A stretch of DNA of 64,000 bases from a virus. The notes under the pieces were generated by a model that made no database searches, was not told where the DNA came from, and saw only the letters and a list, made by a program, of their open reading frames with translations. Numbering within the stretch: the first letter of the stretch is position 1; each line of letters starts with the position of its first letter. This document shows positions 1 through 64,000 of the stretch, piece after piece. The stretch spans positions 32,001-96,000 of the IMG/VR virus record IMGVR_UViG_3300027741_000025, one strand, 5' to 3'. Made by a program: the position numbers and the translations under genes.

Positions 1-990
1 AACGAGATTGTATTAAACTCTATATTTGCAGATGATACAAAATACCATCTATGGTGTAGCCCATCAGGCGGCAAAACAGAAAGAAAAAATGGTGTTTTTC
101 ATTGCTTCAAAACAGATAAAAAAGGCTCCCTTCCGAAATTAATACAAATTGTAGATAAGTGTAGCTTTGAAAAAGCCATATGCGTTCTACATGGTAGATC
201 AACAATATCAGAATTAGAAGAAAAGCTTTTTGAGTTTTTTGAAAACATAGATGAAAATCAAGATGTAAAAATAAGCAAGCCCGAAAAAGTCCAACTATCT
301 TTGCCAGAAGGAAGCTGTCTAATAAGCTCTTTGCCAAAGAATAATTTTTGGAGAAATTTAGCTTCTGAATATCTTGCTAAAAGAAAAATACCTACGGATG
401 GATTGTATATCTGCAAGACAGCCCCTTATAAAGCAAGAATAATAATTCCATATTATGATTCTTCTGGAGATCTTTTTTATTGGAACGGTAGACATGTTGG
501 TAATTCAAGAATTAGATACTTAGGTCCACCTAAAGAAGTTGGAGTCGGCAAGTCTGACGTTTTATTTTTCGCAGGAGGAAACTGGGCTGAGAAAAATGAA
601 GAAATATATCTTTGTGAAGGAGAGTTTGACGCACTTAGTCTCTTCTACAGTGGGCTAAACGGGGTTGCTTGCGGCGGCAAAAACCTAAGTGAAAAACAAA
701 TGAATTTAATAAAAGATTACAAGATAGTTATATGTCTTGATAATGACAAGGCTGGTCTGGGAGGCATGACCACAATGACAGACATGATTAACAAAAACAT
801 TGAGTCAAAAAACTTAAAAGAACGATTAATGTTCGTTAGTCCTCATAAGTCCTATAAAGACTGGAACGAAATGTTTGTAAAAGAAGGTCCATCTGTCATG
901 AAAAACTATGCACTAGCCACAAGAAAAAATTTAGATTTCCAAGCTCCTATGGGTATGGGTGGAGACTATTTTAGAATAAAGGGAATGTGA
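1..990 (+). CDS. DNA primase, DnaG/TOPRIM type (5' end lies before the window)
   Basis: Frame 1 is open from base 1 (NEIVLNSIFADDTKYHLW...FHCFKTDKKG) into the listed ORF. Motifs RIIIPYYD, CEGEFDALS, ICLDNDKAG and KDWNE. Confidence 0.9.
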   Translation, partial: NEIVLNSIFADDTKYHLWCSPSGGKTERKNGVFHCFKTDKKGSLPKLIQIVDKCSFEKAICVLHGRSTISELEEKLFEFFENIDENQDVKISKPEKVQLSLPEGSCLISSLPKNNFWRNLASEYLAKRKIPTDGLYICKTAPYKARIIIPYYDSSGDLFYWNGRHVGNSRIRYLGPPKEVGVGKSDVLFFAGGNWAEKNEEIYLCEGEFDALSLFYSGLNGVACGGKNLSEKQMNLIKDYKIVICLDNDKAGLGGMTTMTDMINKNIESKNLKERLMFVSPHKSYKDWNEMFVKEGPSVMKNYALATRKNLDFQAPMGMGGDYFRIKGM

Positions 991-2123
991 TCAACTACCC
1001 AGCCCCTAAAGGACTGGGTTTGTGATTTAACCTTATGGTTATCCACAATAGGCTTGTTGATAGAAGCCCTTGAAATATTAATTGCAGCATTGAGATCAGC
1101 ATTATTTTCATAATCGCAAGACAAACACTTGAATTCACTTTGATTTAAGCGATTATCTTCATGGCAATGACCACATTTGCTGCATGTTTGACTTGTATAA
1201 GCAGGTTTAATGTAAATGACAGGAATGCCAAGCAACTTGGCTTTGTAGTCAATAAAACTACGCAATTGAAAGAAAGCCCACTTGCCTATTCTTGCATTAT
1301 TGTCTTTCCACTTCTTGGTGTAACCTTTGCTCTTAACCTTTTTCTTAAAGTTCAAATCTTCTAATTTGATTCCAACCTTAAGTGCATTTGCTTTTTGCAC
1401 CAATTTCTTGCTTATACAGTGATTGACATCTTTCTTGTAATTCGCCTCCCTTTTACTTAATCTTTTTAGTTTGTATTTTGCCGATACTGATTTTTTGCTT
1501 TGCAACTCAGCCTTTAATTTTGTGATTTTCTTTCTGTATTCTTCAACTTTTTCTCCACTAAAAACTTCGCCATCGCTTGTGGTTGCCAAATTAACTACAC
1601 CCAAATCAACGCCAATAAATTTTTCAGTGTCATATGGAGCAAGTTCAGTTTTATCATAAAAGAAACTTACATAGAACCTGTTTGTTGGTTTGTCAAAGTT
1701 TAATTCGCTTTGACAACAAAGATCATAATCTTTGAGTGGTTTATGGTATTTGTATTTAATGCTTATCCTTTTGCCAAGAGTTGCCAAGGATATTACATTG
1801 TCTTTTTTGATTGAAAGGTTTCTTGTGTCGTAATCGATACTGCCCATTTCTTTAAAGTTAACAATACCAATTCTTTGTTTCTTGTTTTTATAAACATCAA
1901 CCACTTTGCCAATTGCTCTTATTGCCAATTGGCTTGAGAGGTTGTATTTCTGCTTGATTTCGTAGTAGACAAGTTTGTGTAAATTGACTTGTCCGAAAGT
2001 TTTGTTTTCAAATGCGACCCTTGAAACATAGTTGGCGGCACGGTTGAAAGCAATCATTGTTTGAGTTAATTGCTCTTTTTCCTTTTGGTTGACCACCAAT
2101 TTGACTTTTGTCGCAAGTTTCAT
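966..2123 (-). CDS. tnpB: TnpB RNA-guided endonuclease
   Basis: RuvC I GVDLG, RuvC II KLEDL, Zn ribbon CSKC...CLSC, RuvC III NADLNAAINI. Likely start MKLATK at 2123 (ORF track starts at 2156). Confidence 0.95.
   Translation of the reverse strand: MKLATKVKLVVNQKEKEQLTQTMIAFNRAANYVSRVAFENKTFGQVNLHKLVYYEIKQKYNLSSQLAIRAIGKVVDVYKNKKQRIGIVNFKEMGSIDYDTRNLSIKKDNVISLATLGKRISIKYKYHKPLKDYDLCCQSELNFDKPTNRFYVSFFYDKTELAPYDTEKFIGVDLGVVNLATTSDGEVFSGEKVEEYRKKITKLKAELQSKKSVSAKYKLKRLSKREANYKKDVNHCISKKLVQKANALKVGIKLEDLNFKKKVKSKGYTKKWKDNNARIGKWAFFQLRSFIDYKAKLLGIPVIYIKPAYTSQTCSKCGHCHEDNRLNQSEFKCLSCDYENNADLNAAINISRASINKPIVDNHKVKSQTQSFRGWVVDHIPFILK
970..1150 (-). ncRNA. Putative TnpB omegaRNA (reRNA) with guide derived from the flanking primase 3' end
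   Basis: Inferred from TnpB biology: scaffold overlaps the tnpB 3' end and right-end hairpin, guide starts just past the element end at 989. The 5' boundary is a guess. Confidence 0.55.
990..1022 (-). repeat. IS right-end hairpin
   Basis: Plus strand ATCAACTACCCAGCCCCTAAAGGACTGGGTTTG, an imperfect stem-loop. Confidence 0.85.
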
Positions 2124-2173
2124 ATTTTCATATACCTTCAATAGGTATGTATGCACTTATTTTAAAATTTTCC

Positions 2174-2201
2174 TTGACTTTTTAGGAAATTTTCCTATAC
2201 T
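2174..2201 (+). promoter_or_regulatory. Sigma70-like promoter pointing out of the IS left end
   Basis: TTGACT-16 nt-TATACT. Confidence 0.5.
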
Positions 2202-2204
2202 AAA

Positions 2205-2255
2205 CGGCAATTCCTCCCACCCGCTAAAGCAAGTGGGTTTCCTTGCCGGTGACAT
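2205..2255 (-). repeat. IS left-end hairpin
   Basis: Plus strand CGGCAATTCCTCCCACCCGCTAAAGCAAGTGGGTTTCCTTGCCG, with nested stems CCCAC/GTGGG and CGGCAA/TTGCCG. Confidence 0.85.
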
Positions 2256-2615
2256 ATGAATCCAAATTTAGAAAAATTCAAATATTTTATTGGCAAGCCA
2301 ATAACAGTTTTTACTGTGCACACAGGTAGAAACTTCACAGAAACTCAGTTTAATGACTACTTCACAGGTGTTTGCCAAGCTGTGCACATAGATACGATAG
2401 AAACACTACATCCTATTACAAATTGTAAAAATCTTTTCTTTTTCAACAACATTGTTGGAATTTGTGAAGAACAACAGTTAGACCCAGAGAATCCAGAACA
2501 TCAAGAAATTATAAATGAAATAAAAAGAGAAGTACCAGTAGAGCAAAATGATTTACAGCCGAATAATTCTGTAAACATAGATATAGATCTATTGAACAAG
2601 ATAATAGCTAAGTGA
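2256..2615 (+). CDS. Hypothetical protein, originally translationally coupled to the primase
   Basis: 119-aa ORF whose ATG would overlap the primase stop in the reconstructed empty site. Confidence 0.8.
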   Translation: MNPNLEKFKYFIGKPITVFTVHTGRNFTETQFNDYFTGVCQAVHIDTIETLHPITNCKNLFFFNNIVGICEEQQLDPENPEHQEIINEIKREVPVEQNDLQPNNSVNIDIDLLNKIIAK

Positions 2616-2630
2616 ATATTGACCAAAAAT

Positions 2631-3734
2631 TCAAGTATCCTCTTCATCGTCATTCAACACACCTTTTCCACCCGCACTTATATATGTTAGGTGTAGGTTC
2701 AAAATCTCTGCCACATGCCTAACTAAAAATCCTTCCCACTTACTTTTGGAGCCTTCCACCTTAGAAACTTCGCTGGGATGAGATTTAAGTCTCTCTTCGT
2801 AATCTTTTAATATTTTTTTGAAAGATTTTTCAAAATCTATATCAAAATTAGTTTTGAATTCTTCAAAAGTTTTCCCAAATTTTTCTTCAAAAGTTCTTTC
2901 GAATTCACTTATCCTATTATCACCCTGGCTGGGCTTTTCAGCAGCCATAGCGTAATCAGGATGATCATCTTTGTTTTCACTTAATTTTTCAAAAACTTTT
3001 CTCTTTATATGGTTTATTGAATCTTTTTGTTGCCTTCCTCTTTCCGACATCTCAATAATTTCAGATATAGTTTTGGGAGCCGATGTTATTTTTTCTTTTG
3101 GTCCCCACCCATCTTTGCTCCAATAAATTTTAACTCGTGCCGGGTTGCCGCGAGTTGCCGCAACCGCTGCTCTTGACGTAGCTCCTGGAATGGCACCCAT
3201 TTGTGCAGTGTTAGTGCCCATTTGCGCAGCACCAGCATCCATTTGCGCGGTACCAGTACCAGACCCAGAAACAGACTCCTCTGATTCAGCATTGCCCTCA
3301 GCTGCACCAGAAAATTGTTTTATTATTTCCTTTTTAAATTTATCTGCCCAGCTATCTATTATTCTAAAAAGTTTTAAGTTCTTCAAATTTTCTGACTCTG
3401 TCTCAAGGTCTTCATTTAAAACAGACAATTCTGATTCAAGTTTATTGTACTGCTCTTTAATAAAATTGTATTGGGATAAAGTCAAGCGGTTAGATTCTTT
3501 TTTTACATCATCTTCGTGTCCAAGCGCTCCAAACTTATTTTTGTATACATATGGATTGTCTGGATTATTTCCACCCATCACAGTGTTGTGCCACCAATTT
3601 TTCATCCTGTCCCAAACTCTTGGCAAAACACCAGTCTGGGCGGGTTTATATCTAACAACTAGCAGGTCTTTTTTCAGTTGTGTTACAAAATCATCTACAA
3701 GTTTTGTAAGTTTATCTAATTCTACTTTTTCCAT
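2631..3734 (-). CDS. Hypothetical phage protein with low-complexity linker
   Basis: 367 aa, three AQM-containing 7-aa repeats, TATATA 5 nt upstream of ATG. Confidence 0.75.
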   Translation of the reverse strand: MEKVELDKLTKLVDDFVTQLKKDLLVVRYKPAQTGVLPRVWDRMKNWWHNTVMGGNNPDNPYVYKNKFGALGHEDDVKKESNRLTLSQYNFIKEQYNKLESELSVLNEDLETESENLKNLKLFRIIDSWADKFKKEIIKQFSGAAEGNAESEESVSGSGTGTAQMDAGAAQMGTNTAQMGAIPGATSRAAVAATRGNPARVKIYWSKDGWGPKEKITSAPKTISEIIEMSERGRQQKDSINHIKRKVFEKLSENKDDHPDYAMAAEKPSQGDNRISEFERTFEEKFGKTFEEFKTNFDIDFEKSFKKILKDYEERLKSHPSEVSKVEGSKSKWEGFLVRHVAEILNLHLTYISAGGKGVLNDDEEDT

Positions 3735-3745
3735 GATAATATATA

Positions 3746-4198
3746 TTATACTTTATCAGAAATATATTCGTTTATTTTTTTCAGACTCATCAAGCAAGAG
3801 TCAAATCTATGGAAGTCACTTGTTAAATATTCAAAGGCAAGTTCGTCGAATTTATTATCACTTTCAACTTCAAAATAGATATATTTTCCTTTTTTACCGA
3901 GCACCTTATATTTATGCATCAATATATATGCAGCAACGCCTAAGTCAGTAGCAAATCTAATATTACCTGTTTCGTTAAAGTTATATTCTCTAATTTTCTT
4001 CAAACTCATTATGCAAGAGTCAAATCTGTGAAATTCACTGCTTAAATAATCAAGGCATATTTCATCAAATTTCTCTTCGTTCTTTTCTTCTTCTATGTCA
4101 AAAAGAACCTCTCTACCTCTTCTTCCTGCCAATTTATAATTATGCATAAGGACATAAGAAGCGGTCCCAAGATCTTCTACACTTTTTATTTTTTGCAT
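3746..4198 (-). CDS. Tandem-duplicated small domain protein (DUF5659-like)
   Basis: Two ~72-aa copies of DLG.A.Y.LMH.YK..G.....F.....FDE....YL.S.FHRFDSC.MSLKKI.EY. Confidence 0.7.
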   Translation of the reverse strand: MQKIKSVEDLGTASYVLMHNYKLAGRRGREVLFDIEEEKNEEKFDEICLDYLSSEFHRFDSCIMSLKKIREYNFNETGNIRFATDLGVAAYILMHKYKVLGKKGKYIYFEVESDNKFDELAFEYLTSDFHRFDSCLMSLKKINEYISDKV

Positions 4199-4224
4199 AA
4201 CTTATATTAGTTAAAAATTTAAAA

Positions 4225-5226
4225 TTAAGTAGCAGCCTCTGCAGCTAATAAACAGCCCCTAGCAACGCTATAAAGAGGATCTTTTGGCTGTATAACCTCT
4301 CCTATTTTCACAGATAAATCTGCTTCTTTTAAGCATTGTGTAAAAAGCTCTTTGAACCCAGGTGGGCTTGATGTCCCGCCGGCTACAACAAAGTCTATAG
4401 CTTGGTCAGTTTTAACACTTTTGGATGTATTTAAAAGTCCTTTTTTAATACCAGTTACAGTATGTTCTATCATTATTCTGTACTGAGTTTGTATTGCTCT
4501 TTCAACAAGAGTTGTGGGTGTTTTTGACAAATCTATTTTATGTTTTTCTTTATTGATATAAGCTATACCTTCACCTGTGGCTTTAGCAGCCATTTTATCA
4601 ATCCAGTCTCCGCTATTAACTATTGAAAATGAAAATAAAGGGTTCCCAAACATGGCAAAGCAAACATTTACCATCCCACCGCCACATGAAACCGAAACAC
4701 CGGTATAGGCTTTGTGTCCAAGCTCGGCATAAACTAAAGCTAAGGCTTCATTGATGGGTCTGGGATCCACTGTGTAGCCTTTATCACTCTTATAAGCTCT
4801 GAATATAGCTTCTAACACCTTGCCGTGATACTCAGCGTCGGTTTCTTCATTTATGGCGTTAGATGGAACACAATAATACAAAACTTCCTTGTCCCTCTCT
4901 ACTTCTCCTATTAAACTATGGAGCATTATGCTTAATATTTGAAATGCATCTTTCTCTTTGGGGTTAACACACCCTGAAGTCATAGGTCTCTTTAATTCTA
5001 ATCCGCTCATGGTATAAGCCATGTTCACAGCAGATTCTCCAAGAGCATATGCAACTTTTTCTCTTTCAATAAGAGGAACCCCAGCATTTTTCATCATATT
5101 AAAAACAAACTTATTCTCCAAAGGCATCTCAAGAAATGCATTTATTTCTTTTTTATAAACAAAATTATCGTCTTCATCTCTTTTACAACAAACGAGCGTG
5201 TAAGTTCCACAATCCATCCCAATCAT
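4225..5226 (-). CDS. Actin-fold ATPase (MreB/ParM/FtsA superfamily)
   Basis: Phosphate-1 IGMDCGT, connect-1 INEALA, phosphate-2 SCGGG, adenosine VAGGTS, connect-2 DPLYSVARG. Confidence 0.85.
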   Translation of the reverse strand: MIGMDCGTYTLVCCKRDEDDNFVYKKEINAFLEMPLENKFVFNMMKNAGVPLIEREKVAYALGESAVNMAYTMSGLELKRPMTSGCVNPKEKDAFQILSIMLHSLIGEVERDKEVLYYCVPSNAINEETDAEYHGKVLEAIFRAYKSDKGYTVDPRPINEALALVYAELGHKAYTGVSVSCGGGMVNVCFAMFGNPLFSFSIVNSGDWIDKMAAKATGEGIAYINKEKHKIDLSKTPTTLVERAIQTQYRIMIEHTVTGIKKGLLNTSKSVKTDQAIDFVVAGGTSSPPGFKELFTQCLKEADLSVKIGEVIQPKDPLYSVARGCLLAAEAAT

Positions 5227-5238
5227 ATGATATCTCCT

Positions 5239-5472
5239 TTAATTCTTTTTTCCAAAATCGATTTTTTCTGGTATAAAGTCTGGAATAGCCCAGGTTACCT
5301 TATCTTCTAAATTATCTATTAAAGTTTCTTTTTTTGGATTAGATTTACCATCGGCAGATAAAGCACCAACAGAACCATTCATATTTATGTTTAAATCCAA
5401 AGTTATCGAAACTTTTAGTTCACCGTCCTTGGTTATAATTTTAACATCACTTGGTCTTATTAATTGCGCCAT
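5239..5472 (-). CDS. Small hypothetical protein upstream of the actin-like gene
   Basis: 77 aa with a GGTGA RBS-like sequence, co-oriented in the cluster. Confidence 0.7.
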   Translation of the reverse strand: MAQLIRPSDVKIITKDGELKVSITLDLNINMNGSVGALSADGKSNPKKETLIDNLEDKVTWAIPDFIPEKIDFGKKN

Positions 5473-5479
5473 ATTTCAC

Positions 5480-6049
5480 CTATTTCTTAGTGGACTCAGT
5501 AACTACTATTGCTGAGATAACTTGTAGGGAAACAGGACCAGAAGAACCATCAGGTAATTTAGCTTCAATTTTCTGGATATTCAGGTCACCTACATTGAAA
5601 ACTTGAACTTCTTTTGCCCCAAGATCAAAAATAGCGCTATCTATACCGTTAAGTCTTATTTGAACTGGATCTTCTGATTGATTTGCTATTTGGACAAAGT
5701 CAGCAAAGCTATTTGTATCACTTTGTATATCAATAACGTTATCGGTAAAGTCTGTACCATCATTGATAATTAGTTTATAAACTTTGGGAATATTGTTGAT
5801 ATCTGCTTTGTCATACCAGGCTGATCCGTCATCTTCTAAAATGATAAGAAATGCCAAATCAGCAGAAACATTTGGATAAACATACCTTTTCCAGTAGTTA
5901 GAGCCAGAAAATGTTTCTCCATCTTTTAATTCTCGGCTAATTCTATCCGGACCCATAGCGTAAACACTTCTTTGTATGCTTATTCCATTTGGATCGTTAT
6001 CTAACAAGCCTTGTGTGCCATTGTTTAATTTTACTTTAAATATGCTCAT
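5480..6049 (-). CDS. Hypothetical beta-rich protein
   Basis: Start re-assigned to MSIFKVK at 6049, directly preceded by TATATAAATA. Confidence 0.7.
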   Translation of the reverse strand: MSIFKVKLNNGTQGLLDNDPNGISIQRSVYAMGPDRISRELKDGETFSGSNYWKRYVYPNVSADLAFLIILEDDGSAWYDKADINNIPKVYKLIINDGTDFTDNVIDIQSDTNSFADFVQIANQSEDPVQIRLNGIDSAIFDLGAKEVQVFNVGDLNIQKIEAKLPDGSSGPVSLQVISAIVVTESTKK

Positions 6050-6113
6050 GTATTTATATATGCTCCACAGCCAGAAAACCATTGGATTTAGCAACAAACC
6101 GCTATATATCTGT

Positions 6114-6251
6114 ATGGAAGAAAAAGAAAAAATAGAAGAAGCAAAAGACACACTTGAAACTTTTTTCGGTCAATTTGGACAAAATGATTTATACACACAA
6201 ATAATATTAGAGATGATATTTGAGGAGATGTTTAAAAAAAATGAAAAGTGA
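6114..6251 (+). CDS. Small acidic hypothetical protein (45 aa)
   Basis: MEEKEKIEEAK..., TATATA 5 nt upstream, 3' end overlaps the next ATG. Confidence 0.55.
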   Translation: MEEKEKIEEAKDTLETFFGQFGQNDLYTQIILEMIFEEMFKKNEK

Positions 6252-6600
6252 TTTAAAAATTTTATGGTTATATTTGGCTAAAAGAGACAAGAAAGGTGTC
6301 AAAATACTTTCAAAGCTCTACTCTAGAGACATAGGTCCAACACCACTAGAAGATCTGAAACTGTTAAATTTACCTTCAAGTTGGTACGGCAAGGTTAAAT
6401 CCTACATAGATGAAAACTTGTTATATTGGCAGCCTTGGATACAAACAGCAACGAGTTTTGATGAATTAAAAGCTAATTTAAAAGTTAGAGGATACTCAGA
6501 GCTGCCCGCCAACGGAAAACCTATGGTGTTGGTAACACCTACATTATTTGTAAATAGTAATTTTTTTGAAAAACAAAAAATTATGCTGCGGAAAAATTAG
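6241..6600 (+). CDS. Hypothetical protein
   Basis: Start MKSDLK at 6241 overlaps the end of the upstream small gene. Confidence 0.7.
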   Translation: MKSDLKILWLYLAKRDKKGVKILSKLYSRDIGPTPLEDLKLLNLPSSWYGKVKSYIDENLLYWQPWIQTATSFDELKANLKVRGYSELPANGKPMVLVTPTLFVNSNFFEKQKIMLRKN

Positions 6601-6881
6601 AAATAAACTTCTTTTTCATTAATATAAAAAGTCCCAGAATGAACTTCAACCATAAGCATATCGCCATCAGCCCTGAGTATAACTCCGCCTCTTTTAATGA
6701 AATCTTTTGTTAATTCTTTGTAACAACCTTCTTCCGCAATTATTTTGGAAGATAATTTTTTTGAATGCTTAGGGTATACTCTTTGATTTTTCTTTATATT
6801 AAAGTCTTTGTTAACTTTTTCTTCTTTCATCCATTTACTGAATTCATTTATAAAAGAAAAATCTATATTGTTGTTTCTCAT
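6597..6881 (-). CDS. Hypothetical protein
   Basis: 94 aa, ATGA-coupled to the upstream gene. Confidence 0.7.
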   Translation of the reverse strand: MRNNNIDFSFINEFSKWMKEEKVNKDFNIKKNQRVYPKHSKKLSSKIIAEEGCYKELTKDFIKRGGVILRADGDMLMVEVHSGTFYINEKEVYF

Positions 6882-7729
6882 GTTAAGTAATTCTTGATGT
6901 CTTCCTTTTTTATATACTCTGCATTATTGAATTTTTTTCCATTACCATAATAATATGCTTTTCTTCCATTTTTTGCAAACCAATATAAGTAACAATCTAT
7001 TATTTCATTAGCTATGTTTTGTTGAGGATAGGTATAAAGTCCGTTTTCTAATTGAACACTTCCTGGCTTATTATCCTTGAAAGAATCATCACAACATAAC
7101 AATATAACTTCACTGCAATTAAATTTGTACGCTAAGTTTATTGATGCACAAATTGGATTTCTATAATCATCTATTTGGCAATAGCCGTCAGAAGATTTAT
7201 TGAAATTTATACTTTCTTCATTCGCCGGGCTGTACTTATATTTTATACCATTATAATTTTCTAAAAATTCTGGGCACGTTCTATTTGATGCTATGCACTT
7301 GGGGAGACTTCTTTTGTTTGGAAGAAAACGCAAGCAATCTTCATATGGATTATTCACAACATAATAACCAAGAGAGGTTGAGTTGTTATTCCACTTCTTC
7401 AAAGAATTGTTAACACCCATAAAACAAACACCATTGATTTTCTTTAATAAAAGATGAATTTCATCAAAATCATAACCATCTGATATTATTACGGCAGTAT
7501 TAAAGTTATTATTTTCTGAGTCTGCCCAAGGGTATTTTTTTCTGTTATTTTCAAATTCATTTTTTAACAAAAGAAAGTATTCATTTTCATTAATAGTTTT
7601 GTTTACATCTATTACCTGGCAAGAATTATTGCAAAAATTTCTTATCCAAAAATTATAGTTTGGAGTTTTTATGAATTCGTTATTTTTTATTTTTTTTGTT
7701 TTGGGTGACATATTACTTACAAGGAACAA
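6878..7729 (-). CDS. MptE/Maf-like (DUF115-type) glycosyltransferase-fold protein
   Basis: AVIISDG, MGVNN and SINLAYKFNCSEVILLCCD resemble the a..lAy.lG...I.L.G.D pattern of this family. Confidence 0.55.
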   Translation of the reverse strand: MFLVSNMSPKTKKIKNNEFIKTPNYNFWIRNFCNNSCQVIDVNKTINENEYFLLLKNEFENNRKKYPWADSENNNFNTAVIISDGYDFDEIHLLLKKINGVCFMGVNNSLKKWNNNSTSLGYYVVNNPYEDCLRFLPNKRSLPKCIASNRTCPEFLENYNGIKYKYSPANEESINFNKSSDGYCQIDDYRNPICASINLAYKFNCSEVILLCCDDSFKDNKPGSVQLENGLYTYPQQNIANEIIDCYLYWFAKNGRKAYYYGNGKKFNNAEYIKKEDIKNYLT

Positions 7730-9680
7730 TTGCTACGCAATTGAGTTTTTGATCATCTCCTGTGATTTTACTTATATCCAATTGTATTTTGACATCTATC
7801 GGAGCCCCCTTGTAGACCATTTCTATTTCTGGTTTCTCTGGCATTAACAATTGGATGGTCGATGGAATATTTCCGTTTATCTCTATAACAGGAGGTATTC
7901 CGACAACCTGTATTTGGCTGGGTATACCAGAAGCATCAATCTTGATTTCTCTTGGGAAATCTTCTGGAATATTTAATCCAATAAATTCTGGGATATCACT
8001 CTTTATTTGAATGATAGTAGGAACACTTGTTGCATCTAAAAATATAGATTTTGGTATATCTGCTTCTGAGATAATTTTAATTTCAGATGGAAGCCTCACA
8101 TCTGGTGCTATTATTTTTATTTGCTCCGGAAGATCTACTTTTTCTATTTTTATTGAAGATGGAATATTAGATGTGTCTATCGTCAAAGGAGGAATACTTG
8201 GAGGAACAATATTTATTACAGACGGTATTCCCAAGCTGTCAACTTCTATTGTTGCATTCATAGAGGGGTTTTCAGAAGAATAGTTTCTGTTTCCCATAAA
8301 GCCCATTCCAGGCTCGATAAATTGCCCAGAAAGATCTTTCATAAATGGAACGCCAGTCGGACACTGAACTGTAACTATGGCGCTAAGTACCGGAGGTAGA
8401 CCAAATGGACCTCCCCAATCAACAACCATTGTTGGTGTTGAAAAAGATATCATAGATGGAATTAAAGGATACCCATTAATATCAAGTAGCCCACTTACTG
8501 TAATTCTGTTGGGAATGCTGGGCGGCATTCCGATCACACTAATGATAGATGGTATGTTAAGCCCGTTAGGATAAACATTAATTTTAGATGGTAAGCTAAA
8601 ACCTCCATCTACATGTATTGGAGATAGACTAATATAGGATGCCAAAGAGCCAGTTATATCTATTTTTACAGGGGATATTCCTATATCGGGTATTTTTATT
8701 GGACTTATCGATATCGGTGGAATAGTAATAGGCGATATTGTTATTTTGCTTGGAATGTTAATTGGCGATATGCCAATATTGATAGAAGAAGGCACAGCAT
8801 TTATGTTACCAACGTCTAGACACGGAAACACAATAGGAGGAATGTTATATTTGTTTGGAAGTGGAGAAAAAGGTGTTATTAATATAGGTGGTATATCTGG
8901 TGGTGGAGGAATAGGAATCTCTAAGGGAGTTATAATTTCCGCCACAACAGGCTCTAAGGGTGCAGTTCTGTCAGTAGGAGTGAATGTAACGGAGCATTTA
9001 TCATTAAAAATTGTTAAAACAGGATCTGGAGTTGAATTTGGAGCATATGTGTGATTACCTTGTAATACATTTGTAGTGTAATTCCCATCACCAAAATCCA
9101 ATCTAAAACTTGTGAAAGATCCATTTATTTCAAGTAAGTATTGAGCAAGCACGCCTGTTGTTTGACTGTTTTCAAGTATGTTAAATGTAAAATTTACATC
9201 TGGGCATCCATAATCATCAAATATAGCGGGAACTGCCTGTAGATTTCTTATCCTCCAGTCAAGTGTGGTCTTGTCAGTAGAAAAATTATTTCCTATAAAT
9301 TCTTGTACATTTATAATGGCATCGACCATCTGATTGTGATGCTCGGCTATTACAAAACCTCTTACTTTAACCCCAGAATAATTGTATTTTGTTTCTTCTC
9401 CGCCCAAATTACGAATACATTCTTTGAATTTAAAAACTTTTTGTTCGCCATTAACAAGTTTTTTTTCAACACTATTGTAGTAAAACAACTCTCCTTCTAT
9501 GTTTGCAAATCCATTATTTGACCATAATTCATTATTCTCAGAAGGTCTTATTTCTATTTCGTCCGCCCACGGAGCATTGTCAGAAGCCAATATTGCTTCC
9601 GATGTATTGAAAACAAGAAACAATGTCTCGTCAGAGTCATATTTGCTGGGATATAGTGGATTTGGCGGCGGTCTTGTCAA
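7713..9680 (-). CDS. Virion structural protein: shared AEHHN N-terminal domain, PKD-like domain, Ile/Pro-rich C-terminus
   Basis: AEHHNQMVDA and LDFGDG...HTY motifs, then about 400 aa of IPS.I.I repeats. Confidence 0.7.
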   Translation of the reverse strand: MTRPPPNPLYPSKYDSDETLFLVFNTSEAILASDNAPWADEIEIRPSENNELWSNNGFANIEGELFYYNSVEKKLVNGEQKVFKFKECIRNLGGEETKYNYSGVKVRGFVIAEHHNQMVDAIINVQEFIGNNFSTDKTTLDWRIRNLQAVPAIFDDYGCPDVNFTFNILENSQTTGVLAQYLLEINGSFTSFRLDFGDGNYTTNVLQGNHTYAPNSTPDPVLTIFNDKCSVTFTPTDRTAPLEPVVAEIITPLEIPIPPPPDIPPILITPFSPLPNKYNIPPIVFPCLDVGNINAVPSSINIGISPINIPSKITISPITIPPISISPIKIPDIGISPVKIDITGSLASYISLSPIHVDGGFSLPSKINVYPNGLNIPSIISVIGMPPSIPNRITVSGLLDINGYPLIPSMISFSTPTMVVDWGGPFGLPPVLSAIVTVQCPTGVPFMKDLSGQFIEPGMGFMGNRNYSSENPSMNATIEVDSLGIPSVINIVPPSIPPLTIDTSNIPSSIKIEKVDLPEQIKIIAPDVRLPSEIKIISEADIPKSIFLDATSVPTIIQIKSDIPEFIGLNIPEDFPREIKIDASGIPSQIQVVGIPPVIEINGNIPSTIQLLMPEKPEIEMVYKGAPIDVKIQLDISKITGDDQKLNCVAIVPCK

Positions 9681-9695
9681 TTCATTTTCCTCGTA

Positions 9696-12605
9696 TTAAT
9701 ATATTGTAGATAGCCATTGTTTTTCATTAATATCGCCAGGTCTTCCTCCAAGATACCTGAAAGTTAGATCTATATCATTGAATTTGACAAAGGATTTAGC
9801 ACTATAGTCATAGCTTATATATACATTATGATCCTGATCTGAAGTAGCCAGCAAAGTTTGATTAAGATCATCAAAACCAGTTACAGTAGAATCTTGAAGT
9901 GATTTAAAAGCTGTAGATCCAACTCCAGGACCACCGGTTGACCAAACTCCTGTTGTTGAATTGAATACCGATATGGCACCAGAGTTATTAAACAGAAATA
10001 TTGCACTGGAGAGATTTACTAGCTGACCTTCTGTCTTAGTTGGACCGGAAAGATCATTTATTTTTTTAATTTCAGAAATTGGATTTGATGTAATTCCACT
10101 TGTTTTATAAAAGTTTTTGAGTCTGAAGAATTTACCCTCCCCAGAATTTTGGAGTATGTATCCTGATCCATCTCTCCAAACCGATCTTGTGAAGCTATAC
10201 CCATCGGATGGCAAGGTATAATTTTTTATATCTTCTGCTCCGTTCTTGAATGAGCTTGAATTTAAACAATTTGTGCTATAAATATAATTTGATAGAGACA
10301 AAGAAACAACGCTAGTGTCTATTTTTGATACATTTCCATCTCCGCACGCATTTGCATTTGTCCCAGATGATTCATTTTTGTTATTCCCCAGAATAAAATA
10401 AATATTATCTCCTCCCGAAGGCAATCCAGCCCAACCCCATTGTCTAGATACGGCCGGTCCTATTAAAGTGTATGCAGAATAAACATCATAAAAAGAACTG
10501 TATTTTTGAAAAAACACTCCTTCATACAAAACAGGTTCGCCACTATCTCTTCCCGTAGCCCAAAACATCAAACCCTCAGAATTTTTATTACCAGACCCAT
10601 AGTTATCCATCTTAGCAAAACCATTATTTCTTTCGAATTCTCTTATAGATCTGCATTTTTCACTATATGAATAGCAACTATCACAACACTTTGTTCCACA
10701 ATCACAGTTGTTTGTTCCCACACTTCCTAAAAAACTACTATTGAATTTTGGGCCTATGTCAGAAGTGTTATTTAAAGTTTTAAATGTTTCACTTATAAGT
10801 CCAAATTCATGAGAAACAATCACATCAGATTTGCCTTTTGTCCATATCCATAAATTTGAATTTTCTATTACATCTATGCTTGATTTAAAGTTTGTAATCC
10901 GGTAGTTCCCACTATCAGTATCTGTTCTCAAAACTACATCATAAACTCCCCCAACACTAAACGAAGCTATTGTGTAACTTTGATTAAGATGAGTGAGATC
11001 ATCACTTATTCCCCATGAATAAGAATTTATTGCATCTGATGCATTTTGACCATTTTTTAAAGAAGCTGTGGCAGATACACTAACATTTTCAAACTTCTGA
11101 TTGACCGCAGAGCTGCTGCCTATTTTTATCACATCTCCTGAGATCACGCTAAAATTTGGGGAAGTTATACTTGTTGAAGCAGGATAGTTAGTATCAGAAT
11201 AAGAATAAATAATGTCGCCATTTTTGTAAATTATTGCAACATTTGAGTTTTGTTCGCCATCAGAGTAATCAAATTTAACGGTGGCCAAACCAGGATCTGT
11301 TGCCTCCCATTGATATTCATTGAGTCCGTCAGGTTCAAACAAAGCAATAGAAGAAGCTCTTGTAAAAGGATCGCCCGGAGTGCCTGAGCCTAAAAAATTA
11401 GACTGCGCGCCGTATCTGACTGTTTTTAGATTATAAGTTGGTATGTTTATTGAAATATAAGTGTTTATTGGAGATGTGATTCTATAGAGTCTTTTATTTA
11501 TTTCTTCTTCTAAGAAAGTTTCGCCCAAGAAAGTTTGGGTCACCCCGGGCACAAAATTAATTTCTGCTTCTGAAGGACAAAATTCTCTTACATTGACTAT
11601 ATTTCTGAGAATACACGTATCAGATCCAAAATCATTAGTAACAGTTAAAGATACATCAATAAAACCAGGATTTTCATAAGTATAAATTAAACTATCTTGA
11701 TCTAAATTTAAATAAATGGTAATTCCCCCAGATTTATCTCCTCCTTCTCCTATGACTAATCTATATTTTGGATTATTTCTTGTAGAAGAATAAATAATAT
11801 TGAAAGATCTACTATTTCCAACATCACTATGACTAATCCACTCATCTGTGGATTTCTGTAAAGTATAGTTTTCTGGCAAGAAACTTTCTGTAACTTCCAC
11901 ATTAACAGTTGTCAATACTTCGCCCGTGCCTAAGGTTTTAAAACTAAATGATTTGCTATATGCAAAATAATCACCAGATCCATAATTAAAATTCCACTTA
12001 TGTTCTGTGGAGCGACTGGTACCGTCAGTGCCCAACCTAAAACTTAAATCAGTGAATTTTATAACACTTGGTTTCAATCCTATTTTTTTATCAACACCAA
12101 ACCAAGCCTTGGGAGCTAAAACTAAGTATCGTAGATAATTAGTTCTTTGTTCAATTGTTCCTTCTAAAGGATTAGCTGCTCTTTCACCCTGTACTCCTGC
12201 AAATTTTTCTATGTTTATAACGGCGTCTTTTAAAGAATTATGATGCTCAGCCATCACATTCTGTGTAATATTTGTTATATCCTTGTATTTTTTAACATCC
12301 TCAAAGCCAGAAAGAATGTTAATTCCACTGAAATATGCTGTTGTTGAAGATGTTATTGTTTTTGTTGTGTAATAAAAAGATATGGCTCTTTGTTTTATTT
12401 CCTCGCATTGATCCGTCAGTGTTATTATTCCTCCTCCGCGAGATTGATCTGGGAATCTATCTATAGCTTCTGTGTTGCCATATACATATATTTCTTTGGA
12501 TACTCCTGGAATATAATCTTCCGCTAAAGAGACTCTTAGATAATCATGAACCTCATACAAATTTTTATTTGTATCGAAATTTTCTGGGTAGTTGCTGAGA
12601 TTCAT
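9696..12605 (-). CDS. Virion structural protein with AEHHN domain and PKD-like domains
   Basis: AEHHNSLKDA, YTYENPGFIDVSLTVTNDFG, and a Cys cluster CDCGTKCCDSC. Confidence 0.7.
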   Translation of the reverse strand: MNLSNYPENFDTNKNLYEVHDYLRVSLAEDYIPGVSKEIYVYGNTEAIDRFPDQSRGGGIITLTDQCEEIKQRAISFYYTTKTITSSTTAYFSGINILSGFEDVKKYKDITNITQNVMAEHHNSLKDAVINIEKFAGVQGERAANPLEGTIEQRTNYLRYLVLAPKAWFGVDKKIGLKPSVIKFTDLSFRLGTDGTSRSTEHKWNFNYGSGDYFAYSKSFSFKTLGTGEVLTTVNVEVTESFLPENYTLQKSTDEWISHSDVGNSRSFNIIYSSTRNNPKYRLVIGEGGDKSGGITIYLNLDQDSLIYTYENPGFIDVSLTVTNDFGSDTCILRNIVNVREFCPSEAEINFVPGVTQTFLGETFLEEEINKRLYRITSPINTYISINIPTYNLKTVRYGAQSNFLGSGTPGDPFTRASSIALFEPDGLNEYQWEATDPGLATVKFDYSDGEQNSNVAIIYKNGDIIYSYSDTNYPASTSITSPNFSVISGDVIKIGSSSAVNQKFENVSVSATASLKNGQNASDAINSYSWGISDDLTHLNQSYTIASFSVGGVYDVVLRTDTDSGNYRITNFKSSIDVIENSNLWIWTKGKSDVIVSHEFGLISETFKTLNNTSDIGPKFNSSFLGSVGTNNCDCGTKCCDSCYSYSEKCRSIREFERNNGFAKMDNYGSGNKNSEGLMFWATGRDSGEPVLYEGVFFQKYSSFYDVYSAYTLIGPAVSRQWGWAGLPSGGDNIYFILGNNKNESSGTNANACGDGNVSKIDTSVVSLSLSNYIYSTNCLNSSSFKNGAEDIKNYTLPSDGYSFTRSVWRDGSGYILQNSGEGKFFRLKNFYKTSGITSNPISEIKKINDLSGPTKTEGQLVNLSSAIFLFNNSGAISVFNSTTGVWSTGGPGVGSTAFKSLQDSTVTGFDDLNQTLLATSDQDHNVYISYDYSAKSFVKFNDIDLTFRYLGGRPGDINEKQWLSTIY

Positions 12606-12612
12606 TTTTTTC

Positions 12613-14070
12613 CTAATCTATTGTTATTTCTTCTTTTAAGAAAGCTTTTTTAATTGTTTGATTGTTAAATGAAACAAACACCGAAGGGTTATATAAAGAA
12701 GATGGATAATTTATTTTATACATAAAATATATAGTATGTATATTTGGGTCTGTCTCTGTGTAGCTCCTGACTATTTCTGGTTTCCAAAGATTTTTTGATT
12801 GTCCGCCACAGTTGGCAGTATAGAAGCTTCCATTTATCGGACCAACCTTCCCAATCATAACATTATTTAAACTCAGGCTACTTCCGTCGCCCTTCGATAT
12901 TGTGATCAATTTTCCGTCGCCATCTATTGAGGATATTTTTCCGATTTTTGTTGTTGTTGCACCTCCTTGCTCATAAGCAAAGATTACATATTGGCCAGTA
13001 TAAGGCGAAGTCAAATATTTTCTAATATCTTCTTTGAATTTGAATTTATTATTATCAACACCACAAGAATAAAACTTTTTGATTACACAGCCATCTCCAT
13101 TAAAGTTCCAATATCTTTCTTTCACATCTCCATCTGTTTGATCAACAAATTCAAAAATAGTAGGGTTTTCGCCTATAGGCACGACTTCAAACTGATCGCC
13201 GGCATGGCACTCTTCTGGTTCTGCGAGAGAAAAGGATGTGCCGCTTGTCATGTTTGGAGTTGTTGTTAAAACATCAAATCCATCCGGAGAATTCTTTACA
13301 TAAAAGAATGGGGTTCTTAATGTATCATCCACTACTATATAATTATTCTTTGTGACTATTCCTTGCCCGCCCAATACACTCACAACAACCAACTCTACAG
13401 AATATGATCCTTCTTTTGCGTATGTGTGAATTGGATTTTTTTCAGTGGATGTTGTTCCATCTCCAAAATCCCAAAAACATCTAATTAATGGTCCATTTAA
13501 CTCATTTGGCGCCATGCCAAGACTAAAGTTTTGAAAAGAAACTGTGAGAGGAGCACCCCCAGAAATTGGATAAGCTCTAAACAATGGCTTTGGTGTAAGA
13601 AATCTATTCTCTTGGTTTTTTAATATCCCATTCAAAGATATATCGTTTGGATTTGACTTTAAACCTAAATTAATTTCTGTTTTTATAACAGCATCTTTTA
13701 CAGCATTGTGATGCTCTGCACTAACAGAGTTGGACACGGTGCTCCCTAGGGTCCATTGATTTTGTCTAGATCCCGCAAAACCACGAACCAAATTATTGAA
13801 AGTATTATCAGTCCTGGCTGCGTAATAAATTAATTCCCCGGAATTAAATTTTTTATTTGTAATTCTTATTAACCCCTGTAGAGGGAAACCTGATGCATCT
13901 TCGACAATAATTTTTTTTGCAGAATATCCTACACTTTGTTTCAAAGTAGTTGTTGCATTATTTTTAACCTCATATAGACTTTTTTTGGTGTCAATAGCTT
14001 CTGGGTATAAAGAAAGATCTCCGGTTATATAGCCGATATTTAAACTATCAATTCTTGCCATTTGATGCAC
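12613..14070 (-). CDS. PKD-domain virion protein with AEHHN domain
   Basis: Canonical PKD motif GGAPLTVSF...WDFGDGTTSTEKNPIHTYAKEGSYSVEL. Confidence 0.8.
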   Translation of the reverse strand: MHQMARIDSLNIGYITGDLSLYPEAIDTKKSLYEVKNNATTTLKQSVGYSAKKIIVEDASGFPLQGLIRITNKKFNSGELIYYAARTDNTFNNLVRGFAGSRQNQWTLGSTVSNSVSAEHHNAVKDAVIKTEINLGLKSNPNDISLNGILKNQENRFLTPKPLFRAYPISGGAPLTVSFQNFSLGMAPNELNGPLIRCFWDFGDGTTSTEKNPIHTYAKEGSYSVELVVVSVLGGQGIVTKNNYIVVDDTLRTPFFYVKNSPDGFDVLTTTPNMTSGTSFSLAEPEECHAGDQFEVVPIGENPTIFEFVDQTDGDVKERYWNFNGDGCVIKKFYSCGVDNNKFKFKEDIRKYLTSPYTGQYVIFAYEQGGATTTKIGKISSIDGDGKLITISKGDGSSLSLNNVMIGKVGPINGSFYTANCGGQSKNLWKPEIVRSYTETDPNIHTIYFMYKINYPSSLYNPSVFVSFNNQTIKKAFLKEEITID

Positions 14071-14722
14071 CTAATTTTTTAGTATATTCATTTTGTAAAT
14101 TCATCATATTTGACTGTAAAGCATTCAGTTTATTTAAAACCTGTTGTTTTATAGGTATGTCATCTGGTAGAGATAAAACTGTCTCTACTAGATCTATATC
14201 TATATTATTTTCAAGCAAAATTTTAAGATTCATTTTCTCCAGGAGTTTTGTGCCCCAGTATTCTTTTTGAGCTTCAAAATCATCAAAATTCTTAATAGGT
14301 TCTATTTTTTCAATATTTTTATATGTTTGTAAGAAGAATTCACACTCTTCTTCTATGAATTTTTGCTTTTCTTCCAGGTCTGTTATTGTGTTTTTAACAC
14401 TTTCGACAGCTCTATTTAATTGCCTGTGTTTTATTTCAAGCTCTTTCTTGGTGAGTTCATCTGCTTCTTGATCTTTTAATTTATTTAATTTAATAATATT
14501 TATTTCTTGAAGCTCTAATTTATCTTTCTCTTCTTCAATTTGTAGTATTATGTTCTTTAAGTTATCTTTTCTTAGTTTTAATTCCCTTAGGCATTGCCAC
14601 ATTTTAGCTTGATTTGTAGGTTCTTTTCCTATTAAAAAATATTTTAATTGAAAATAGCTATGTCTTGAAACCACGTCAGTTTTCAACAAATCATCCATCC
14701 TTCTGATCAACTCATTAGGCAT
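14048..14722 (-). CDS. Coiled-coil hypothetical protein
   Basis: 224 aa, heptad-rich in K/E/L. Confidence 0.7.
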   Translation of the reverse strand: MPNELIRRMDDLLKTDVVSRHSYFQLKYFLIGKEPTNQAKMWQCLRELKLRKDNLKNIILQIEEEKDKLELQEINIIKLNKLKDQEADELTKKELEIKHRQLNRAVESVKNTITDLEEKQKFIEEECEFFLQTYKNIEKIEPIKNFDDFEAQKEYWGTKLLEKMNLKILLENNIDIDLVETVLSLPDDIPIKQQVLNKLNALQSNMMNLQNEYTKKLGASNGKN

Positions 14723-14781
14723 ATTTTACTCTCTATAATATAAGATTTCTTTAAAACTAAGATAGTAAAATCTGAGACAAT

Positions 14782-15117
14782 CTATGACTCAGAAACTGAA
14801 GGAAAAAGAATCCATTTTATTTGAGATTCATCCCAATAATAGTTTTGTCCGTCGATTGGATAAGCTATGGGACTTTCCCACAAACAAGTCTGTTCATTTA
14901 AAATCCAAGAATTAAAAGGTTTAATTGGAATAAAAGCATCTAATGCTTTATCATATTTTCCGCCAATAGAAGCATAGTTTTTTCTTATGCTGTTTGTATA
15001 ACTTGTTTGTATCCAATTTTTTGGATCTCCTAAAAACCCGCTGTCTATAAAATCCTGCTCTGCTACTATTACTCTTAAAATATTTCCATCATTATCAATT
15101 TCTGCAAAATGACTCAT
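14782..15117 (-). CDS. Small phage protein typically found after glycine-rich fibre genes (possible fibre chaperone)
   Basis: MSHFAEID...WIQTSY...RKNYA.IG..YD...DAFI..KPF.SW, coupled to the upstream gene. Confidence 0.7.
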
Positions 15118-17630
15118 GTTAAATACCTCACTATTACTATTCCGGATCCACCATGGGCAATTCCTCCGCCTCCACCACCTCGATTAATACCGCCAGCTGT
15201 CCCAGCATTAGAATTTGTATTTCCACCACCACCACCACCGACACTACCAGCCCCAGATACGTGTTCTCCGTTACCACCACCACCCCCAGAGTATGCGGTG
15301 TTGATTCCGTTTATTAATGAATAGCCACCTTTTCCCCCCGCCCCTCCAACTCCTTGATTATTCCCGGTTCCCGAACCTCCTGCACCACCGTACCCGCCAC
15401 CACCTCCGCCCGCTATCCAATTGCCCCATCTGTTGTTTCCACCCACTCTACCCTGCCCCGAAGTACCAGCGCCTGCACAACATCCTCCTTTAAATCCTGC
15501 TCCACCCCCAGAACCACCACGGTTACCGTTGTTGCTCCCACCCTCTCCATCACCTCCACCGCCGCCACCAATGGCTCTTAGAGTAGTAAAAACAGAATCG
15601 CCTCCATTGCTAGATTTTGCACCACCTGCACCAACAACAACGGGAACCGTTGTATCGGCTAAAAACGTGTATGTAGAAGAAACAAATCCACCACCACCGC
15701 CGCCGCCGGCGGCTCTTAGGTTTCCACCACCACCACCACCCCCGATCAATAACACCTCTACATCAAGAGGTTGAGAAGTATATATCTGCAAAGTTCCACT
15801 AGTTTTAAATGTATGAATAGTGTAGCCCCCTGAGTTTGTTACCACCCCTCCTACTGCATAAGGTTTTAAAGTAGCAGTAGGCGTTGGTGTGGCGGTAGCA
15901 GTAGGCGTTGGTGTCTTAGTAGGAGTTACTGTAGCAGTAGCAGTTGCTGTTGGTGTGGCAGTAGCAGTAGCTGTTGGCGTCTTAGTAGGAGTTGGTGTAG
16001 CAGTAGCTGTTGGTGTCTTAGTAGGAGTTACTGTAGCAGTAGCGGTTGCTGTTGGTGTGGCAGTAGCAGTAGCTGTTGGCGTCTTAGTAGGAGTTGGTGT
16101 AGCAGTAGCTGTTGGTGTGGCAGTAGCTGTTGGCGTCTTAGTAGGTGTTGGTGTAGCAGTAGCTGTTGGTGTGGCAGTAGCTGTTGGCGTCTTAGTAGGA
16201 GTTGGTGTAGCAGTTGGTGTTGGTGTAGCAGTTGGTGTTGGTGTCTTGGTTGGTGTGACTGTGGGTGTAGCAGTTGGTGTTGGTGTCTTGGTTGGTGTAG
16301 TTGTCGATGTTGGTGTGGCAGTTGGTGTTGGTGTATTTGTAAGTGTGACTGTGGGTGTAGCAGTTGGTGTTGGTGTCTTGGTTGGTGTAGTTGTCGATGT
16401 TGGTGTCTTGGTTGGTGTGACTGTGGGTGTAGCAGTTGGTGTTGGTGTCTTGGTTGGTGTAGTTGTCGATGTTGGTGTATTTGTCGATGTTGGTGTATTT
16501 GTAAGTGTGACTGTGGGTGTAGCAGTTGGTGTTGGTGTATTTGTAAGTGTGACTGTGGGTGTAGCAGTTGGTGTTGGTGTCTTGGTTGGTGTAGTTGTCG
16601 ATGTTGGTGTGGCAGTTGGTGTTGGATAAGTAAAACCTGGAAGTGTTTCAGTTAGAGTTGGAGTTGGAGTTGGAGTTGGAGTTGGAGTTGGACCCAAAAC
16701 CTCTTCTACAAGATAGCTGCACCATGGACAATGAATGTTTCCTGGAAGGAATGCTCCCCCAACCTCTGCCAGGTGTTGTTCCACATATTCAAATGTTGCA
16801 TCGCATACCTCTGCCGCCACTTCAAAAAAAACTATAGTATCTGTGTCGTACTGATAGCTCCAGTCAGGATTATAATCTGCTGTATATTTAATTATTTTTC
16901 CTAAAACATGAAGTGGAGGCTCCTGTCCACTTAATTGTTTTCTTGCACTACTTATTTTTAGTGAATCAGTTAATTTAATTACAAAACTATTGATCGATGA
17001 CGAACACCTAACTTTAAAATATGCTACTTCTGGTGTTGTAGTGGGTGTTGTAGTGGGTGTTGTAGTGGGTGTTGTAGTGGGTGTTGTAGTGGGTGTTTCT
17101 GTTGGTGTAGGAGTAGGTGTAGGCGTAGGAATCAAAGGAAATCCCAAATCATAGCCAACAGAATTACTTATAAATAAATATATTTTATCTTTTTGTAAAA
17201 TAGAGTTTATTAATATAGTTGGATTCCAAACAAGCAAAGATAAACCAGATTCAGACTCTTTATAAACTTCAGATATTTTGTTCTGGATTGTAGGATCCAA
17301 GTTATTTAAATTGAAATTTTCATCATTTCTATAAGTAATAAATTGATATTTCTTTGAAACATAACTAGTTTGATCTGCTATATATGTATTTATATCTATG
17401 TTATATGAATAAAATCCAAAGGGTTGACTTATAATATAGTATGTTTTTCCATCAATTAAATAATTGAAATTTGATATTTGAGCGGGCTGCCAAGAAAGAA
17501 TAGAAGAACCAAGATTAGATTCTGTTTTTATGTAAAGTATTTTGTTTTTAATCTCCTCTGGTAAAGAATTTAGATCGAAAATCTCCCCAGAATAAGAAAA
17601 AAATTGATTTATTTTTGTTACAATCAACAT
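15114..17630 (-). CDS. Mucin-like fibre protein: duplicated N-domain, BP74-like domain, long Pro/Thr stalk, glycine-rich C-terminus
   Basis: About 275-aa PT tract. GYTIHTF and [10 protein letters not shown] glycine-rich tail-fibre motifs. Confidence 0.8.
15868..16690 (-). repeat. Coding Pro/Thr/Ala tandem repeat region
   Basis: Nested (TP)n, [12 protein letters not shown] and [10 protein letters not shown] repeats. Confidence 0.9.
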
Positions 17631-17641
17631 ACACTCTCCAG

Positions 17642-19516
17642 CTAGGCGATGGTCACATTCCCAGAAGAAAATGTACCCGTATATTTTTTACCATCATAAA
17701 TTAAATCAAATGTATCTCCAACATAACCAGAAGGTATATTGGCTACTGCGATCTGAGAAGATTCCAAATAGATATGCATCACAGAAGGAATGCCTAAAGC
17801 TTCAATATAATTAAATATTAAAACGCATGGTTTTGTTAAACTTGTAATATTCATACCAGCCAACTCGCCAAAATAATAATTATTTAAAGAATCATATTTT
17901 GTTAATAAATTTTTATTATAGTGAGATGTTGAGCTACTTATATTAAAATTACCATCTATAAGCGATCCACTATAGGTTACCCCATCTACTATTAAAACAA
18001 ACGGTTTGTTCAAGTAGCCACCACCTAAATAATCAATGCTAGCTACTGTACTGCCGTCAAATATTAAATTCATGGTGGCACCACTGCCAGTTGTCGATTC
18101 ATTATATGCAATTCCAAGCACCATTCTATCACATACAACGGTAGCCCCGGTTTCGCGAGAATCTAAACAACCCCAAATAAAATGTCCTGGTATCTGGCAC
18201 TTTTCATCTGTTGGGGGAAAGTTTGCATCACAATTACCATATAAATAAGAAAGCTGGATTGCCTGAGTTATTGTTGGAGTGGGTCCAGGAGTTTCCGTGG
18301 GTGTAGCTGTTGGTGTTGCTGTAGCGGTTGGTGTAGCTGTTGGTCCAAGTGTCTTTGTTGGTGTAGCTGTTGGTCCAAGTGTCTTTGTTGGTGTTGCTGT
18401 TGGTCCAAGTGTCTTTGTTGGTGTTGCTGTTGGTCCAAGTGTCTTTGTTGGTGTTGCTGTTGGTCCAAGTGTCTTTGTTGGTGTAGCGGTTGGTCCAAGT
18501 GTCTTTGTTGGTGTTGCTGTTGGTCCAAGTGTCTTTGTTGGTGTAGCTGTTGGTCCAAGTGTCTTTGTTGGTGTTGCTGTTGGAGGATAAGTAAATCCTG
18601 GTGGAGTTGCTGTTACAGTAGGAGTAGGTGTGGCCGTCGGTGTTGCCGTGCCGGTTGGCGTAGCTGTTGGAGGATAAGTAAATCCTGGTGGAGTTGCTGT
18701 TACAGTAGGAGTGGGTGTTATCACCAACGTCCCAGTAACTACTTCAAAGTCCACAACTATTTTATCCGTAGTGTTTATTGAAGAAGATAAAGTGAAACTT
18801 CCTGAACTTGCATTTTCTGTGAAGCTAACTTTTTTCCAAGACGAGATAGTTATCAAACTATTATTGTCTGATACCACAGGATAATAAGAAGCATTCTCCG
18901 ATGCGCCAAGTATTCTTGATCCATTAATATACACTCGTAATGATCCTGGCTTAAATATATATTCAACATAGTACTTATTAGAATCAGATAACATCGGTGC
19001 TACTTGGTAGAAATGTTGATGATAATCAGTAGGTATCGCCAGATTCGCTCTTACTACGTTGTCATTCAGATCCCAGGTAACACCATTGGAATTTTTAAAT
19101 ACTAAATTTCCATTATCGACAACACCCAAGCTAACATCATATTTATTTTTAAATTCCACAGTTAAGGCAGATGCTATTTTTAATCTTTCTTCATCTGTCA
19201 TTCTCACAAATCCACCACCATCTATATGGTCAGATATATGATGCATAGACAGGTCTACTGCATTCTTCTTCAGAGTCCCATCTTCGTTTAAAGAAACAGC
19301 CAGCCTGGCAAGAAGATCTCCGATATCCACACCTTGTGTTTGTAATATGGATATAAGATTGTTTACTTGTTGAGATATTATCTCGTCTCTTTTTGCCAGA
19401 GACCTTAGGGGTTTATTGTCGTATTCCCAATGATACGGATCCCCAGGCTGATAAAAAGGAGTGTTTTGGTTACTTAAATTTAAATGCTTAAAAGATTTCT
19501 CGTCGTTATTCTGCAT
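17642..19516 (-). CDS. Mucin-like fibre/structural protein with Pro/Thr stalk and duplicated C-terminal beta domain
   Basis: Eight [10 protein letters not shown] repeats and two ..DG..Y.G....GN..I units. Confidence 0.75.
18331..18570. repeat. 30-bp coding tandem repeat, 8 copies
   Basis: GTGTWGCKGTTGGTCCAAGTGTCTTTGTTG, contiguous with no spacers. Confidence 0.95.
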
Positions 19517-19558
19517 AGAGATATATATCGTCTACATATAAAAAATGGAGCCAGAAAA

Positions 19559-20032
19559 CTATAGAAAATTAATTCGCCAATTCCATGTTATCTGCATATT
19601 TTCAGTCTTGGTCAGGTCTGGAAATGTCACCATACTGTATAAATCTCCGCTATTCATTTCTAAAGCCATTTCACTTAAAACCCTTCCGTTTATCTCTGAG
19701 TATTTTATAACGGATGTAAAAACAACCTGTGATGATATTGAAGGATCTATATTGGCTATTATAGGCTTGGATATTACTTTATTTCCAAACAATGCGTTTC
19801 TACCTCCATCTACTATCTTTGGAGAAGAGTTCAATGTCCCTCCATCTCCAAATATCATTTTAGAAACATAAAAGGAGTAAATATCACCTACTTCGTTAGC
19901 CAAACTCATGGCTAATGCTTCTTTTCCTTTATTCAAAATTGTGTTTTTCATTGTATAAAAAACTTTATTTTTATTTAAATCTTCTATGCAAACGTCAACA
20001 AAACCTTGAATTTTCTGACTTTCTTCTTTCAT
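19559..20032 (-). CDS. Baseplate/tail-collar fibre attachment protein
   Basis: NTILNKGKEALA...MIFGDGG...LSEMAL...TKT...WRI pattern, located next to wedge genes. Confidence 0.6.
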   Translation of the reverse strand: MKEESQKIQGFVDVCIEDLNKNKVFYTMKNTILNKGKEALAMSLANEVGDIYSFYVSKMIFGDGGTLNSSPKIVDGGRNALFGNKVISKPIIANIDPSISSQVVFTSVIKYSEINGRVLSEMALEMNSGDLYSMVTFPDLTKTENMQITWNWRINFL

Positions 20033-23000
20033 ATTTCTCCCTTTTCTCTGAATCCTTCTAAAGTTGTTATTTCGAAGCTAATGCTTTCTTTTTGGGACAT
20101 ATAGTGATTGACACCAGAATTATCTGTTGGGCTGACGATTTCTTTTCCACTTCTGTCTACTGAAAACTGTGCTTGCGGCAAACTCAAATAATCTTCATCA
20201 ACAACGGCGTTAGTTTTCATGTACTTATAAATCTCCACTTCCATCTCAACGCCTTCTGTTCCAAAATTTTCAAAAAGACCAGCCAACCAGATTGTTTTGC
20301 CATCTATCTCTGAAATAAAATAGTAATTATCCCCAGAATTCAAATTTATATATGGATCATCATAAACTTCTTTTACTAAAATCGAAAAATCTTCTTTAAA
20401 ATTGTCAGAGATAGTCTTCACAGAAGAATCACTATTTTTACCATTAACTATACTTAAAGTTTGCTCAAGATTAGTAGGGCAATCTGCTTTCAGACCTACA
20501 TAGGCAAAATATCCTTCAGAAGAAGGCAGCAATATCTGCCTATACTCTAGATTGGTTGAACCCAAGTTGCTTCCATTGTAAGTATCTATGTATAAAATAT
20601 CCTCATCCTCAGAATAACCCACTATTTTACACAAATAGTCATCGCCCCCAACAGTAAAGAATACATAGTTATTATTTCTATTTAAAATAGACATACCTTC
20701 TGTATTATTAAATTTGATTTTTGATCTATTTGAATGTCGAATATTACAAGTGCTGGTTGCGTTTTCATTATTAATTTCTACAGCATCTAAGTTTTTGTCT
20801 AAAATAGAGTATGTTTTGTTTAATAAGTTTCCCGTTATCAAATTATTATTGTTGCTTAACAATAATTTATTGTTTGGTAAAATTTCTATTATGTCAAAAT
20901 TATAGTAAGACCCACCTATATTGATTCTCACATAGCACCCAGCAGTTGGTAACGGCGTAGGCGTCGGTGTGTGCGATCTTGAGACGGTTGCTATGTTTAA
21001 ATCTTTGAAAGAAACACTGTTGTCTGAAAGTTCTACAATATCATCTTTTGTTACAAATTCTGTGTCGTAACTAAAGAGTTTATTATATAATTTAAAATTA
21101 AAAGGTGCCACGTTAAGTGGTTCCATCGCATCCGTGACAACAACGAAATTCCCAGATCGTGATACACGATACCCACCAGAATTTAATCCCGATGTGACTT
21201 CTATATGACAATTTTCCGATATTGGTATGTCGGCAAGATTTAAATCACCACTAAATAAAACTACTTTTTCATTGTAAAAATTTAGTCTACCAGAGAACAC
21301 TAGTTCTTTAGATGCCATGTCACTTCTTATTTTCAGCTGGTTCATTAATTTATTTCTATAAAACCATTGTTGTGTGGCGCCAGCTATAACCGACTCTTGG
21401 CTTGTGTTTTCAATCAATACATCGTAGTCTTCAATTGGCGGCGTAACAAATTCGTTTTGCCCACCATATAGGTTTATAGTTTTTAATATTGAGTGAAAAG
21501 GAGTATTTTCTGCAATTATACTTTTAACTTCTGATATTCTATCATTCGATAAACTTTCTACTTCTAAGTCTATATCAAATTTTCCACTCCTGCAGTATGA
21601 GCAAGAATCTAAAAAGTCTTTATCTATGTCGCATGGATCTAAACTGTCTCTCATACTGCCATTATATTCATCCATGTTATAAACATTTTCACTGTATGGA
21701 AACTCTGTTCTTATTTTGCCAAAAACTATGTTTTTAACAAAAGGATGCCTTTTAGTTAGTATTGAACTAACCATTGGATCACGCTCGGATATAAGTCTAG
21801 TATTCCAGTTTTTCAAAGGGATGGTTAAAACACTCTGTCCATCAACAATAGTTTTTTCTTCCCTTTCATCTATGAGTTGAAGATTTTTTATATAAGTATC
21901 AACAGATTCCTCTGATAAGGAGGGAATTTTAAAATAATATAAGAACCTTATAATATCTCCCGGAACTAATCCCACACTACTAGAAACTTGAGCAAAATAT
22001 TCGCCATATTCATTTTCTATAATCTCGATATTGTGTGTGTCACCATTGGATATATCGACACTTATTGTTTCTGTGCTATTATTTTTTGTTAAATATATTT
22101 CAAAGTAATCAGTAGTTAAAGAAGCTGGTTTTTTAGACAGTTTAAAAGTATTTGTTTCCAAAACAAAAAATGACTCTTGTGTGAAAAAAGGAGATGTTAT
22201 TTGCCAAAAATTTTCCAAACTTATGAGCCGCATCCCAGCCTGTGAAAAACTATCCTTTAAAGATCCAATTGTTCCTTTCTTTTTATAAAGGGGAACTGCT
22301 TCTTTTATTTGTCTTCTCCATAATGTTGGATCTTGACTCTTTAATTTAACGTCGAGTGTATTGCTTAGGTAAGTTATCATATACTCACCCACAGCGTTAG
22401 AATCTAGAAGATCTACAATTTGATTTCCGATATCTTCTAAAACAGTAAATCCTTCAGCAACAGAGCTGTTGAATTTTTGAATAACATCTGGTGATCGATC
22501 TGTGTCGGTAAGCATGATTTTGTACATTTCCGGCAAGTATCTGTCCAGAAGTGTTTCATATTTACCAGGAGTGGTGTGATGCGTAGGTGATGTCGTAGAC
22601 AAAGCATTCGAAGATCTGAGATTAAATTTAATATTATCTGAAAATACACTGCTTGATACTTTTGGCATCCAGCTCCAACATATAAAATAATCTCCCTCTC
22701 TCATCCCTGTGGGATCCCATGTGTATTCAAAATGCCCAATAGAATCAGTCTTTTTTATCAAGCTATTCGCCAGATCCCCAGAGAACCATGCTGGGAATTC
22801 CGCAGTACCCACAGTTTTAACAGATATAACACCTTTGTAATAAAAGGTATCCGAATACACAGGATCGTTTGTAGATGTTTCACTAAACTTCAGAGAAGCC
22901 CCAGCTAAAGTTTTAGAGGCAGGATAAGAAAGTATTATTGATGTTTCATTTAAAACATACGAAATAGTAGTCCCTATCTTTATCCCATCTCCTTCAACCA

Positions 23001-23274
23001 ACATTCCAACTTTTAAATTTGTATTATATGTGAGATTGCTTATTTTCCTTGAATCAGAGTTTAAATCTCCTGTTATAACTAACGAAGGATTTTGTTTTAT
23101 TTCAAAATTATATTCTTTTTGTTCTGTGTCTCCAAAATCTCTTTCAACAAAGTATATCTTTACATTTTCAACTTTATATGGATCTATTAAATTATTATTT
23201 TCATCTGTTATTTTTAAATTAAACAGAATGTTATCCGCAACAGATGGATTTTGATCTATTGTTAAAGTTTTCAT
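20029..23274 (-). CDS. Baseplate wedge protein (P2 gpI/T4 gp7-like)
   Basis: LPEMY...RRQIKEAVPLYKKKGT motif, follows the J/gp6 gene. Confidence 0.7.
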   Translation of the reverse strand: MKTLTIDQNPSVADNILFNLKITDENNNLIDPYKVENVKIYFVERDFGDTEQKEYNFEIKQNPSLVITGDLNSDSRKISNLTYNTNLKVGMLVEGDGIKIGTTISYVLNETSIILSYPASKTLAGASLKFSETSTNDPVYSDTFYYKGVISVKTVGTAEFPAWFSGDLANSLIKKTDSIGHFEYTWDPTGMREGDYFICWSWMPKVSSSVFSDNIKFNLRSSNALSTTSPTHHTTPGKYETLLDRYLPEMYKIMLTDTDRSPDVIQKFNSSVAEGFTVLEDIGNQIVDLLDSNAVGEYMITYLSNTLDVKLKSQDPTLWRRQIKEAVPLYKKKGTIGSLKDSFSQAGMRLISLENFWQITSPFFTQESFFVLETNTFKLSKKPASLTTDYFEIYLTKNNSTETISVDISNGDTHNIEIIENEYGEYFAQVSSSVGLVPGDIIRFLYYFKIPSLSEESVDTYIKNLQLIDEREEKTIVDGQSVLTIPLKNWNTRLISERDPMVSSILTKRHPFVKNIVFGKIRTEFPYSENVYNMDEYNGSMRDSLDPCDIDKDFLDSCSYCRSGKFDIDLEVESLSNDRISEVKSIIAENTPFHSILKTINLYGGQNEFVTPPIEDYDVLIENTSQESVIAGATQQWFYRNKLMNQLKIRSDMASKELVFSGRLNFYNEKVVLFSGDLNLADIPISENCHIEVTSGLNSGGYRVSRSGNFVVVTDAMEPLNVAPFNFKLYNKLFSYDTEFVTKDDIVELSDNSVSFKDLNIATVSRSHTPTPTPLPTAGCYVRINIGGSYYNFDIIEILPNNKLLLSNNNNLITGNLLNKTYSILDKNLDAVEINNENATSTCNIRHSNRSKIKFNNTEGMSILNRNNNYVFFTVGGDDYLCKIVGYSEDEDILYIDTYNGSNLGSTNLEYRQILLPSSEGYFAYVGLKADCPTNLEQTLSIVNGKNSDSSVKTISDNFKEDFSILVKEVYDDPYINLNSGDNYYFISEIDGKTIWLAGLFENFGTEGVEMEVEIYKYMKTNAVVDEDYLSLPQAQFSVDRSGKEIVSPTDNSGVNHYMSQKESISFEITTLEGFREKGEI

Positions 23275-24836
23275 TGAATTTGTTCGTACTGGAAGTTTAA
23301 GGTAATAATTCCCGGTCTAATTATTTCATTGAATTTAGGAGCAATAATTGAAACACCACCTGCTTCCATATCATTTTCATTTGTAAAAGAAACCTCATAA
23401 TGATCTGGCTCCTTTATATCAGCTAATTTTTTAATAACATCTACGTCTCTTATTGTTTTTCCATAATCCCAATTACTTAACAAAAATAGATCCAATAATC
23501 TTCTTGTAATTTTTTCTCTCATTTCATCTTCAAACTTTCTGTAGAGCCTATCTATAAAAATATCCACAGAAACATCAACCAACACTACTACGCCATCTCT
23601 TATGCAAACAAAATCCGTTATCATTTTATTTGCTTCTATATAAGTTTTAAGTTCGTCTTTAAGTTGATCGCTTGCTTTTTCTAAAGTTTGTTCATCTTGC
23701 TTTGCCAGAATATAAAGATCTACTATATTTGCTGAGCAACCATAATTTCTTAAAGAAGCAACAGATTTTCCAATTTGTCCTTGATAAGGACTTACGAATT
23801 GTTCAGATAATGTTTTATAATCCAGTCCTGTAACAGCTCTATTCTGAGTCCTAAGATATTGAGGAAGCTTTCTTCTTATATCATCTATTGTGTCGCCATT
23901 ATACCCAAACTGCCCTTTGGTATAATTATTAAAAGTAACTGGAACGCTAATCTCATAATTAGGAGGGTTAATTATAGTTTGGGTACTAACACTACCAGCA
24001 ACAATATTACCTATGGATCCGCCGCCGGTCCTATACGTTACTGATACTTGAGATCCTTGCGAAGGCAAAAGCCCGGCTCTATTATTTCCAAATATAATAT
24101 AAGCAGTATAGGTAGAATCAAATTCAACTCTATACTCTCTTCTTGGTTGAGAATCTGTAAAATATTCTACTTCATTCCATCTAACTCCATCAACTGAAAC
24201 TCTAATAGAATCATATATTACAGGGAAGTAACCTAAAGCAACAGTTTGACCAACTTGACCCGTTCCATCTATAATATCGTTTCGAGTCACTCCTTCAAGA
24301 CCAACAACGCTTGCATTAACAAAACTACCAGCAGGTATAATTATATCGTCATCAAGAACGGGATTATTATCGGCATCTGAAGGGAACAATTCTATTCTTA
24401 TAATTCTATCCCCACTAACTGTTTCTATATCGAATGGTGTTGGTATAACTAAATCGAAATCTAATGCATTATTAATTGTTGCTGTCCAAAGAGATCTTGC
24501 GCTTATTGGTGGTTGGGGTTTAAAGCCAACCAATTTGGATAATCTGAATGCATTTTCTAATTCTGTTACTGTGTCTATGAATATTTCATTTGCAATTTGA
24601 TCCATCTTGAAACTTAGAGTATCTGCTATAAATGCCCAGTTCTCTATGAGCATAATTGCAATCGAGGATTCTACAAAGTCGTTAAATTCCGTGGAGTATT
24701 TTTGTCTTATAAACTCCACCAACCTAGTCTTCATAGACCAGAAATCTTGGTTTGTATAATTTAAATTAAAAATATTAGGTTTTTTAATAGTTTGTGATTG
24801 TGCGTACGGCGTTATATCAAATGGACAGTTGCTCAT
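23271..24836 (-). CDS. Baseplate wedge subunit (T4 gp6/baseplate J-like)
   Basis: YTNQDF, NDFVESS, IIFGNNRAGLLP, YRTGGGSIGN, RTQNRAVT..DY. Confidence 0.9.
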   Translation of the reverse strand: MSNCPFDITPYAQSQTIKKPNIFNLNYTNQDFWSMKTRLVEFIRQKYSTEFNDFVESSIAIMLIENWAFIADTLSFKMDQIANEIFIDTVTELENAFRLSKLVGFKPQPPISARSLWTATINNALDFDLVIPTPFDIETVSGDRIIRIELFPSDADNNPVLDDDIIIPAGSFVNASVVGLEGVTRNDIIDGTGQVGQTVALGYFPVIYDSIRVSVDGVRWNEVEYFTDSQPRREYRVEFDSTYTAYIIFGNNRAGLLPSQGSQVSVTYRTGGGSIGNIVAGSVSTQTIINPPNYEISVPVTFNNYTKGQFGYNGDTIDDIRRKLPQYLRTQNRAVTGLDYKTLSEQFVSPYQGQIGKSVASLRNYGCSANIVDLYILAKQDEQTLEKASDQLKDELKTYIEANKMITDFVCIRDGVVVLVDVSVDIFIDRLYRKFEDEMREKITRRLLDLFLLSNWDYGKTIRDVDVIKKLADIKEPDHYEVSFTNENDMEAGGVSIIAPKFNEIIRPGIITLNFQYEQIQ

Positions 24837-24859
24837 AATGTTAATATAGTTTTTAATTT

Positions 24860-25276
24860 TTAAGTTAGTGGAATCTGTAATCTTAATTCTTGCACCTCAG
24901 ATATCTGTTCTGGGTCCACAAATGTTATTTTAATATACAAGATGTTATCTACGTCTTCTCTTGGATCCATTGGATTCAAGCTGCTATTCGGAGTTTCCCT
25001 GGAAACTTCTATCTGACTAACTGCTATTCTTGGCTCCCACGTAGATATTGCTTCTGCTATCATGTTTTGTGCCATAGTTTCCAGCGCTGCGTCGTTTTGT
25101 TCAAATATCAACCTCTTTAGAGGTGTTCCATAATCAGCAAGAAAAACGCGTTCTCCTGGATTTGTTAATAATAAAGATAACAAATCTGATTTTATTTGAG
25201 AGACTCCGCTCTGAGTTCTAAAAAATCCAAGTGGATTTTTTATTACAGGATATGGTAAACCAAGAAAATTAGCCAT
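24860..25276 (-). CDS. GPW/gp25 family baseplate protein
   Basis: LLLTNPGERVFLADYGTPLKRLIFE...WEPRI. Confidence 0.92.
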   Translation of the reverse strand: MANFLGLPYPVIKNPLGFFRTQSGVSQIKSDLLSLLLTNPGERVFLADYGTPLKRLIFEQNDAALETMAQNMIAEAISTWEPRIAVSQIEVSRETPNSSLNPMDPREDVDNILYIKITFVDPEQISEVQELRLQIPLT

Positions 25277-25303
25277 ACACTATATAAGCTTATATTTTTT
25301 TAT

Positions 25304-27574
25304 TTAAATGCCAGAAGCCTGATTTTCTGATGATTCCCCAGAAGTAATGGCTTGTTTTGCTCTTAGGGTGCTCTCATCTGCGGCTTTATCTGCCGGAGTA
25401 CCAGCACTAGATTCGCAGCAAGGAGTAGTTGGACACAATGCAAGAGGCTCTAGCATGAATATACTTGCTCCTTGTGCTGTGCAACTGGCACTTGCATAAA
25501 CTCTATCGCTCAACCTTAAGCAACCACCCACATATACAACAACAGGACCTAAGCATGGAACACATCCTTCATCATTGTTCTTTGGTTGGCAATCTTTACC
25601 GGCAAGCAATAAAATTTTCTCATTTGCTACAAATACATGTGACTTTTTAGTAACATTCACACAGTAATCTTCAGTAGAAACAACTTTGAGTCTGCTTACT
25701 ATCTCTACAGAATCAGATGGATTTTTTTCTGGGTCTCCGATTATTTCAACTTTATCTTTGCATGTAGAAACAACATACCGCCCCCCAGAACGTAAGAAAA
25801 TATAAGAATTTTCAGAGTTGGTGCTTTCTTGCATTCTTATTATGTGAGGTCCACAGCTGCCAGGTTTTGTTTTTTGAGGAGCAAGTAACTGGATGTATTG
25901 CTGTTGTGTTTCGTCTTGAGAAGATGAATCATTCATCATTATCTCCAGCCCATAGCCTGTTCTCATTTTAACATAGGCTTTTTTAGCCTTAGCTTTTGGA
26001 CTAGCTCCTTCTTTTCGAGTCTCAGAGCACTGTTCGTTTGCCTCATCACACATGTCTAGTGTGTGATTAGAAGTGCTTTGTATATGTATGCCTCTTCTGG
26101 ATCCTGCTGTGCAAGGAGCAATTGTATGATCATTTAATTCCACCTTATTACCAGTGGCAGTTTTTAACATTATGTAATTATTTTCACTTCTTGCTGGAAT
26201 ATCTCCGCTGGTCTCCAAGTCACTAATTTCTATAGAATGCCCTGTTGCACTTTTGAGATACATTCTCCCTGCAAAAGTATTGTTACAACCAAAATCAAAC
26301 GCCTTTGTTGACCTTGCCCAACCCATATCACCAGACGGCTCTTCAACACTGTCATCCATAACAAAAGTATGTCCAGATATACTCATAAACTGTATACCAG
26401 TTTGTGGTAAATCACACTTATTATTTTGTGGTGTATTTGGACCCTTATAAGGTCTGCACTCATTCTCATGTTTAAAATAAGGGTTATCTCCAACCTGACT
26501 ATCAGGATATTTAGAATTTGGGCTGCCTGTACTTGGATGTCCTCCTATAATTTTTTTATTACTTGTTTTACCATCGCAATCTAATTTTTCTTTCGGATTA
26601 TAGCCTATGGGACCAATATTTGTTGTTCGTGCTTCGGGTGAAATAGCGCTTTCTCCAAAAGCCTGATATCTACTTATTAATCCATACTGTTTAGTTGTAT
26701 CATCTTCTGGACTTCCTTCATCTTGTCCTGGGACACAACTCACATCTCCTGGCTTGGCTCCACAACTTGTGTGTGCCCACTGACCACCATAGTGCAAGTG
26801 ATCATCTTTAAACATCATCCAGTTACCACAGCTGGACATCAACTCCATTCTTTTCCATTTTCTATTGCACTTAGCATCTCCATCTACCATTTTAAGCATG
26901 TGTTTTTCTGGTGTCTTAAAGCCGTAGATATTTGGATATGTTATTCTTTTTTGAGCTTCTACATCTTGGGAAAAATCAACAATTGAATTAAGATCAAACC
27001 CATTATAGCTTTCTGTATTCCAAGGCGGCAGAACTTGACTTTCATCGTTAGCCCCTACTAAATATCCTTTTCTTTTGCCCTCATATATTTTTTTATATTC
27101 GCTGTCTGGACCTCCCATGGAGCTATACAGCCAATTATGTCTTCCTTGGGGTCCTCTATTTCTGTGCCAAACTGTTCCTAAATAATATGGCGCATTTCTA
27201 TCTCCATTTTCAAACATGATGGCAACAGTGCTGCCTGCAGGCGGAATCCAATTTAAGCCACAATCATCAATTCCACCCATGCTTGATATTGGATAAGCCC
27301 AAGGAAATTCTTTTAAAGGTCTTTTAGGATTGTGTAGAAATGGACAGAAAAATCTTATTCTGTTCATTTTCCATATATCAATAGTATCAATACAGAAAGC
27401 TAAATAAATACCGTGTAAAGTTTCTTCTTGTACGAAAACTTTCATTCCATCATTAAGAACACTTTGAACTACAGATTTTGTTTCATATCTCATGTTTCCA
27501 AATCGTGTTTCAATAGCCCTTAGTCTAAGGTCTATTTTCTTTAAATCTTCTGGGTTAAACATTATTTTACACAC
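25304..27574 (-). CDS. Baseplate spike (gp5/VgrG-like), Cys-rich
   Basis: OB-fold PWAYP...PPAGSTVAIMFENGDRNAPYYLG, followed by beta-repeat units (SGHTFVMDD, TGHSIEISD, TGNKVELND). Confidence 0.85.
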   Translation of the reverse strand: MCKIMFNPEDLKKIDLRLRAIETRFGNMRYETKSVVQSVLNDGMKVFVQEETLHGIYLAFCIDTIDIWKMNRIRFFCPFLHNPKRPLKEFPWAYPISSMGGIDDCGLNWIPPAGSTVAIMFENGDRNAPYYLGTVWHRNRGPQGRHNWLYSSMGGPDSEYKKIYEGKRKGYLVGANDESQVLPPWNTESYNGFDLNSIVDFSQDVEAQKRITYPNIYGFKTPEKHMLKMVDGDAKCNRKWKRMELMSSCGNWMMFKDDHLHYGGQWAHTSCGAKPGDVSCVPGQDEGSPEDDTTKQYGLISRYQAFGESAISPEARTTNIGPIGYNPKEKLDCDGKTSNKKIIGGHPSTGSPNSKYPDSQVGDNPYFKHENECRPYKGPNTPQNNKCDLPQTGIQFMSISGHTFVMDDSVEEPSGDMGWARSTKAFDFGCNNTFAGRMYLKSATGHSIEISDLETSGDIPARSENNYIMLKTATGNKVELNDHTIAPCTAGSRRGIHIQSTSNHTLDMCDEANEQCSETRKEGASPKAKAKKAYVKMRTGYGLEIMMNDSSSQDETQQQYIQLLAPQKTKPGSCGPHIIRMQESTNSENSYIFLRSGGRYVVSTCKDKVEIIGDPEKNPSDSVEIVSRLKVVSTEDYCVNVTKKSHVFVANEKILLLAGKDCQPKNNDEGCVPCLGPVVVYVGGCLRLSDRVYASASCTAQGASIFMLEPLALCPTTPCCESSAGTPADKAADESTLRAKQAITSGESSENQASGI

Positions 27575-29136
27575 TTTCCACAGTTTTTATCTTCTGAAAT
27601 ATTGAGCTTAAATCCATCTGGGTCATCACCAAGAGGAGCATTTCTATTCATTTCAACATTTGGAGCATCTAACATCACCTTTAATATAGTGACATAAGAA
27701 CCGGATTTTATTTGATGATTAACCGACATTATTCGCCAGTTTTTATTACTAAAAACAGGATTGCAGGCTGGTTCTGCCAACCATTCTGGACAACCCGCAT
27801 CACTTAAAACCAAGTTTTGACTTTTCAAATGAAAAGGATTCACCACTATCAAAGATAGTGTTTTGCTAAAAAAATTTATTGGAAAAACATATTTAGGATC
27901 ACCTATTATTTTTAATTCTGCTTCTATTGATGGAATTATTTCTCTTGGAGCATTAGCTTTTTCATGAGCTGCATTTGCACTGGCAGTATCTTTGGCTTGT
28001 CGATCCGGAGCTCGGTTGTTATCCTGACCGCCAGTACTCATTTTAGAAGCTGTGCCTCCTTTATCTTTATCGCTTTCCGCGCAGCTAGCTCCTGCTTTTG
28101 CACCGGCTGCACTAGCACCCGCTTGAGAAGCACCAGATGATCCTGATGATGCAAATTGCCAATTGCATTGGGGGTTAAAGCTTAATACTGGGCTTTTATT
28201 TCCTCCGTTAACTATGTAAGTTCCAATATTAGCATGACACTCACTTAATCCTTCTTTTTCGTTTGGCTCTGGGTCCTCTAACAAAAGTATTGTTCCTCCT
28301 TCTTTTGGTATTCCTTTTGTTTCCTTTCCCTTCCACTGAAGAAGTATTCCTTTATCGTTTTCTGTTTTATATGGAGATATCCATCTTCTTAAAGTTGCCA
28401 ACTTATTTTGTTGGCAAGAACCCCACACACTTTTTGGACCTTCTTTTCCACCGTCTGAGTTTTTAAAATTCCACTCTTTTCCATCTTTGTCTACAAATTC
28501 TACATTTAAAGTTGGAGGCGGAAGGTTTTCCTTCATAAACTTTCTTATTGCTTCTTTTAAAGAAACTTTTTTATCTTCTGTTCCTATGTTACACTCTTGT
28601 CTTACTTCACTAATTCTTCCTACCATGTCTTGGGCTTCTAACGTGTATTTTATTTTACCTCCCTCGTAAACCACATTCATTTTTAGTGGAAGCAAATGTA
28701 TTGGAGATCCGTTTTCTGTCACAACAGAAAATTTTTGAACAGATTCTCCACCGCATTTCTTTTCAACTATCCACCCAAAGTCTAGCTCCACATAATTCAT
28801 ATCTCTCGAAACATCTCCAAGACTTTTGTTAAGTGCTTGAAAAGATTTTGTGAAATTTCCGCCTTGTTCATCGAATATTTCAATATTAACCCCCATTCCT
28901 TCAGAAGCACCATATTCCAAAGACGTAATAACAGCCGTGTTATCTCCATCGGGTCTGGAGTTGTTACCTACTGTTACCACCTCTTTATCAAATCCTATTT
29001 TTAATTCAACAAAAGTTGCAAAAGAATATCCTTCATATTTTTTATCTCCATCGATCACTCCGTCAAAAGGAAGTCTAGGGGGTCTGCCTGCACAAGAAAA
29101 TTTAGACAAACAATTAACTAAAAAATCTTCAGCCAT
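27562..29136 (-). CDS. Baseplate hub protein (gp27/late-control D-like)
   Basis: AELKIIGDP and WRIMSVNHQIKSGSYVTIL C-terminal motifs, positioned between gp53 and gp5. Confidence 0.7.
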   Translation of the reverse strand: MAEDFLVNCLSKFSCAGRPPRLPFDGVIDGDKKYEGYSFATFVELKIGFDKEVVTVGNNSRPDGDNTAVITSLEYGASEGMGVNIEIFDEQGGNFTKSFQALNKSLGDVSRDMNYVELDFGWIVEKKCGGESVQKFSVVTENGSPIHLLPLKMNVVYEGGKIKYTLEAQDMVGRISEVRQECNIGTEDKKVSLKEAIRKFMKENLPPPTLNVEFVDKDGKEWNFKNSDGGKEGPKSVWGSCQQNKLATLRRWISPYKTENDKGILLQWKGKETKGIPKEGGTILLLEDPEPNEKEGLSECHANIGTYIVNGGNKSPVLSFNPQCNWQFASSGSSGASQAGASAAGAKAGASCAESDKDKGGTASKMSTGGQDNNRAPDRQAKDTASANAAHEKANAPREIIPSIEAELKIIGDPKYVFPINFFSKTLSLIVVNPFHLKSQNLVLSDAGCPEWLAEPACNPVFSNKNWRIMSVNHQIKSGSYVTILKVMLDAPNVEMNRNAPLGDDPDGFKLNISEDKNCGKCVK

Positions 29137-29147
29137 TTTTCCTCATT

Positions 29148-29480
29148 TCATGTTAAAATAGCATCAGGTATTCTTAAGTTTAATCCTGGCTTAAAATCAA
29201 ATATGTCTTTTATCCCATTGACTTCCATTATTTTCCACCAAAAGTCTGGTGTTCCATAAACTTTTTGAGATACTAAATCTGGTCTATATTCATAACCTGG
29301 GGATACAACCATGAACTTGTCATTTTGACTTGTTTTAAAATTTTTCTTTTTATACGTATTAAAAGTTATCAGTTTGTTTTCTGTATAATAAACAACAGTC
29401 GAGTTATAATATCTGCTTGAAAAATTTACAAATTTTGCAGGATTTGTTGTTGTTTCTTCATAGTAATTTGACATAATCAT
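29148..29480 (-). CDS. Baseplate gp53/LysM-like protein
   Basis: YRPDLVSQKVYGTPDFWWKIMEVN.I.D......G..LRIP. Confidence 0.85.
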   Translation of the reverse strand: MIMSNYYEETTTNPAKFVNFSSRYYNSTVVYYTENKLITFNTYKKKNFKTSQNDKFMVVSPGYEYRPDLVSQKVYGTPDFWWKIMEVNGIKDIFDFKPGLNLRIPDAILT

Positions 29481-30013
29481 GCCCCACTTCTTAATATTTT
29501 CGATTGACCAGGAAGACTATTGCTGCTGTACACGATATCCCATTGTGTGTCTACGCTAAATTTATAAGGTATTTTGGTTACTTCGTCCCAAGCTACATCT
29601 GTGGGAAATTTAACAGAGTAAGACTTTAGAACAGCACATATTGCTTTAGACTCACTTAAAAGTTTTCCGCAAGATAAAACACAAACTGGGGGAGGCGCAT
29701 AAGGGGCACCAGAGTTACCATCTCTTGGATAAACTGCACTTTGAATGGCTCTTAAATAACTTAAGTTTTTTACAGCATCTCCATCTTTTAAAATCATAAA
29801 GTAAGATGTCCAATTAATAGCCCTATTTTCTGAGTGTGAATAAGTTTTCATTGGAAAGCTTCTTCCAATTATTGGTTCATCATTATATTGAGCCGACTTT
29901 CCGTCAGATATATCTGGCAGTATTCTCATGGGAATTTTACCATAGCCAGGAATAGAAATATAACAATCTTCTATTGGATTTAATGTTCCCCCTGAAATTG
30001 TAGATTGCATCAT
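29477..30013 (-). CDS. Tail tube initiator/baseplate protein (gp48/gp54-like)
   Basis: DGKSAQYND..IIGRSFP..TYS.S..R and YP.....APPPVC motifs. Confidence 0.7.
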   Translation of the reverse strand: MMQSTISGGTLNPIEDCYISIPGYGKIPMRILPDISDGKSAQYNDEPIIGRSFPMKTYSHSENRAINWTSYFMILKDGDAVKNLSYLRAIQSAVYPRDGNSGAPYAPPPVCVLSCGKLLSESKAICAVLKSYSVKFPTDVAWDEVTKIPYKFSVDTQWDIVYSSNSLPGQSKILRSGA

Positions 30014-30044
30014 GATTGATCCTCTTTAATAGTTTAGTATATTA

Positions 30045-33000
30045 TTATACATTAGCTATGTTTGTTATTCCCTTACTTGCAGTCTGATTAAAGCTGCCGG
30101 TAGACCACTTATAATACCTAGGAGGACTAGTCACCACAGAATTTGTAAGGGTGGAGCCACCCGCCTGACCTCCGCCGCCACTGCTAGAGGATGGTTGCAT
30201 GAGCGCCACCATATCTGTTAGCAATCCAACCATCTCTGTTAACTTCTCAACTTGTGTTTGACTGCTTCCAGCTATGGTTCCTAACTCTGGACCTCCTACG
30301 CTTGATACTGATGGTTCTTTTGTCACTTGATCTCTTTGAACTCTTTCGTGCATTGATGCTGATGTTGCTGTTTGTGCTGAAGTAGATTTAGTAGCACTTG
30401 CCGCTGATAAACTGTCATTTAAAAGCGTCCCAGCTTTACTTCCGAGCCAACTGGCTCCATCTAATACTTTTTGACCCGCCCACAAAGCTCCCTTTCCTAC
30501 CGTTTTCCAACCATCGATATATTTTTGCCCCAGCCACAGAGCGCCTTCGCCAACAGTCTTTCCTACCGCTTTCCAACCATCGATATATTTTTGCCCCAGC
30601 CACAGAGCGCCCTCGCCAATAGTCTTTGCCCCATCCCATAGTTTTGATCCTAAATTTTTTGTGCCTTCCCACAATGTTGATCCAAGATTTTTTGCACCAT
30701 CCCAAGCACTACTTGCTATCGACTTTGCTCCTTCCCATGCGCTGCCCGCTAGTTTTCCTGCACCACTTATTAGTCCGTCTCCAAAAAAGTCAATTCCTGC
30801 TGATAGTACAGGTCCTATAAACGGAATCGCCCCAGCCAGTCCGCTTGCCAGTTCTTTTACTGCTCCTCCAACATTTCCTTGAACCAATGCCGACAATGCA
30901 AACCCGGCGCCAGCCAAAGCGCCTATTCCAGGTAATTTCTTTAATAAACTTTTACCTACTCCTCCTAATCCTGCCTTGGCTATAAAACCGCCAGCCTTAC
31001 CAAACATACTTCCCATTAAACCGCCACTTTTACTAAATAGCCCCCCAGCTTTTGCAGCAACTCCCCCTGCTTTACCAAACAAACTACCTAACAAACCACC
31101 GCCTTTGCTTAACAATCCTCCGGCTTTTGTAGCAACTCCTCCTGCTTTACCAAACATACTCCCTAACAAACCTCCAGCCTTAGAGACAGCAGGATTTTTT
31201 GAAGCCTTTCCCCAAAGATTTCCCATCAATCCTTTGCCTTTTTCCATAACACCTGCTGCGCGAGCTTTTGCTTTACCGAATAACCTTCCCATTAATCCGT
31301 CAGATTTTCCGGCAATCTCTGCCGCAGCTCCAAGAGGAGAATCTGATATTGCTTCTGTAAGACCGCTGCAACAGCATCCGCTGCCTGATTCTGCCGCTTC
31401 TCCTCCTCCACCTCCAAAAAAAGATCCCAACATAGATTTACCAGCCCCAGCAACAGAAGATAATAATCTCTTGCCTTTTCCTAACAATCCTTTTCCCTTA
31501 CCCAGAACGCCAGCACCCGCACTCAACGCACTTGAACCTGCGCCTAAAATACTTTTGCCTGCTCCGCTATTTTTCATGCCACCAAAACCAGCCAAAACAG
31601 ATTTAAAAAATCCTTGTTGTGAATTTTTTGCTCCGCTAAAACCTTTCACAAAGCCAGAAAATAAGCTCTTGGAATAACCAGCTATTTCTGAAAAACCTGT
31701 TTTCATAGTTCCTGATATTAACGACACAATTGATCCTATTCCTTTCATTATCCCAAATGGTAATTTTGCAAAAAAGAATATTATTTTTGTGACAAGGTCT
31801 GGAACTATACTGTGTCCTACAAGTATGTCGTAAAGCCATCTAAATGGAGCTAATATACTATTAGCCAAATTGTTTGCCCAAGTTATAATTCCATTAAAGA
31901 TGCCTGTAAAGATACCTGTAAAGCTTGTGATAAAAGATCTATATAAACCTTGTCCTATTTTGAATATATCAAAAGTTGCTATTCCCTGTAATACTTCTGC
32001 TATACCCATTCCAAAATTATAAAACATCTCAATAAAAGGAGATATCAAATAAGAAACTATACTAAAGGCTGTGCCTACTACACGAATAGCGTAAGCCAAA
32101 GGTTCTATTACAACACTTATTAATCCCCCTATTAATCTTCCAACTGTTCTTAAAACAAATCTTATCACTTTGCCTAATGATCCAACTATATCTGCAGTCA
32201 TTTTAAATAAACTGCCTGTTTCACTTAGGGATGATTTGAAATCAAAAAATGGATCAAGTATTGCAAAAACAACGTCTCCTATTGCACTAAAAAGTGATCC
32301 AAATGGTTCAAAAATATAATATATCATTTCACCAATTCCCATTATCGTATCGCTGATGGTTGTAACAACTCCCCAAATTGCTCCCCCTATCACATCTATT
32401 ATGCCCATAACGATTGACAGTAAAGGAATAACTCTATTAAAGTGAGCAAGAGCTTTCGTGATAGATCCAGCAGCACCAAGCCAATGATCAAATATTCCAA
32501 ATGTTATTGTGTTTAAAAATCCTGTGACAAATCCAGCACCTTTAGCTGCATAAAATTCAGCAGTAGTTACTTCTTCCATGCTTTTCCCAAAAATCTCCGC
32601 AGCTTTTTCTCCACTTCTTACACTTTGAATTAACCCTCCAACTGTTCCTGCAACTACGGCAGCAGCAACACCAATACTTGCAAGAGAAACATTCATGCTT
32701 GATGCAAAAGATGTTATTGATTGCCCAACACTTGAATTCATGAATGTTCTGAAATTTCCCCCGAGAGTTTCCAAGGAATTTTGAAATGCTCCATAATCAA
32801 CAACTGCACCGTAAGCAAAGCCAGCAAACCGACCACCAACATCAGCCAAGGTTGTCAGAATTCCTAAAGACCTACCAAACACACTACTTAACATAGAGCT
32901 AATAGCACCTTGAGTTGTTCCTCTTAAAGTTTCGTTTAATGTAATCATACTCTGATTAAGCTCAGTGGTAACATCAAGCTGAGTCTTTTGACCAACACCA

Positions 33001-34916
33001 GCCTCTGCATTAGCCTTGTTTATTTGGCTGACCATTTCTCTATATGCTTCTGGGTCATTTAAAGCTTTGCCTATGTCTTTTTCACTTATTTGTAATTGTT
33101 TTTTACCAGCCTTCTTTAAGTTTTCATTTATCCCTGCAACAGATGCCTTCATTGCTTCTTTCATTGCGACTTTTGAATCTGTTGTTTTTATTCCCATTGC
33201 GTTTAAATCATCTGCCAATTCACCCATTTTTAAATTAGAAAAAGCCTCGCCCATGTTTTTCGCACCCTTTGAGGCTGCATCTAATTTTGTTAAAGCTTCA
33301 AGAGCAGTGTTTGTTTTTAAGCTTCTTTCTTGTTCAAGAAGATTTGCCTTTTCCTCAAGAGTCAATGTCTTTTCTCTATCTTTATTTATTTTAGTTAACT
33401 TATCTCCTAAGGATGCTCCTTGTTCGTTGTAACTATCAATTAAACCTAATACTTCACCCGCACTCTTCTTGATAGGAGATAGTTGCAGTCTTGTGTTTAA
33501 TTCTTGTTTTTCGTAGTCGCTTAATTTTTCAAAATCTTCCCTAGTTCTGACCATTCCTCCGGAGAACTCGGCAAGCAGATCTCCCATGCCTGTTGCCATT
33601 TGTTTGATTCCCTTTTTTGTATTCATTAAAGTTGCATCATAAATCTTTGTCATATCTCCACCAGCAGCTCTGGACAGAATAAGTTTCATTCCTGCGTCTG
33701 CTTGCATAAAACCTGCCATGCCCTTAGAAAGAGTGGCTGTTATTTCTTGACCCGCTTCTGAAACTCCAAACTTTTTGAAACTTGCCATTAATCCAACAAC
33801 ATTACTCGCAGCCTCAGCATTCAGACTGCCAGCGTTGCGCATGTTTTTTATTATGTCTTCACTGGATCTAACAGCATCTGCTAAATTCTCTCCCGTTACA
33901 CCAGTATTTCTTGCAACCTCTTGTATTCCTCTGCCGAACTCTGACATTTCATTGTTGCTCATTTTCATTTGCAACGACATATTTAAGAAGGTGTCGCCCA
34001 AAGCTCCTGCTTCCACACCTATCATTTTTTCAGTATTGAGCTGCTTCTTTGTTATAGCTTCAGAAAGCTTTTTATCTTTTAATCCTTTTCTATAATTAGA
34101 AAGATATGCTTTTGAATAAGTTGTTCTATCAAACCCTGTTTCAGATGCTGCCTTGCCTATGTCTTCAAATGCTCTTTGCAAACCTCTTGATTCTTTTGTG
34201 ATACCGGCAACTTCAAAAGCTGCCTGTCTGGCGTCAATAGTAAATTTCCTCTCCTCTGCAAACAAATCTTTAAAAACAGTGTCTGTTCCTCTAAATCCAA
34301 ATAATGTTTGCTGTAGATCAGCAGCACTATTACCAAGATCTTGCATCAATCTAAGAGGGATGAAACTATCTCTTATTTCTTTCATTCGTTTTTCTGTTGC
34401 TTCAAGTCTCTCTGCTTCTGCTGCTTCCGGGGATGAATCCCTCTTATTCTCATATTTCTCAAGCTCCCCAACCAGATTCTTTATTTCAAGCTCTAAGTCT
34501 GCTAGTCCTGTGCCACTTGTCATGGCAATTCTCAGAGCTTTTGTTTCCAGCCAATTAAGTCTTGCTATTTTTTCCAAATAAACATCATGGGTGTATATGC
34601 TTCCTTTTTTAAGACCATGCTCAGCCATTTTGAGCATCATCTTTTCAGATTTTATAGAAGTTGGGTTTTTTAAAGTAGGTTTGTCACCACTTTTACCTTT
34701 AAAGTTTTTTACAAAGTCTTTGAGAAGCTTCACCATATTATCAAACTTTTTTGACATCTCTGGTGGCATGGCGCTTTGGCTTGGTTCACTACCTGCCGTT
34801 TTGTTGAAAGGTACCGCTTTTCCAACATTTCCTTTTGCTAAGGATGCAACGGTTCCCCTGAGTTCCTGGGAATTCATGCCGCCGCCAACATCTCGTCCTA
34901 TATTGTCTATTGCCAT
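30045..34916 (-). CDS. Tail tape measure protein
   Basis: 1623 aa, helical and Ala/Gly-rich, hydrophobic middle, 11-aa Trp-spaced repeats, immediately upstream of the baseplate genes. Confidence 0.88.
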   Translation of the reverse strand: MAIDNIGRDVGGGMNSQELRGTVASLAKGNVGKAVPFNKTAGSEPSQSAMPPEMSKKFDNMVKLLKDFVKNFKGKSGDKPTLKNPTSIKSEKMMLKMAEHGLKKGSIYTHDVYLEKIARLNWLETKALRIAMTSGTGLADLELEIKNLVGELEKYENKRDSSPEAAEAERLEATEKRMKEIRDSFIPLRLMQDLGNSAADLQQTLFGFRGTDTVFKDLFAEERKFTIDARQAAFEVAGITKESRGLQRAFEDIGKAASETGFDRTTYSKAYLSNYRKGLKDKKLSEAITKKQLNTEKMIGVEAGALGDTFLNMSLQMKMSNNEMSEFGRGIQEVARNTGVTGENLADAVRSSEDIIKNMRNAGSLNAEAASNVVGLMASFKKFGVSEAGQEITATLSKGMAGFMQADAGMKLILSRAAGGDMTKIYDATLMNTKKGIKQMATGMGDLLAEFSGGMVRTREDFEKLSDYEKQELNTRLQLSPIKKSAGEVLGLIDSYNEQGASLGDKLTKINKDREKTLTLEEKANLLEQERSLKTNTALEALTKLDAASKGAKNMGEAFSNLKMGELADDLNAMGIKTTDSKVAMKEAMKASVAGINENLKKAGKKQLQISEKDIGKALNDPEAYREMVSQINKANAEAGVGQKTQLDVTTELNQSMITLNETLRGTTQGAISSMLSSVFGRSLGILTTLADVGGRFAGFAYGAVVDYGAFQNSLETLGGNFRTFMNSSVGQSITSFASSMNVSLASIGVAAAVVAGTVGGLIQSVRSGEKAAEIFGKSMEEVTTAEFYAAKGAGFVTGFLNTITFGIFDHWLGAAGSITKALAHFNRVIPLLSIVMGIIDVIGGAIWGVVTTISDTIMGIGEMIYYIFEPFGSLFSAIGDVVFAILDPFFDFKSSLSETGSLFKMTADIVGSLGKVIRFVLRTVGRLIGGLISVVIEPLAYAIRVVGTAFSIVSYLISPFIEMFYNFGMGIAEVLQGIATFDIFKIGQGLYRSFITSFTGIFTGIFNGIITWANNLANSILAPFRWLYDILVGHSIVPDLVTKIIFFFAKLPFGIMKGIGSIVSLISGTMKTGFSEIAGYSKSLFSGFVKGFSGAKNSQQGFFKSVLAGFGGMKNSGAGKSILGAGSSALSAGAGVLGKGKGLLGKGKRLLSSVAGAGKSMLGSFFGGGGGEAAESGSGCCCSGLTEAISDSPLGAAAEIAGKSDGLMGRLFGKAKARAAGVMEKGKGLMGNLWGKASKNPAVSKAGGLLGSMFGKAGGVATKAGGLLSKGGGLLGSLFGKAGGVAAKAGGLFSKSGGLMGSMFGKAGGFIAKAGLGGVGKSLLKKLPGIGALAGAGFALSALVQGNVGGAVKELASGLAGAIPFIGPVLSAGIDFFGDGLISGAGKLAGSAWEGAKSIASSAWDGAKNLGSTLWEGTKNLGSKLWDGAKTIGEGALWLGQKYIDGWKAVGKTVGEGALWLGQKYIDGWKTVGKGALWAGQKVLDGASWLGSKAGTLLNDSLSAASATKSTSAQTATSASMHERVQRDQVTKEPSVSSVGGPELGTIAGSSQTQVEKLTEMVGLLTDMVALMQPSSSSGGGGQAGGSTLTNSVVTSPPRYYKWSTGSFNQTASKGITNIANV

Positions 34917-35036
34917 GGTTTAAAATATATATCTGAGAATTTTCTTTTTCAAAGAATATATAGTGTCTTTTTCTAAAATAGTGTTTGCTAAAATTGAAGT
35001 TTCTCAACAGAAGTTTCTTCGTGGTACGCTTTTGTG

Positions 35037-35065
35037 TTGACAACAGAAACCCATCCGCATAGAGT
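35037..35065 (+). promoter_or_regulatory. Sigma70-like promoter giving a leaderless transcript
   Basis: TTGACA-17 nt-TAGAGT, ending 6 nt before ATG 35072. Confidence 0.65.
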
Positions 35066-35071
35066 TCAGAT

Positions 35072-35644
35072 ATGTTCAACGATACAAAAGACCCCCCAGA
35101 TTATCCTTCTTTTCATAAAAAAAATATTTCTAAGAAAACTTCTGTAGAAAAACCGCTGGAGCCTCCAGAAATAGAAGAGAATACAGAAGACAAATTCGAT
35201 TATCCCTTCACTTGTCTATCTTGGCATTCCGGCAAAGATTACTATCCAGAATTGGACTCAGCAATAGAGTTCTACAATCAAAAAAGATACAAAACAGCTT
35301 TGGATCTTTTTGAAACTCGTCCAGCAGATCCAGCCCGAGGACTCAAAAATCTCGTTTGTACCTTTCGCGGACCAATTGGTTGGCTGCTTATGGCAAACAC
35401 CAAGGCTGCTAAGAATGAATTCTTGAACTTTTGCATAGCAAGTTGCCATTACCAACTGGGCTCTTATGCAAAAGCGTTGGATTCTTTGAAAAAAGATGCC
35501 AGCGAAAGAGCTTCTTATCTAAGGGCTTGGTGCCAATACAAGTTAAACAAGCATGATGAAGCAAAAGAAACTTTCAGAAAAGTCTTCTATTCAAACCCAA
35601 GGTTCTTAAGCTATTCCAATCCATACGGGGAAGATTACGAGTGA
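35072..35644 (+). CDS. TPR-repeat protein
   Basis: ASCHYQLGSYAKALDSL and AWCQYKLNKHDEAKETF are TPR-like helices. Confidence 0.7.
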   Translation: MFNDTKDPPDYPSFHKKNISKKTSVEKPLEPPEIEENTEDKFDYPFTCLSWHSGKDYYPELDSAIEFYNQKRYKTALDLFETRPADPARGLKNLVCTFRGPIGWLLMANTKAAKNEFLNFCIASCHYQLGSYAKALDSLKKDASERASYLRAWCQYKLNKHDEAKETFRKVFYSNPRFLSYSNPYGEDYE

Positions 35645-36100
35645 TCACTTGATTATTTGATTTGTGATCTTTGCAAGCTGTTCGTTGACGGTTTTTCTTA
35701 TCGCTTCTACTTCATTTGGAGAAACAGCTCTTACACTGCCCATCAAATTCAATATAAAATCGCAGTCAAGCTGTTTTAATCTTCTTATTCCACTTCTTTT
35801 ATACTGTCTAAAGGATGACACAAGATATTTGTCTCCTTTTATTGTTCTATAACTGAAATTAGGATTGTTGCAGTTTGCTTTCAACAAATTTCTTATATAT
35901 GGAAATGTAAGATAATGTATATTCAATCCTCTTATATACAATTGATTCACATCTGTTACTATTACATTTGGAAGCGGATCATGCCCGGCTTTATGAAACA
36001 TATAGTTGAATGAAACTAGGCTTCCTTTTTTTACATTTTGTAAAAAAGTATCATTCTTTTGAGGAATATTTTTGAATACAAGGTTGAGATCCATAATCAA
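35645..36100 (-). CDS. DNA end protector-like protein (T4 gp2-like)
   Basis: G....F.Y....HDPLP...RGLNIHYL...FRQY resembles T4-like gp2. Confidence 0.6.
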   Translation of the reverse strand: MIMDLNLVFKNIPQKNDTFLQNVKKGSLVSFNYMFHKAGHDPLPNVIVTDVNQLYIRGLNIHYLTFPYIRNLLKANCNNPNFSYRTIKGDKYLVSSFRQYKRSGIRRLKQLDCDFILNLMGSVRAVSPNEVEAIRKTVNEQLAKITNQIIK

Positions 36101-36573
36101 AACTTAGAGTAAACACTGGAGCTATAATCGGTACCACTTGATCTGACCATCAGATTTTTATCGTTGCCTTTTTCTATTTTGTTTTGAGCGTCTGAGCTCA
36201 TTTTGAAAAACCTCTTGATTTCTTCGACAAGAGTATCTGCAACTTTCCCCCCAGCCTTTTCTTCATCTGCACCTTTTTCTGACATAAAAGTGTTGAATAT
36301 ATTTTCAAAATCTAAAAGATACGCTTTTCCATATGGATGTGTGTCTATTCTGTTTTGAATTTTGAAGGCTATGTTCCTTCCTATCGAATATATTCTTATT
36401 CCTTCAAAGTCACACTCTGGATCTGTTGAATAAACAAACAAAAACGGATCATCAACATCCAAAAATATTTTGTTTTGGATCTTGCTCAGCTTTAAAATAT
36501 GGTGAATTATTTTAAGCTTTCTTTTTGCTCCAAGTGCATTTCTGTTTACATAGTCAAAAAATTTGTGTCTCAT
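36097..36573 (-). CDS. Hypothetical protein
   Basis: 158-aa ORF in a co-oriented cluster. Confidence 0.7.
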   Translation of the reverse strand: MRHKFFDYVNRNALGAKRKLKIIHHILKLSKIQNKIFLDVDDPFLFVYSTDPECDFEGIRIYSIGRNIAFKIQNRIDTHPYGKAYLLDFENIFNTFMSEKGADEEKAGGKVADTLVEEIKRFFKMSSDAQNKIEKGNDKNLMVRSSGTDYSSSVYSKF

Positions 36574-36577
36574 ATAA

Positions 36578-36934
36578 TTACATATTTAATGGTTTCGCCA
36601 TTCTTCCACCCACCGATGTAGTTGCTCCTGCAAGTGTGTTTATTAGCTCCCCAAATAATTGCATGGCTTCTGGATTTTTCTTAAGATGAGCAAACAAAGG
36701 CGTATACATGCCTCTGGTATCTTTGTTTATTCTCTCTATGTTTAGTAGAGCTTTACGCACCTCTTCTTTACCAAATGAGTGGGGGTTGAGCGATTCGTCA
36801 GATCCTGGCTTAACACTTCCGGTGTTACTGGCTCCATATCCTGCCAATTTAAGTCCCGAATCATTGGAGGGCTTTGCTCCCATTACTGGATTAACATCCG
36901 CTTCCATTATTCTATATAATTTACTGAATTCCAT
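36578..36934 (-). CDS. Hypothetical protein (possible head-internal protein)
   Basis: 118 aa with AAGG RBS, N-terminus MEFSKLYRIME. Confidence 0.65.
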   Translation of the reverse strand: MEFSKLYRIMEADVNPVMGAKPSNDSGLKLAGYGASNTGSVKPGSDESLNPHSFGKEEVRKALLNIERINKDTRGMYTPLFAHLKKNPEAMQLFGELINTLAGATTSVGGRMAKPLNM

Positions 36935-36959
36935 AACTTAACCTTTCTTATAATTATAT

Positions 36960-38282
36960 TTAGCAAGTTCTGAGTAAAATTTCTTGTGCCGATGGAACAC
37001 ATCTCTGTAATACCAATAAATCACTGGGATTGCCGTTGTAAGGCGTTTCTTTTACAACAACACCAGGAAAGCTTCCAGCAGCTTCTTTTATGGTTTTCAT
37101 TTGAGCTGTTAAGAATAGCATTCCATCTATTCTTTCCAAAAAGTCGCTTTCTCCCTTTTTGGGAAATCCGTTTTCGTCAACCTCACCAGTTTCATAAAGA
37201 TACTTGACTTTAAGATCAACAAATGGAACTAAGTTTCCATCATCATCTATCATGGCTTCACTGTTGTCTGATTGAATGATTCTTACGCTAAGTTTTCCCT
37301 CAGAATAAGCTGCATCCAAACAACTAGCCAAATCCAAGCCCAAGGAGTATACTGTTCCGTCATTTCCAACAACGTTTATTAAAAAGCTTCTCTGCTTGAA
37401 ATAGTCAGATATACTCTCCATTATAACTCTTCTTCTCAGAACATCTTTTTCCTCTGGGCTTCCATCTTGAAGTCTCTTGAGCTCGGGATCTTCTAGAAAC
37501 TTCTCTGGGTCATCTTCTCTTAAAGCCCATTTTCCAAGATCAATTCTTCCCCATTTTTCATTGAATCTTGTTGATATTTTTATTGAGTATTTTCTTTCGT
37601 TGTAAATAAGATCTTCGCTGTTTGATCCATTGCCAACTTGAACAGCCCCCAGTAAAGCAGCCATATACTTTCTGTGAAGATCACCCTTCATTCCAAGAGT
37701 GCCCTTCAATTTTATGAAAACACTACTGAGTTCACTCATTGGTTGAAGAGCTGTGAAAACATGTTTTGTTAAAGATACCGAAGGATTGTTTTGATCCAAT
37801 TCTTGTCTGATTAGCCTTCGTATCTCTTTATTAGCTTTCTCAATATTGGAATTTTGCCTAAGAAATAAAATCTGTAGATTATCCTCTACAAACTTTCTTG
37901 GATAAGAGTCTAGCTCTGAATCTCTTATTCCATGAATACTATCCAAGAGTGTTTTAGTATCACCTTTTGCGCTATTTTTAAAATACTCCATCTTCCATGT
38001 TTCAAAATTTTCTTCTGGCTTGTTTTCTTCCTCAGGCATATCAGGAGTGACAGGTTCTTTAACTTCTTGTTCTGGAGGTTGTTGAGCTTGAGGTTGTTGA
38101 GCTTGAGGTTGTTGAGCTTGAGGTTGTTGTTCTGTTTGTTGGGGATCTTGTGGCTGTTCTGCTGGATCTGCAGCGGGAACCTGCATTCCAGAAGAAGCAT
38201 TAGTTGCAGGTTGATTTGCTGCAACTTCACCTGGATCGCCAAGATCCTCATTTAACCAGTAATTCATTGTGTTAAATCTCAT
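36960..38282 (-). CDS. Hypothetical phage protein with QQPQA repeats
   Basis: 440 aa, 15-bp repeat at about 38076-38130. Confidence 0.8.
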   Translation of the reverse strand: MRFNTMNYWLNEDLGDPGEVAANQPATNASSGMQVPAADPAEQPQDPQQTEQQPQAQQPQAQQPQAQQPPEQEVKEPVTPDMPEEENKPEENFETWKMEYFKNSAKGDTKTLLDSIHGIRDSELDSYPRKFVEDNLQILFLRQNSNIEKANKEIRRLIRQELDQNNPSVSLTKHVFTALQPMSELSSVFIKLKGTLGMKGDLHRKYMAALLGAVQVGNGSNSEDLIYNERKYSIKISTRFNEKWGRIDLGKWALREDDPEKFLEDPELKRLQDGSPEEKDVLRRRVIMESISDYFKQRSFLINVVGNDGTVYSLGLDLASCLDAAYSEGKLSVRIIQSDNSEAMIDDDGNLVPFVDLKVKYLYETGEVDENGFPKKGESDFLERIDGMLFLTAQMKTIKEAAGSFPGVVVKETPYNGNPSDLLVLQRCVPSAQEILLRTC

Positions 38283-38757
38283 TTTGACCTTCCTCTTTTT
38301 TCTTATTTAGTGCCTCTAGAAATTGTCTTTTATTGTTCCCTGAATTAATATTTATTGTGTTATTTTGATTTGCTGCTAAGTATTTAGGGAAGGTATCTTT
38401 ATCTTTTAATTTAATTCTTGTCATTAAATCTGCTATTTTTGCCATTTTGTCAGAAGTATCATGCTTGAGCTTGAGTAAATTCACAAGAGCTTCTTTGCTT
38501 GCACTCGTAGAGTCTCCTTCGTTTATAACTAAATCAGCAAAGTTATTTATAAATTCATCTGTTTGTTTTCTATCTTGTCTTATGTTTTCGAGAACTTCCT
38601 GATAAACATCTACAAGTTGTTCATCACTTACTATGTTTGACAAACTATTCTCTGAGTCTTGCACGCTTAAAGAAGAAACATTCATGCTGGGGAGAACCTC
38701 GCCAGCTATAGCCAAATCTTCTTTTGCTTCATCTAAAATATTATCATTTTTACCCAT
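38272..38757 (-). CDS. Hypothetical helical protein (weak resemblance to T4 gp16 small terminase)
   Basis: Two long helices followed by an NNTININ strand and a C-terminal helix. Architecture only. Confidence 0.4.
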   Translation of the reverse strand: MGKNDNILDEAKEDLAIAGEVLPSMNVSSLSVQDSENSLSNIVSDEQLVDVYQEVLENIRQDRKQTDEFINNFADLVINEGDSTSASKEALVNLLKLKHDTSDKMAKIADLMTRIKLKDKDTFPKYLAANQNNTININSGNNKRQFLEALNKKKEEGQNEI

Positions 38758-38787
38758 ATACTCTATATAGCTTAATATTTATTATCT

Positions 38788-39129
38788 TTAGTCACCTTTT
38801 ATTATTCTAATTGAGTCTTCTTCAAAATGTTGTGTTGAAAATTCAAACAACTCACTTTCTTCCAATGCTATTATTTGATGTCTTGTTCCTCTTGGTATAT
38901 CAATTTTATCACCTGGATTTAATACTATATCTTTGGCTTCTTCCATGTTGTCCGTAGATCCAAGTTTCAATAAAATCCTTCCACTCTGTAGGTAGAATGT
39001 CTCCAATTTTAAAACATGGGTATGGTATGAGCATTTTTTATTTTTATTAAAATATAATATTTTCCCACAATACTCATTGTTGTTAACAATAATTTTTTCG
39101 TAACCCCAGCCCTTTTTTATAATTTCCAT
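38788..39129 (-). CDS. Cupin (mannose-6-phosphate isomerase/sugar-isomerase-like)
   Basis: KGWGYE...SYHTH..K.ETFY...IPRGTRH. Confidence 0.85.
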   Translation of the reverse strand: MEIIKKGWGYEKIIVNNNEYCGKILYFNKNKKCSYHTHVLKLETFYLQSGRILLKLGSTDNMEEAKDIVLNPGDKIDIPRGTRHQIIALEESELFEFSTQHFEEDSIRIIKGD

Positions 39130-39184
39130 ATTATCATTTTAGTGTTTTTCTTTAAATTTTCAAACGAAAAATGTAAATATTAAT

Positions 39185-39535
39185 ATGGATCAATTGACAA
39201 AAGAAAAATTAAACAATCTTGAAAAAAGCCAAGATAAAGTTTTGCAAAAAATAGATGAATTTAAAAAAGAAATTATTGAATTTGAAAAATCATTGAATTC
39301 AAAAGATTCTAAAATCAGCGTATTACAAAGTAAAATAAAAGATTTAAAAGAAGATGTAGATACTTTTTGTGAAAAAGTTCAAAATTTTGAGGTTAAAATA
39401 GAATCCATCCACATACGCACCACAAGCACAGAAAGTAAATGGTCAAGTATAATTGAATTTTTTGTTAAGATATTTTGGGTAATTATGGTGTCCTATCTAC
39501 TCTACAAACTAGGTATACAGGGACCACCAGCATAA
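39185..39535 (+). CDS. Coiled-coil protein with C-terminal transmembrane helix
   Basis: Heptad repeats followed by IIEFFVKIFWVIMVSYLLY. Confidence 0.7.
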   Translation: MDQLTKEKLNNLEKSQDKVLQKIDEFKKEIIEFEKSLNSKDSKISVLQSKIKDLKEDVDTFCEKVQNFEVKIESIHIRTTSTESKWSSIIEFFVKIFWVIMVSYLLYKLGIQGPPA

Positions 39536-39571
39536 TTAATTTTTAAAACACCCTAATATATAGTATACAAG

Positions 39572-40804
39572 ATGAAGGGAACAAATATGCCAGGCAAATT
39601 TAGTGATTACTTATCCATCAGAGAAAATAAAACCCCTGTATTATCAAAGGTTAAGCTGGCTAGGTCACCAGGACAAGAAGAGTTTCAGCCATTTGTTATT
39701 GATAAAGAAAATCACTCAAATTTACGAGAATTAGTAAAAGCTTTTGAAAATAGTACAGAAGTTGGCGTTGGTTACACGACAATAGACAAAGAAAAAGGTG
39801 AAGTTGAACCAAAATTAAAGAAGAAAACATTATATCTTACTGGTGGTGCTGTTAGAGATCATCTAAAAGGAAAAACTCCACGTAATTATGACCTGGCGAC
39901 TGATGCAACAGCCAGTGAAATAAAAATGATACTATCAGGCTCTGGTTTCGAGGAGATTCATTCTGAATTTTCTAAGGACAAAAATTTACCAACTAATCCA
40001 AAATCAAATAAATATTTCTTTGTAAGCAGGCTCAGCAAAAAAGGAAACGAGGCTGAATTCACAGCTGTAGTTGATAATGAAGATTTCTTTTTGGCTCCAA
40101 TGTCAAAAAGTCTAAAAAGCAGAAGACTATCGCCCGAAGATTTTTCTGCCTCAAGCCTGGAGGATGACGCTTCCTATAGAGACTTTACAATTAACTCAAT
40201 GTATATTCCTTTAAAAAATTCAGATGGAGATAACACAGAGCTGATAGATATTTTTGGTGGAGCTCATCATTTAAAAAATGGTCAAGTGGTCTCTGTTGGT
40301 GAGTTTGGCAAAAAGGTCAAAGATGACCCGATCACAGCCCACAGATATTTAAGAATGCAGGCAAGATATGGCAAAGGAGAAATGCCAGAAAAACTCACAA
40401 ATATCACAAGAGGAATAAATGGCTTGGACCCAGACTATAAAAAAGAATATGTCTTTGGTCTTGAGAACCCAGATATAGATTCGTCCAGATATCTCAAGAT
40501 GTATTCAAATTCTGGTCTTTTGAACACAGTTTATCCTATAGATGATTTGTCTGTTGAAGATATGCCAGAAAAAGCCTTGGGAGATAGGTTTTTAACAAGT
40601 GCTTGGTTGTTAAAAGATAAAGATATGGAGCAAACCAAGTTTGCTTTAATGTCTGCTGGTTGGGATAAACAAGAAGTAAATGATATTTTATACTTAATTA
40701 AGGCGTATCAATCTTTTAAAAACAGATACGACACTACAGACCAAACAAGCTCAATGTGCGGTTTGCCAGCGTATAAAATAAACAAATGGAAAAACCTATA
40801 CTAG
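39572..40804 (+). CDS. Class II nucleotidyltransferase (CCA-adding/poly(A) polymerase family), degenerate motifs
   Basis: LYLTGGAVRDHL.G..PRNYDLATD, EDDASYRDFTINSM, DIFGG..HL. Confidence 0.85.
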   Translation: MKGTNMPGKFSDYLSIRENKTPVLSKVKLARSPGQEEFQPFVIDKENHSNLRELVKAFENSTEVGVGYTTIDKEKGEVEPKLKKKTLYLTGGAVRDHLKGKTPRNYDLATDATASEIKMILSGSGFEEIHSEFSKDKNLPTNPKSNKYFFVSRLSKKGNEAEFTAVVDNEDFFLAPMSKSLKSRRLSPEDFSASSLEDDASYRDFTINSMYIPLKNSDGDNTELIDIFGGAHHLKNGQVVSVGEFGKKVKDDPITAHRYLRMQARYGKGEMPEKLTNITRGINGLDPDYKKEYVFGLENPDIDSSRYLKMYSNSGLLNTVYPIDDLSVEDMPEKALGDRFLTSAWLLKDKDMEQTKFALMSAGWDKQEVNDILYLIKAYQSFKNRYDTTDQTSSMCGLPAYKINKWKNLY

Positions 40805-41634
40805 TTCAAGCAATCGGATCTCCCTTCGATTTAAATGTAAGCTCTTGTGGAAAAAGAAAGCCAAAGCTTTTTTCTTGGACTAATAGTCCACAAGATATCA
40901 AAATAAGAATAGACCACGCTTTACATGATGGCTTAAGCGATAATAATAAGTCTGGCAAATTTGGCTGGACATGTGAATCTAAAGCTATAACTCGTGGACT
41001 CTTTGATGGATTGAGAAATAATTTTACAAGATACAAAGAATCTTACTCTAAAATTTTCACTTACGATGAACAGTTGATCGAGTTAGACCCAGACTTTTTC
41101 ATCTATTGTCCTGCAGGCAGTAACGCTCCATGGACACCTGATGAAGAATATGGAATTCATGAAAAAACAAAACTTGTTTCTTTTTTGTGCAGCAATAATT
41201 CAATGACAGATGGTCATCGTTATCGTTTGTCGTGGGCTGAGAGGCTACAAGATAAGGTAGATATGTATGGTGGAGCCTGTGGAAGCAAACAAATAGGCGG
41301 CTCGCATTGGTACCATCATCAAAGAAAAACTGAAGCAATGAACGAATATATGTTCAGCATAGCAATAGAGAATGTCAACATGGATTGCTACTACACAGAA
41401 AAAATAACAGATTGTTTTGCAAATGGGGTGATACCAGTTTATTATGGTTCAAAAAGTATCACAAAACACTTTAACAATGATGCTATAATATTCTTGGAAG
41501 AAGACTTTGATGTAAATCAATTATCGGAAGAATTATATTATTCCAAATTAGAAGCTGTTAAAGATAATTTGAACATAGTTAGAAACATGTGTATTTCTGA
41601 TGATTTATTGTTCAAAAAAATATCTTTATTGTGA
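40786..41634 (+). CDS. Glycosyltransferase family 10 (alpha-1,3-fucosyltransferase-like)
   Basis: YMFSIAIEN...YYTEKITDCFANGVIPVYYG. Confidence 0.9.
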   Translation: MEKPILVQAIGSPFDLNVSSCGKRKPKLFSWTNSPQDIKIRIDHALHDGLSDNNKSGKFGWTCESKAITRGLFDGLRNNFTRYKESYSKIFTYDEQLIELDPDFFIYCPAGSNAPWTPDEEYGIHEKTKLVSFLCSNNSMTDGHRYRLSWAERLQDKVDMYGGACGSKQIGGSHWYHHQRKTEAMNEYMFSIAIENVNMDCYYTEKITDCFANGVIPVYYGSKSITKHFNNDAIIFLEEDFDVNQLSEELYYSKLEAVKDNLNIVRNMCISDDLLFKKISLL

Positions 41635-41649
41635 AAGCGTAGATAGATT

Positions 41650-42375
41650 ATGAATAGAAAAATAACAATAGTCCACCCCTCCAGGCAAAGAAGCGATCTT
41701 TGCTATAGAATAGCTGATTTGTTTTATGGCAATTGTGTAAACAAGGACAATGTTTCTTATTATATATCTATTGATTCAAGTGATCCAACAAAAGATGAAT
41801 ACCTAGCTGGCAAGAAAGATTATGCCAAAATAATTGTTGGAGATGGAAACTCTTGTGTAGAGGCAGTAAATATTGGGGCTAAAGAATCAAATTTTGAAGA
41901 CATAATTGTGATAGTATCAGATGATTTTGTTTGCCAAAATGGATGGGATCAAAAAATACTGGATTTTGTAGGGGATAAGAAAAATTTTGTTTTAAAAACA
42001 AATGATGGAAGAGAGCCTTGGATTGTAACGTTTCCAGTTATGGACAAAGAATATTACAATAGATTTGGCTATGTTTACAACCCATTATATAAACATTTAT
42101 TCTGCGACACAGAAATGACACATGTTGCAGAGATTACTGATTCTCTTCTAATAGATATGTCTAATGTCATAGAGCATAAAGCAACAGAATTAACAAAAAA
42201 TGATTCTGTAAACATGAAAAACAACTCAACTTGGTGGCAGGGAGAATCTGTTTATCTACAAAGAATAAGAGAAAATTTTGGATTAAAAAAAGAAGAGATT
42301 GTTAAAACTCCATCTCATCCATCGCATATAGAATGGCTTAAGCAAAAAGGAATAAATATAAACGAACACTCATAG
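41650..42375 (+). CDS. GT-A fold (GT2-like) glycosyltransferase
   Basis: IVHPSRQR, AVN.GA, SDDF...GWD, HLFCDTE. Confidence 0.8.
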   Translation: MNRKITIVHPSRQRSDLCYRIADLFYGNCVNKDNVSYYISIDSSDPTKDEYLAGKKDYAKIIVGDGNSCVEAVNIGAKESNFEDIIVIVSDDFVCQNGWDQKILDFVGDKKNFVLKTNDGREPWIVTFPVMDKEYYNRFGYVYNPLYKHLFCDTEMTHVAEITDSLLIDMSNVIEHKATELTKNDSVNMKNNSTWWQGESVYLQRIRENFGLKKEEIVKTPSHPSHIEWLKQKGININEHS

Positions 42376-42381
42376 TTATAA

Positions 42382-42897
42382 TTATTTTATAACAGATGAG
42401 TGGATATAAAAATCATCTTGTCTATTTACTTCTTTTATAAGAATGTATCCTCTATCGGTCAAGTATTTTCTTGAGGCATCTTTTGTGCCACATTCTCTAT
42501 AGGCATCTGTTTCAAATGTAATTACATTAAAAGTATATTTATCAAAAGGAACCTTGTACAAAGCTTTGAGGCTTATGTGAGGGGGCTCTAAATCGATTGT
42601 GAGATAATCTATTGTTTTATTGTCTTTGAAAAACTCATTCATTTGTTTTTCATATTCAAAAGTTAAAGCATCATGACAACAAAACTTTGTGTTAGGTCTA
42701 TTATCGAAATAGCTATTTGTATGATCTTCAATATCAATACACATTCCACTCCAACCAAAACCCTTGTCTAGGGCATAAGTATTCGATATAGTCTCAGACG
42801 GTCCAGCTCCAATATCTAAGAATGTGCCTTTTTTTTTGAAATTCAATGTTTCCATTACAAATACATCTTGCCCTATTTGAGACCTATAGTAATTCAT
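42382..42897 (-). CDS. FkbM-family methyltransferase
   Basis: SQIGQD, FLDIGA, SNTY, IDYLTIDLE. Confidence 0.85.
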   Translation of the reverse strand: MNYYRSQIGQDVFVMETLNFKKKGTFLDIGAGPSETISNTYALDKGFGWSGMCIDIEDHTNSYFDNRPNTKFCCHDALTFEYEKQMNEFFKDNKTIDYLTIDLEPPHISLKALYKVPFDKYTFNVITFETDAYRECGTKDASRKYLTDRGYILIKEVNRQDDFYIHSSVIK

Positions 42898-42909
42898 ATT
42901 TATATTCTC

Positions 42910-43746
42910 CTAAAAAATAACAAATTGCCCATTATCCTTACATTGCGATAATTCTTTTAAATTTGCCCGATATAATACAGGTATTAAGCCGCAATTTCCT
43001 GAATGAGTTATCAAATATTTACAATTAGATATAATTCTAACTATTGACTCAAAGTTTATACTCCACTCTATTTTATTCTCAGTTGGTTTGACATAAGTGT
43101 TGTTAAATATCATTTCTTCAAAAAAGAATGCATTATCAAAATTTGACATAAATATATCTCTATTGCGAAGTTCATCTGTTTGTATAAGAAGTCTATATTT
43201 TTTGTTTCTTTTGTTGATATGGTCTAACCAATCATTTGGGTGCGCTAAATTAACCTCAACATGCTTATCAGTTCCTCTGTTAAAAATAGCCATAGTGTTA
43301 CTGTAATCTATGTTGTATTTTTGTTCTAAAAATTTTATTCTTTCCAAAACAAGATCAGAAGGACTAAAGTAAATGTCTTCGACCATTTTGATTTGCTTGA
43401 AATTTAATTTTTGAAATTCTGCATGATTCGACCAGTAACCATCATGATTTCTAAGAACTCCTGATTCAAAATCTTCAGACTTAAGTTGATCTAAAGTTTC
43501 TAAATTAACCTTGTATATAAAAGGATACAGGTCTTTATCATCACTGTAATTGTGCAGGTGTTTTAAAGTATCGTTAAAAGAAACATTCTCGGGATATATT
43601 TTCATTCGCGCCAATTCATATATGGCGAAACGTACCTCATTTATGCATGAATAAAAACCGCCTGTTTTATGAGTCCCGTAAACAGTTTTGTCTTCTTTAT
43701 TGTAATAAGCGTTTCTGAGAAAAATTAGTTGTTCCATCACCTTCAA
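42910..43746 (-). CDS. NodZ/O-fucosyltransferase-like (GT-B) protein
   Basis: GFYS, RGTDK, IQTD and LITHSGN motifs. Strong GGAGG RBS. Confidence 0.7.
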   Translation of the reverse strand: MKVMEQLIFLRNAYYNKEDKTVYGTHKTGGFYSCINEVRFAIYELARMKIYPENVSFNDTLKHLHNYSDDKDLYPFIYKVNLETLDQLKSEDFESGVLRNHDGYWSNHAEFQKLNFKQIKMVEDIYFSPSDLVLERIKFLEQKYNIDYSNTMAIFNRGTDKHVEVNLAHPNDWLDHINKRNKKYRLLIQTDELRNRDIFMSNFDNAFFFEEMIFNNTYVKPTENKIEWSINFESIVRIISNCKYLITHSGNCGLIPVLYRANLKELSQCKDNGQFVIF

Positions 43747-43831
43747 CCTCCTCCTTGAGTTTGCGATTTCCTACAGTATATATTATTTTATATTTAAAAA
43801 TTAAATAAATATTTTTTTTATATATAATGAT

Positions 43832-44491
43832 ATGAAAACAACACTTCTTACATTTACTGATCCGAATTACGAACCAAGAAGATTAACAACTCTTTCTTTT
43901 AATAAAAAAATGGTTGATAAAGTTTGGAACGCAAACCCATCAGATTTTGATGATAATTTTAAAAAACAAAATGAATTTATATTAAATCAACGTAGAGGTT
44001 ATGGCTACTGGCTTTGGAAACCATACTTAATACTAAAATACATAGAAAACCTATGTAGTGAAGATGAAATGCTTATATATTGTGATGCCGGAGATTGGTT
44101 CTCAGAAAAAATGCTTGACTTGGCTAAACTGGAAACAAAAGATTGTCTTTTTATAAGAGGTCCTTTTTTAAATTATAAATATACAAAAAAAGATTGTTTT
44201 GTACTAATGAATTGTGATGAAGAAAAATACTGGAATTCTGGTCAAACGTATGGCGCTCTTTGTTTTTGGAGAAAAACAAAAACAACAATAGACTTCTTAA
44301 AAGAGTGGTTTGATTATTGCAAAAATCCTAATATTTTAACTGATGCTCCCAACATTCATGGAGAAAATATACCTGGATTTATAGATCACAGACACGATCA
44401 ATCTGTTTTGACTAATTTGACCATACAACGTGAAATGTTAAGAAAAGATCAAACAACAGACAATCCTTGGAATGTAATTTATAATGATTGA
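43832..44491 (+). CDS. Putative glycosyltransferase
   Basis: GYGYWLWKPYLI, YCDAG and DHRHDQS motifs. Confidence 0.75.
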   Translation: MKTTLLTFTDPNYEPRRLTTLSFNKKMVDKVWNANPSDFDDNFKKQNEFILNQRRGYGYWLWKPYLILKYIENLCSEDEMLIYCDAGDWFSEKMLDLAKLETKDCLFIRGPFLNYKYTKKDCFVLMNCDEEKYWNSGQTYGALCFWRKTKTTIDFLKEWFDYCKNPNILTDAPNIHGENIPGFIDHRHDQSVLTNLTIQREMLRKDQTTDNPWNVIYND

Positions 44492-45371
44492 TATAAATGA
44501 TGTGGATAACCCTGAGTTATATTATAATTTAAAAAAAGGCTATGAGTTTTGCTCTTCGATAGCAGATGAGACTTTATCAAAACCAACTGAATATCATGTT
44601 GTTTGGAGCGGAAAATTTGATCGCAAGCAGTCTCTCCCAATAAAAAGTTTTTTTGCAACACAAAATTTCAAATTAGCCAAATTAAACTTGTGGTCCAACG
44701 AAGATCTGATCAACAATAATTATTTGAAACCCTTTAAAGATTTGATCAACTTTAGAAAATGGGATCCAATCGAAGAGGCTAAAGGAACGATCCTTGAGGA
44801 CTATAAAAGTTTAACAGCCACAGACGGAAAATTTTGGATCGATGGAGATATATTTAGATTGTTATGCTTGCATAAGTATGGAGGAGTCTATTTCGACATG
44901 GATGTTGTTCTGTTGAGAGATTTTTCTCCACTATTAAACCAAGAGTTTATGTACAAGTGGGCAGCAGAAAAAAACATGATTAACGGAGCTATAATGCATC
45001 TTTTTAAAGATAGCAAATTAACAAAAGATTTACTTAATCAACTATTGAATACAGCTCCAACACCAAATAGTCATTGTTACGGCAGAGATCTATATACTTA
45101 TGTAAGGGCTCAAAATAAAAATTGGACTATATTTCCAAGCACTTTTTTTAACACAGAGTGGCAAGCAACTCCGGAAGATACAAAAGACTATCCTGGCTTG
45201 GCTGAAGGGTTTAAACCATTTCAGAAATGCAATACAACCCATCTTTTTGAAAGGGCGTTTAGTTGGCACTGGCATAACCGATGGGGTGAATCAATAGAGA
45301 TGGGAAGTAAGTGGCAAATTATCGAAGAAATTATTGAAAAAAAGCTGTCCAGTATTGGATTCCATCTATAA
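44484..45371 (+). CDS. Glycosyltransferase family 32 (DXD motif)
   Basis: DIFRLLCLHKYGGVYFDMD. Confidence 0.9.
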   Translation: MIDINDVDNPELYYNLKKGYEFCSSIADETLSKPTEYHVVWSGKFDRKQSLPIKSFFATQNFKLAKLNLWSNEDLINNNYLKPFKDLINFRKWDPIEEAKGTILEDYKSLTATDGKFWIDGDIFRLLCLHKYGGVYFDMDVVLLRDFSPLLNQEFMYKWAAEKNMINGAIMHLFKDSKLTKDLLNQLLNTAPTPNSHCYGRDLYTYVRAQNKNWTIFPSTFFNTEWQATPEDTKDYPGLAEGFKPFQKCNTTHLFERAFSWHWHNRWGESIEMGSKWQIIEEIIEKKLSSIGFHL

Positions 45372-45387
45372 TTAGAAGAGGTGTTTT

Positions 45388-45987
45388 ATGAAACATATGA
45401 TAGATTGTGGCACTAATTTGTTTTATGGATTGAATGCGCTATCCAACAGATTTAATTTTGATGAAACTTGGAAAATAGATTGTTTTGAGGCAAATCCTTT
45501 TGTTTACGAACAAGCGATGAATCTAATTAAAAATGGAGACATTAAAAAATATTATCCAAGATATGATTCGAAAAACTTAAATTTATTCAACAAAGCCGTT
45601 TGGGTATATGATGGATTTATTGATATGAATATAGAGGCTGACAAACTCAGTAATGTGGCTAACATATTGAATAAACCCCCAGAAAAAGATACGGTCTATA
45701 ACAGAAATTTTAAATGGTCAAAAACAAAAATTCCTTGCATTAGATTATCTGAAATAATAAAGCAGTCAAATGCTGAAAAAATTGTTGTTAAGCTTGATGT
45801 TGAGGGAGCAGAATTTGAAATTATTCAAGATCTTATCAAAGAAAATTTATTGAACAAGATTAATTTCTTTTATGTTGAGTTTCATGAAAGATTCTTCGTA
45901 GAAGAATTAAACAAATATTCTGATATTAAAAATCAATTGATATCAGAGATTAATAAACAGGTAGAATTTTTCCAAGAATGGGATTAG
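45388..45987 (+). CDS. FkbM-family methyltransferase
   Basis: IDCG, FEANP, KAVW, KLDVEGAEF, VEFH. Confidence 0.9.
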   Translation: MKHMIDCGTNLFYGLNALSNRFNFDETWKIDCFEANPFVYEQAMNLIKNGDIKKYYPRYDSKNLNLFNKAVWVYDGFIDMNIEADKLSNVANILNKPPEKDTVYNRNFKWSKTKIPCIRLSEIIKQSNAEKIVVKLDVEGAEFEIIQDLIKENLLNKINFFYVEFHERFFVEELNKYSDIKNQLISEINKQVEFFQEWD

Positions 45988-45993
45988 TGAAAC

Positions 45994-46890
45994 CTACAAA
46001 TTTCTTTCATGTATCTTTGTGGAAGAATAAGATTGCTCACCCCTTCTTATTTTTTCTGTTATTCCTCCGTTACTCACAGAAGATCTTTTATTCAAAACTT
46101 CTTGGTTTAAAGCACTTCTCGATTTTCTGGTTGCTCCCTCTGACAGTATGGATCTAAACTCGATCGGAATATATCCACAAACCCATTGATTGTAAGTTTT
46201 TGCCCTTGTGTTTATGTCGTGATCATCATTCCCTAAGACAAAGTTAACCTCATCTAAGTAGTTCAGAGTCTTTAATTTTTCTCTGTCTATCATCCATGGT
46301 CCACGATTACATGTATCACCCACATAGAACTTATCGTATTGTTCGAACCTTAGATTCAAAGGAATCTCTACGTCTACTCCGAGTTTTCCTAAGCCTTGAG
46401 AATAATCAAACAATCCATGCACGCATCTCCCGGAAACAGAGAACACATCATTGTATTTTTCAAAAGGACGAGACATTATGTGGTCATAACCATATGTGAA
46501 AATTTGTATGTCTGCTTGTATTTCTATAACATAATTGGCGGTAGATAATTTAAAACCAATGTTATCACATGTTGTTTCAAATAAAGGATAGGCACTTTTT
46601 ACAAGTGTTATTTTTTTTAAATTTGAAAATGTGTTTTTATTTAAAAATTCTTTTACAACTTCCAAGCTTTTATCTTCGCAATTATCAAAGATCATTATTA
46701 ATTCAAAATCTTTTGAAATATTTTTTAAATTATGATTTAAATTTTTTATTATTACTCCTTCGTGGTTGTGAACAGGAGTAATAATGGAATAAATAAATTT
46801 ATCAGATTTTTTTTCAAAAAAATCAACTTTAACATTTTTATAACCTTCTGATGACAAAAAATTTTCTATTTCATTTGGGTCGTTCAACAT
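45994..46890 (-). CDS. Glycosyltransferase family 2
   Basis: SIITPVHNHE, FDNCEDKS, IQAD, DDHD. Confidence 0.85.
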   Translation of the reverse strand: MLNDPNEIENFLSSEGYKNVKVDFFEKKSDKFIYSIITPVHNHEGVIIKNLNHNLKNISKDFELIMIFDNCEDKSLEVVKEFLNKNTFSNLKKITLVKSAYPLFETTCDNIGFKLSTANYVIEIQADIQIFTYGYDHIMSRPFEKYNDVFSVSGRCVHGLFDYSQGLGKLGVDVEIPLNLRFEQYDKFYVGDTCNRGPWMIDREKLKTLNYLDEVNFVLGNDDHDINTRAKTYNQWVCGYIPIEFRSILSEGATRKSRSALNQEVLNKRSSVSNGGITEKIRRGEQSYSSTKIHERNL

Positions 46891-46931
46891 AAAACTCTAT
46901 TCTATTTTAATTGTTACTTATATATATTAGT

Positions 46932-47549
46932 ATGAAGAAAATAATATCATTTTCATTATGGGGAAGCAAACCGATATACAACATAGGTGCTATCAAAAAT
47001 GCAATATTGGCAAAAGATTTATATCCTGGTTTTGAGTGTTGGTTTTATTGTGATGAAAAAACAGTTCCTAAAGAAACATTTGATGGACTGTATTCTCTTG
47101 ATAACACAAAGATAATAATCAGGCAAGACGCGATAAAATCCTCTACCTGGAGATTTGAAGCTATCGACGACCCAAATGTTGAAATAATGCTATCAAGAGA
47201 CACAGACTCAAGAATATCTTTAAGAGAAAAAATAGCAGTTGATGAATGGTTATCCTCTGATAAACCATTCCACATAATGAGAGACCATCCGGACCACAGA
47301 ATGCCTATAATGGCTGGAATGTTTGGAACCAAGAAGATACCGGAAATAAATAGTTGGAGTGAATTATTGAATTCTGTTAATTCTTCTCATTATGGGAATG
47401 ATCAAGATTTTTTAATGAACCAAATCTATCCTGTAGTGAGAGATAAAAGTATAATACACGCTTCTTTTAATAAAATAGAAGGAGATGAGTGTAAAGATTT
47501 CTTATTTAAAGATGGTTCAAAATTTGTAGGAGAATATGTTTATGAATAA
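46932..47549 (+). CDS. Putative glycosyltransferase-like protein
   Basis: IISFSLWG, WRF, SRDTDSR, HIMRDHP, DQDFL. Start re-assigned to MKKII at 46932. Confidence 0.7.
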   Translation: MKKIISFSLWGSKPIYNIGAIKNAILAKDLYPGFECWFYCDEKTVPKETFDGLYSLDNTKIIIRQDAIKSSTWRFEAIDDPNVEIMLSRDTDSRISLREKIAVDEWLSSDKPFHIMRDHPDHRMPIMAGMFGTKKIPEINSWSELLNSVNSSHYGNDQDFLMNQIYPVVRDKSIIHASFNKIEGDECKDFLFKDGSKFVGEYVYE

Positions 47550-48398
47550 TCAATTGAATTTTTCTAATGCATAATTCAAAAATTCTTCTTCATTTAGATC
47601 TCTATATTCTTCTGGACAGTCAGTTTTTGTTACCCTCTTATTAAACATTTCTGCGAACGTTCCTTTGAATCCATCATCAAATGGCAGATGATAATTTTCA
47701 ATTATATCTATTCCATACATCATGCAGGCGGGTTTTATTTCAAAACAATCTCCATATCTTTGTAGATTTTTTGAATCAACAAATTTACCAATCTCATACC
47801 ATTTGTGACAAAATTTTACCATTGTATCAAAATCTATTTTATTAAAAAACAATTTATTCTCTATAGGGCATCTCATTTCTGCAAAATCTTTTTCCTGTAA
47901 ATCTGGCATGTAATGATTTACAATTGTTTTCAATTTATGGTTTATCATAATCTCTCCCGCAGCATTATACACCTGATGATAATCACCAGAGCACTTGACT
48001 ATGTTTGAGCAATACAAGCCTTTTTCAGTAAAAGAATCAAAGCAAGATTTGCCAAAGCTGCCAGTAGGTAAAACATCTGCATCTGTATGACAGATAGAGT
48101 TATTAGGTATAACCCTGGATGAGTAAGCGAGAGCTAAAGACTTCAAATAATATTTAAAGAATGTAGATTTACCATGACCAGGAAGAGTATATCCTGATGG
48201 CTTTACAATATTGTTTGATAAAATATTAAAATGACAAATAACTTTTTTTGAGTTTATTCTTTGACTAAAATCTCTATCTGTTGTTATGCAAAGATTTATT
48301 TTATCGTCATATATTGCATCTAATTTTTTAATAAAAAGTCTTGTGAAACTTTCATAAAGATCGCCCACAGACAACACGCTTAAAGTAATGTTTTCCAT
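47550..48398 (-). CDS. Putative GT-A fold glycosyltransferase
   Basis: ITTD and HTDADV (DXD), located inside the GT block. Confidence 0.55.
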   Translation of the reverse strand: MENITLSVLSVGDLYESFTRLFIKKLDAIYDDKINLCITTDRDFSQRINSKKVICHFNILSNNIVKPSGYTLPGHGKSTFFKYYLKSLALAYSSRVIPNNSICHTDADVLPTGSFGKSCFDSFTEKGLYCSNIVKCSGDYHQVYNAAGEIMINHKLKTIVNHYMPDLQEKDFAEMRCPIENKLFFNKIDFDTMVKFCHKWYEIGKFVDSKNLQRYGDCFEIKPACMMYGIDIIENYHLPFDDGFKGTFAEMFNKRVTKTDCPEEYRDLNEEEFLNYALEKFN

Positions 48399-48517
48399 AT
48401 GATTTCCAGGGTTTTATTAATTTAAAGAGCTGGGCATCCATGCCCAAAATTGATAATCCTAATCATCTCTACTTATATTTATCCTTCTCGTTTACATAAA
48501 TTTTTTGTTTGATAAAT

Positions 48518-49354
48518 TTAAAAAAAATTTTTATTATCAAGATAATTTTTTGCAACATCTGCGATAAAATTTGAACACCTTGTGTGTCTAATTTTAGATA
48601 AACACACCATTGGTTTGTCTGGATGCATGGAGAAATCATTTTTGCTGAACCAAACTTTATTGAAACTCGGTTGTATTCCATGATCATAATTTATAATATT
48701 TTTAACAACATTTTCTAACATATTGCTTTCAATTGAATACGGTCTGATTTCAATGTTTGATGTTTCTTCATCTTTAAAGAAAAGAGCATCCCAATTTTTC
48801 CAAACACTTAAATTTAATGCTGCTGTGTCAATTCCTAAAAATTCTTTTTTATCTAAAAAATATTTTATATATAACAAAACGTCTTCAAAAAAAGATACAG
48901 GCAGATTGTTGAAAGATATTGTGCTTCCAAATTTTATCCAATTGTTTTTAATTTTATCTTCTTCTGAGGCTAGTTCTTCATAGTAATCACTAATTATATT
49001 GTGTGTTAAAAAAGAATCTTCACTCGACACTATTTTATGATCACCAATAGAAATATCACTACAAAATACGCTACAGGGATTTAAAACTGTCACAGGAAAG
49101 ATTTCTTTTTCATCACCCGCAGTCTTCAAAAAAGACTGCCATTTATTGAGGCTTAAATTTGAATGTGTTTTTTTAAAATAAAATACTTTGACATGCTCGG
49201 CTAAATTTCTGCAATCATACATCGACATAGAATCATCAATGCCAACAGTCACATACAGATTATTTTCTATGCCTTTTTCTTTAAAGCTTTGTATCAAAAG
49301 CTCTATCTGCCAACTGTGTTGGTAGCTATTTTCAATTGATACAAAATAATTCAT
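48518..49354 (-). CDS. HPAT/SERGT-like (peptide O-glycosyltransferase-like) protein
   Basis: N-terminus FVSIENSYQHSWQIELLIQSF and LNKW resemble the S.E...Y..WQ...L..SF / NK motifs of GT95/GT96. No clear DXD motif. Confidence 0.45.
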   Translation of the reverse strand: MNYFVSIENSYQHSWQIELLIQSFKEKGIENNLYVTVGIDDSMSMYDCRNLAEHVKVFYFKKTHSNLSLNKWQSFLKTAGDEKEIFPVTVLNPCSVFCSDISIGDHKIVSSEDSFLTHNIISDYYEELASEEDKIKNNWIKFGSTISFNNLPVSFFEDVLLYIKYFLDKKEFLGIDTAALNLSVWKNWDALFFKDEETSNIEIRPYSIESNMLENVVKNIINYDHGIQPSFNKVWFSKNDFSMHPDKPMVCLSKIRHTRCSNFIADVAKNYLDNKNFF

Positions 49355-49365
49355 AGTAGGCTAAT

Positions 49366-49776
49366 TTACTTTGGGATGCTAAATTTTCCACAAAGCTTCT
49401 CAGCTGATGCTGAGGAGCCGACTTTTTCTTTGTATGATTCATTAACAAGCTTCTGATATACTCTGTAAACTTCACTGTATGCAACACCCCATGTTGCGTC
49501 ATGTGAAAAATCATCGAACCTATCATCTGCTTCCATTGAATCCAACAGATGATTCCAGGCACGAGCATGAGCCCATTCATGAATTAATGTCTCTATGGCG
49601 AGATTTTCACTAAGATCTTTGTTTATTTTTATAAAGAATTTTTTCTTGTATTTAACACATTCTCCGTCGAGAGAACGGCTCATGATACACCTTCTGACAC
49701 TAACAGGATACGCAATTGGTAAGTTTTTCTTTAAAAAACTGACCAATCTTTTGTAGTTTTTGTATTTGTTATTCAT
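49366..49776 (-). CDS. HExxH zinc metallopeptidase (SprT/ImmA-like)
   Basis: ETLIHEWAHA...HDATWG. Confidence 0.75.
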   Translation of the reverse strand: MNNKYKNYKRLVSFLKKNLPIAYPVSVRRCIMSRSLDGECVKYKKKFFIKINKDLSENLAIETLIHEWAHARAWNHLLDSMEADDRFDDFSHDATWGVAYSEVYRVYQKLVNESYKEKVGSSASAEKLCGKFSIPK

Positions 49777-49870
49777 GTTCGCCTCATTGTTAAAGTGTAT
49801 TCAAAATCAACATTCGAATCAACAATAGTATTTAGTGTTTCTGGATTTTGTTTTTAAGTTATATATTTTT

Positions 49871-49907
49871 TTGATATAAATCATTGAAAACAAAGGACTT
49901 ACGTCAA
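49871..49907. promoter_or_regulatory. Imperfect palindrome (operator or recombinase-site-like)
   Basis: TTGATATAAATCATT-N7-AAGGACTTACGTCAA, 11 of 15 positions symmetric. Confidence 0.45.
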
Positions 49908-49921
49908 GCAGAAAATGGCTA

Positions 49922-49950
49922 TTGACCCAACATTCAATGTGTGTTAGTAT
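49922..49950 (+). promoter_or_regulatory. Sigma70-like promoter
   Basis: TTGACC-17 nt-TAGTAT with TG extension, upstream of an AAGGA RBS and ATG 49975. Confidence 0.6.
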
Positions 49951-49974
49951 CCCGCCAACCCAAAGGATAAACAA

Positions 49975-50256
49975 ATGAAAATTAAAGTTTTAAAGTTAAT
50001 CACAGGTGAAGAAATCATCACTCAAGTTAAATCTGAGGATGAAAACACTGTTGTTCTTGTTGAACCACAGAAATTTATTATGAGCCAAGAGGGTGTCGGA
50101 TCAATGCCATTGATGCCCATGTCTAAGGATAAAGAGTATTCAATATTAAAAAGTCATGTTTTGATAATATCGGAGCCAGATGATGATATTAAAAATGTTT
50201 ATAATACAAAATTTGGTAGCGGCGTCGTAGTTCCAAGCGGTATCATCACAGGGTGA
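49975..50256 (+). CDS. Small Sm-like phage protein
   Basis: IKVLKLITGEEII...Y...FGSG.V.P, a pattern common in T4-like phages. Confidence 0.7.
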   Translation: MKIKVLKLITGEEIITQVKSEDENTVVLVEPQKFIMSQEGVGSMPLMPMSKDKEYSILKSHVLIISEPDDDIKNVYNTKFGSGVVVPSGIITG

Positions 50257-50260
50257 ATAA

Positions 50261-50647
50261 ATGGCTTTTAAAATATGCCCAGAATGCAACGAGAAAAATC
50301 CAGCAAGAATAAGAAAATGTAAAAAATGCGAATCTATCTTTGGATTTAAGGCTAAGAAGAAAAAGCAAAAAAAAGAAACGGTAAGTGATTGGAAGATACT
50401 TATTCCTGGCGATCAAATAAAGGTCGCCAGCGGTGGTCCCGTATTTATTGATAAAGATAAAAACGAACTACCCATGGGATATCATGGTAATTTTTCCGTC
50501 ATATCTCTTGATAAAAATGGAATAATTGCCCATGGACTAGATAAGTGCTGTGGCTTTTGTCACATTTGGATGGGAGAAGAAAAAGAAAGCACTGCTGGCG
50601 TGTTTAAAAAACCACATAAAATTTACAAACTAGCTGCTAGGGTTTAA
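50261..50647 (+). CDS. Zinc-ribbon protein
   Basis: CPEC-x10-CKKC. Confidence 0.75.
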   Translation: MAFKICPECNEKNPARIRKCKKCESIFGFKAKKKKQKKETVSDWKILIPGDQIKVASGGPVFIDKDKNELPMGYHGNFSVISLDKNGIIAHGLDKCCGFCHIWMGEEKESTAGVFKKPHKIYKLAARV

Positions 50648-50649
50648 AT

Positions 50650-50826
50650 TCACTTTTGATTTAACTGGCAGTAATTGTACTTATCTCGACAGTTTTTACC
50701 CTCTTCATATCCTGCAATAAAAGCTTGTTCAAGTAGATCAAGGTTTTCTGCTTTAATTTTTTCGATTTTTAACCACTCGTTAAAAGATTCTGTTTTATTC
50801 TCAAAGCAGAAATCATCAACGCTCAT
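50650..50826 (-). CDS. Small hypothetical protein (58 aa, not in the ORF track)
   Basis: MSVDDFCFENKTESFNEWLKIE...QAFIAGYEEG..., ATGA-coupled to the patatin stop. Confidence 0.6.
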   Translation of the reverse strand: MSVDDFCFENKTESFNEWLKIEKIKAENLDLLEQAFIAGYEEGKNCRDKYNYCQLNQK

Positions 50827-51662
50827 ATAATATTCCTTTTTTTGAACAAGCTCTTAATTGCTTTTTTGTTGTATTTATTGTATTCAGTTTTACCGTACTC
50901 AACACCCGATTTACATTTATTAAAGTAAACTGAGTCAAATAAAAGTTCCTTTGGCTCAATAAGATAAATATTTATCCCTTTATAATAAGGGTCATCTTCG
51001 TTCTTAATAGACTCATTTATATCTCTTGTCATTATTTCATATAAACTTATATCAAGGGCTCTAAAAGCCATCTCAGCAGGCTTTAAATAGCCTTTAGGCT
51101 TATCCCAGAAGCTTAGAGCTAAAGGTCTGCCCATAATAAGATATATTTCATTGCAACCAAAATCAATACATTGTTTTAAAGGAGCTAATTGGCGACTACC
51201 AGCATCAACCCAGCCATCTACATCTTGAACAAGCCCTGTTATAGCCACACTCCCCAGAACGCTTTTGACAAACTCTTCTTTTGAAACCTGCATATTGGAG
51301 ACATATTGCATCTCACCGGTGTGTATATTCATTTTAGATACAACACTCTCACATATTGGATCGTTTTTAACTGCGTTTTCTACTATTTTTTTCATCGGCT
51401 TTTGATTCATAACACCAGTCTTGTTCCAAAAAGTATAATTGATGCTAAAAACATCAAAAACATTGGATATATTTGACCACATATCTGCTAATCCTTGTGG
51501 ACCAAGATAAGAATAACTAGCGGCGCATATACTTCCGCTGGATATCCCTATTGTTAGATCTGGTTTGATTCCTTTTAAGCTCAAGGAAAGAGCAATCCCA
51601 GATTGAATGGAGCCGCGAGCACCCTCACCAGTAAAACAAAATCCTATTTTTTTATTCTTCAT
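50823..51662 (-). CDS. Patatin-like phospholipase
   Basis: GEGARG oxyanion loop, GISSG nucleophile, WVDAG. Confidence 0.88.
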   Translation of the reverse strand: MKNKKIGFCFTGEGARGSIQSGIALSLSLKGIKPDLTIGISSGSICAASYSYLGPQGLADMWSNISNVFDVFSINYTFWNKTGVMNQKPMKKIVENAVKNDPICESVVSKMNIHTGEMQYVSNMQVSKEEFVKSVLGSVAITGLVQDVDGWVDAGSRQLAPLKQCIDFGCNEIYLIMGRPLALSFWDKPKGYLKPAEMAFRALDISLYEIMTRDINESIKNEDDPYYKGINIYLIEPKELLFDSVYFNKCKSGVEYGKTEYNKYNKKAIKSLFKKRNII

Positions 51663-52296
51663 TGTTTCTCTTTATAAATCTCGCTAAGGGTGATGGCTTG
51701 CTTATAATTGAACTACCAGTTTTGGGTTTTTCTTCTTGATCTTGATTTGATCCAAATATGTCTAAGGTTTGTTGATCTTGTTGTTTTTGCTTATCATCCT
51801 CTGCCTTAGCACTTGCAAACCAATTTCTCAAAAACTTAACTTGGTCATCATCTATTTGTGGTTCTTTTGGAACAACAGGAGTTACCTCGGGTTCCTTATA
51901 TTTTGACTTATACTTAGCATATTGTCTTGGGGTTAATTTGATCCATAAGTTTTTTGCTCCCATAGCAGCAAGATCTCGCTCTTCCCGTGGCTTTAGTCTA
52001 ACGCCTGTCAACTCTTGTTTTTCGTAAAGATGATCAATAGGTATTATGATTCTACTGCCATCATTTTTTGACAAATCTAGAGCTTCTACGTGGCTTCTCT
52101 TTATTTCTACAACCTTAGCCAGTCTGGTGACGTTAGCCCCTTTAAGCTTAGTTTCAGGTCCTAGTTCTATAATATCGTTCAAAGACACAGACATTTTTAC
52201 AGATTTTTTAACACTAATTTCAGGGCGATAAACCACATGCTTGGATTCAAATATTTCTTGCTTTTTTATCCATTCGAAAAAACTTTTTCGCTTCAT
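51652..52296 (-). CDS. Hypothetical protein (possible head-internal protein)
   Basis: 214 aa, N-terminus KSFFEWIKKQE. Confidence 0.7.
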   Translation of the reverse strand: MKRKSFFEWIKKQEIFESKHVVYRPEISVKKSVKMSVSLNDIIELGPETKLKGANVTRLAKVVEIKRSHVEALDLSKNDGSRIIIPIDHLYEKQELTGVRLKPREERDLAAMGAKNLWIKLTPRQYAKYKSKYKEPEVTPVVPKEPQIDDDQVKFLRNWFASAKAEDDKQKQQDQQTLDIFGSNQDQEEKPKTGSSIISKPSPLARFIKRNNEE

Positions 52297-52343
52297 GATA
52301 AATTATATATTAATATTATACAATTTTTATCATAGTTAATAAT

Positions 52344-52703
52344 ATGGAAAAAGACTTTATAGATAAAAAAGTAGAAGAGGCTGTCAAACAAACTTTAAAA
52401 GAGTACAAAGAATTTGCATTTAAACAAGATTTAGAAAAAGTTTGTTTAGCTGTAATATTAGGTGGCACTTTCGACAGCCTCATTAGAAATATTTCTGCAA
52501 ACCTAATTATGCCATTTTTTGACTTTATAATAAACAAAACTCACGGTGGCTGGCGAGATTATAAATTGGTAATAGCAGACGGACTAGAACTGGGGATAGG
52601 CAAAATTGCCGGTGGTTTCTTGGATTTTGCCATAATAAGTGTTGTTTTGTTTATTGTTTTTCAAAAAATATTCAGAAACAAGATAGAGTCAACTAAAGAC
52701 TAA
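52344..52703 (+). CDS. mscL: MscL-like mechanosensitive channel
   Basis: LKEYKEFAFK S1 helix, TM1 AVILGGTFDSLI...LIMP, TM2 G....GFLDFAIISVVLFIV. Confidence 0.8.
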   Translation: MEKDFIDKKVEEAVKQTLKEYKEFAFKQDLEKVCLAVILGGTFDSLIRNISANLIMPFFDFIINKTHGGWRDYKLVIADGLELGIGKIAGGFLDFAIISVVLFIVFQKIFRNKIESTKD

Positions 52704-52771
52704 GCATTATTCTTATTTTATTGCAAAACTATATCGAAGTGCTTTATGGTTTTGTTGCATATATAATTCAT

Positions 52772-55165
52772 ATGCCCACAAATGTAGTACTATATTCATC
52801 GGATGGAACAAACTGGAATTATGTTCCCACCAATTTCATAGATAATGCCACATCAGGACAAAACATATGGTGTTACGGTGATAATAAATACCTATATCTG
52901 GCATCGGATGGTGGAAGCGGAAATAAAATCTACTACTCTAGTGATTTGTCTACATGGACGAGAATATCTGCAAACAGTCAAGATAATTCAACCCTTGGTG
53001 TCGCAAGTGGAACATTGTGGTCGATCATATATGACGGAAGCAAGTTTATTTGTTTGCTAAGTAACCAAACACCAGCAAATTCTTCGGGTAGTCCTAGTGT
53101 TTTGTCAACCTCAACAGATGGTCTAAGTTGGACGCCAGTTCCTCCTATTATCGCCGGCAGCTCAAATGCACCAAATGGCAATCCATACTATGCTAAACAT
53201 TGTATGAATTTTCGTGGAGTTACCAACATATTGTATAATGGCAGTAGCACCTACATGATAGATGGATCTTTGCGAGAACAATATCAATCTGGCTCTAACT
53301 ATGTTGATGGATCAAACTATTGGAAATGCATAAGTATAGATGGAACTAATTGGACTACCGCTCCTTATGAAAGAGTAATAGTGGGGGCATCATGCTATGG
53401 TGATAATAAGTTCGTAGAAATAGCCTATGACTCAAGTAATGTCTTATCATGTTATATAATAACAGTCAATTATGACGCTACAATAAGCTATACTAAGTAT
53501 TCAAGCCCTTTTTCTTCTTACAATAATACTTGGAACGGCTTCAGCAAACAATACAGCATGGATTATGGAAATGGTAAATTTGTAGCAGTAAGACTATCAA
53601 ACCCAGCAATTATAGCTTATAGTAGTAATGCTATTAATTGGACTGAGGTTAGCATCCCCGTATCTGGTAGTAAAATCTGGAATGGTGTTAAGTTTGGTAA
53701 TGGTATTTTTATTATAAATCAATATGGTGCTGGTGACGACACATATTTATATTCATCGGATGGTATGAATTGGAATGTTGGTCATCACAGCTCACATTCT
53801 TCTTTTTCTCAAGAGGCATCATTTGCCAATGGTCAATTTGTGTTTTTTGCTGAGGACCCCAATACTACTCCTACACCAACGCCGACCAAGACATCTGCAC
53901 CAACACCAACACCAACACCAACCAAGACATCTACACCAACACCAACCAGGACATCTACACCAACACCAACCAGGACATCTACACCAACACCAACCAGGAC
54001 ATCTACACCAACACCAACCAGGACATCTACACCAACACCAACCAAGACATCTACACCAACACCAACACCAACACCAACACCAACACCAACACCAACACCA
54101 ACATCAACATCAACATCTACACCAGGACCGACAGCAACTGCAACTCTCACGCTTGGACCAACTACCCCAACTCTTACCAAGACACCAACTGCTACCCCAA
54201 CTCTTACTAAGACACCAACTGCTACCCCAACTCTTACTAAGACACCAACTACAACTCCAGGACCAACTACTACTCCAACTGCAACGCTAGGACCAACAGC
54301 AACTGCAACTCCTGCTACAACAGAATTTCCTGCAACTAAAATAAGATTTTATACCATGGAGTTGGTTTTAAAAGTTTTTGTAGACCCAAAAATTACATTT
54401 GGAAAGCTAGTTGATTTTAATGATCTTTCTAAAGATGTTGGTTTATATTTTTATAATGGCATAGGAAATAGAAATGTTGATCCAAGCACTTGTATGCCTA
54501 TAAGAGCAGTAGGACAATATTTACAATTTGTTCCAAAGGCTGGTCCTGGTAATACTGCGATGTCTCAGAATGATTACAACCAAATAGTTTTAAAGAGAGA
54601 AGAGACAGAAAAAGTTACTGTGTATTTAAACAAGGTAAAACAATTTGAGTTTTATGATTATGAAAAATACGCAGTAATAGACTCAAATTCTTTATGGTTT
54701 TTCAAAGATGATAATATTACAAATAATGAAGAGTTTAAATATAGAGTCTCTAAGATAGTAATATACCCTGATCCATTATCTGATGAAGAAATCGAGAGTT
54801 TGCCAATATTCCACGGAATTACATCTGATTGTGTGATAGGAACACCAGAACCAACAGCTTCTCCGCTACCAACACCCACACCAGAAGTTTGCATTGTAGA
54901 TATTAGCGATGTCCCAGAAAACCTATATACTTTCAAAGATTGCCCAGACCCAGCAGATTATTGCTATACCACAAGCTTTATTTCTCATTTAACAAATATT
55001 TATTCAACAAATTATTCAAGAGAATGCCGCTCCACAAGCACGGGCGTTGGATACAGAACAGAGTGCTTTTCAACAAGCTTTTCTACAAGCTGCTTTTGCA
55101 CATCCACATCCACATCCACATCAGCATCTCATGGCTTTATAGATATGGTTGATTTTATTCCATGA
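52772..55165 (+). CDS. Mucin-like adhesin: BNR/Asp-box propeller, Pro/Thr stalk, LamG-like domain, Cys-rich tail
   Basis: Repeated S.DG..W motifs and PTPTRTST repeats. Start re-assigned to MPTNVV at 52772. Confidence 0.75.
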   Translation: MPTNVVLYSSDGTNWNYVPTNFIDNATSGQNIWCYGDNKYLYLASDGGSGNKIYYSSDLSTWTRISANSQDNSTLGVASGTLWSIIYDGSKFICLLSNQTPANSSGSPSVLSTSTDGLSWTPVPPIIAGSSNAPNGNPYYAKHCMNFRGVTNILYNGSSTYMIDGSLREQYQSGSNYVDGSNYWKCISIDGTNWTTAPYERVIVGASCYGDNKFVEIAYDSSNVLSCYIITVNYDATISYTKYSSPFSSYNNTWNGFSKQYSMDYGNGKFVAVRLSNPAIIAYSSNAINWTEVSIPVSGSKIWNGVKFGNGIFIINQYGAGDDTYLYSSDGMNWNVGHHSSHSSFSQEASFANGQFVFFAEDPNTTPTPTPTKTSAPTPTPTPTKTSTPTPTRTSTPTPTRTSTPTPTRTSTPTPTRTSTPTPTKTSTPTPTPTPTPTPTPTPTSTSTSTPGPTATATLTLGPTTPTLTKTPTATPTLTKTPTATPTLTKTPTTTPGPTTTPTATLGPTATATPATTEFPATKIRFYTMELVLKVFVDPKITFGKLVDFNDLSKDVGLYFYNGIGNRNVDPSTCMPIRAVGQYLQFVPKAGPGNTAMSQNDYNQIVLKREETEKVTVYLNKVKQFEFYDYEKYAVIDSNSLWFFKDDNITNNEEFKYRVSKIVIYPDPLSDEEIESLPIFHGITSDCVIGTPEPTASPLPTPTPEVCIVDISDVPENLYTFKDCPDPADYCYTTSFISHLTNIYSTNYSRECRSTSTGVGYRTECFSTSFSTSCFCTSTSTSTSASHGFIDMVDFIP

Positions 55166-55166
55166 T

Positions 55167-57509
55167 TCAAGAAGATAAAATTTTATCTATATAAAAGCCA
55201 GACACATAATCGATTAGTATGTATAAGTAGTCATTCACATAATTAAATTTTAAGTCTATTATTTCACCATCACCGTAGTACAATAACGAAGTATTGGTCA
55301 AAGAAGAATTTATTTTATATAAACTGTTTCCATGAGAAGTATTCCCTGGGGCTCCACAGATATAAACATAACCATTTTGTTCATCGATGTCCATGCTGAT
55401 ATGTTCCACGAAACTATTGGTCGGTTGATTATTCACTAAAGTGATAGAAGATCCAATAGTATTATTGGAATTCACCAGAGTTACTTTTAATGTAATGTGT
55501 CCTGAAGAACTCCAATCATCATTGACTGTAGCAACATATGTCAAATCGTTAGTTGTGTTAGACTTTATAGCTACGATATACTCACCAGAGGGTAGGGTCA
55601 ATGTTTCTATTGCAGAGTTGTTGGATGTATTTATAATATGCACAACATTTGAATAAAAATTGGCTACATACAATTTATTAGAATGGGTGTTGATCTCCAT
55701 AGAACCATTGGGATAAAAATCACCAGATATCGTGGTTAAAATAGAGGTTGTTGTGTAATTTCTAACTACTAATTGATTAAGACCTTCTGCTGTAAATATT
55801 TTATTGTTTACACTATCTAGCGCTGCATTAAATATAGCGTATGTGGGATCACCGTTTATTGTGGCGACAACAGAATCAGACGCTAAATCAATAATGCTGG
55901 CAGTTTTGCTTACATAATTTACAACTATTGCCTTTCTTTGAGTTCTATCCACACTAATAGTTGAGGGTTGAGCGCCAACAGTGATAACATTGCTGACAGA
56001 GTTGGTGTCATTATCAAAAACCCAAACAGTGTTGGTCTCTCCACCAGTACTGCCAGTGTTTAATATATAAAGTTTGTTCGAAGTTGTGTCTAGATCCATT
56101 GCGTCTGGAAATGTCATTCCCAATAAAGTCAGGGATATTGGCGTGGCTGCTGGTGTAGCAGTTGGTGTAGGCGTAACAGTTGGTGTTTTAGTAGGTGTAG
56201 CACTTGGTGTAAGCGTAGATATTGCTGTTGCTGTTAGTGTAAGCGTAGGTGTTGCTGTTTGTGTATGTGTAGGTGTTGGTGTTGCTGTTTGTGTAGGTGT
56301 TGCTGTTTGTGTAGGTGTTGCTGTTTGTGTAGGTGTTGCTGTTTGTGTAGGTGTGGCAGTTAGTGTAGGTGTGGCAGTTAGTGTAGGTGTAGGTGTTGGT
56401 GTTGGTCTCACATCATCACAATCTCTCCAATCAAAATAATTATCAGAATAATATTTGAAGTTTGTTACTAATTCTCCTGCTATACAAGCTGATTGATTTT
56501 TTAAAACATTAACTCTTTTGCCCAATATGGCCACCACAGATCCCCCAATATTGATCCAGTCGTACCCAGATTGCCGCATTACTCCGTCCTTGTAAGCAAC
56601 TAACTCCAAATCAACATTGCCAGATTGTCTTGTGTTATACCAAAATGCTTTCAAAGAGCCGCATATAGAAAAGCTATCACTATTAGAATCTCTTATATTT
56701 TTGATATACATAACAACGGATTCATAGCCAGTACCAACATTATCCCCGCCCCACTCATACCAGGGCAAAGCGGGTGCATCAGGGTATAAACGTTTTTTGC
56801 ACCAACCAACTTCATGTCCCTGTTCAGAACCATAAGAAATTGATGTTCTTGTGTCTAAATCTAATCCATCTAAGAACTTATATCTCACTACTATAAAATC
56901 GGCATCTATAAAACCTACATCTACTATTGGTGTGGCTGTTGGTGGTATAATTGTGGGCGATGGTGTTATCGGGCAGCAAGCACAATTGCATATAGGCTTA
57001 AGTTTTGTGCACTCCACCAGACTCTCAATTGCAAGCTTAAGTCCTGTGCCTTTTTCTACTCTTATAACAACAGCATTGTTGCCATCTACTATATCGCAAG
57101 CATAGTTGTAGTTTTCGTTGTATGGAACAAGATCTTTTGTTCTTTCGTTCCACTCTCTGAGATTATTCTGGAAGTAAAATCTGACGTCTTTGGATATCGG
57201 GCAAGATAATCCACAAAGATCAAAGTGCCCGAATTTATTTGGAATTTGATCGAGAGAGCCAGCACCATAACAATCTTCCCAAGATATAAATATTGTATTA
57301 ACACTAACGCCTTGTGTTGGCTCTGGTGTCGTGAGTGGACAACAAGACATATACTCCAGATTATTCCAGTGTTTAACTCCATCGCCAATTTTCAATTTTC
57401 CCGTGTTTATCTCAAACCCAGGTTCACCCAAAGCTAAAATCGGATTAGCATCATACCACTCTTGAAAAGTTCCATTTCTCAGATGTATTTGCGTGAATGG
57501 CGTTGTCAT
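55167..57509 (-). CDS. Fibre/adhesin with Mtd/hyaluronidase-type N-terminal domain, Pro/Thr stalk and YVTN-like beta-propeller
   Basis: [31 protein letters not shown]...WN.L, and [16 protein letters not shown] repeats. Confidence 0.8.
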
Positions 57510-57555
57510 AATTATAAATTATATAGTTTTTATCCGATTAATTGTCAAAAAGACT
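56971..57555. repeat. Direct repeat copy 1 (~585 bp, high identity to 60875-61459)
   Basis: Long identical stretches, e.g. TCTACTATATCGCAAGCATAGTTGTAGTTTTCGTTGTATGGAACAAGATCTTTTG in both copies. Confidence 0.9.
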
Positions 57556-57570
57556 AGCCTCTGCCTGCTA

Positions 57571-58815
57571 TCATGATACATATCCAACAAACTGAAGGCT
57601 ATTAACTGATGATTTATTGTTTTTAATTTCCATCTTATAGTATCTATAAGATGCCGGGGATGTTATGTTATATTTATAAATCCCCGAATAGGATGTGTCC
57701 GACCCAGATCTATTATCAAGCGAATTCCATGTAGAATTATCATTTGATCCATATAAAGTCCATGCTGTGAGTCTGTAGCCCCTGTTGTAGTTATCCGCAT
57801 ATATTCCACTTGTAATGTTGTAATAGCTTAGAGTGACGGCAACTCCGAAATCAAGATATCCAACTCCTCCTGTTTCAAAAGGACCCCAAGCAGATCGGGA
57901 AAGATCATAATATTTGTTTAGAGAGCTTACGGAGCTACTTTGGTTAGGGAATAATCCAAAATCACTACTAATATTTGCGCAATATCTAAACCCGAGATTT
58001 GAAAAAACTCTAGCGAAACTTGACCTATGACCTGTCCCAGGTGTTTCAACAAGAACAGAGCCAAAACCATCAATACATTTGGCTGTTGGAAACAATGTAT
58101 ATCCTCCATGAAGTTCACAAGGAGTACTAGGACTTTCATACCCCAAAATTTGCATTTCCCCAATCTGAAAAGCTTGTTCATTACGCAGGTCAGACACACT
58201 TCGCCCGCCTTTAGTAACTATTAATCTATAGTTTTTATAAGCCGTAGCACCAGAAACAGAATACTCTGAGTAAGAACAATTTCGGGCGAGCTTGCTTGTT
58301 GCGTTCGGAAATTTACCTTGAGATGTTCTGGCATCTACAGTTGTCCAAGTAACACCATCGTTTGTTCCAGACAAATACCAGTCTTGGGGAGTTTGGTCAC
58401 TCATATCACCATATTGGTTTGTAATATCGTCAAATAGATTTCCAATAACCCCTGCTCCAAAAGCATTATACATCCTGTATTTTGTAATTACCACAGGAAG
58501 ACCAAAACTAAAATATGCCTTAGATCTTGATACATAACCAGTTGTTCCTCCTCTCATTGAGTTTTTATAAAATGAATCATAAATACTTTGGTACGGCAAA
58601 ATTCCTGTAAATAAATTATTAACATAATTTATACTTTTTGTAGTCCCATCAATTAAACTAGAGTTATTGTATCTATTTCCAGAATAAATTATTGCTTCTG
58701 TATTATTTACATAATTATCACTAACAGAAAATTTATAGTATGACTTATGAGTAGAACTTACGTGTGTGTTATCATACATTGTTCCTCCTCCTACTAAAAT
58801 TCTTTCGGTCGGCAT
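57571..58815 (-). CDS. Tandem F5/8-type-C (discoidin-like) domain protein
   Basis: PQDWYLSGTNDGVTWTTVD and WTLYGSNDNSTW..LD...YRYYK. Confidence 0.8.
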   Translation of the reverse strand: MPTERILVGGGTMYDNTHVSSTHKSYYKFSVSDNYVNNTEAIIYSGNRYNNSSLIDGTTKSINYVNNLFTGILPYQSIYDSFYKNSMRGGTTGYVSRSKAYFSFGLPVVITKYRMYNAFGAGVIGNLFDDITNQYGDMSDQTPQDWYLSGTNDGVTWTTVDARTSQGKFPNATSKLARNCSYSEYSVSGATAYKNYRLIVTKGGRSVSDLRNEQAFQIGEMQILGYESPSTPCELHGGYTLFPTAKCIDGFGSVLVETPGTGHRSSFARVFSNLGFRYCANISSDFGLFPNQSSSVSSLNKYYDLSRSAWGPFETGGVGYLDFGVAVTLSYYNITSGIYADNYNRGYRLTAWTLYGSNDNSTWNSLDNRSGSDTSYSGIYKYNITSPASYRYYKMEIKNNKSSVNSLQFVGYVS

Positions 58816-58824
58816 AATTCACCT

Positions 58825-61428
58825 TTATGTTAAATAACCTTGTAATTGAATATCACTAATTTTTCCTAAGAAAAAAGTAGTAGAATTAACACCATCAGTA
58901 ACGCCATATCTATTTGAGCTATCTGTAACAGATATCTTATAGTAAAAATAAGAGTCTGGTGATGCTATGGCAAAAGTTGCCGAAGAACCAACTTCAACAA
59001 GGGTTCTGGTATCGAGCAGCGTCCATGAGTTAAATGTATTGGCTCCATATACTTTGAATGAATACTTTACCGGAGCGCCGGTAATGTTATCAAAATCAGC
59101 CCACATTTTATATGATGTTAATATTATTGGATAGTCAAATCCAAGATATCCATCTTTTGTTCTGTTTGTTGGCACCCCATTGGCACTACTTGCGACTTCA
59201 AAACTCCATTGACCTAGCTTAGCTAGATTTCCAGTTAAGCCAAGAATTGTTCCCATATTAAATACAGTACCAAAGGAATCAGAGTTTGTCAAAACACCAG
59301 AATTATTAAGATATTTAACTGTTGGTAATAATGTGTTGTATCCATGCAATGCACAAGGTGTTGTTGTGCTTTCATATCCCCAAAGCTGAATTTCACCAAT
59401 TTGAGTATCATAATTACAGAGACCGAGTGTTGCTGTTGGTGTTGGAGTTTTGGTTGGTGTTAGAGTTTTAGTTGGTGTTGAAGTTTTAGTTGGTGTCGGT
59501 CCAGGCAATCTAGTTGTTGTTGTTGGTGTTGTTGTTGGTGTTGTTGTTGGTGTTGTTGTTGGTGTTGGCGCAAGGGTTTCTGTTGGATCGGGTGTTGAAT
59601 CAGGTGGTGTTGGTCCCAAACATCTATAGCCATTTCTTCCCCCTGTAGAAATAACAAGTTTATATACTTTATAAGCTACAGGCGCCGGTATTGTGAATTC
59701 AGAGTAACTACTCAAACTTGGATCTGTTGATGTTGCATATGGCAATCTTGGTTGATTTGATCTGGTGTCAACTACATTCCAAGATATTTCATCGTTACTA
59801 CCATGCAGCGTCCAAGCTTGCGGAGTTTGATTACCAATATCTACATATCTGCCTTCAACACCATAATTAGCTAAAAATCCATTCCACATTCTATACTTTG
59901 TTACTACAGTTGGAATTCTAAAATCAAACAAAAATATTGGGAAAGAATTATTACTAAAGCTATATGAATCGCTTAACACATATTGAAGAGGAAGTTCACC
60001 ATTAAGAATACAGGCATTGGCGGGATTTACTACAGTATTAAAATACTGTCTGTAGTCAGGATTTATTAATATTGGTGGATTGTATTTTACTCCACCACCA
60101 ACCAACGCCCTAGGCGTGCCAGGCGCTGCTGTTAGCGTTGGTGTTGCTGTTGGACCAGGTGTTTTTGTTACTGTTGGTGTGGGCGTTACTGTTGGTCTGA
60201 GTGTTGCAGTCGGTCTAGGTGTTGCTGTTGGACCCGGCGTTTTGGTTGCCGTCACCGTTGGTGTTGGACCAGGTGTTTTAGTTAATGTTGGTGTTGGACC
60301 AGGTGTTTTAGTTAATGTTGGTGTTGGACCAGGTGTTTTAGTTAATGTTGGTGTTGGACCAGGTGTTTTAGTTAATGTTGGTGTTGCCGTGGGTGTTGCT
60401 GTTGGTCCAAGTGTAGCTGTGGGTGTTGCTGTTGGTCCAAGTGTAGCTGTGGGTGTTGCTGTTGGATAATAACAAACATCTATATTTGCTGTAAATGATC
60501 CGCTATTATCACCTCTTACATTATCGTTTGTTGCAAGGTAAAGTCTACCTGCTCCGACAGCAAAAGATTCAAAAGAAGACCCAGCACAAAACGGTTGACC
60601 GCTTAACCCTATTTTGGCAATAATTGCCTCATGTCTACATGGGCTTATAACATTGTCGATATTGTATAAAGAGTTTGGTAACTGGGCATCCGTTAGTCCA
60701 TCCGGATCAGAATTATAGTTCGGGCTGTTCATGAACGAATTTACTATTCCGGTTGCATTTATTTTTAAGTAACCAGAAACATCAATTTCACTATCTTGCC
60801 AGGGTATAGTAGGATCAATAATAAACGATTTTTGGCAATAAGGAGTTGATGTTGGTGTTGGTGATATTGTGGTAGGACAACAAGAACAATTGCATATAGG
60901 CTTGGGTTTTGTACACTCTACCAAACTATCAATTGCAAGCTTGAGCCCTGTACCTTTTTCTACTCTTATTACAACAGTATTGTTGCCATCTACTATATCG
61001 CAAGCATAGTTGTAGTTTTCGTTGTATGGAACAAGATCTTTTGATCTTTTGTTCCATTCTTCAAGGTTATTTTGGAAGTAAAATCTGACATCTTTTGATA
61101 CCGGGCAAGATAATCCACAAAGATCAAAGTGTCCGAATTTGTTTGGAATTTGATCGAGAGAACCAGCGCCATAGCAATCTTCCCAAGATATAAATATCGT
61201 ATTGACACCTGGTGTTGGCTCTGGCGTTGGCTCTGGCGTTGGCTCTGGCGTTGTGAGCGTACAACAAGACACGTAATCGAGATCGTTCCAACTTTTAGTT
61301 CCATTGCCGATTTTTAATCTTCCTGTGTTTATCTCAAACCCAGGTTCACCCAAAGCTAAAATCGGATTAGCATCATACCACTCTTGAGAAGTTCCATTTC
61401 TTAATTGTATTTGCTTGAATATTGTCAT
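58825..61428 (-). CDS. Fibre/adhesin: Mtd-type N-domain, LecA(PA-IL)-like lectin, Pro/Thr stalk, two discoidin-like domains
   Basis: N-terminus paralogous to 55167-57509. PWQDS...AIIAKIG...GRLYLATND....DNSGSF and [11 protein letters not shown] motifs. Confidence 0.8.
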
Positions 61429-61459
61429 TATAAATTGTTTGCTTAATTGTCAAAAGACT
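60875..61459. repeat. Direct repeat copy 2
   Basis: Matches copy 1 at 56971-57555. Confidence 0.9.
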
Positions 61460-62129
61460 TAAGTTTAGCTTCTACTTGTTTGTGGGCTATTTCAATCTGT
61501 TTATACCTTGTTAATAATCTATCTTTGGCTATTCTATCGTTGGTGGCATCAATTTGAGTTTTAAGTAAGTTTAATTCACCCAACTTTTTATTTAAATCCT
61601 CCATCACATCGACATATTTTAAATCTCTTTCCGAAAGCCAATTGATGGAGAGTTTATCCTTTATTCCATCTTTTAATTCGATGTAAACGAAATCACCTTC
61701 TCTTTTTACAAAGAGTCCTTTTTTTTGTTCTGTTCCTTCTTTGTTTGTCCAAACATGATTCTTTTTTGGCTCAACGTATTTACCTCCACCAAGACTAGAT
61801 CCGGAATCATCAAAAGAAATCGGACCATTTTTATTTTTTTTCATTGCTTGTTTTAAAACTGCAGCAGCACCAAGACCCAAATTAGTCAATAGACCAAAAA
61901 CACTTTCTTCACATTTAAACTCGGGATGCTCAGCTTCTAAATATTCTTTGAATGTTTTTCTTTTTTTGTTTGGTAGCCCTTTATGCTTAGTAGAAGCAAA
62001 ATCTTTTGCATCTTTTTTGTTGATATTATCTGCAACTTTTTTAATTTTTGGACTCAAACATTCGCCTGTTTTTTGACATTTACGAACTAATCCGAAAAAT
62101 CTTTGTTGAGATTTACTTTTACTGGGCAT
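61443..62129 (-). CDS. Composite protein: basic N-module, hydrophobic segment, SHD1-like domain, coiled coil
   Basis: [13 protein letters not shown]...[11 protein letters not shown], then WTNKEG.....G.FV......V.IE..DG....L....LS..D..YV. Confidence 0.7.
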
Positions 62130-62198
62130 TTGATATCCTTTTATAAATTTAATTACTTAAATATATATAATAACAACACTATTAAATAATGGAACAGC

Positions 62199-62585
62199 AT
62201 GAAATCATTCAAATTATTCTCAGAGAAAAAAGACAACGATCTTGCAAAAAATGATATTCATAAAATAATAGAATATAGCAAAAAATTACAAGAAATCATC
62301 AAAACCAACATAGAATTAGAAGATTGGGTTAAAGCTAAATTAACCCATGCCGAAGACTATCTTAATACAGTATATGATTATTTGATGTTTTATAAGCAAG
62401 ATAATAAAAACGAAAACTCAAAAATGGCTGTGGGAGACCTAAAAAGTATATTGTATAAGGCTATAGAAATAGAAAAGCTTTTAAATAAAAAAGATATAAA
62501 AGATTGGGTTAAGGCTAAATTAAACTTGGCTGGTGAGTATATGGATGATATTTTCCACCACTTAGACTATAATAAAAACAAATGA
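62199..62585 (+). CDS. Tandem-repeat phage protein
   Basis: Two copies of DWVKAKL..A..Y...V/I...L, N-terminus MKSFKLFSE. Confidence 0.75.
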   Translation: MKSFKLFSEKKDNDLAKNDIHKIIEYSKKLQEIIKTNIELEDWVKAKLTHAEDYLNTVYDYLMFYKQDNKNENSKMAVGDLKSILYKAIEIEKLLNKKDIKDWVKAKLNLAGEYMDDIFHHLDYNKNK

Positions 62586-63034
62586 AACCAGAAAAAGTAG
62601 TATTTCTTGATATTGACGGTGTTTTAAACACCGATAAGCATTTAAGAAAATTTGGTCGAGATTATATTGACCAAAAATTGACTTCGATACTAAGAACTAT
62701 AGTGCTTCAAACAAAAGCAGAAATAGTACTTAGTTCAACGTGGAGGTTAGATGAGTATGCAAAAAATTTAGTTAAAAAAGCTCTGGAGATCAAAGATTTA
62801 AAGTTTATATGCTGTACACCGCATATTGAAAGCACAACAAAAAAAAGAACACACAGATCAGAAGAAATCAAAAAATGGCTTGAAAAACACAAAAGTGTCA
62901 AAAAATACGCAGTGCTGGACGACAGAGATGACGCAGGCTATGGAATTGAAAAAAGTTTTTTTCAAACAGATCCCAGAGTAGGCTTAACTTATTCAATAGC
63001 AGAAAAAATAGTGAGTCATTTAAATGATGACTAA
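62582..63034 (+). CDS. HAD-superfamily phosphatase (Swiss-army-knife RNA-repair type)
   Basis: FLDIDGVLN, IVLSSTWR, EI..WL, YAVLDD. Confidence 0.88.
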   Translation: MKPEKVVFLDIDGVLNTDKHLRKFGRDYIDQKLTSILRTIVLQTKAEIVLSSTWRLDEYAKNLVKKALEIKDLKFICCTPHIESTTKKRTHRSEEIKKWLEKHKSVKKYAVLDDRDDAGYGIEKSFFQTDPRVGLTYSIAEKIVSHLNDD

Positions 63035-63990
63035 AAGCCTATTTTAGGCTTTTCTTCTTTTTTGGAGTAATTTTCTTCTTCGTTGTATATCTCAGCCAAA
63101 GTCATAGGAACATCTGTTTTTCTCTTAGACTTCATGCTTTTAAATATTTTATTGCAATTTTCAGGAGACAGAACATCAAATTCATGCTCTATTAAAAGCC
63201 TGCCTTTTCTCACAAGAGCTGAATCTATTTTTTCTTTGTTTATATTGAACGTTGCGATTATTAAAATATTTAAACAATCTCCAAGAACACCATCAGTTAT
63301 GTTTAATATGTTGCTTATCGCATTGTTATCCTGATTCTCTCTGCTCCTTAAAGCTTTTTCGGCATCCTCCAACAAAAGTATGGAGTTTCTATAGCCCATT
63401 ATAAAGCTTAAAAAATCAGGATTAGTCAGTTGATCGGCAGAGCCAGAAGACAAATAGATTACTTTTCTATCTGTTTTGGTTGTCAAATATTTTATGAAAG
63501 TACTTTTACCAGTACCTGGCTTACCCGATAATAAAACCAAGCCATTTTTATTTTTCTTTGTATAATCAATTATTTTATCAAACTTATCAGAAGCAGATTT
63601 TCCATAATTTAATTCCAGGTCTATTTTTTTATCTGGAAGCTTCACTTCAAACTTTTGTGTTGTAAGCATTCCATCCAAGCTACAAAGCAAATAGACATTT
63701 TTTTTCTTTTTATCTTCTGCCAAGAACTCCATACATTCTTTGACTTTATTTAAGGTTTCTTCTTTTTGATAAAGTATCTTGCAATTATAATTTTTGAAAT
63801 CTTTTTTATTTATATTGACGTTTGATTCAACGTCATCAGCCTCCGACCCATCCAGAAAGAAATCTATTTTGTTAATTAAATCTTTTTTGCGAAAAAATTG
63901 AATTACCAAATCTTCGTATTCATAGCAAGACTCTATATTGTTTATTTTATTTTTTCCATTATCACTTTTTTCTAAATCAAAAGTGAACAC
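63031..63990 (-). CDS. AAA+ ATPase (start may lie beyond the window end)
   Basis: Walker A GKPGTGKS, Walker B LLLED, LN..DG, IDSALVRKGR. Confidence 0.9.
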   Translation of the reverse strand: MFTFDLEKSDNGKNKINNIESCYEYEDLVIQFFRKKDLINKIDFFLDGSEADDVESNVNINKKDFKNYNCKILYQKEETLNKVKECMEFLAEDKKKKNVYLLCSLDGMLTTQKFEVKLPDKKIDLELNYGKSASDKFDKIIDYTKKNKNGLVLLSGKPGTGKSTFIKYLTTKTDRKVIYLSSGSADQLTNPDFLSFIMGYRNSILLLEDAEKALRSRENQDNNAISNILNITDGVLGDCLNILIIATFNINKEKIDSALVRKGRLLIEHEFDVLSPENCNKIFKSMKSKRKTDVPMTLAEIYNEEENYSKKEEKPKIGF

Positions 63991-64000
63991 CTTGACTGCA

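Follow-up and report, generated by a model that had tools for sequence, protein, structure and literature searches.

Results

A glycan island in the tail-fibre region

The window analysed here is the 64,000-nucleotide stretch from positions 32,001 to 96,000 of IMG/VR record IMGVR_UViG_3300027741_000025, a 144-kb contig from a giant/huge freshwater phage with a genome of roughly 500 kb. Inside its tail and fibre region, a ten-gene glycan island of 7.6 kb (40792..48423, genes on both strands) resides among tail-fibre genes. It comprises six firm glycosyltransferases (GT10, GT32, GT2 and three other GT-A enzymes), two tentative ones, an FkbM methyltransferase (45388) and a second, probable methyltransferase (42382). 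Compared with L214, a close relative, the island shows no similarity in nucleotide sequence while both flanks are 82-86% identical, and parts of the fibre genes adjoining it are likewise replaced in that relative. The island is thus a real, exchangeable glycan cassette with a putative acceptor. The sequence-only reading had described eleven contiguous glycan genes at 40786-49354; a glycan block is indeed present, but the island holds ten genes and the eleventh, an additional GT-A gene at 48518, lies just beyond its border.

None of the island products contains a membrane segment, meaning that all enzymes are soluble. Family searches among these products gave no match to lipid-carrier, flippase, polymerase or ligase families, nor was an initiating phosphoglycosyl transferase or an ABC exporter found. 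We therefore do not classify the island as a lipid-linked O-antigen/capsule gene cluster, lacking as it does both these families and membrane steps, which host enzymes could supply. Genes for nucleotide-sugar synthesis (GMD, GDP-fucose synthase, epimerases) were not found in the 144-kb contig. With its fucosyltransferase and one or more O-methyltransferases, this block amid fibre genes is a genuine set of several soluble enzymes for glycan building.

The conserved left flank encodes a nucleotidyltransferase with a poly(A)-polymerase/CCA-adding head domain (39572..40804, plus strand). The small cupin noted earlier near the block is real (38788..39129, minus strand); it is a possible sugar isomerase or epimerase, and its counterpart in L214 is fused to an HNH nuclease. 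A conserved baseplate-region gene (6878..7729, minus strand) had been called MptE/Maf-like, an assignment that is unconfirmed: with PF01973 it scores 17 bits, below the cut-off of 34.6, and a profile built from five sequences matched nothing in the PDB.

Enzymes encoded in and next to the island

Four assignments exceed the curated Pfam or NCBIfam cut-offs and bear out what had been read from the sequence for GT10, GT32, GT2 and one copy of FkbM. The GT10-type fucosyltransferase (40786..41634, plus strand) matches the GT10 C-terminal catalytic domain PF00852 with 50.1 bits (cut-off 23.9, E 3.5e-13); it has homologues annotated as GT10 in cyanophage S-SCSM2R and is 35-42% identical to a 'putative transferase' in the glycan clusters of S-SRM01, S-SM2 and S-SSM7. 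The GT32-type glycosyltransferase (44484..45371, plus strand) scores 37.1 bits against Gly_transf_sug, PF04488, which covers the GT32 DXD region (cut-off 23), and the GT2 enzyme (45994..46890, minus strand) 31.9 bits against PF00535 (cut-off 23.3). The FkbM-family methyltransferase (45388..45987, plus strand) is recognized by both PF05050 (33.0 bits, cut-off 22.7) and TIGR01444 (55.6 bits, cut-off 37.7). The gene formerly taken for a second FkbM (42382..42897, minus strand) has no NCBIfam match and no pairwise similarity to 45388; its weak FtsJ-like match (17.2 bits) stays below the cut-off of 24.1, and it is better described as a probable class-I SAM methyltransferase. Within the island, this gene alone has homologues in the phage records G001, G002 and W01.

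The remaining enzymes were assigned by other means. A candidate NodZ-like fucosyltransferase (42910..43746, minus strand) is tentative: it has a conserved HRGNDK motif and is 24% identical to ORF303 of S-SRM01, which the authors describing that phage matched to PF05830 via HHpred. The earlier NodZ assignment is thus transitive only, through ORF303; direct Pfam and PDB profile searches gave no match. The GT-A-type product of 41650..42375 (plus strand) matches PHROG 14945 'glycosyltransferase' (1.7e-16) and has a weak GT2 match; in some bacteria and viruses its homologues have 46911-family genes as neighbours. A nucleotide-diphospho-sugar transferase-like GT-A protein (43832..44491, plus strand) with a weak Nucleotid_trans match has a protein annotated as glycosyltransferase in S-SRM01 among its homologues, and others occur in giant-virus bins. 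Finally, 47550..48398 (minus strand) encodes a probable GT-A enzyme with an HxDxD motif that is invariant across homologues.

Beyond the swapped block, 48518..49354 (minus strand) belongs to the core genes shared throughout the phage clade and has a predicted GT-A fold whose best matches are GT6/GT8. The DxD position reads NPC, and homologues have NPC, NPH, HPD or QPS there. Neither this protein nor 12 homologues matched Pfam, even at E<=1; a distant family member in G027 reaches 17.2 bits with HPAT (PF23452, cut-off 23.9). With this lone sub-threshold hint, no DxD and a GT6/GT8 fold, the proposed HPAT (GT95)/SERGT-like identity is not supported. A role as priming enzyme of the stalks fits poorly with a gene that is clade-wide and occurs in stalk-free phages too. 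No priming polypeptide glycosyltransferase was recognized: the HPAT match is sub-threshold, and a search of this phage (G000) and 28 further phage records gave no match to PF13844 (GT41).

Fibre proteins with Thr/Pro stalks

Thr/Pro-stalk fibre proteins number five in the window, exactly those proposed at the outset, and twelve in the 144-kb contig. Stalks in the window are 28 to 290 residues long and together contain about 426 threonines. At the DNA level they are made up of tandem repeats, with units of 12 to 162 nt and identities reaching 100%, and the contig encodes 39 occurrences of the pattern TPTxTPTxTPT as opposed to 0 for the reversed control. In agreement with the sequence-only reading, none of the stalk proteins has a hydrophobic segment or a signal-like N-terminus, and the same applies to every glycosyltransferase.

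Two stalk proteins belong to the baseplate module. The first, encoded in the baseplate operon (15114..17630, minus strand), carries stalks at residues 158-209 and 305-594 followed by a Gly-rich C-terminal domain, and the second (17642..19516, minus strand) has a conserved N-terminal domain and a stalk at residues 258-422 that is missing from its orthologues in stalk-free relatives. A fibre-like protein (52772..55165, plus strand; stalk residues 358-522) is followed by a fibre with an Mtd_N domain, a stalk at residues 362-463 and a beta-propeller-like C-terminus (55167..57509, minus strand). Another Mtd_N-domain fibre (58825..61428, minus strand) combines three Thr/Pro tracts with discoidin-like modules; the stalk-free discoidin-like (F5/8 type C) protein next to it (57571..58815, minus strand) is a paralogue of parts of it. 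Thr/Pro linkers can also serve as plain extended spacers that are free of sugar.

The 46911 family and its genomic contexts

The island gene at 46911..47549 (plus strand; true start probably the ATG at 46932) encodes an enzyme with an RDTD motif and a predicted GT-A fold (pLDDT 87.8) resembling glycogenin, domain 1 of PBCV-1 A64R (16% identity) and Skp1 AgtA. All three act on protein-linked glycans in the cytoplasm, A64R domain 1 on the capsid glycan (PMC9614988). In 11 of 80 bacterial loci, from 11 genomes, members of the family are fused in frame to TPR and Glyco_transf_41 domains, as in Acaryochloris, where the GT41 part is recognized at 4.9e-117. The JGI label GT41 on homologues of 46911 most likely arose from such fusion proteins; 46911 itself is not a GT41 O-GlcNAc transferase as its fold is GT-A and not GT-B. 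In seven Bacteroidota loci the family adjoins a full-length C39-peptidase ABC exporter. One annotated Chitinophaga locus (L316) combines it with genes for GT10, HlyD, thioredoxin-like proteins and a Cys-rich peptide whose leader is of the double-glycine type, and resembles a glycocin-like peptide cluster.

Among viruses, members of the family are present in 461 contigs of IMG/VR, some of them from giant-virus bins that carry NCLDV capsid genes, and giant viruses of eukaryotes have, to our knowledge, no lipopolysaccharide to modify. These contexts, i.e. GT41 fusions, the glycocin-like cluster and giant viruses, support a protein or peptide acceptor. Within the best 80 viral loci, 26 have a GT10 gene at a distance of <=10 kb from the 46911-family gene; a Thr/Pro tract is found within the same distance in only 1 of 80.

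Cassettes and stalks in related phages

The low-GC subclade members that cover the locus (G000, L214 and G001/G002) all combine Thr-rich linkers with a glycosyltransferase/methyltransferase cassette by the poly(A)-polymerase-like gene, and the stalk-bearing L214 and G001/G002 carry a different cassette at the homologous position. In G003 a single 200-aa gene without assigned product lies between the flanks, which are close together in G004 and W01, and in G018 a Thr/Pro-repeat gene is present but the cassette is absent from this locus. Stalks are lacking in 37 of the 42 relatives, yet many of these possess GT2 and FkbM genes, which are no rarer where stalks are missing, also in four complete genomes of 373-533 kb. 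The cyanophages S-SRM01, S-SM2 and S-SSM7 have homologous clusters comprising GT10, the 46911 family, NodZ-like, FkbM and GT2, but zero Thr/Pro stalks and no notable poly-Thr tracts. A co-occurrence of glycosyltransferase block and stalks across relatives, suggested earlier as a check, is thus not borne out as a specific association, and the comparison gives no tie between this cassette and the stalks. Judging from these genomes, the two appear to go together only in one low-GC subclade, which may reflect a single evolutionary event, with no association in other relatives, cyanophages or viral loci.

Discussion

What does the cassette decorate?

The cassette probably decorates proteins. As its best explanation we tentatively propose, at somewhat less than an even chance, that it builds a fucosylated, O-methylated glycan on the phage's own Thr/Pro fibre stalks. 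Its enzymes would act sequentially in the cytoplasm of the infected cell, drawing on host nucleotide sugars and S-adenosylmethionine, with GDP-fucose as donor for GT10 and possibly for the NodZ-like enzyme. A protein acceptor would thereby receive a short oligosaccharide that contains fucose and is capped by O-methylation, and the phage's own fibre proteins would be the likeliest acceptors, their stalks exposing hundreds of threonines before virion assembly. When close relatives exchange the complete cassette, the sugar 'serotype' of the particle would change with it. Solubility of the enzymes, fold and contexts of the 46911 family, position in the tail and fibre region, wholesale turnover and the pattern in the low-GC subclade argue for this explanation. 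The stalk-free cyanophage clusters, the single Thr/Pro tract among 80 viral loci, GT2 and FkbM genes in stalk-free relatives, the situation in G018 and the lack of a recognized primer argue against it. What persists of the glycosylation originally proposed is the soluble fucosyl- and methyltransferase set with the protein contexts of one family, 46911, and what is not supported is a specific link to stalks through co-occurrence.

Alternatively, the cassette may remodel an envelope glycan of the host (lipopolysaccharide O-antigen, capsule, exopolysaccharide or S-layer glycan) via host lipid-linked intermediates at the inner membrane face, thereby blocking superinfection or keeping progeny off debris, with the stalks as unglycosylated spacers. 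We consider this somewhat unlikely. GT10, GT2, GT32, NodZ-like and FkbM proteins are typical of O-antigen and capsule clusters, wholesale exchange resembles that of O-antigen serotype loci, glycosyltransferases are widespread among stalk-free relatives, and the nearest phage parallels are cyanomyovirus clusters without Thr/Pro stalks that are labelled lipopolysaccharide/cell-wall (PMC3037559, PMC9602691). That label is itself putative, however, and Sullivan et al. call the function unknown (PMC3037559). Moreover, the membrane-bound steps of such pathways, from initiation to ligation and export, have no counterpart in this all-soluble set, and the pair of GT10 and 46911 family also appears in giant viruses of eukaryotes, in addition to the family's GT41 fusions and glycocin-like cluster.

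If proteins are modified, capsid, sheath, tube, decoration or host proteins could be the targets instead of stalks. This would agree with the 46911 contexts and with the homologous clusters of giant viruses and of cyanophages devoid of stalks, and mycobacteriophage glycans do reside on capsid and tail-tube C-termini (PMC12619734). We regard it as distinctly unlikely, since no alternative acceptor motif was identified in this analysis and, of all exposed sequence rich in Ser/Thr in this genome, the stalks make up much the largest share. Still less probable, taken together, are sugar hypermodification of the phage's DNA, synthesis of a small glycosylated metabolite and carriage of the genes as unselected cargo. 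DNA-decorating glycosyltransferases are known from phages (bioRxiv 10.1101/2023.12.21.572611; PMC12619734), and a G001 protein at the homologous locus has a weak TAGT match (E 0.0015), but sets of fucosyltransferase, GT32 and FkbM are unlike known DNA glycosylation systems and no thymidylate-synthase-like gene was found in the parts of G000, G001 and G002 that were searched. A Tet/JBP search gave no match, nor did its positive control. 'Stuffer DNA' has been suggested by Sullivan et al. (PMC3037559); here, intact reading frames and catalytic motifs conserved across homologues point at selection.

Extending the stalk proposal, huge phages might maintain, flanked by conserved fibre-region genes, a fixed 'glycan serotype' locus where complete cassettes are exchanged that vary the sugar coat on mucin-like stalks, some of the enzymes being common to giant eukaryotic viruses and bacterial glycopeptide clusters. 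This generalization is doubtful; if true, it would represent a viral counterpart of O-antigen switching, on the particle itself.

Comparison with known systems

The closest phage parallel is provided by the 'LPS / cell-wall' clusters of cyanomyoviruses (S-SRM01, S-SM2, S-SSM7, P-SSM2, S-SCSM1), which like the island are accessory islands of large myoviruses with putative function. Four genes are common to S-SRM01 and the island, i.e. GT10 (41% identity), 46911 family (37%), NodZ-like (24%) and GT-A (24%), and the FkbM and GT2 families are likewise represented in S-SRM01. The cyanophage clusters differ in carrying GMD, GDP-fucose synthase and epimerases, none of which was found in the contig studied here, and in lying near hli, psbA or tRNA genes instead of among fibre genes.

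Virion glycosylation in the mycobacteriophages Che8, Corndog and Myrna was reportedly described by Freeman et al. in 2023, with an enzyme set said also to include methyltransferases. There, as here, a phage glycosyltransferase set is proposed to act in the cytoplasm on the phage's own virion proteins. Mycobacteriophage glycans have been measured, on capsid and tail-tube C-termini (PMC12619734), whereas the acceptors proposed here are internal Thr/Pro stalks of fibres. In giant viruses (PBCV-1 A064R/A061L, Mimivirus fibril cluster), soluble viral glycosyltransferases and sugar O-methyltransferases build virion glycans in the way proposed here (PMC9614988). They share with the island the A64R domain 1 fold of 46911 and the frequent neighborhood of 46911 family and GT10, but infect eukaryotes, produce N-linked capsid glycans (PBCV-1) or fibril polysaccharides (Mimivirus) and involve no Thr/Pro stalk in doing so.

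In the serine-rich-repeat adhesins of streptococci and staphylococci, soluble GtfA/B and accessory glycosyltransferases O-glycosylate a Ser/Thr repeat stalk stepwise in the cytoplasm. That system relies on a GT4 priming pair and dedicated export, and a GtfA/B homologue was not identified here; what it has in common with our proposal is a long stalk of repeats on which a binding domain is displayed. O-antigen serotype cassettes of Gram-negative bacteria differ from the island, which lacks Wzx, Wzy, Wzm, Wzt and an initiating transferase and is a viral locus among fibre genes. The likeness lies in the mode of exchange: in both cases, close relatives differ by the replacement en bloc of glycosyltransferase and modifying-enzyme genes between conserved flanks.

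Phage and relatives

The window corresponds to bases 32001-96000 of a viral contig of 144,363 bp with a G+C content of 35%. CheckV estimates its completeness at about 29%, i.e. about a third of the genome, implying a genome size of roughly 500 kb. Among the contig's genes are a baseplate and tail module of the myovirus type and one for a tape-measure-like protein of 1,623 residues. IMG/VR lists 282 relatives of the baseplate protein, on contigs as long as 533 kb, and the closest GenBank record identified with this protein is that of an uncultured phage (LR756511.1, 595 kb, 46% identity). Five relatives assembled whole (G001, G002, G003, G004 and W01) were used for comparison. Across the whole contig, the motif TATATA[TA] is enriched about 15-fold upstream of genes (26 of 83 upstream regions), often at a distance of 10-16 bases from the start codon, and could serve this phage as a promoter element. 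It precedes fibre genes and three genes of the glycan island as well as many other genes, with examples upstream of window genes 17642, 30045, 43832 and 55167 (genes are named by their start coordinates). As the motif is AT-rich and so widespread, it does not establish co-regulation of island and fibre genes.

An exchangeable cassette and its conserved flank

A close relative is represented by the metagenome contig L214 and its twin L213, the flanking genes of which share 87-97% protein and 82-86% DNA identity with the window. Similarity to L214 ends exactly at 40791 and restarts at 48424. Between the same flanks L214 carries a different 5.7-kb set consisting of an HtrL_YibB-FkbM fusion, Methyltransf_24, DUF3431 and several unknowns. 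In G001 and G002, a third set, made up of an HtrL_YibB protein and a GT2, adjoins the same poly(A)-polymerase-like gene. In G003 and in the related contig G018 the flanking genes are almost adjacent and enclose no cassette, and they also map near each other in G004 and W01. Together, these borders and loci resolve what had been read as eleven contiguous glycan genes into an exchangeable cassette of ten (40792-48423) and an eleventh gene, 48518, which is part of the conserved flank. On its left, the variable locus is bounded by a nucleotidyltransferase gene (39572-40804) whose product has a head domain of the poly(A)-polymerase/CCA-adding type; this gene is conserved in the clade beside tail genes. 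The counterpart of the small cupin (38788-39129) makes up the C-terminus of a protein of 405 aa in L214 (18429-19646), which has an HNH endonuclease domain as well.

The presence of the glycan genes is confirmed. Four exceed curated thresholds (40786, GT10; 44484, GT32; 45994, GT2; 45388, FkbM) and the others are recognized by fold, family or weak matches. Gene 41650 matches a phage glycosyltransferase family (1.7e-16), 46911 is confidently predicted to adopt a GT-A fold (pLDDT 87.8), the homologues of 47550 share an invariant HxDxD, and 43832 yields a weak nucleotide-sugar transferase match and has a homologue annotated as glycosyltransferase in cyanophage S-SRM01. Gene 42910, for which a 95% identical island gene (P0026) exists on a 176-kb contig, is tied to NodZ solely via ORF303 of S-SRM01 (24% identity), assigned to NodZ by that phage's authors using HHpred; profile searches of 42910 found no NodZ-type match. 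Single-sequence PDB searches with 41650, 42910 and 47550 returned chance matches only, and profile PDB searches with the 48518, 47550, 42910 and 6878 families nothing useful. Two of the assignments had to be revised: of the two proposed FkbM genes, 45388 stands while 42382 matches methyltransferases weakly and shows no detectable relation to FkbM, and the MptE/Maf-like match of 6878 is sub-threshold.

Gene 48518 (48518-49354) and 114 related loci (L173-L286) constitute a clade-wide core family with an invariant MNYFVSI start and a GT-A fold, always found near a poly(A)-polymerase-like gene and a 49366-like gene. Its 40 IMG/VR loci, retrieved by an alignment-based search where a single-protein pattern scan gave none, and 74 metagenome loci include stalk-free phages; being present throughout the clade, 48518 cannot be specific for Thr/Pro stalks. 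The structural model (pLDDT 71.8) resembles retaining GT-A enzymes, best among them metal-independent GT6 BoGT6a, LgtC, glycogenin and UGGT. The plant-type (HPAT/SERGT-like) label proposed earlier is a hint rather than a finding, since no member reaches the HPAT threshold (the 17.2 bits of one distant member fall short of the 23.9 required) and the customary DxD position is not conserved.

Distribution of the GT10/46911 pair

The GT10 protein is 35-42% identical to the product of a gene in large glycan clusters of cyanomyoviruses. The S-SRM01 cluster contains homologues of four island genes in addition to FkbM, GT2, GT11, GT25 and GDP-fucose synthesis genes, while in S-SM2 and S-SSM7 the GT10 homologue lies inside clusters that Sullivan et al. 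named LPS, yet the function of which they state to be unknown (PMC3037559). Neither Thr/Pro stalks nor notable poly-Thr tracts occur in these three cyanophages.

At about 58% identity, the 46911 family numbers over 2,200 members; it is encoded on 461 IMG/VR contigs. Among the best 80 of these 461, about 24 carry giant-virus bin labels, 26 have GT10 within 10 kb of the 46911-family gene, and one has a Thr/Pro tract within that distance. One giant-virus bin that we tested contains six NCLDV capsid genes. Of the predicted viral structures, those of Mimiviridae and Aureococcus virus come closest, and matches among solved structures include domain 1 of PBCV-1 A64R, which helps to build the capsid glycan (PMC9614988).

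Some family members are named 'protein O-GlcNAc transferase' by JGI. Gene 46911 is not itself a GT41 enzyme, as its predicted fold is GT-A whereas that of GT41 is GT-B, and the label is probably owed to fusion proteins of bacteria, where 11 of 80 loci encode the 46911-type domain in frame with TPR repeats and a strongly matching GT41 domain. To our knowledge, all characterised GT41 enzymes act on proteins. In Acaryochloris marina (L323:5049-10646), a giant protein unites DUF4915, a 46911-type GT-A domain, TPR and GT41 in one frame. The same architecture is found in L291, L292, L294, L303, L305, L306, L308, L310, L319 and L320 and represents a recurrent, apparently as yet uncharacterised multi-glycosyltransferase arrangement of cyanobacteria and Comamonadaceae.

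In seven Bacteroidota loci, the 46911 family adjoins a full-length C39-peptidase ABC exporter. The annotated locus from Chitinophaga hostae, in which the 46911-family gene lies beside GT10 and HlyD (L316:198-13102), also encodes the exporter, a Cys-rich peptide of 89 aa that has a double-glycine leader (1669-1938), a pair of thioredoxin-like proteins and GT25-like genes. By its layout it looks like a candidate glycosylated-bacteriocin cluster, and L326, L330, L332 and L347 are similar. Judged from gene neighbourhoods, the GT10/46911 pair is a conserved module of cyanophages, huge phages, giant viruses and Bacteroidota peptide clusters, which calls into question the routine 'LPS gene' label of the cyanophage clusters.

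Thr/Pro stalks and their co-occurrence with glycosyltransferases

All five fibre proteins named in the sequence-only reading (15114, 17642, 52772, 55167 and 58825) do carry Thr/Pro stalks, 28 to 290 residues in length and with 426 Thr in total; the whole contig encodes 12 such proteins. The stalk-coding DNA consists of tandem repeats with identities of up to 100%, and codons spelling TPTxTPTxTPT are found 39 times, compared to zero for the reversed control. In agreement with that reading, the stalk proteins lack an evident signal peptide; neither a hydrophobic segment nor a signal-like start was found in any of them or in any of the glycosyltransferases. In 15114-17630, the 290-residue stalk is followed by an extremely Gly-rich domain with runs of six to seven Gly and a hydrophobic IVIVRY tail (residues ~600-838). 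Close relatives have mosaic fibre genes: comparison of 52672-61428 with L214:1-6700 reveals conserved C-terminal domains for 52772 and 55167 (75-86%), the N-terminal parts of which are missing or replaced, as are 57571 and most of 58825. Literature searches retrieved no relevant paper on phage fibres with glycosylated Thr/Pro linkers.

Comparison across relatives revealed no specific association of glycosyltransferase blocks with stalks. Thr/Pro coding patterns are present in five of 42 related contigs, and four complete genomes (373-533 kb) lack them, while GT2 and FkbM genes occur clade-wide irrespective of stalks (six and seven GT2 matches in the complete stalk-free genomes G022 and G029, three FkbM matches in G023). 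Stalk-bearing relatives have other cassettes at this locus or none. TTTT-type linkers are also found in G001 and G002 and are lacking in G003, G004 and W01. The sole positive co-occurrence, that of Thr-rich linkers with a cassette at this locus in the low-GC subclade, may be a single event. At bases 59056-59579 of G018 (the contig of L081/L191), a distant relative ends in a long tandem repeat of the (TPTE)n type, which suggests that its stalks arose independently.

Possible acceptors

Glycosylation of protein in the cytoplasm is favoured by the occurrence of the GT10/46911 pair in giant viruses, next to GT41 in fusions and in the glycocin-like cluster, the acceptor in the latter two settings probably being a peptide or protein. 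No other plausible acceptor is as abundant in this genome as the stalks, and the cassette shares both its location and its turnover with the fibre genes. We tentatively put forward the stalks as its target, a reading that is possible while still somewhat doubtful. It is weakened by the thriving of the module in stalk-free viruses and by the outcome of the comparative test. No priming enzyme for stalk glycosylation was identified; GT41, a candidate for this step, is absent among 29 phage records.

That the cassette instead remodels the host envelope appears rather unlikely. A purely LPS-directed role is at odds with its soluble enzymes, which include no lipid-carrier or export step, with the giant viruses, where the acceptor of the pair cannot be lipopolysaccharide, and with the settings in which it is probably peptide or protein. 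Glycosylation of proteins other than the stalks is improbable, and we see still less of a chance for DNA modification or a small-molecule or cargo role. Tet/JBP gave no match anywhere, not even in the control genomes, so that its lack does not count against DNA modification; a ThyA-like gene was found in W01 only.

Even if the fibres are not decorated, the GT10/46911 module and the 46911 family as a common bacterial fusion partner of GT41 remain useful results. If stalk glycosylation does take place, phages would diversify their particle surface via swaps of enzyme cassettes as well as of receptor-binding domains, Thr/Pro stalks would gain a biochemical role, and environmental huge phages would join mycobacteriophages and giant viruses in glycosylating their virions.
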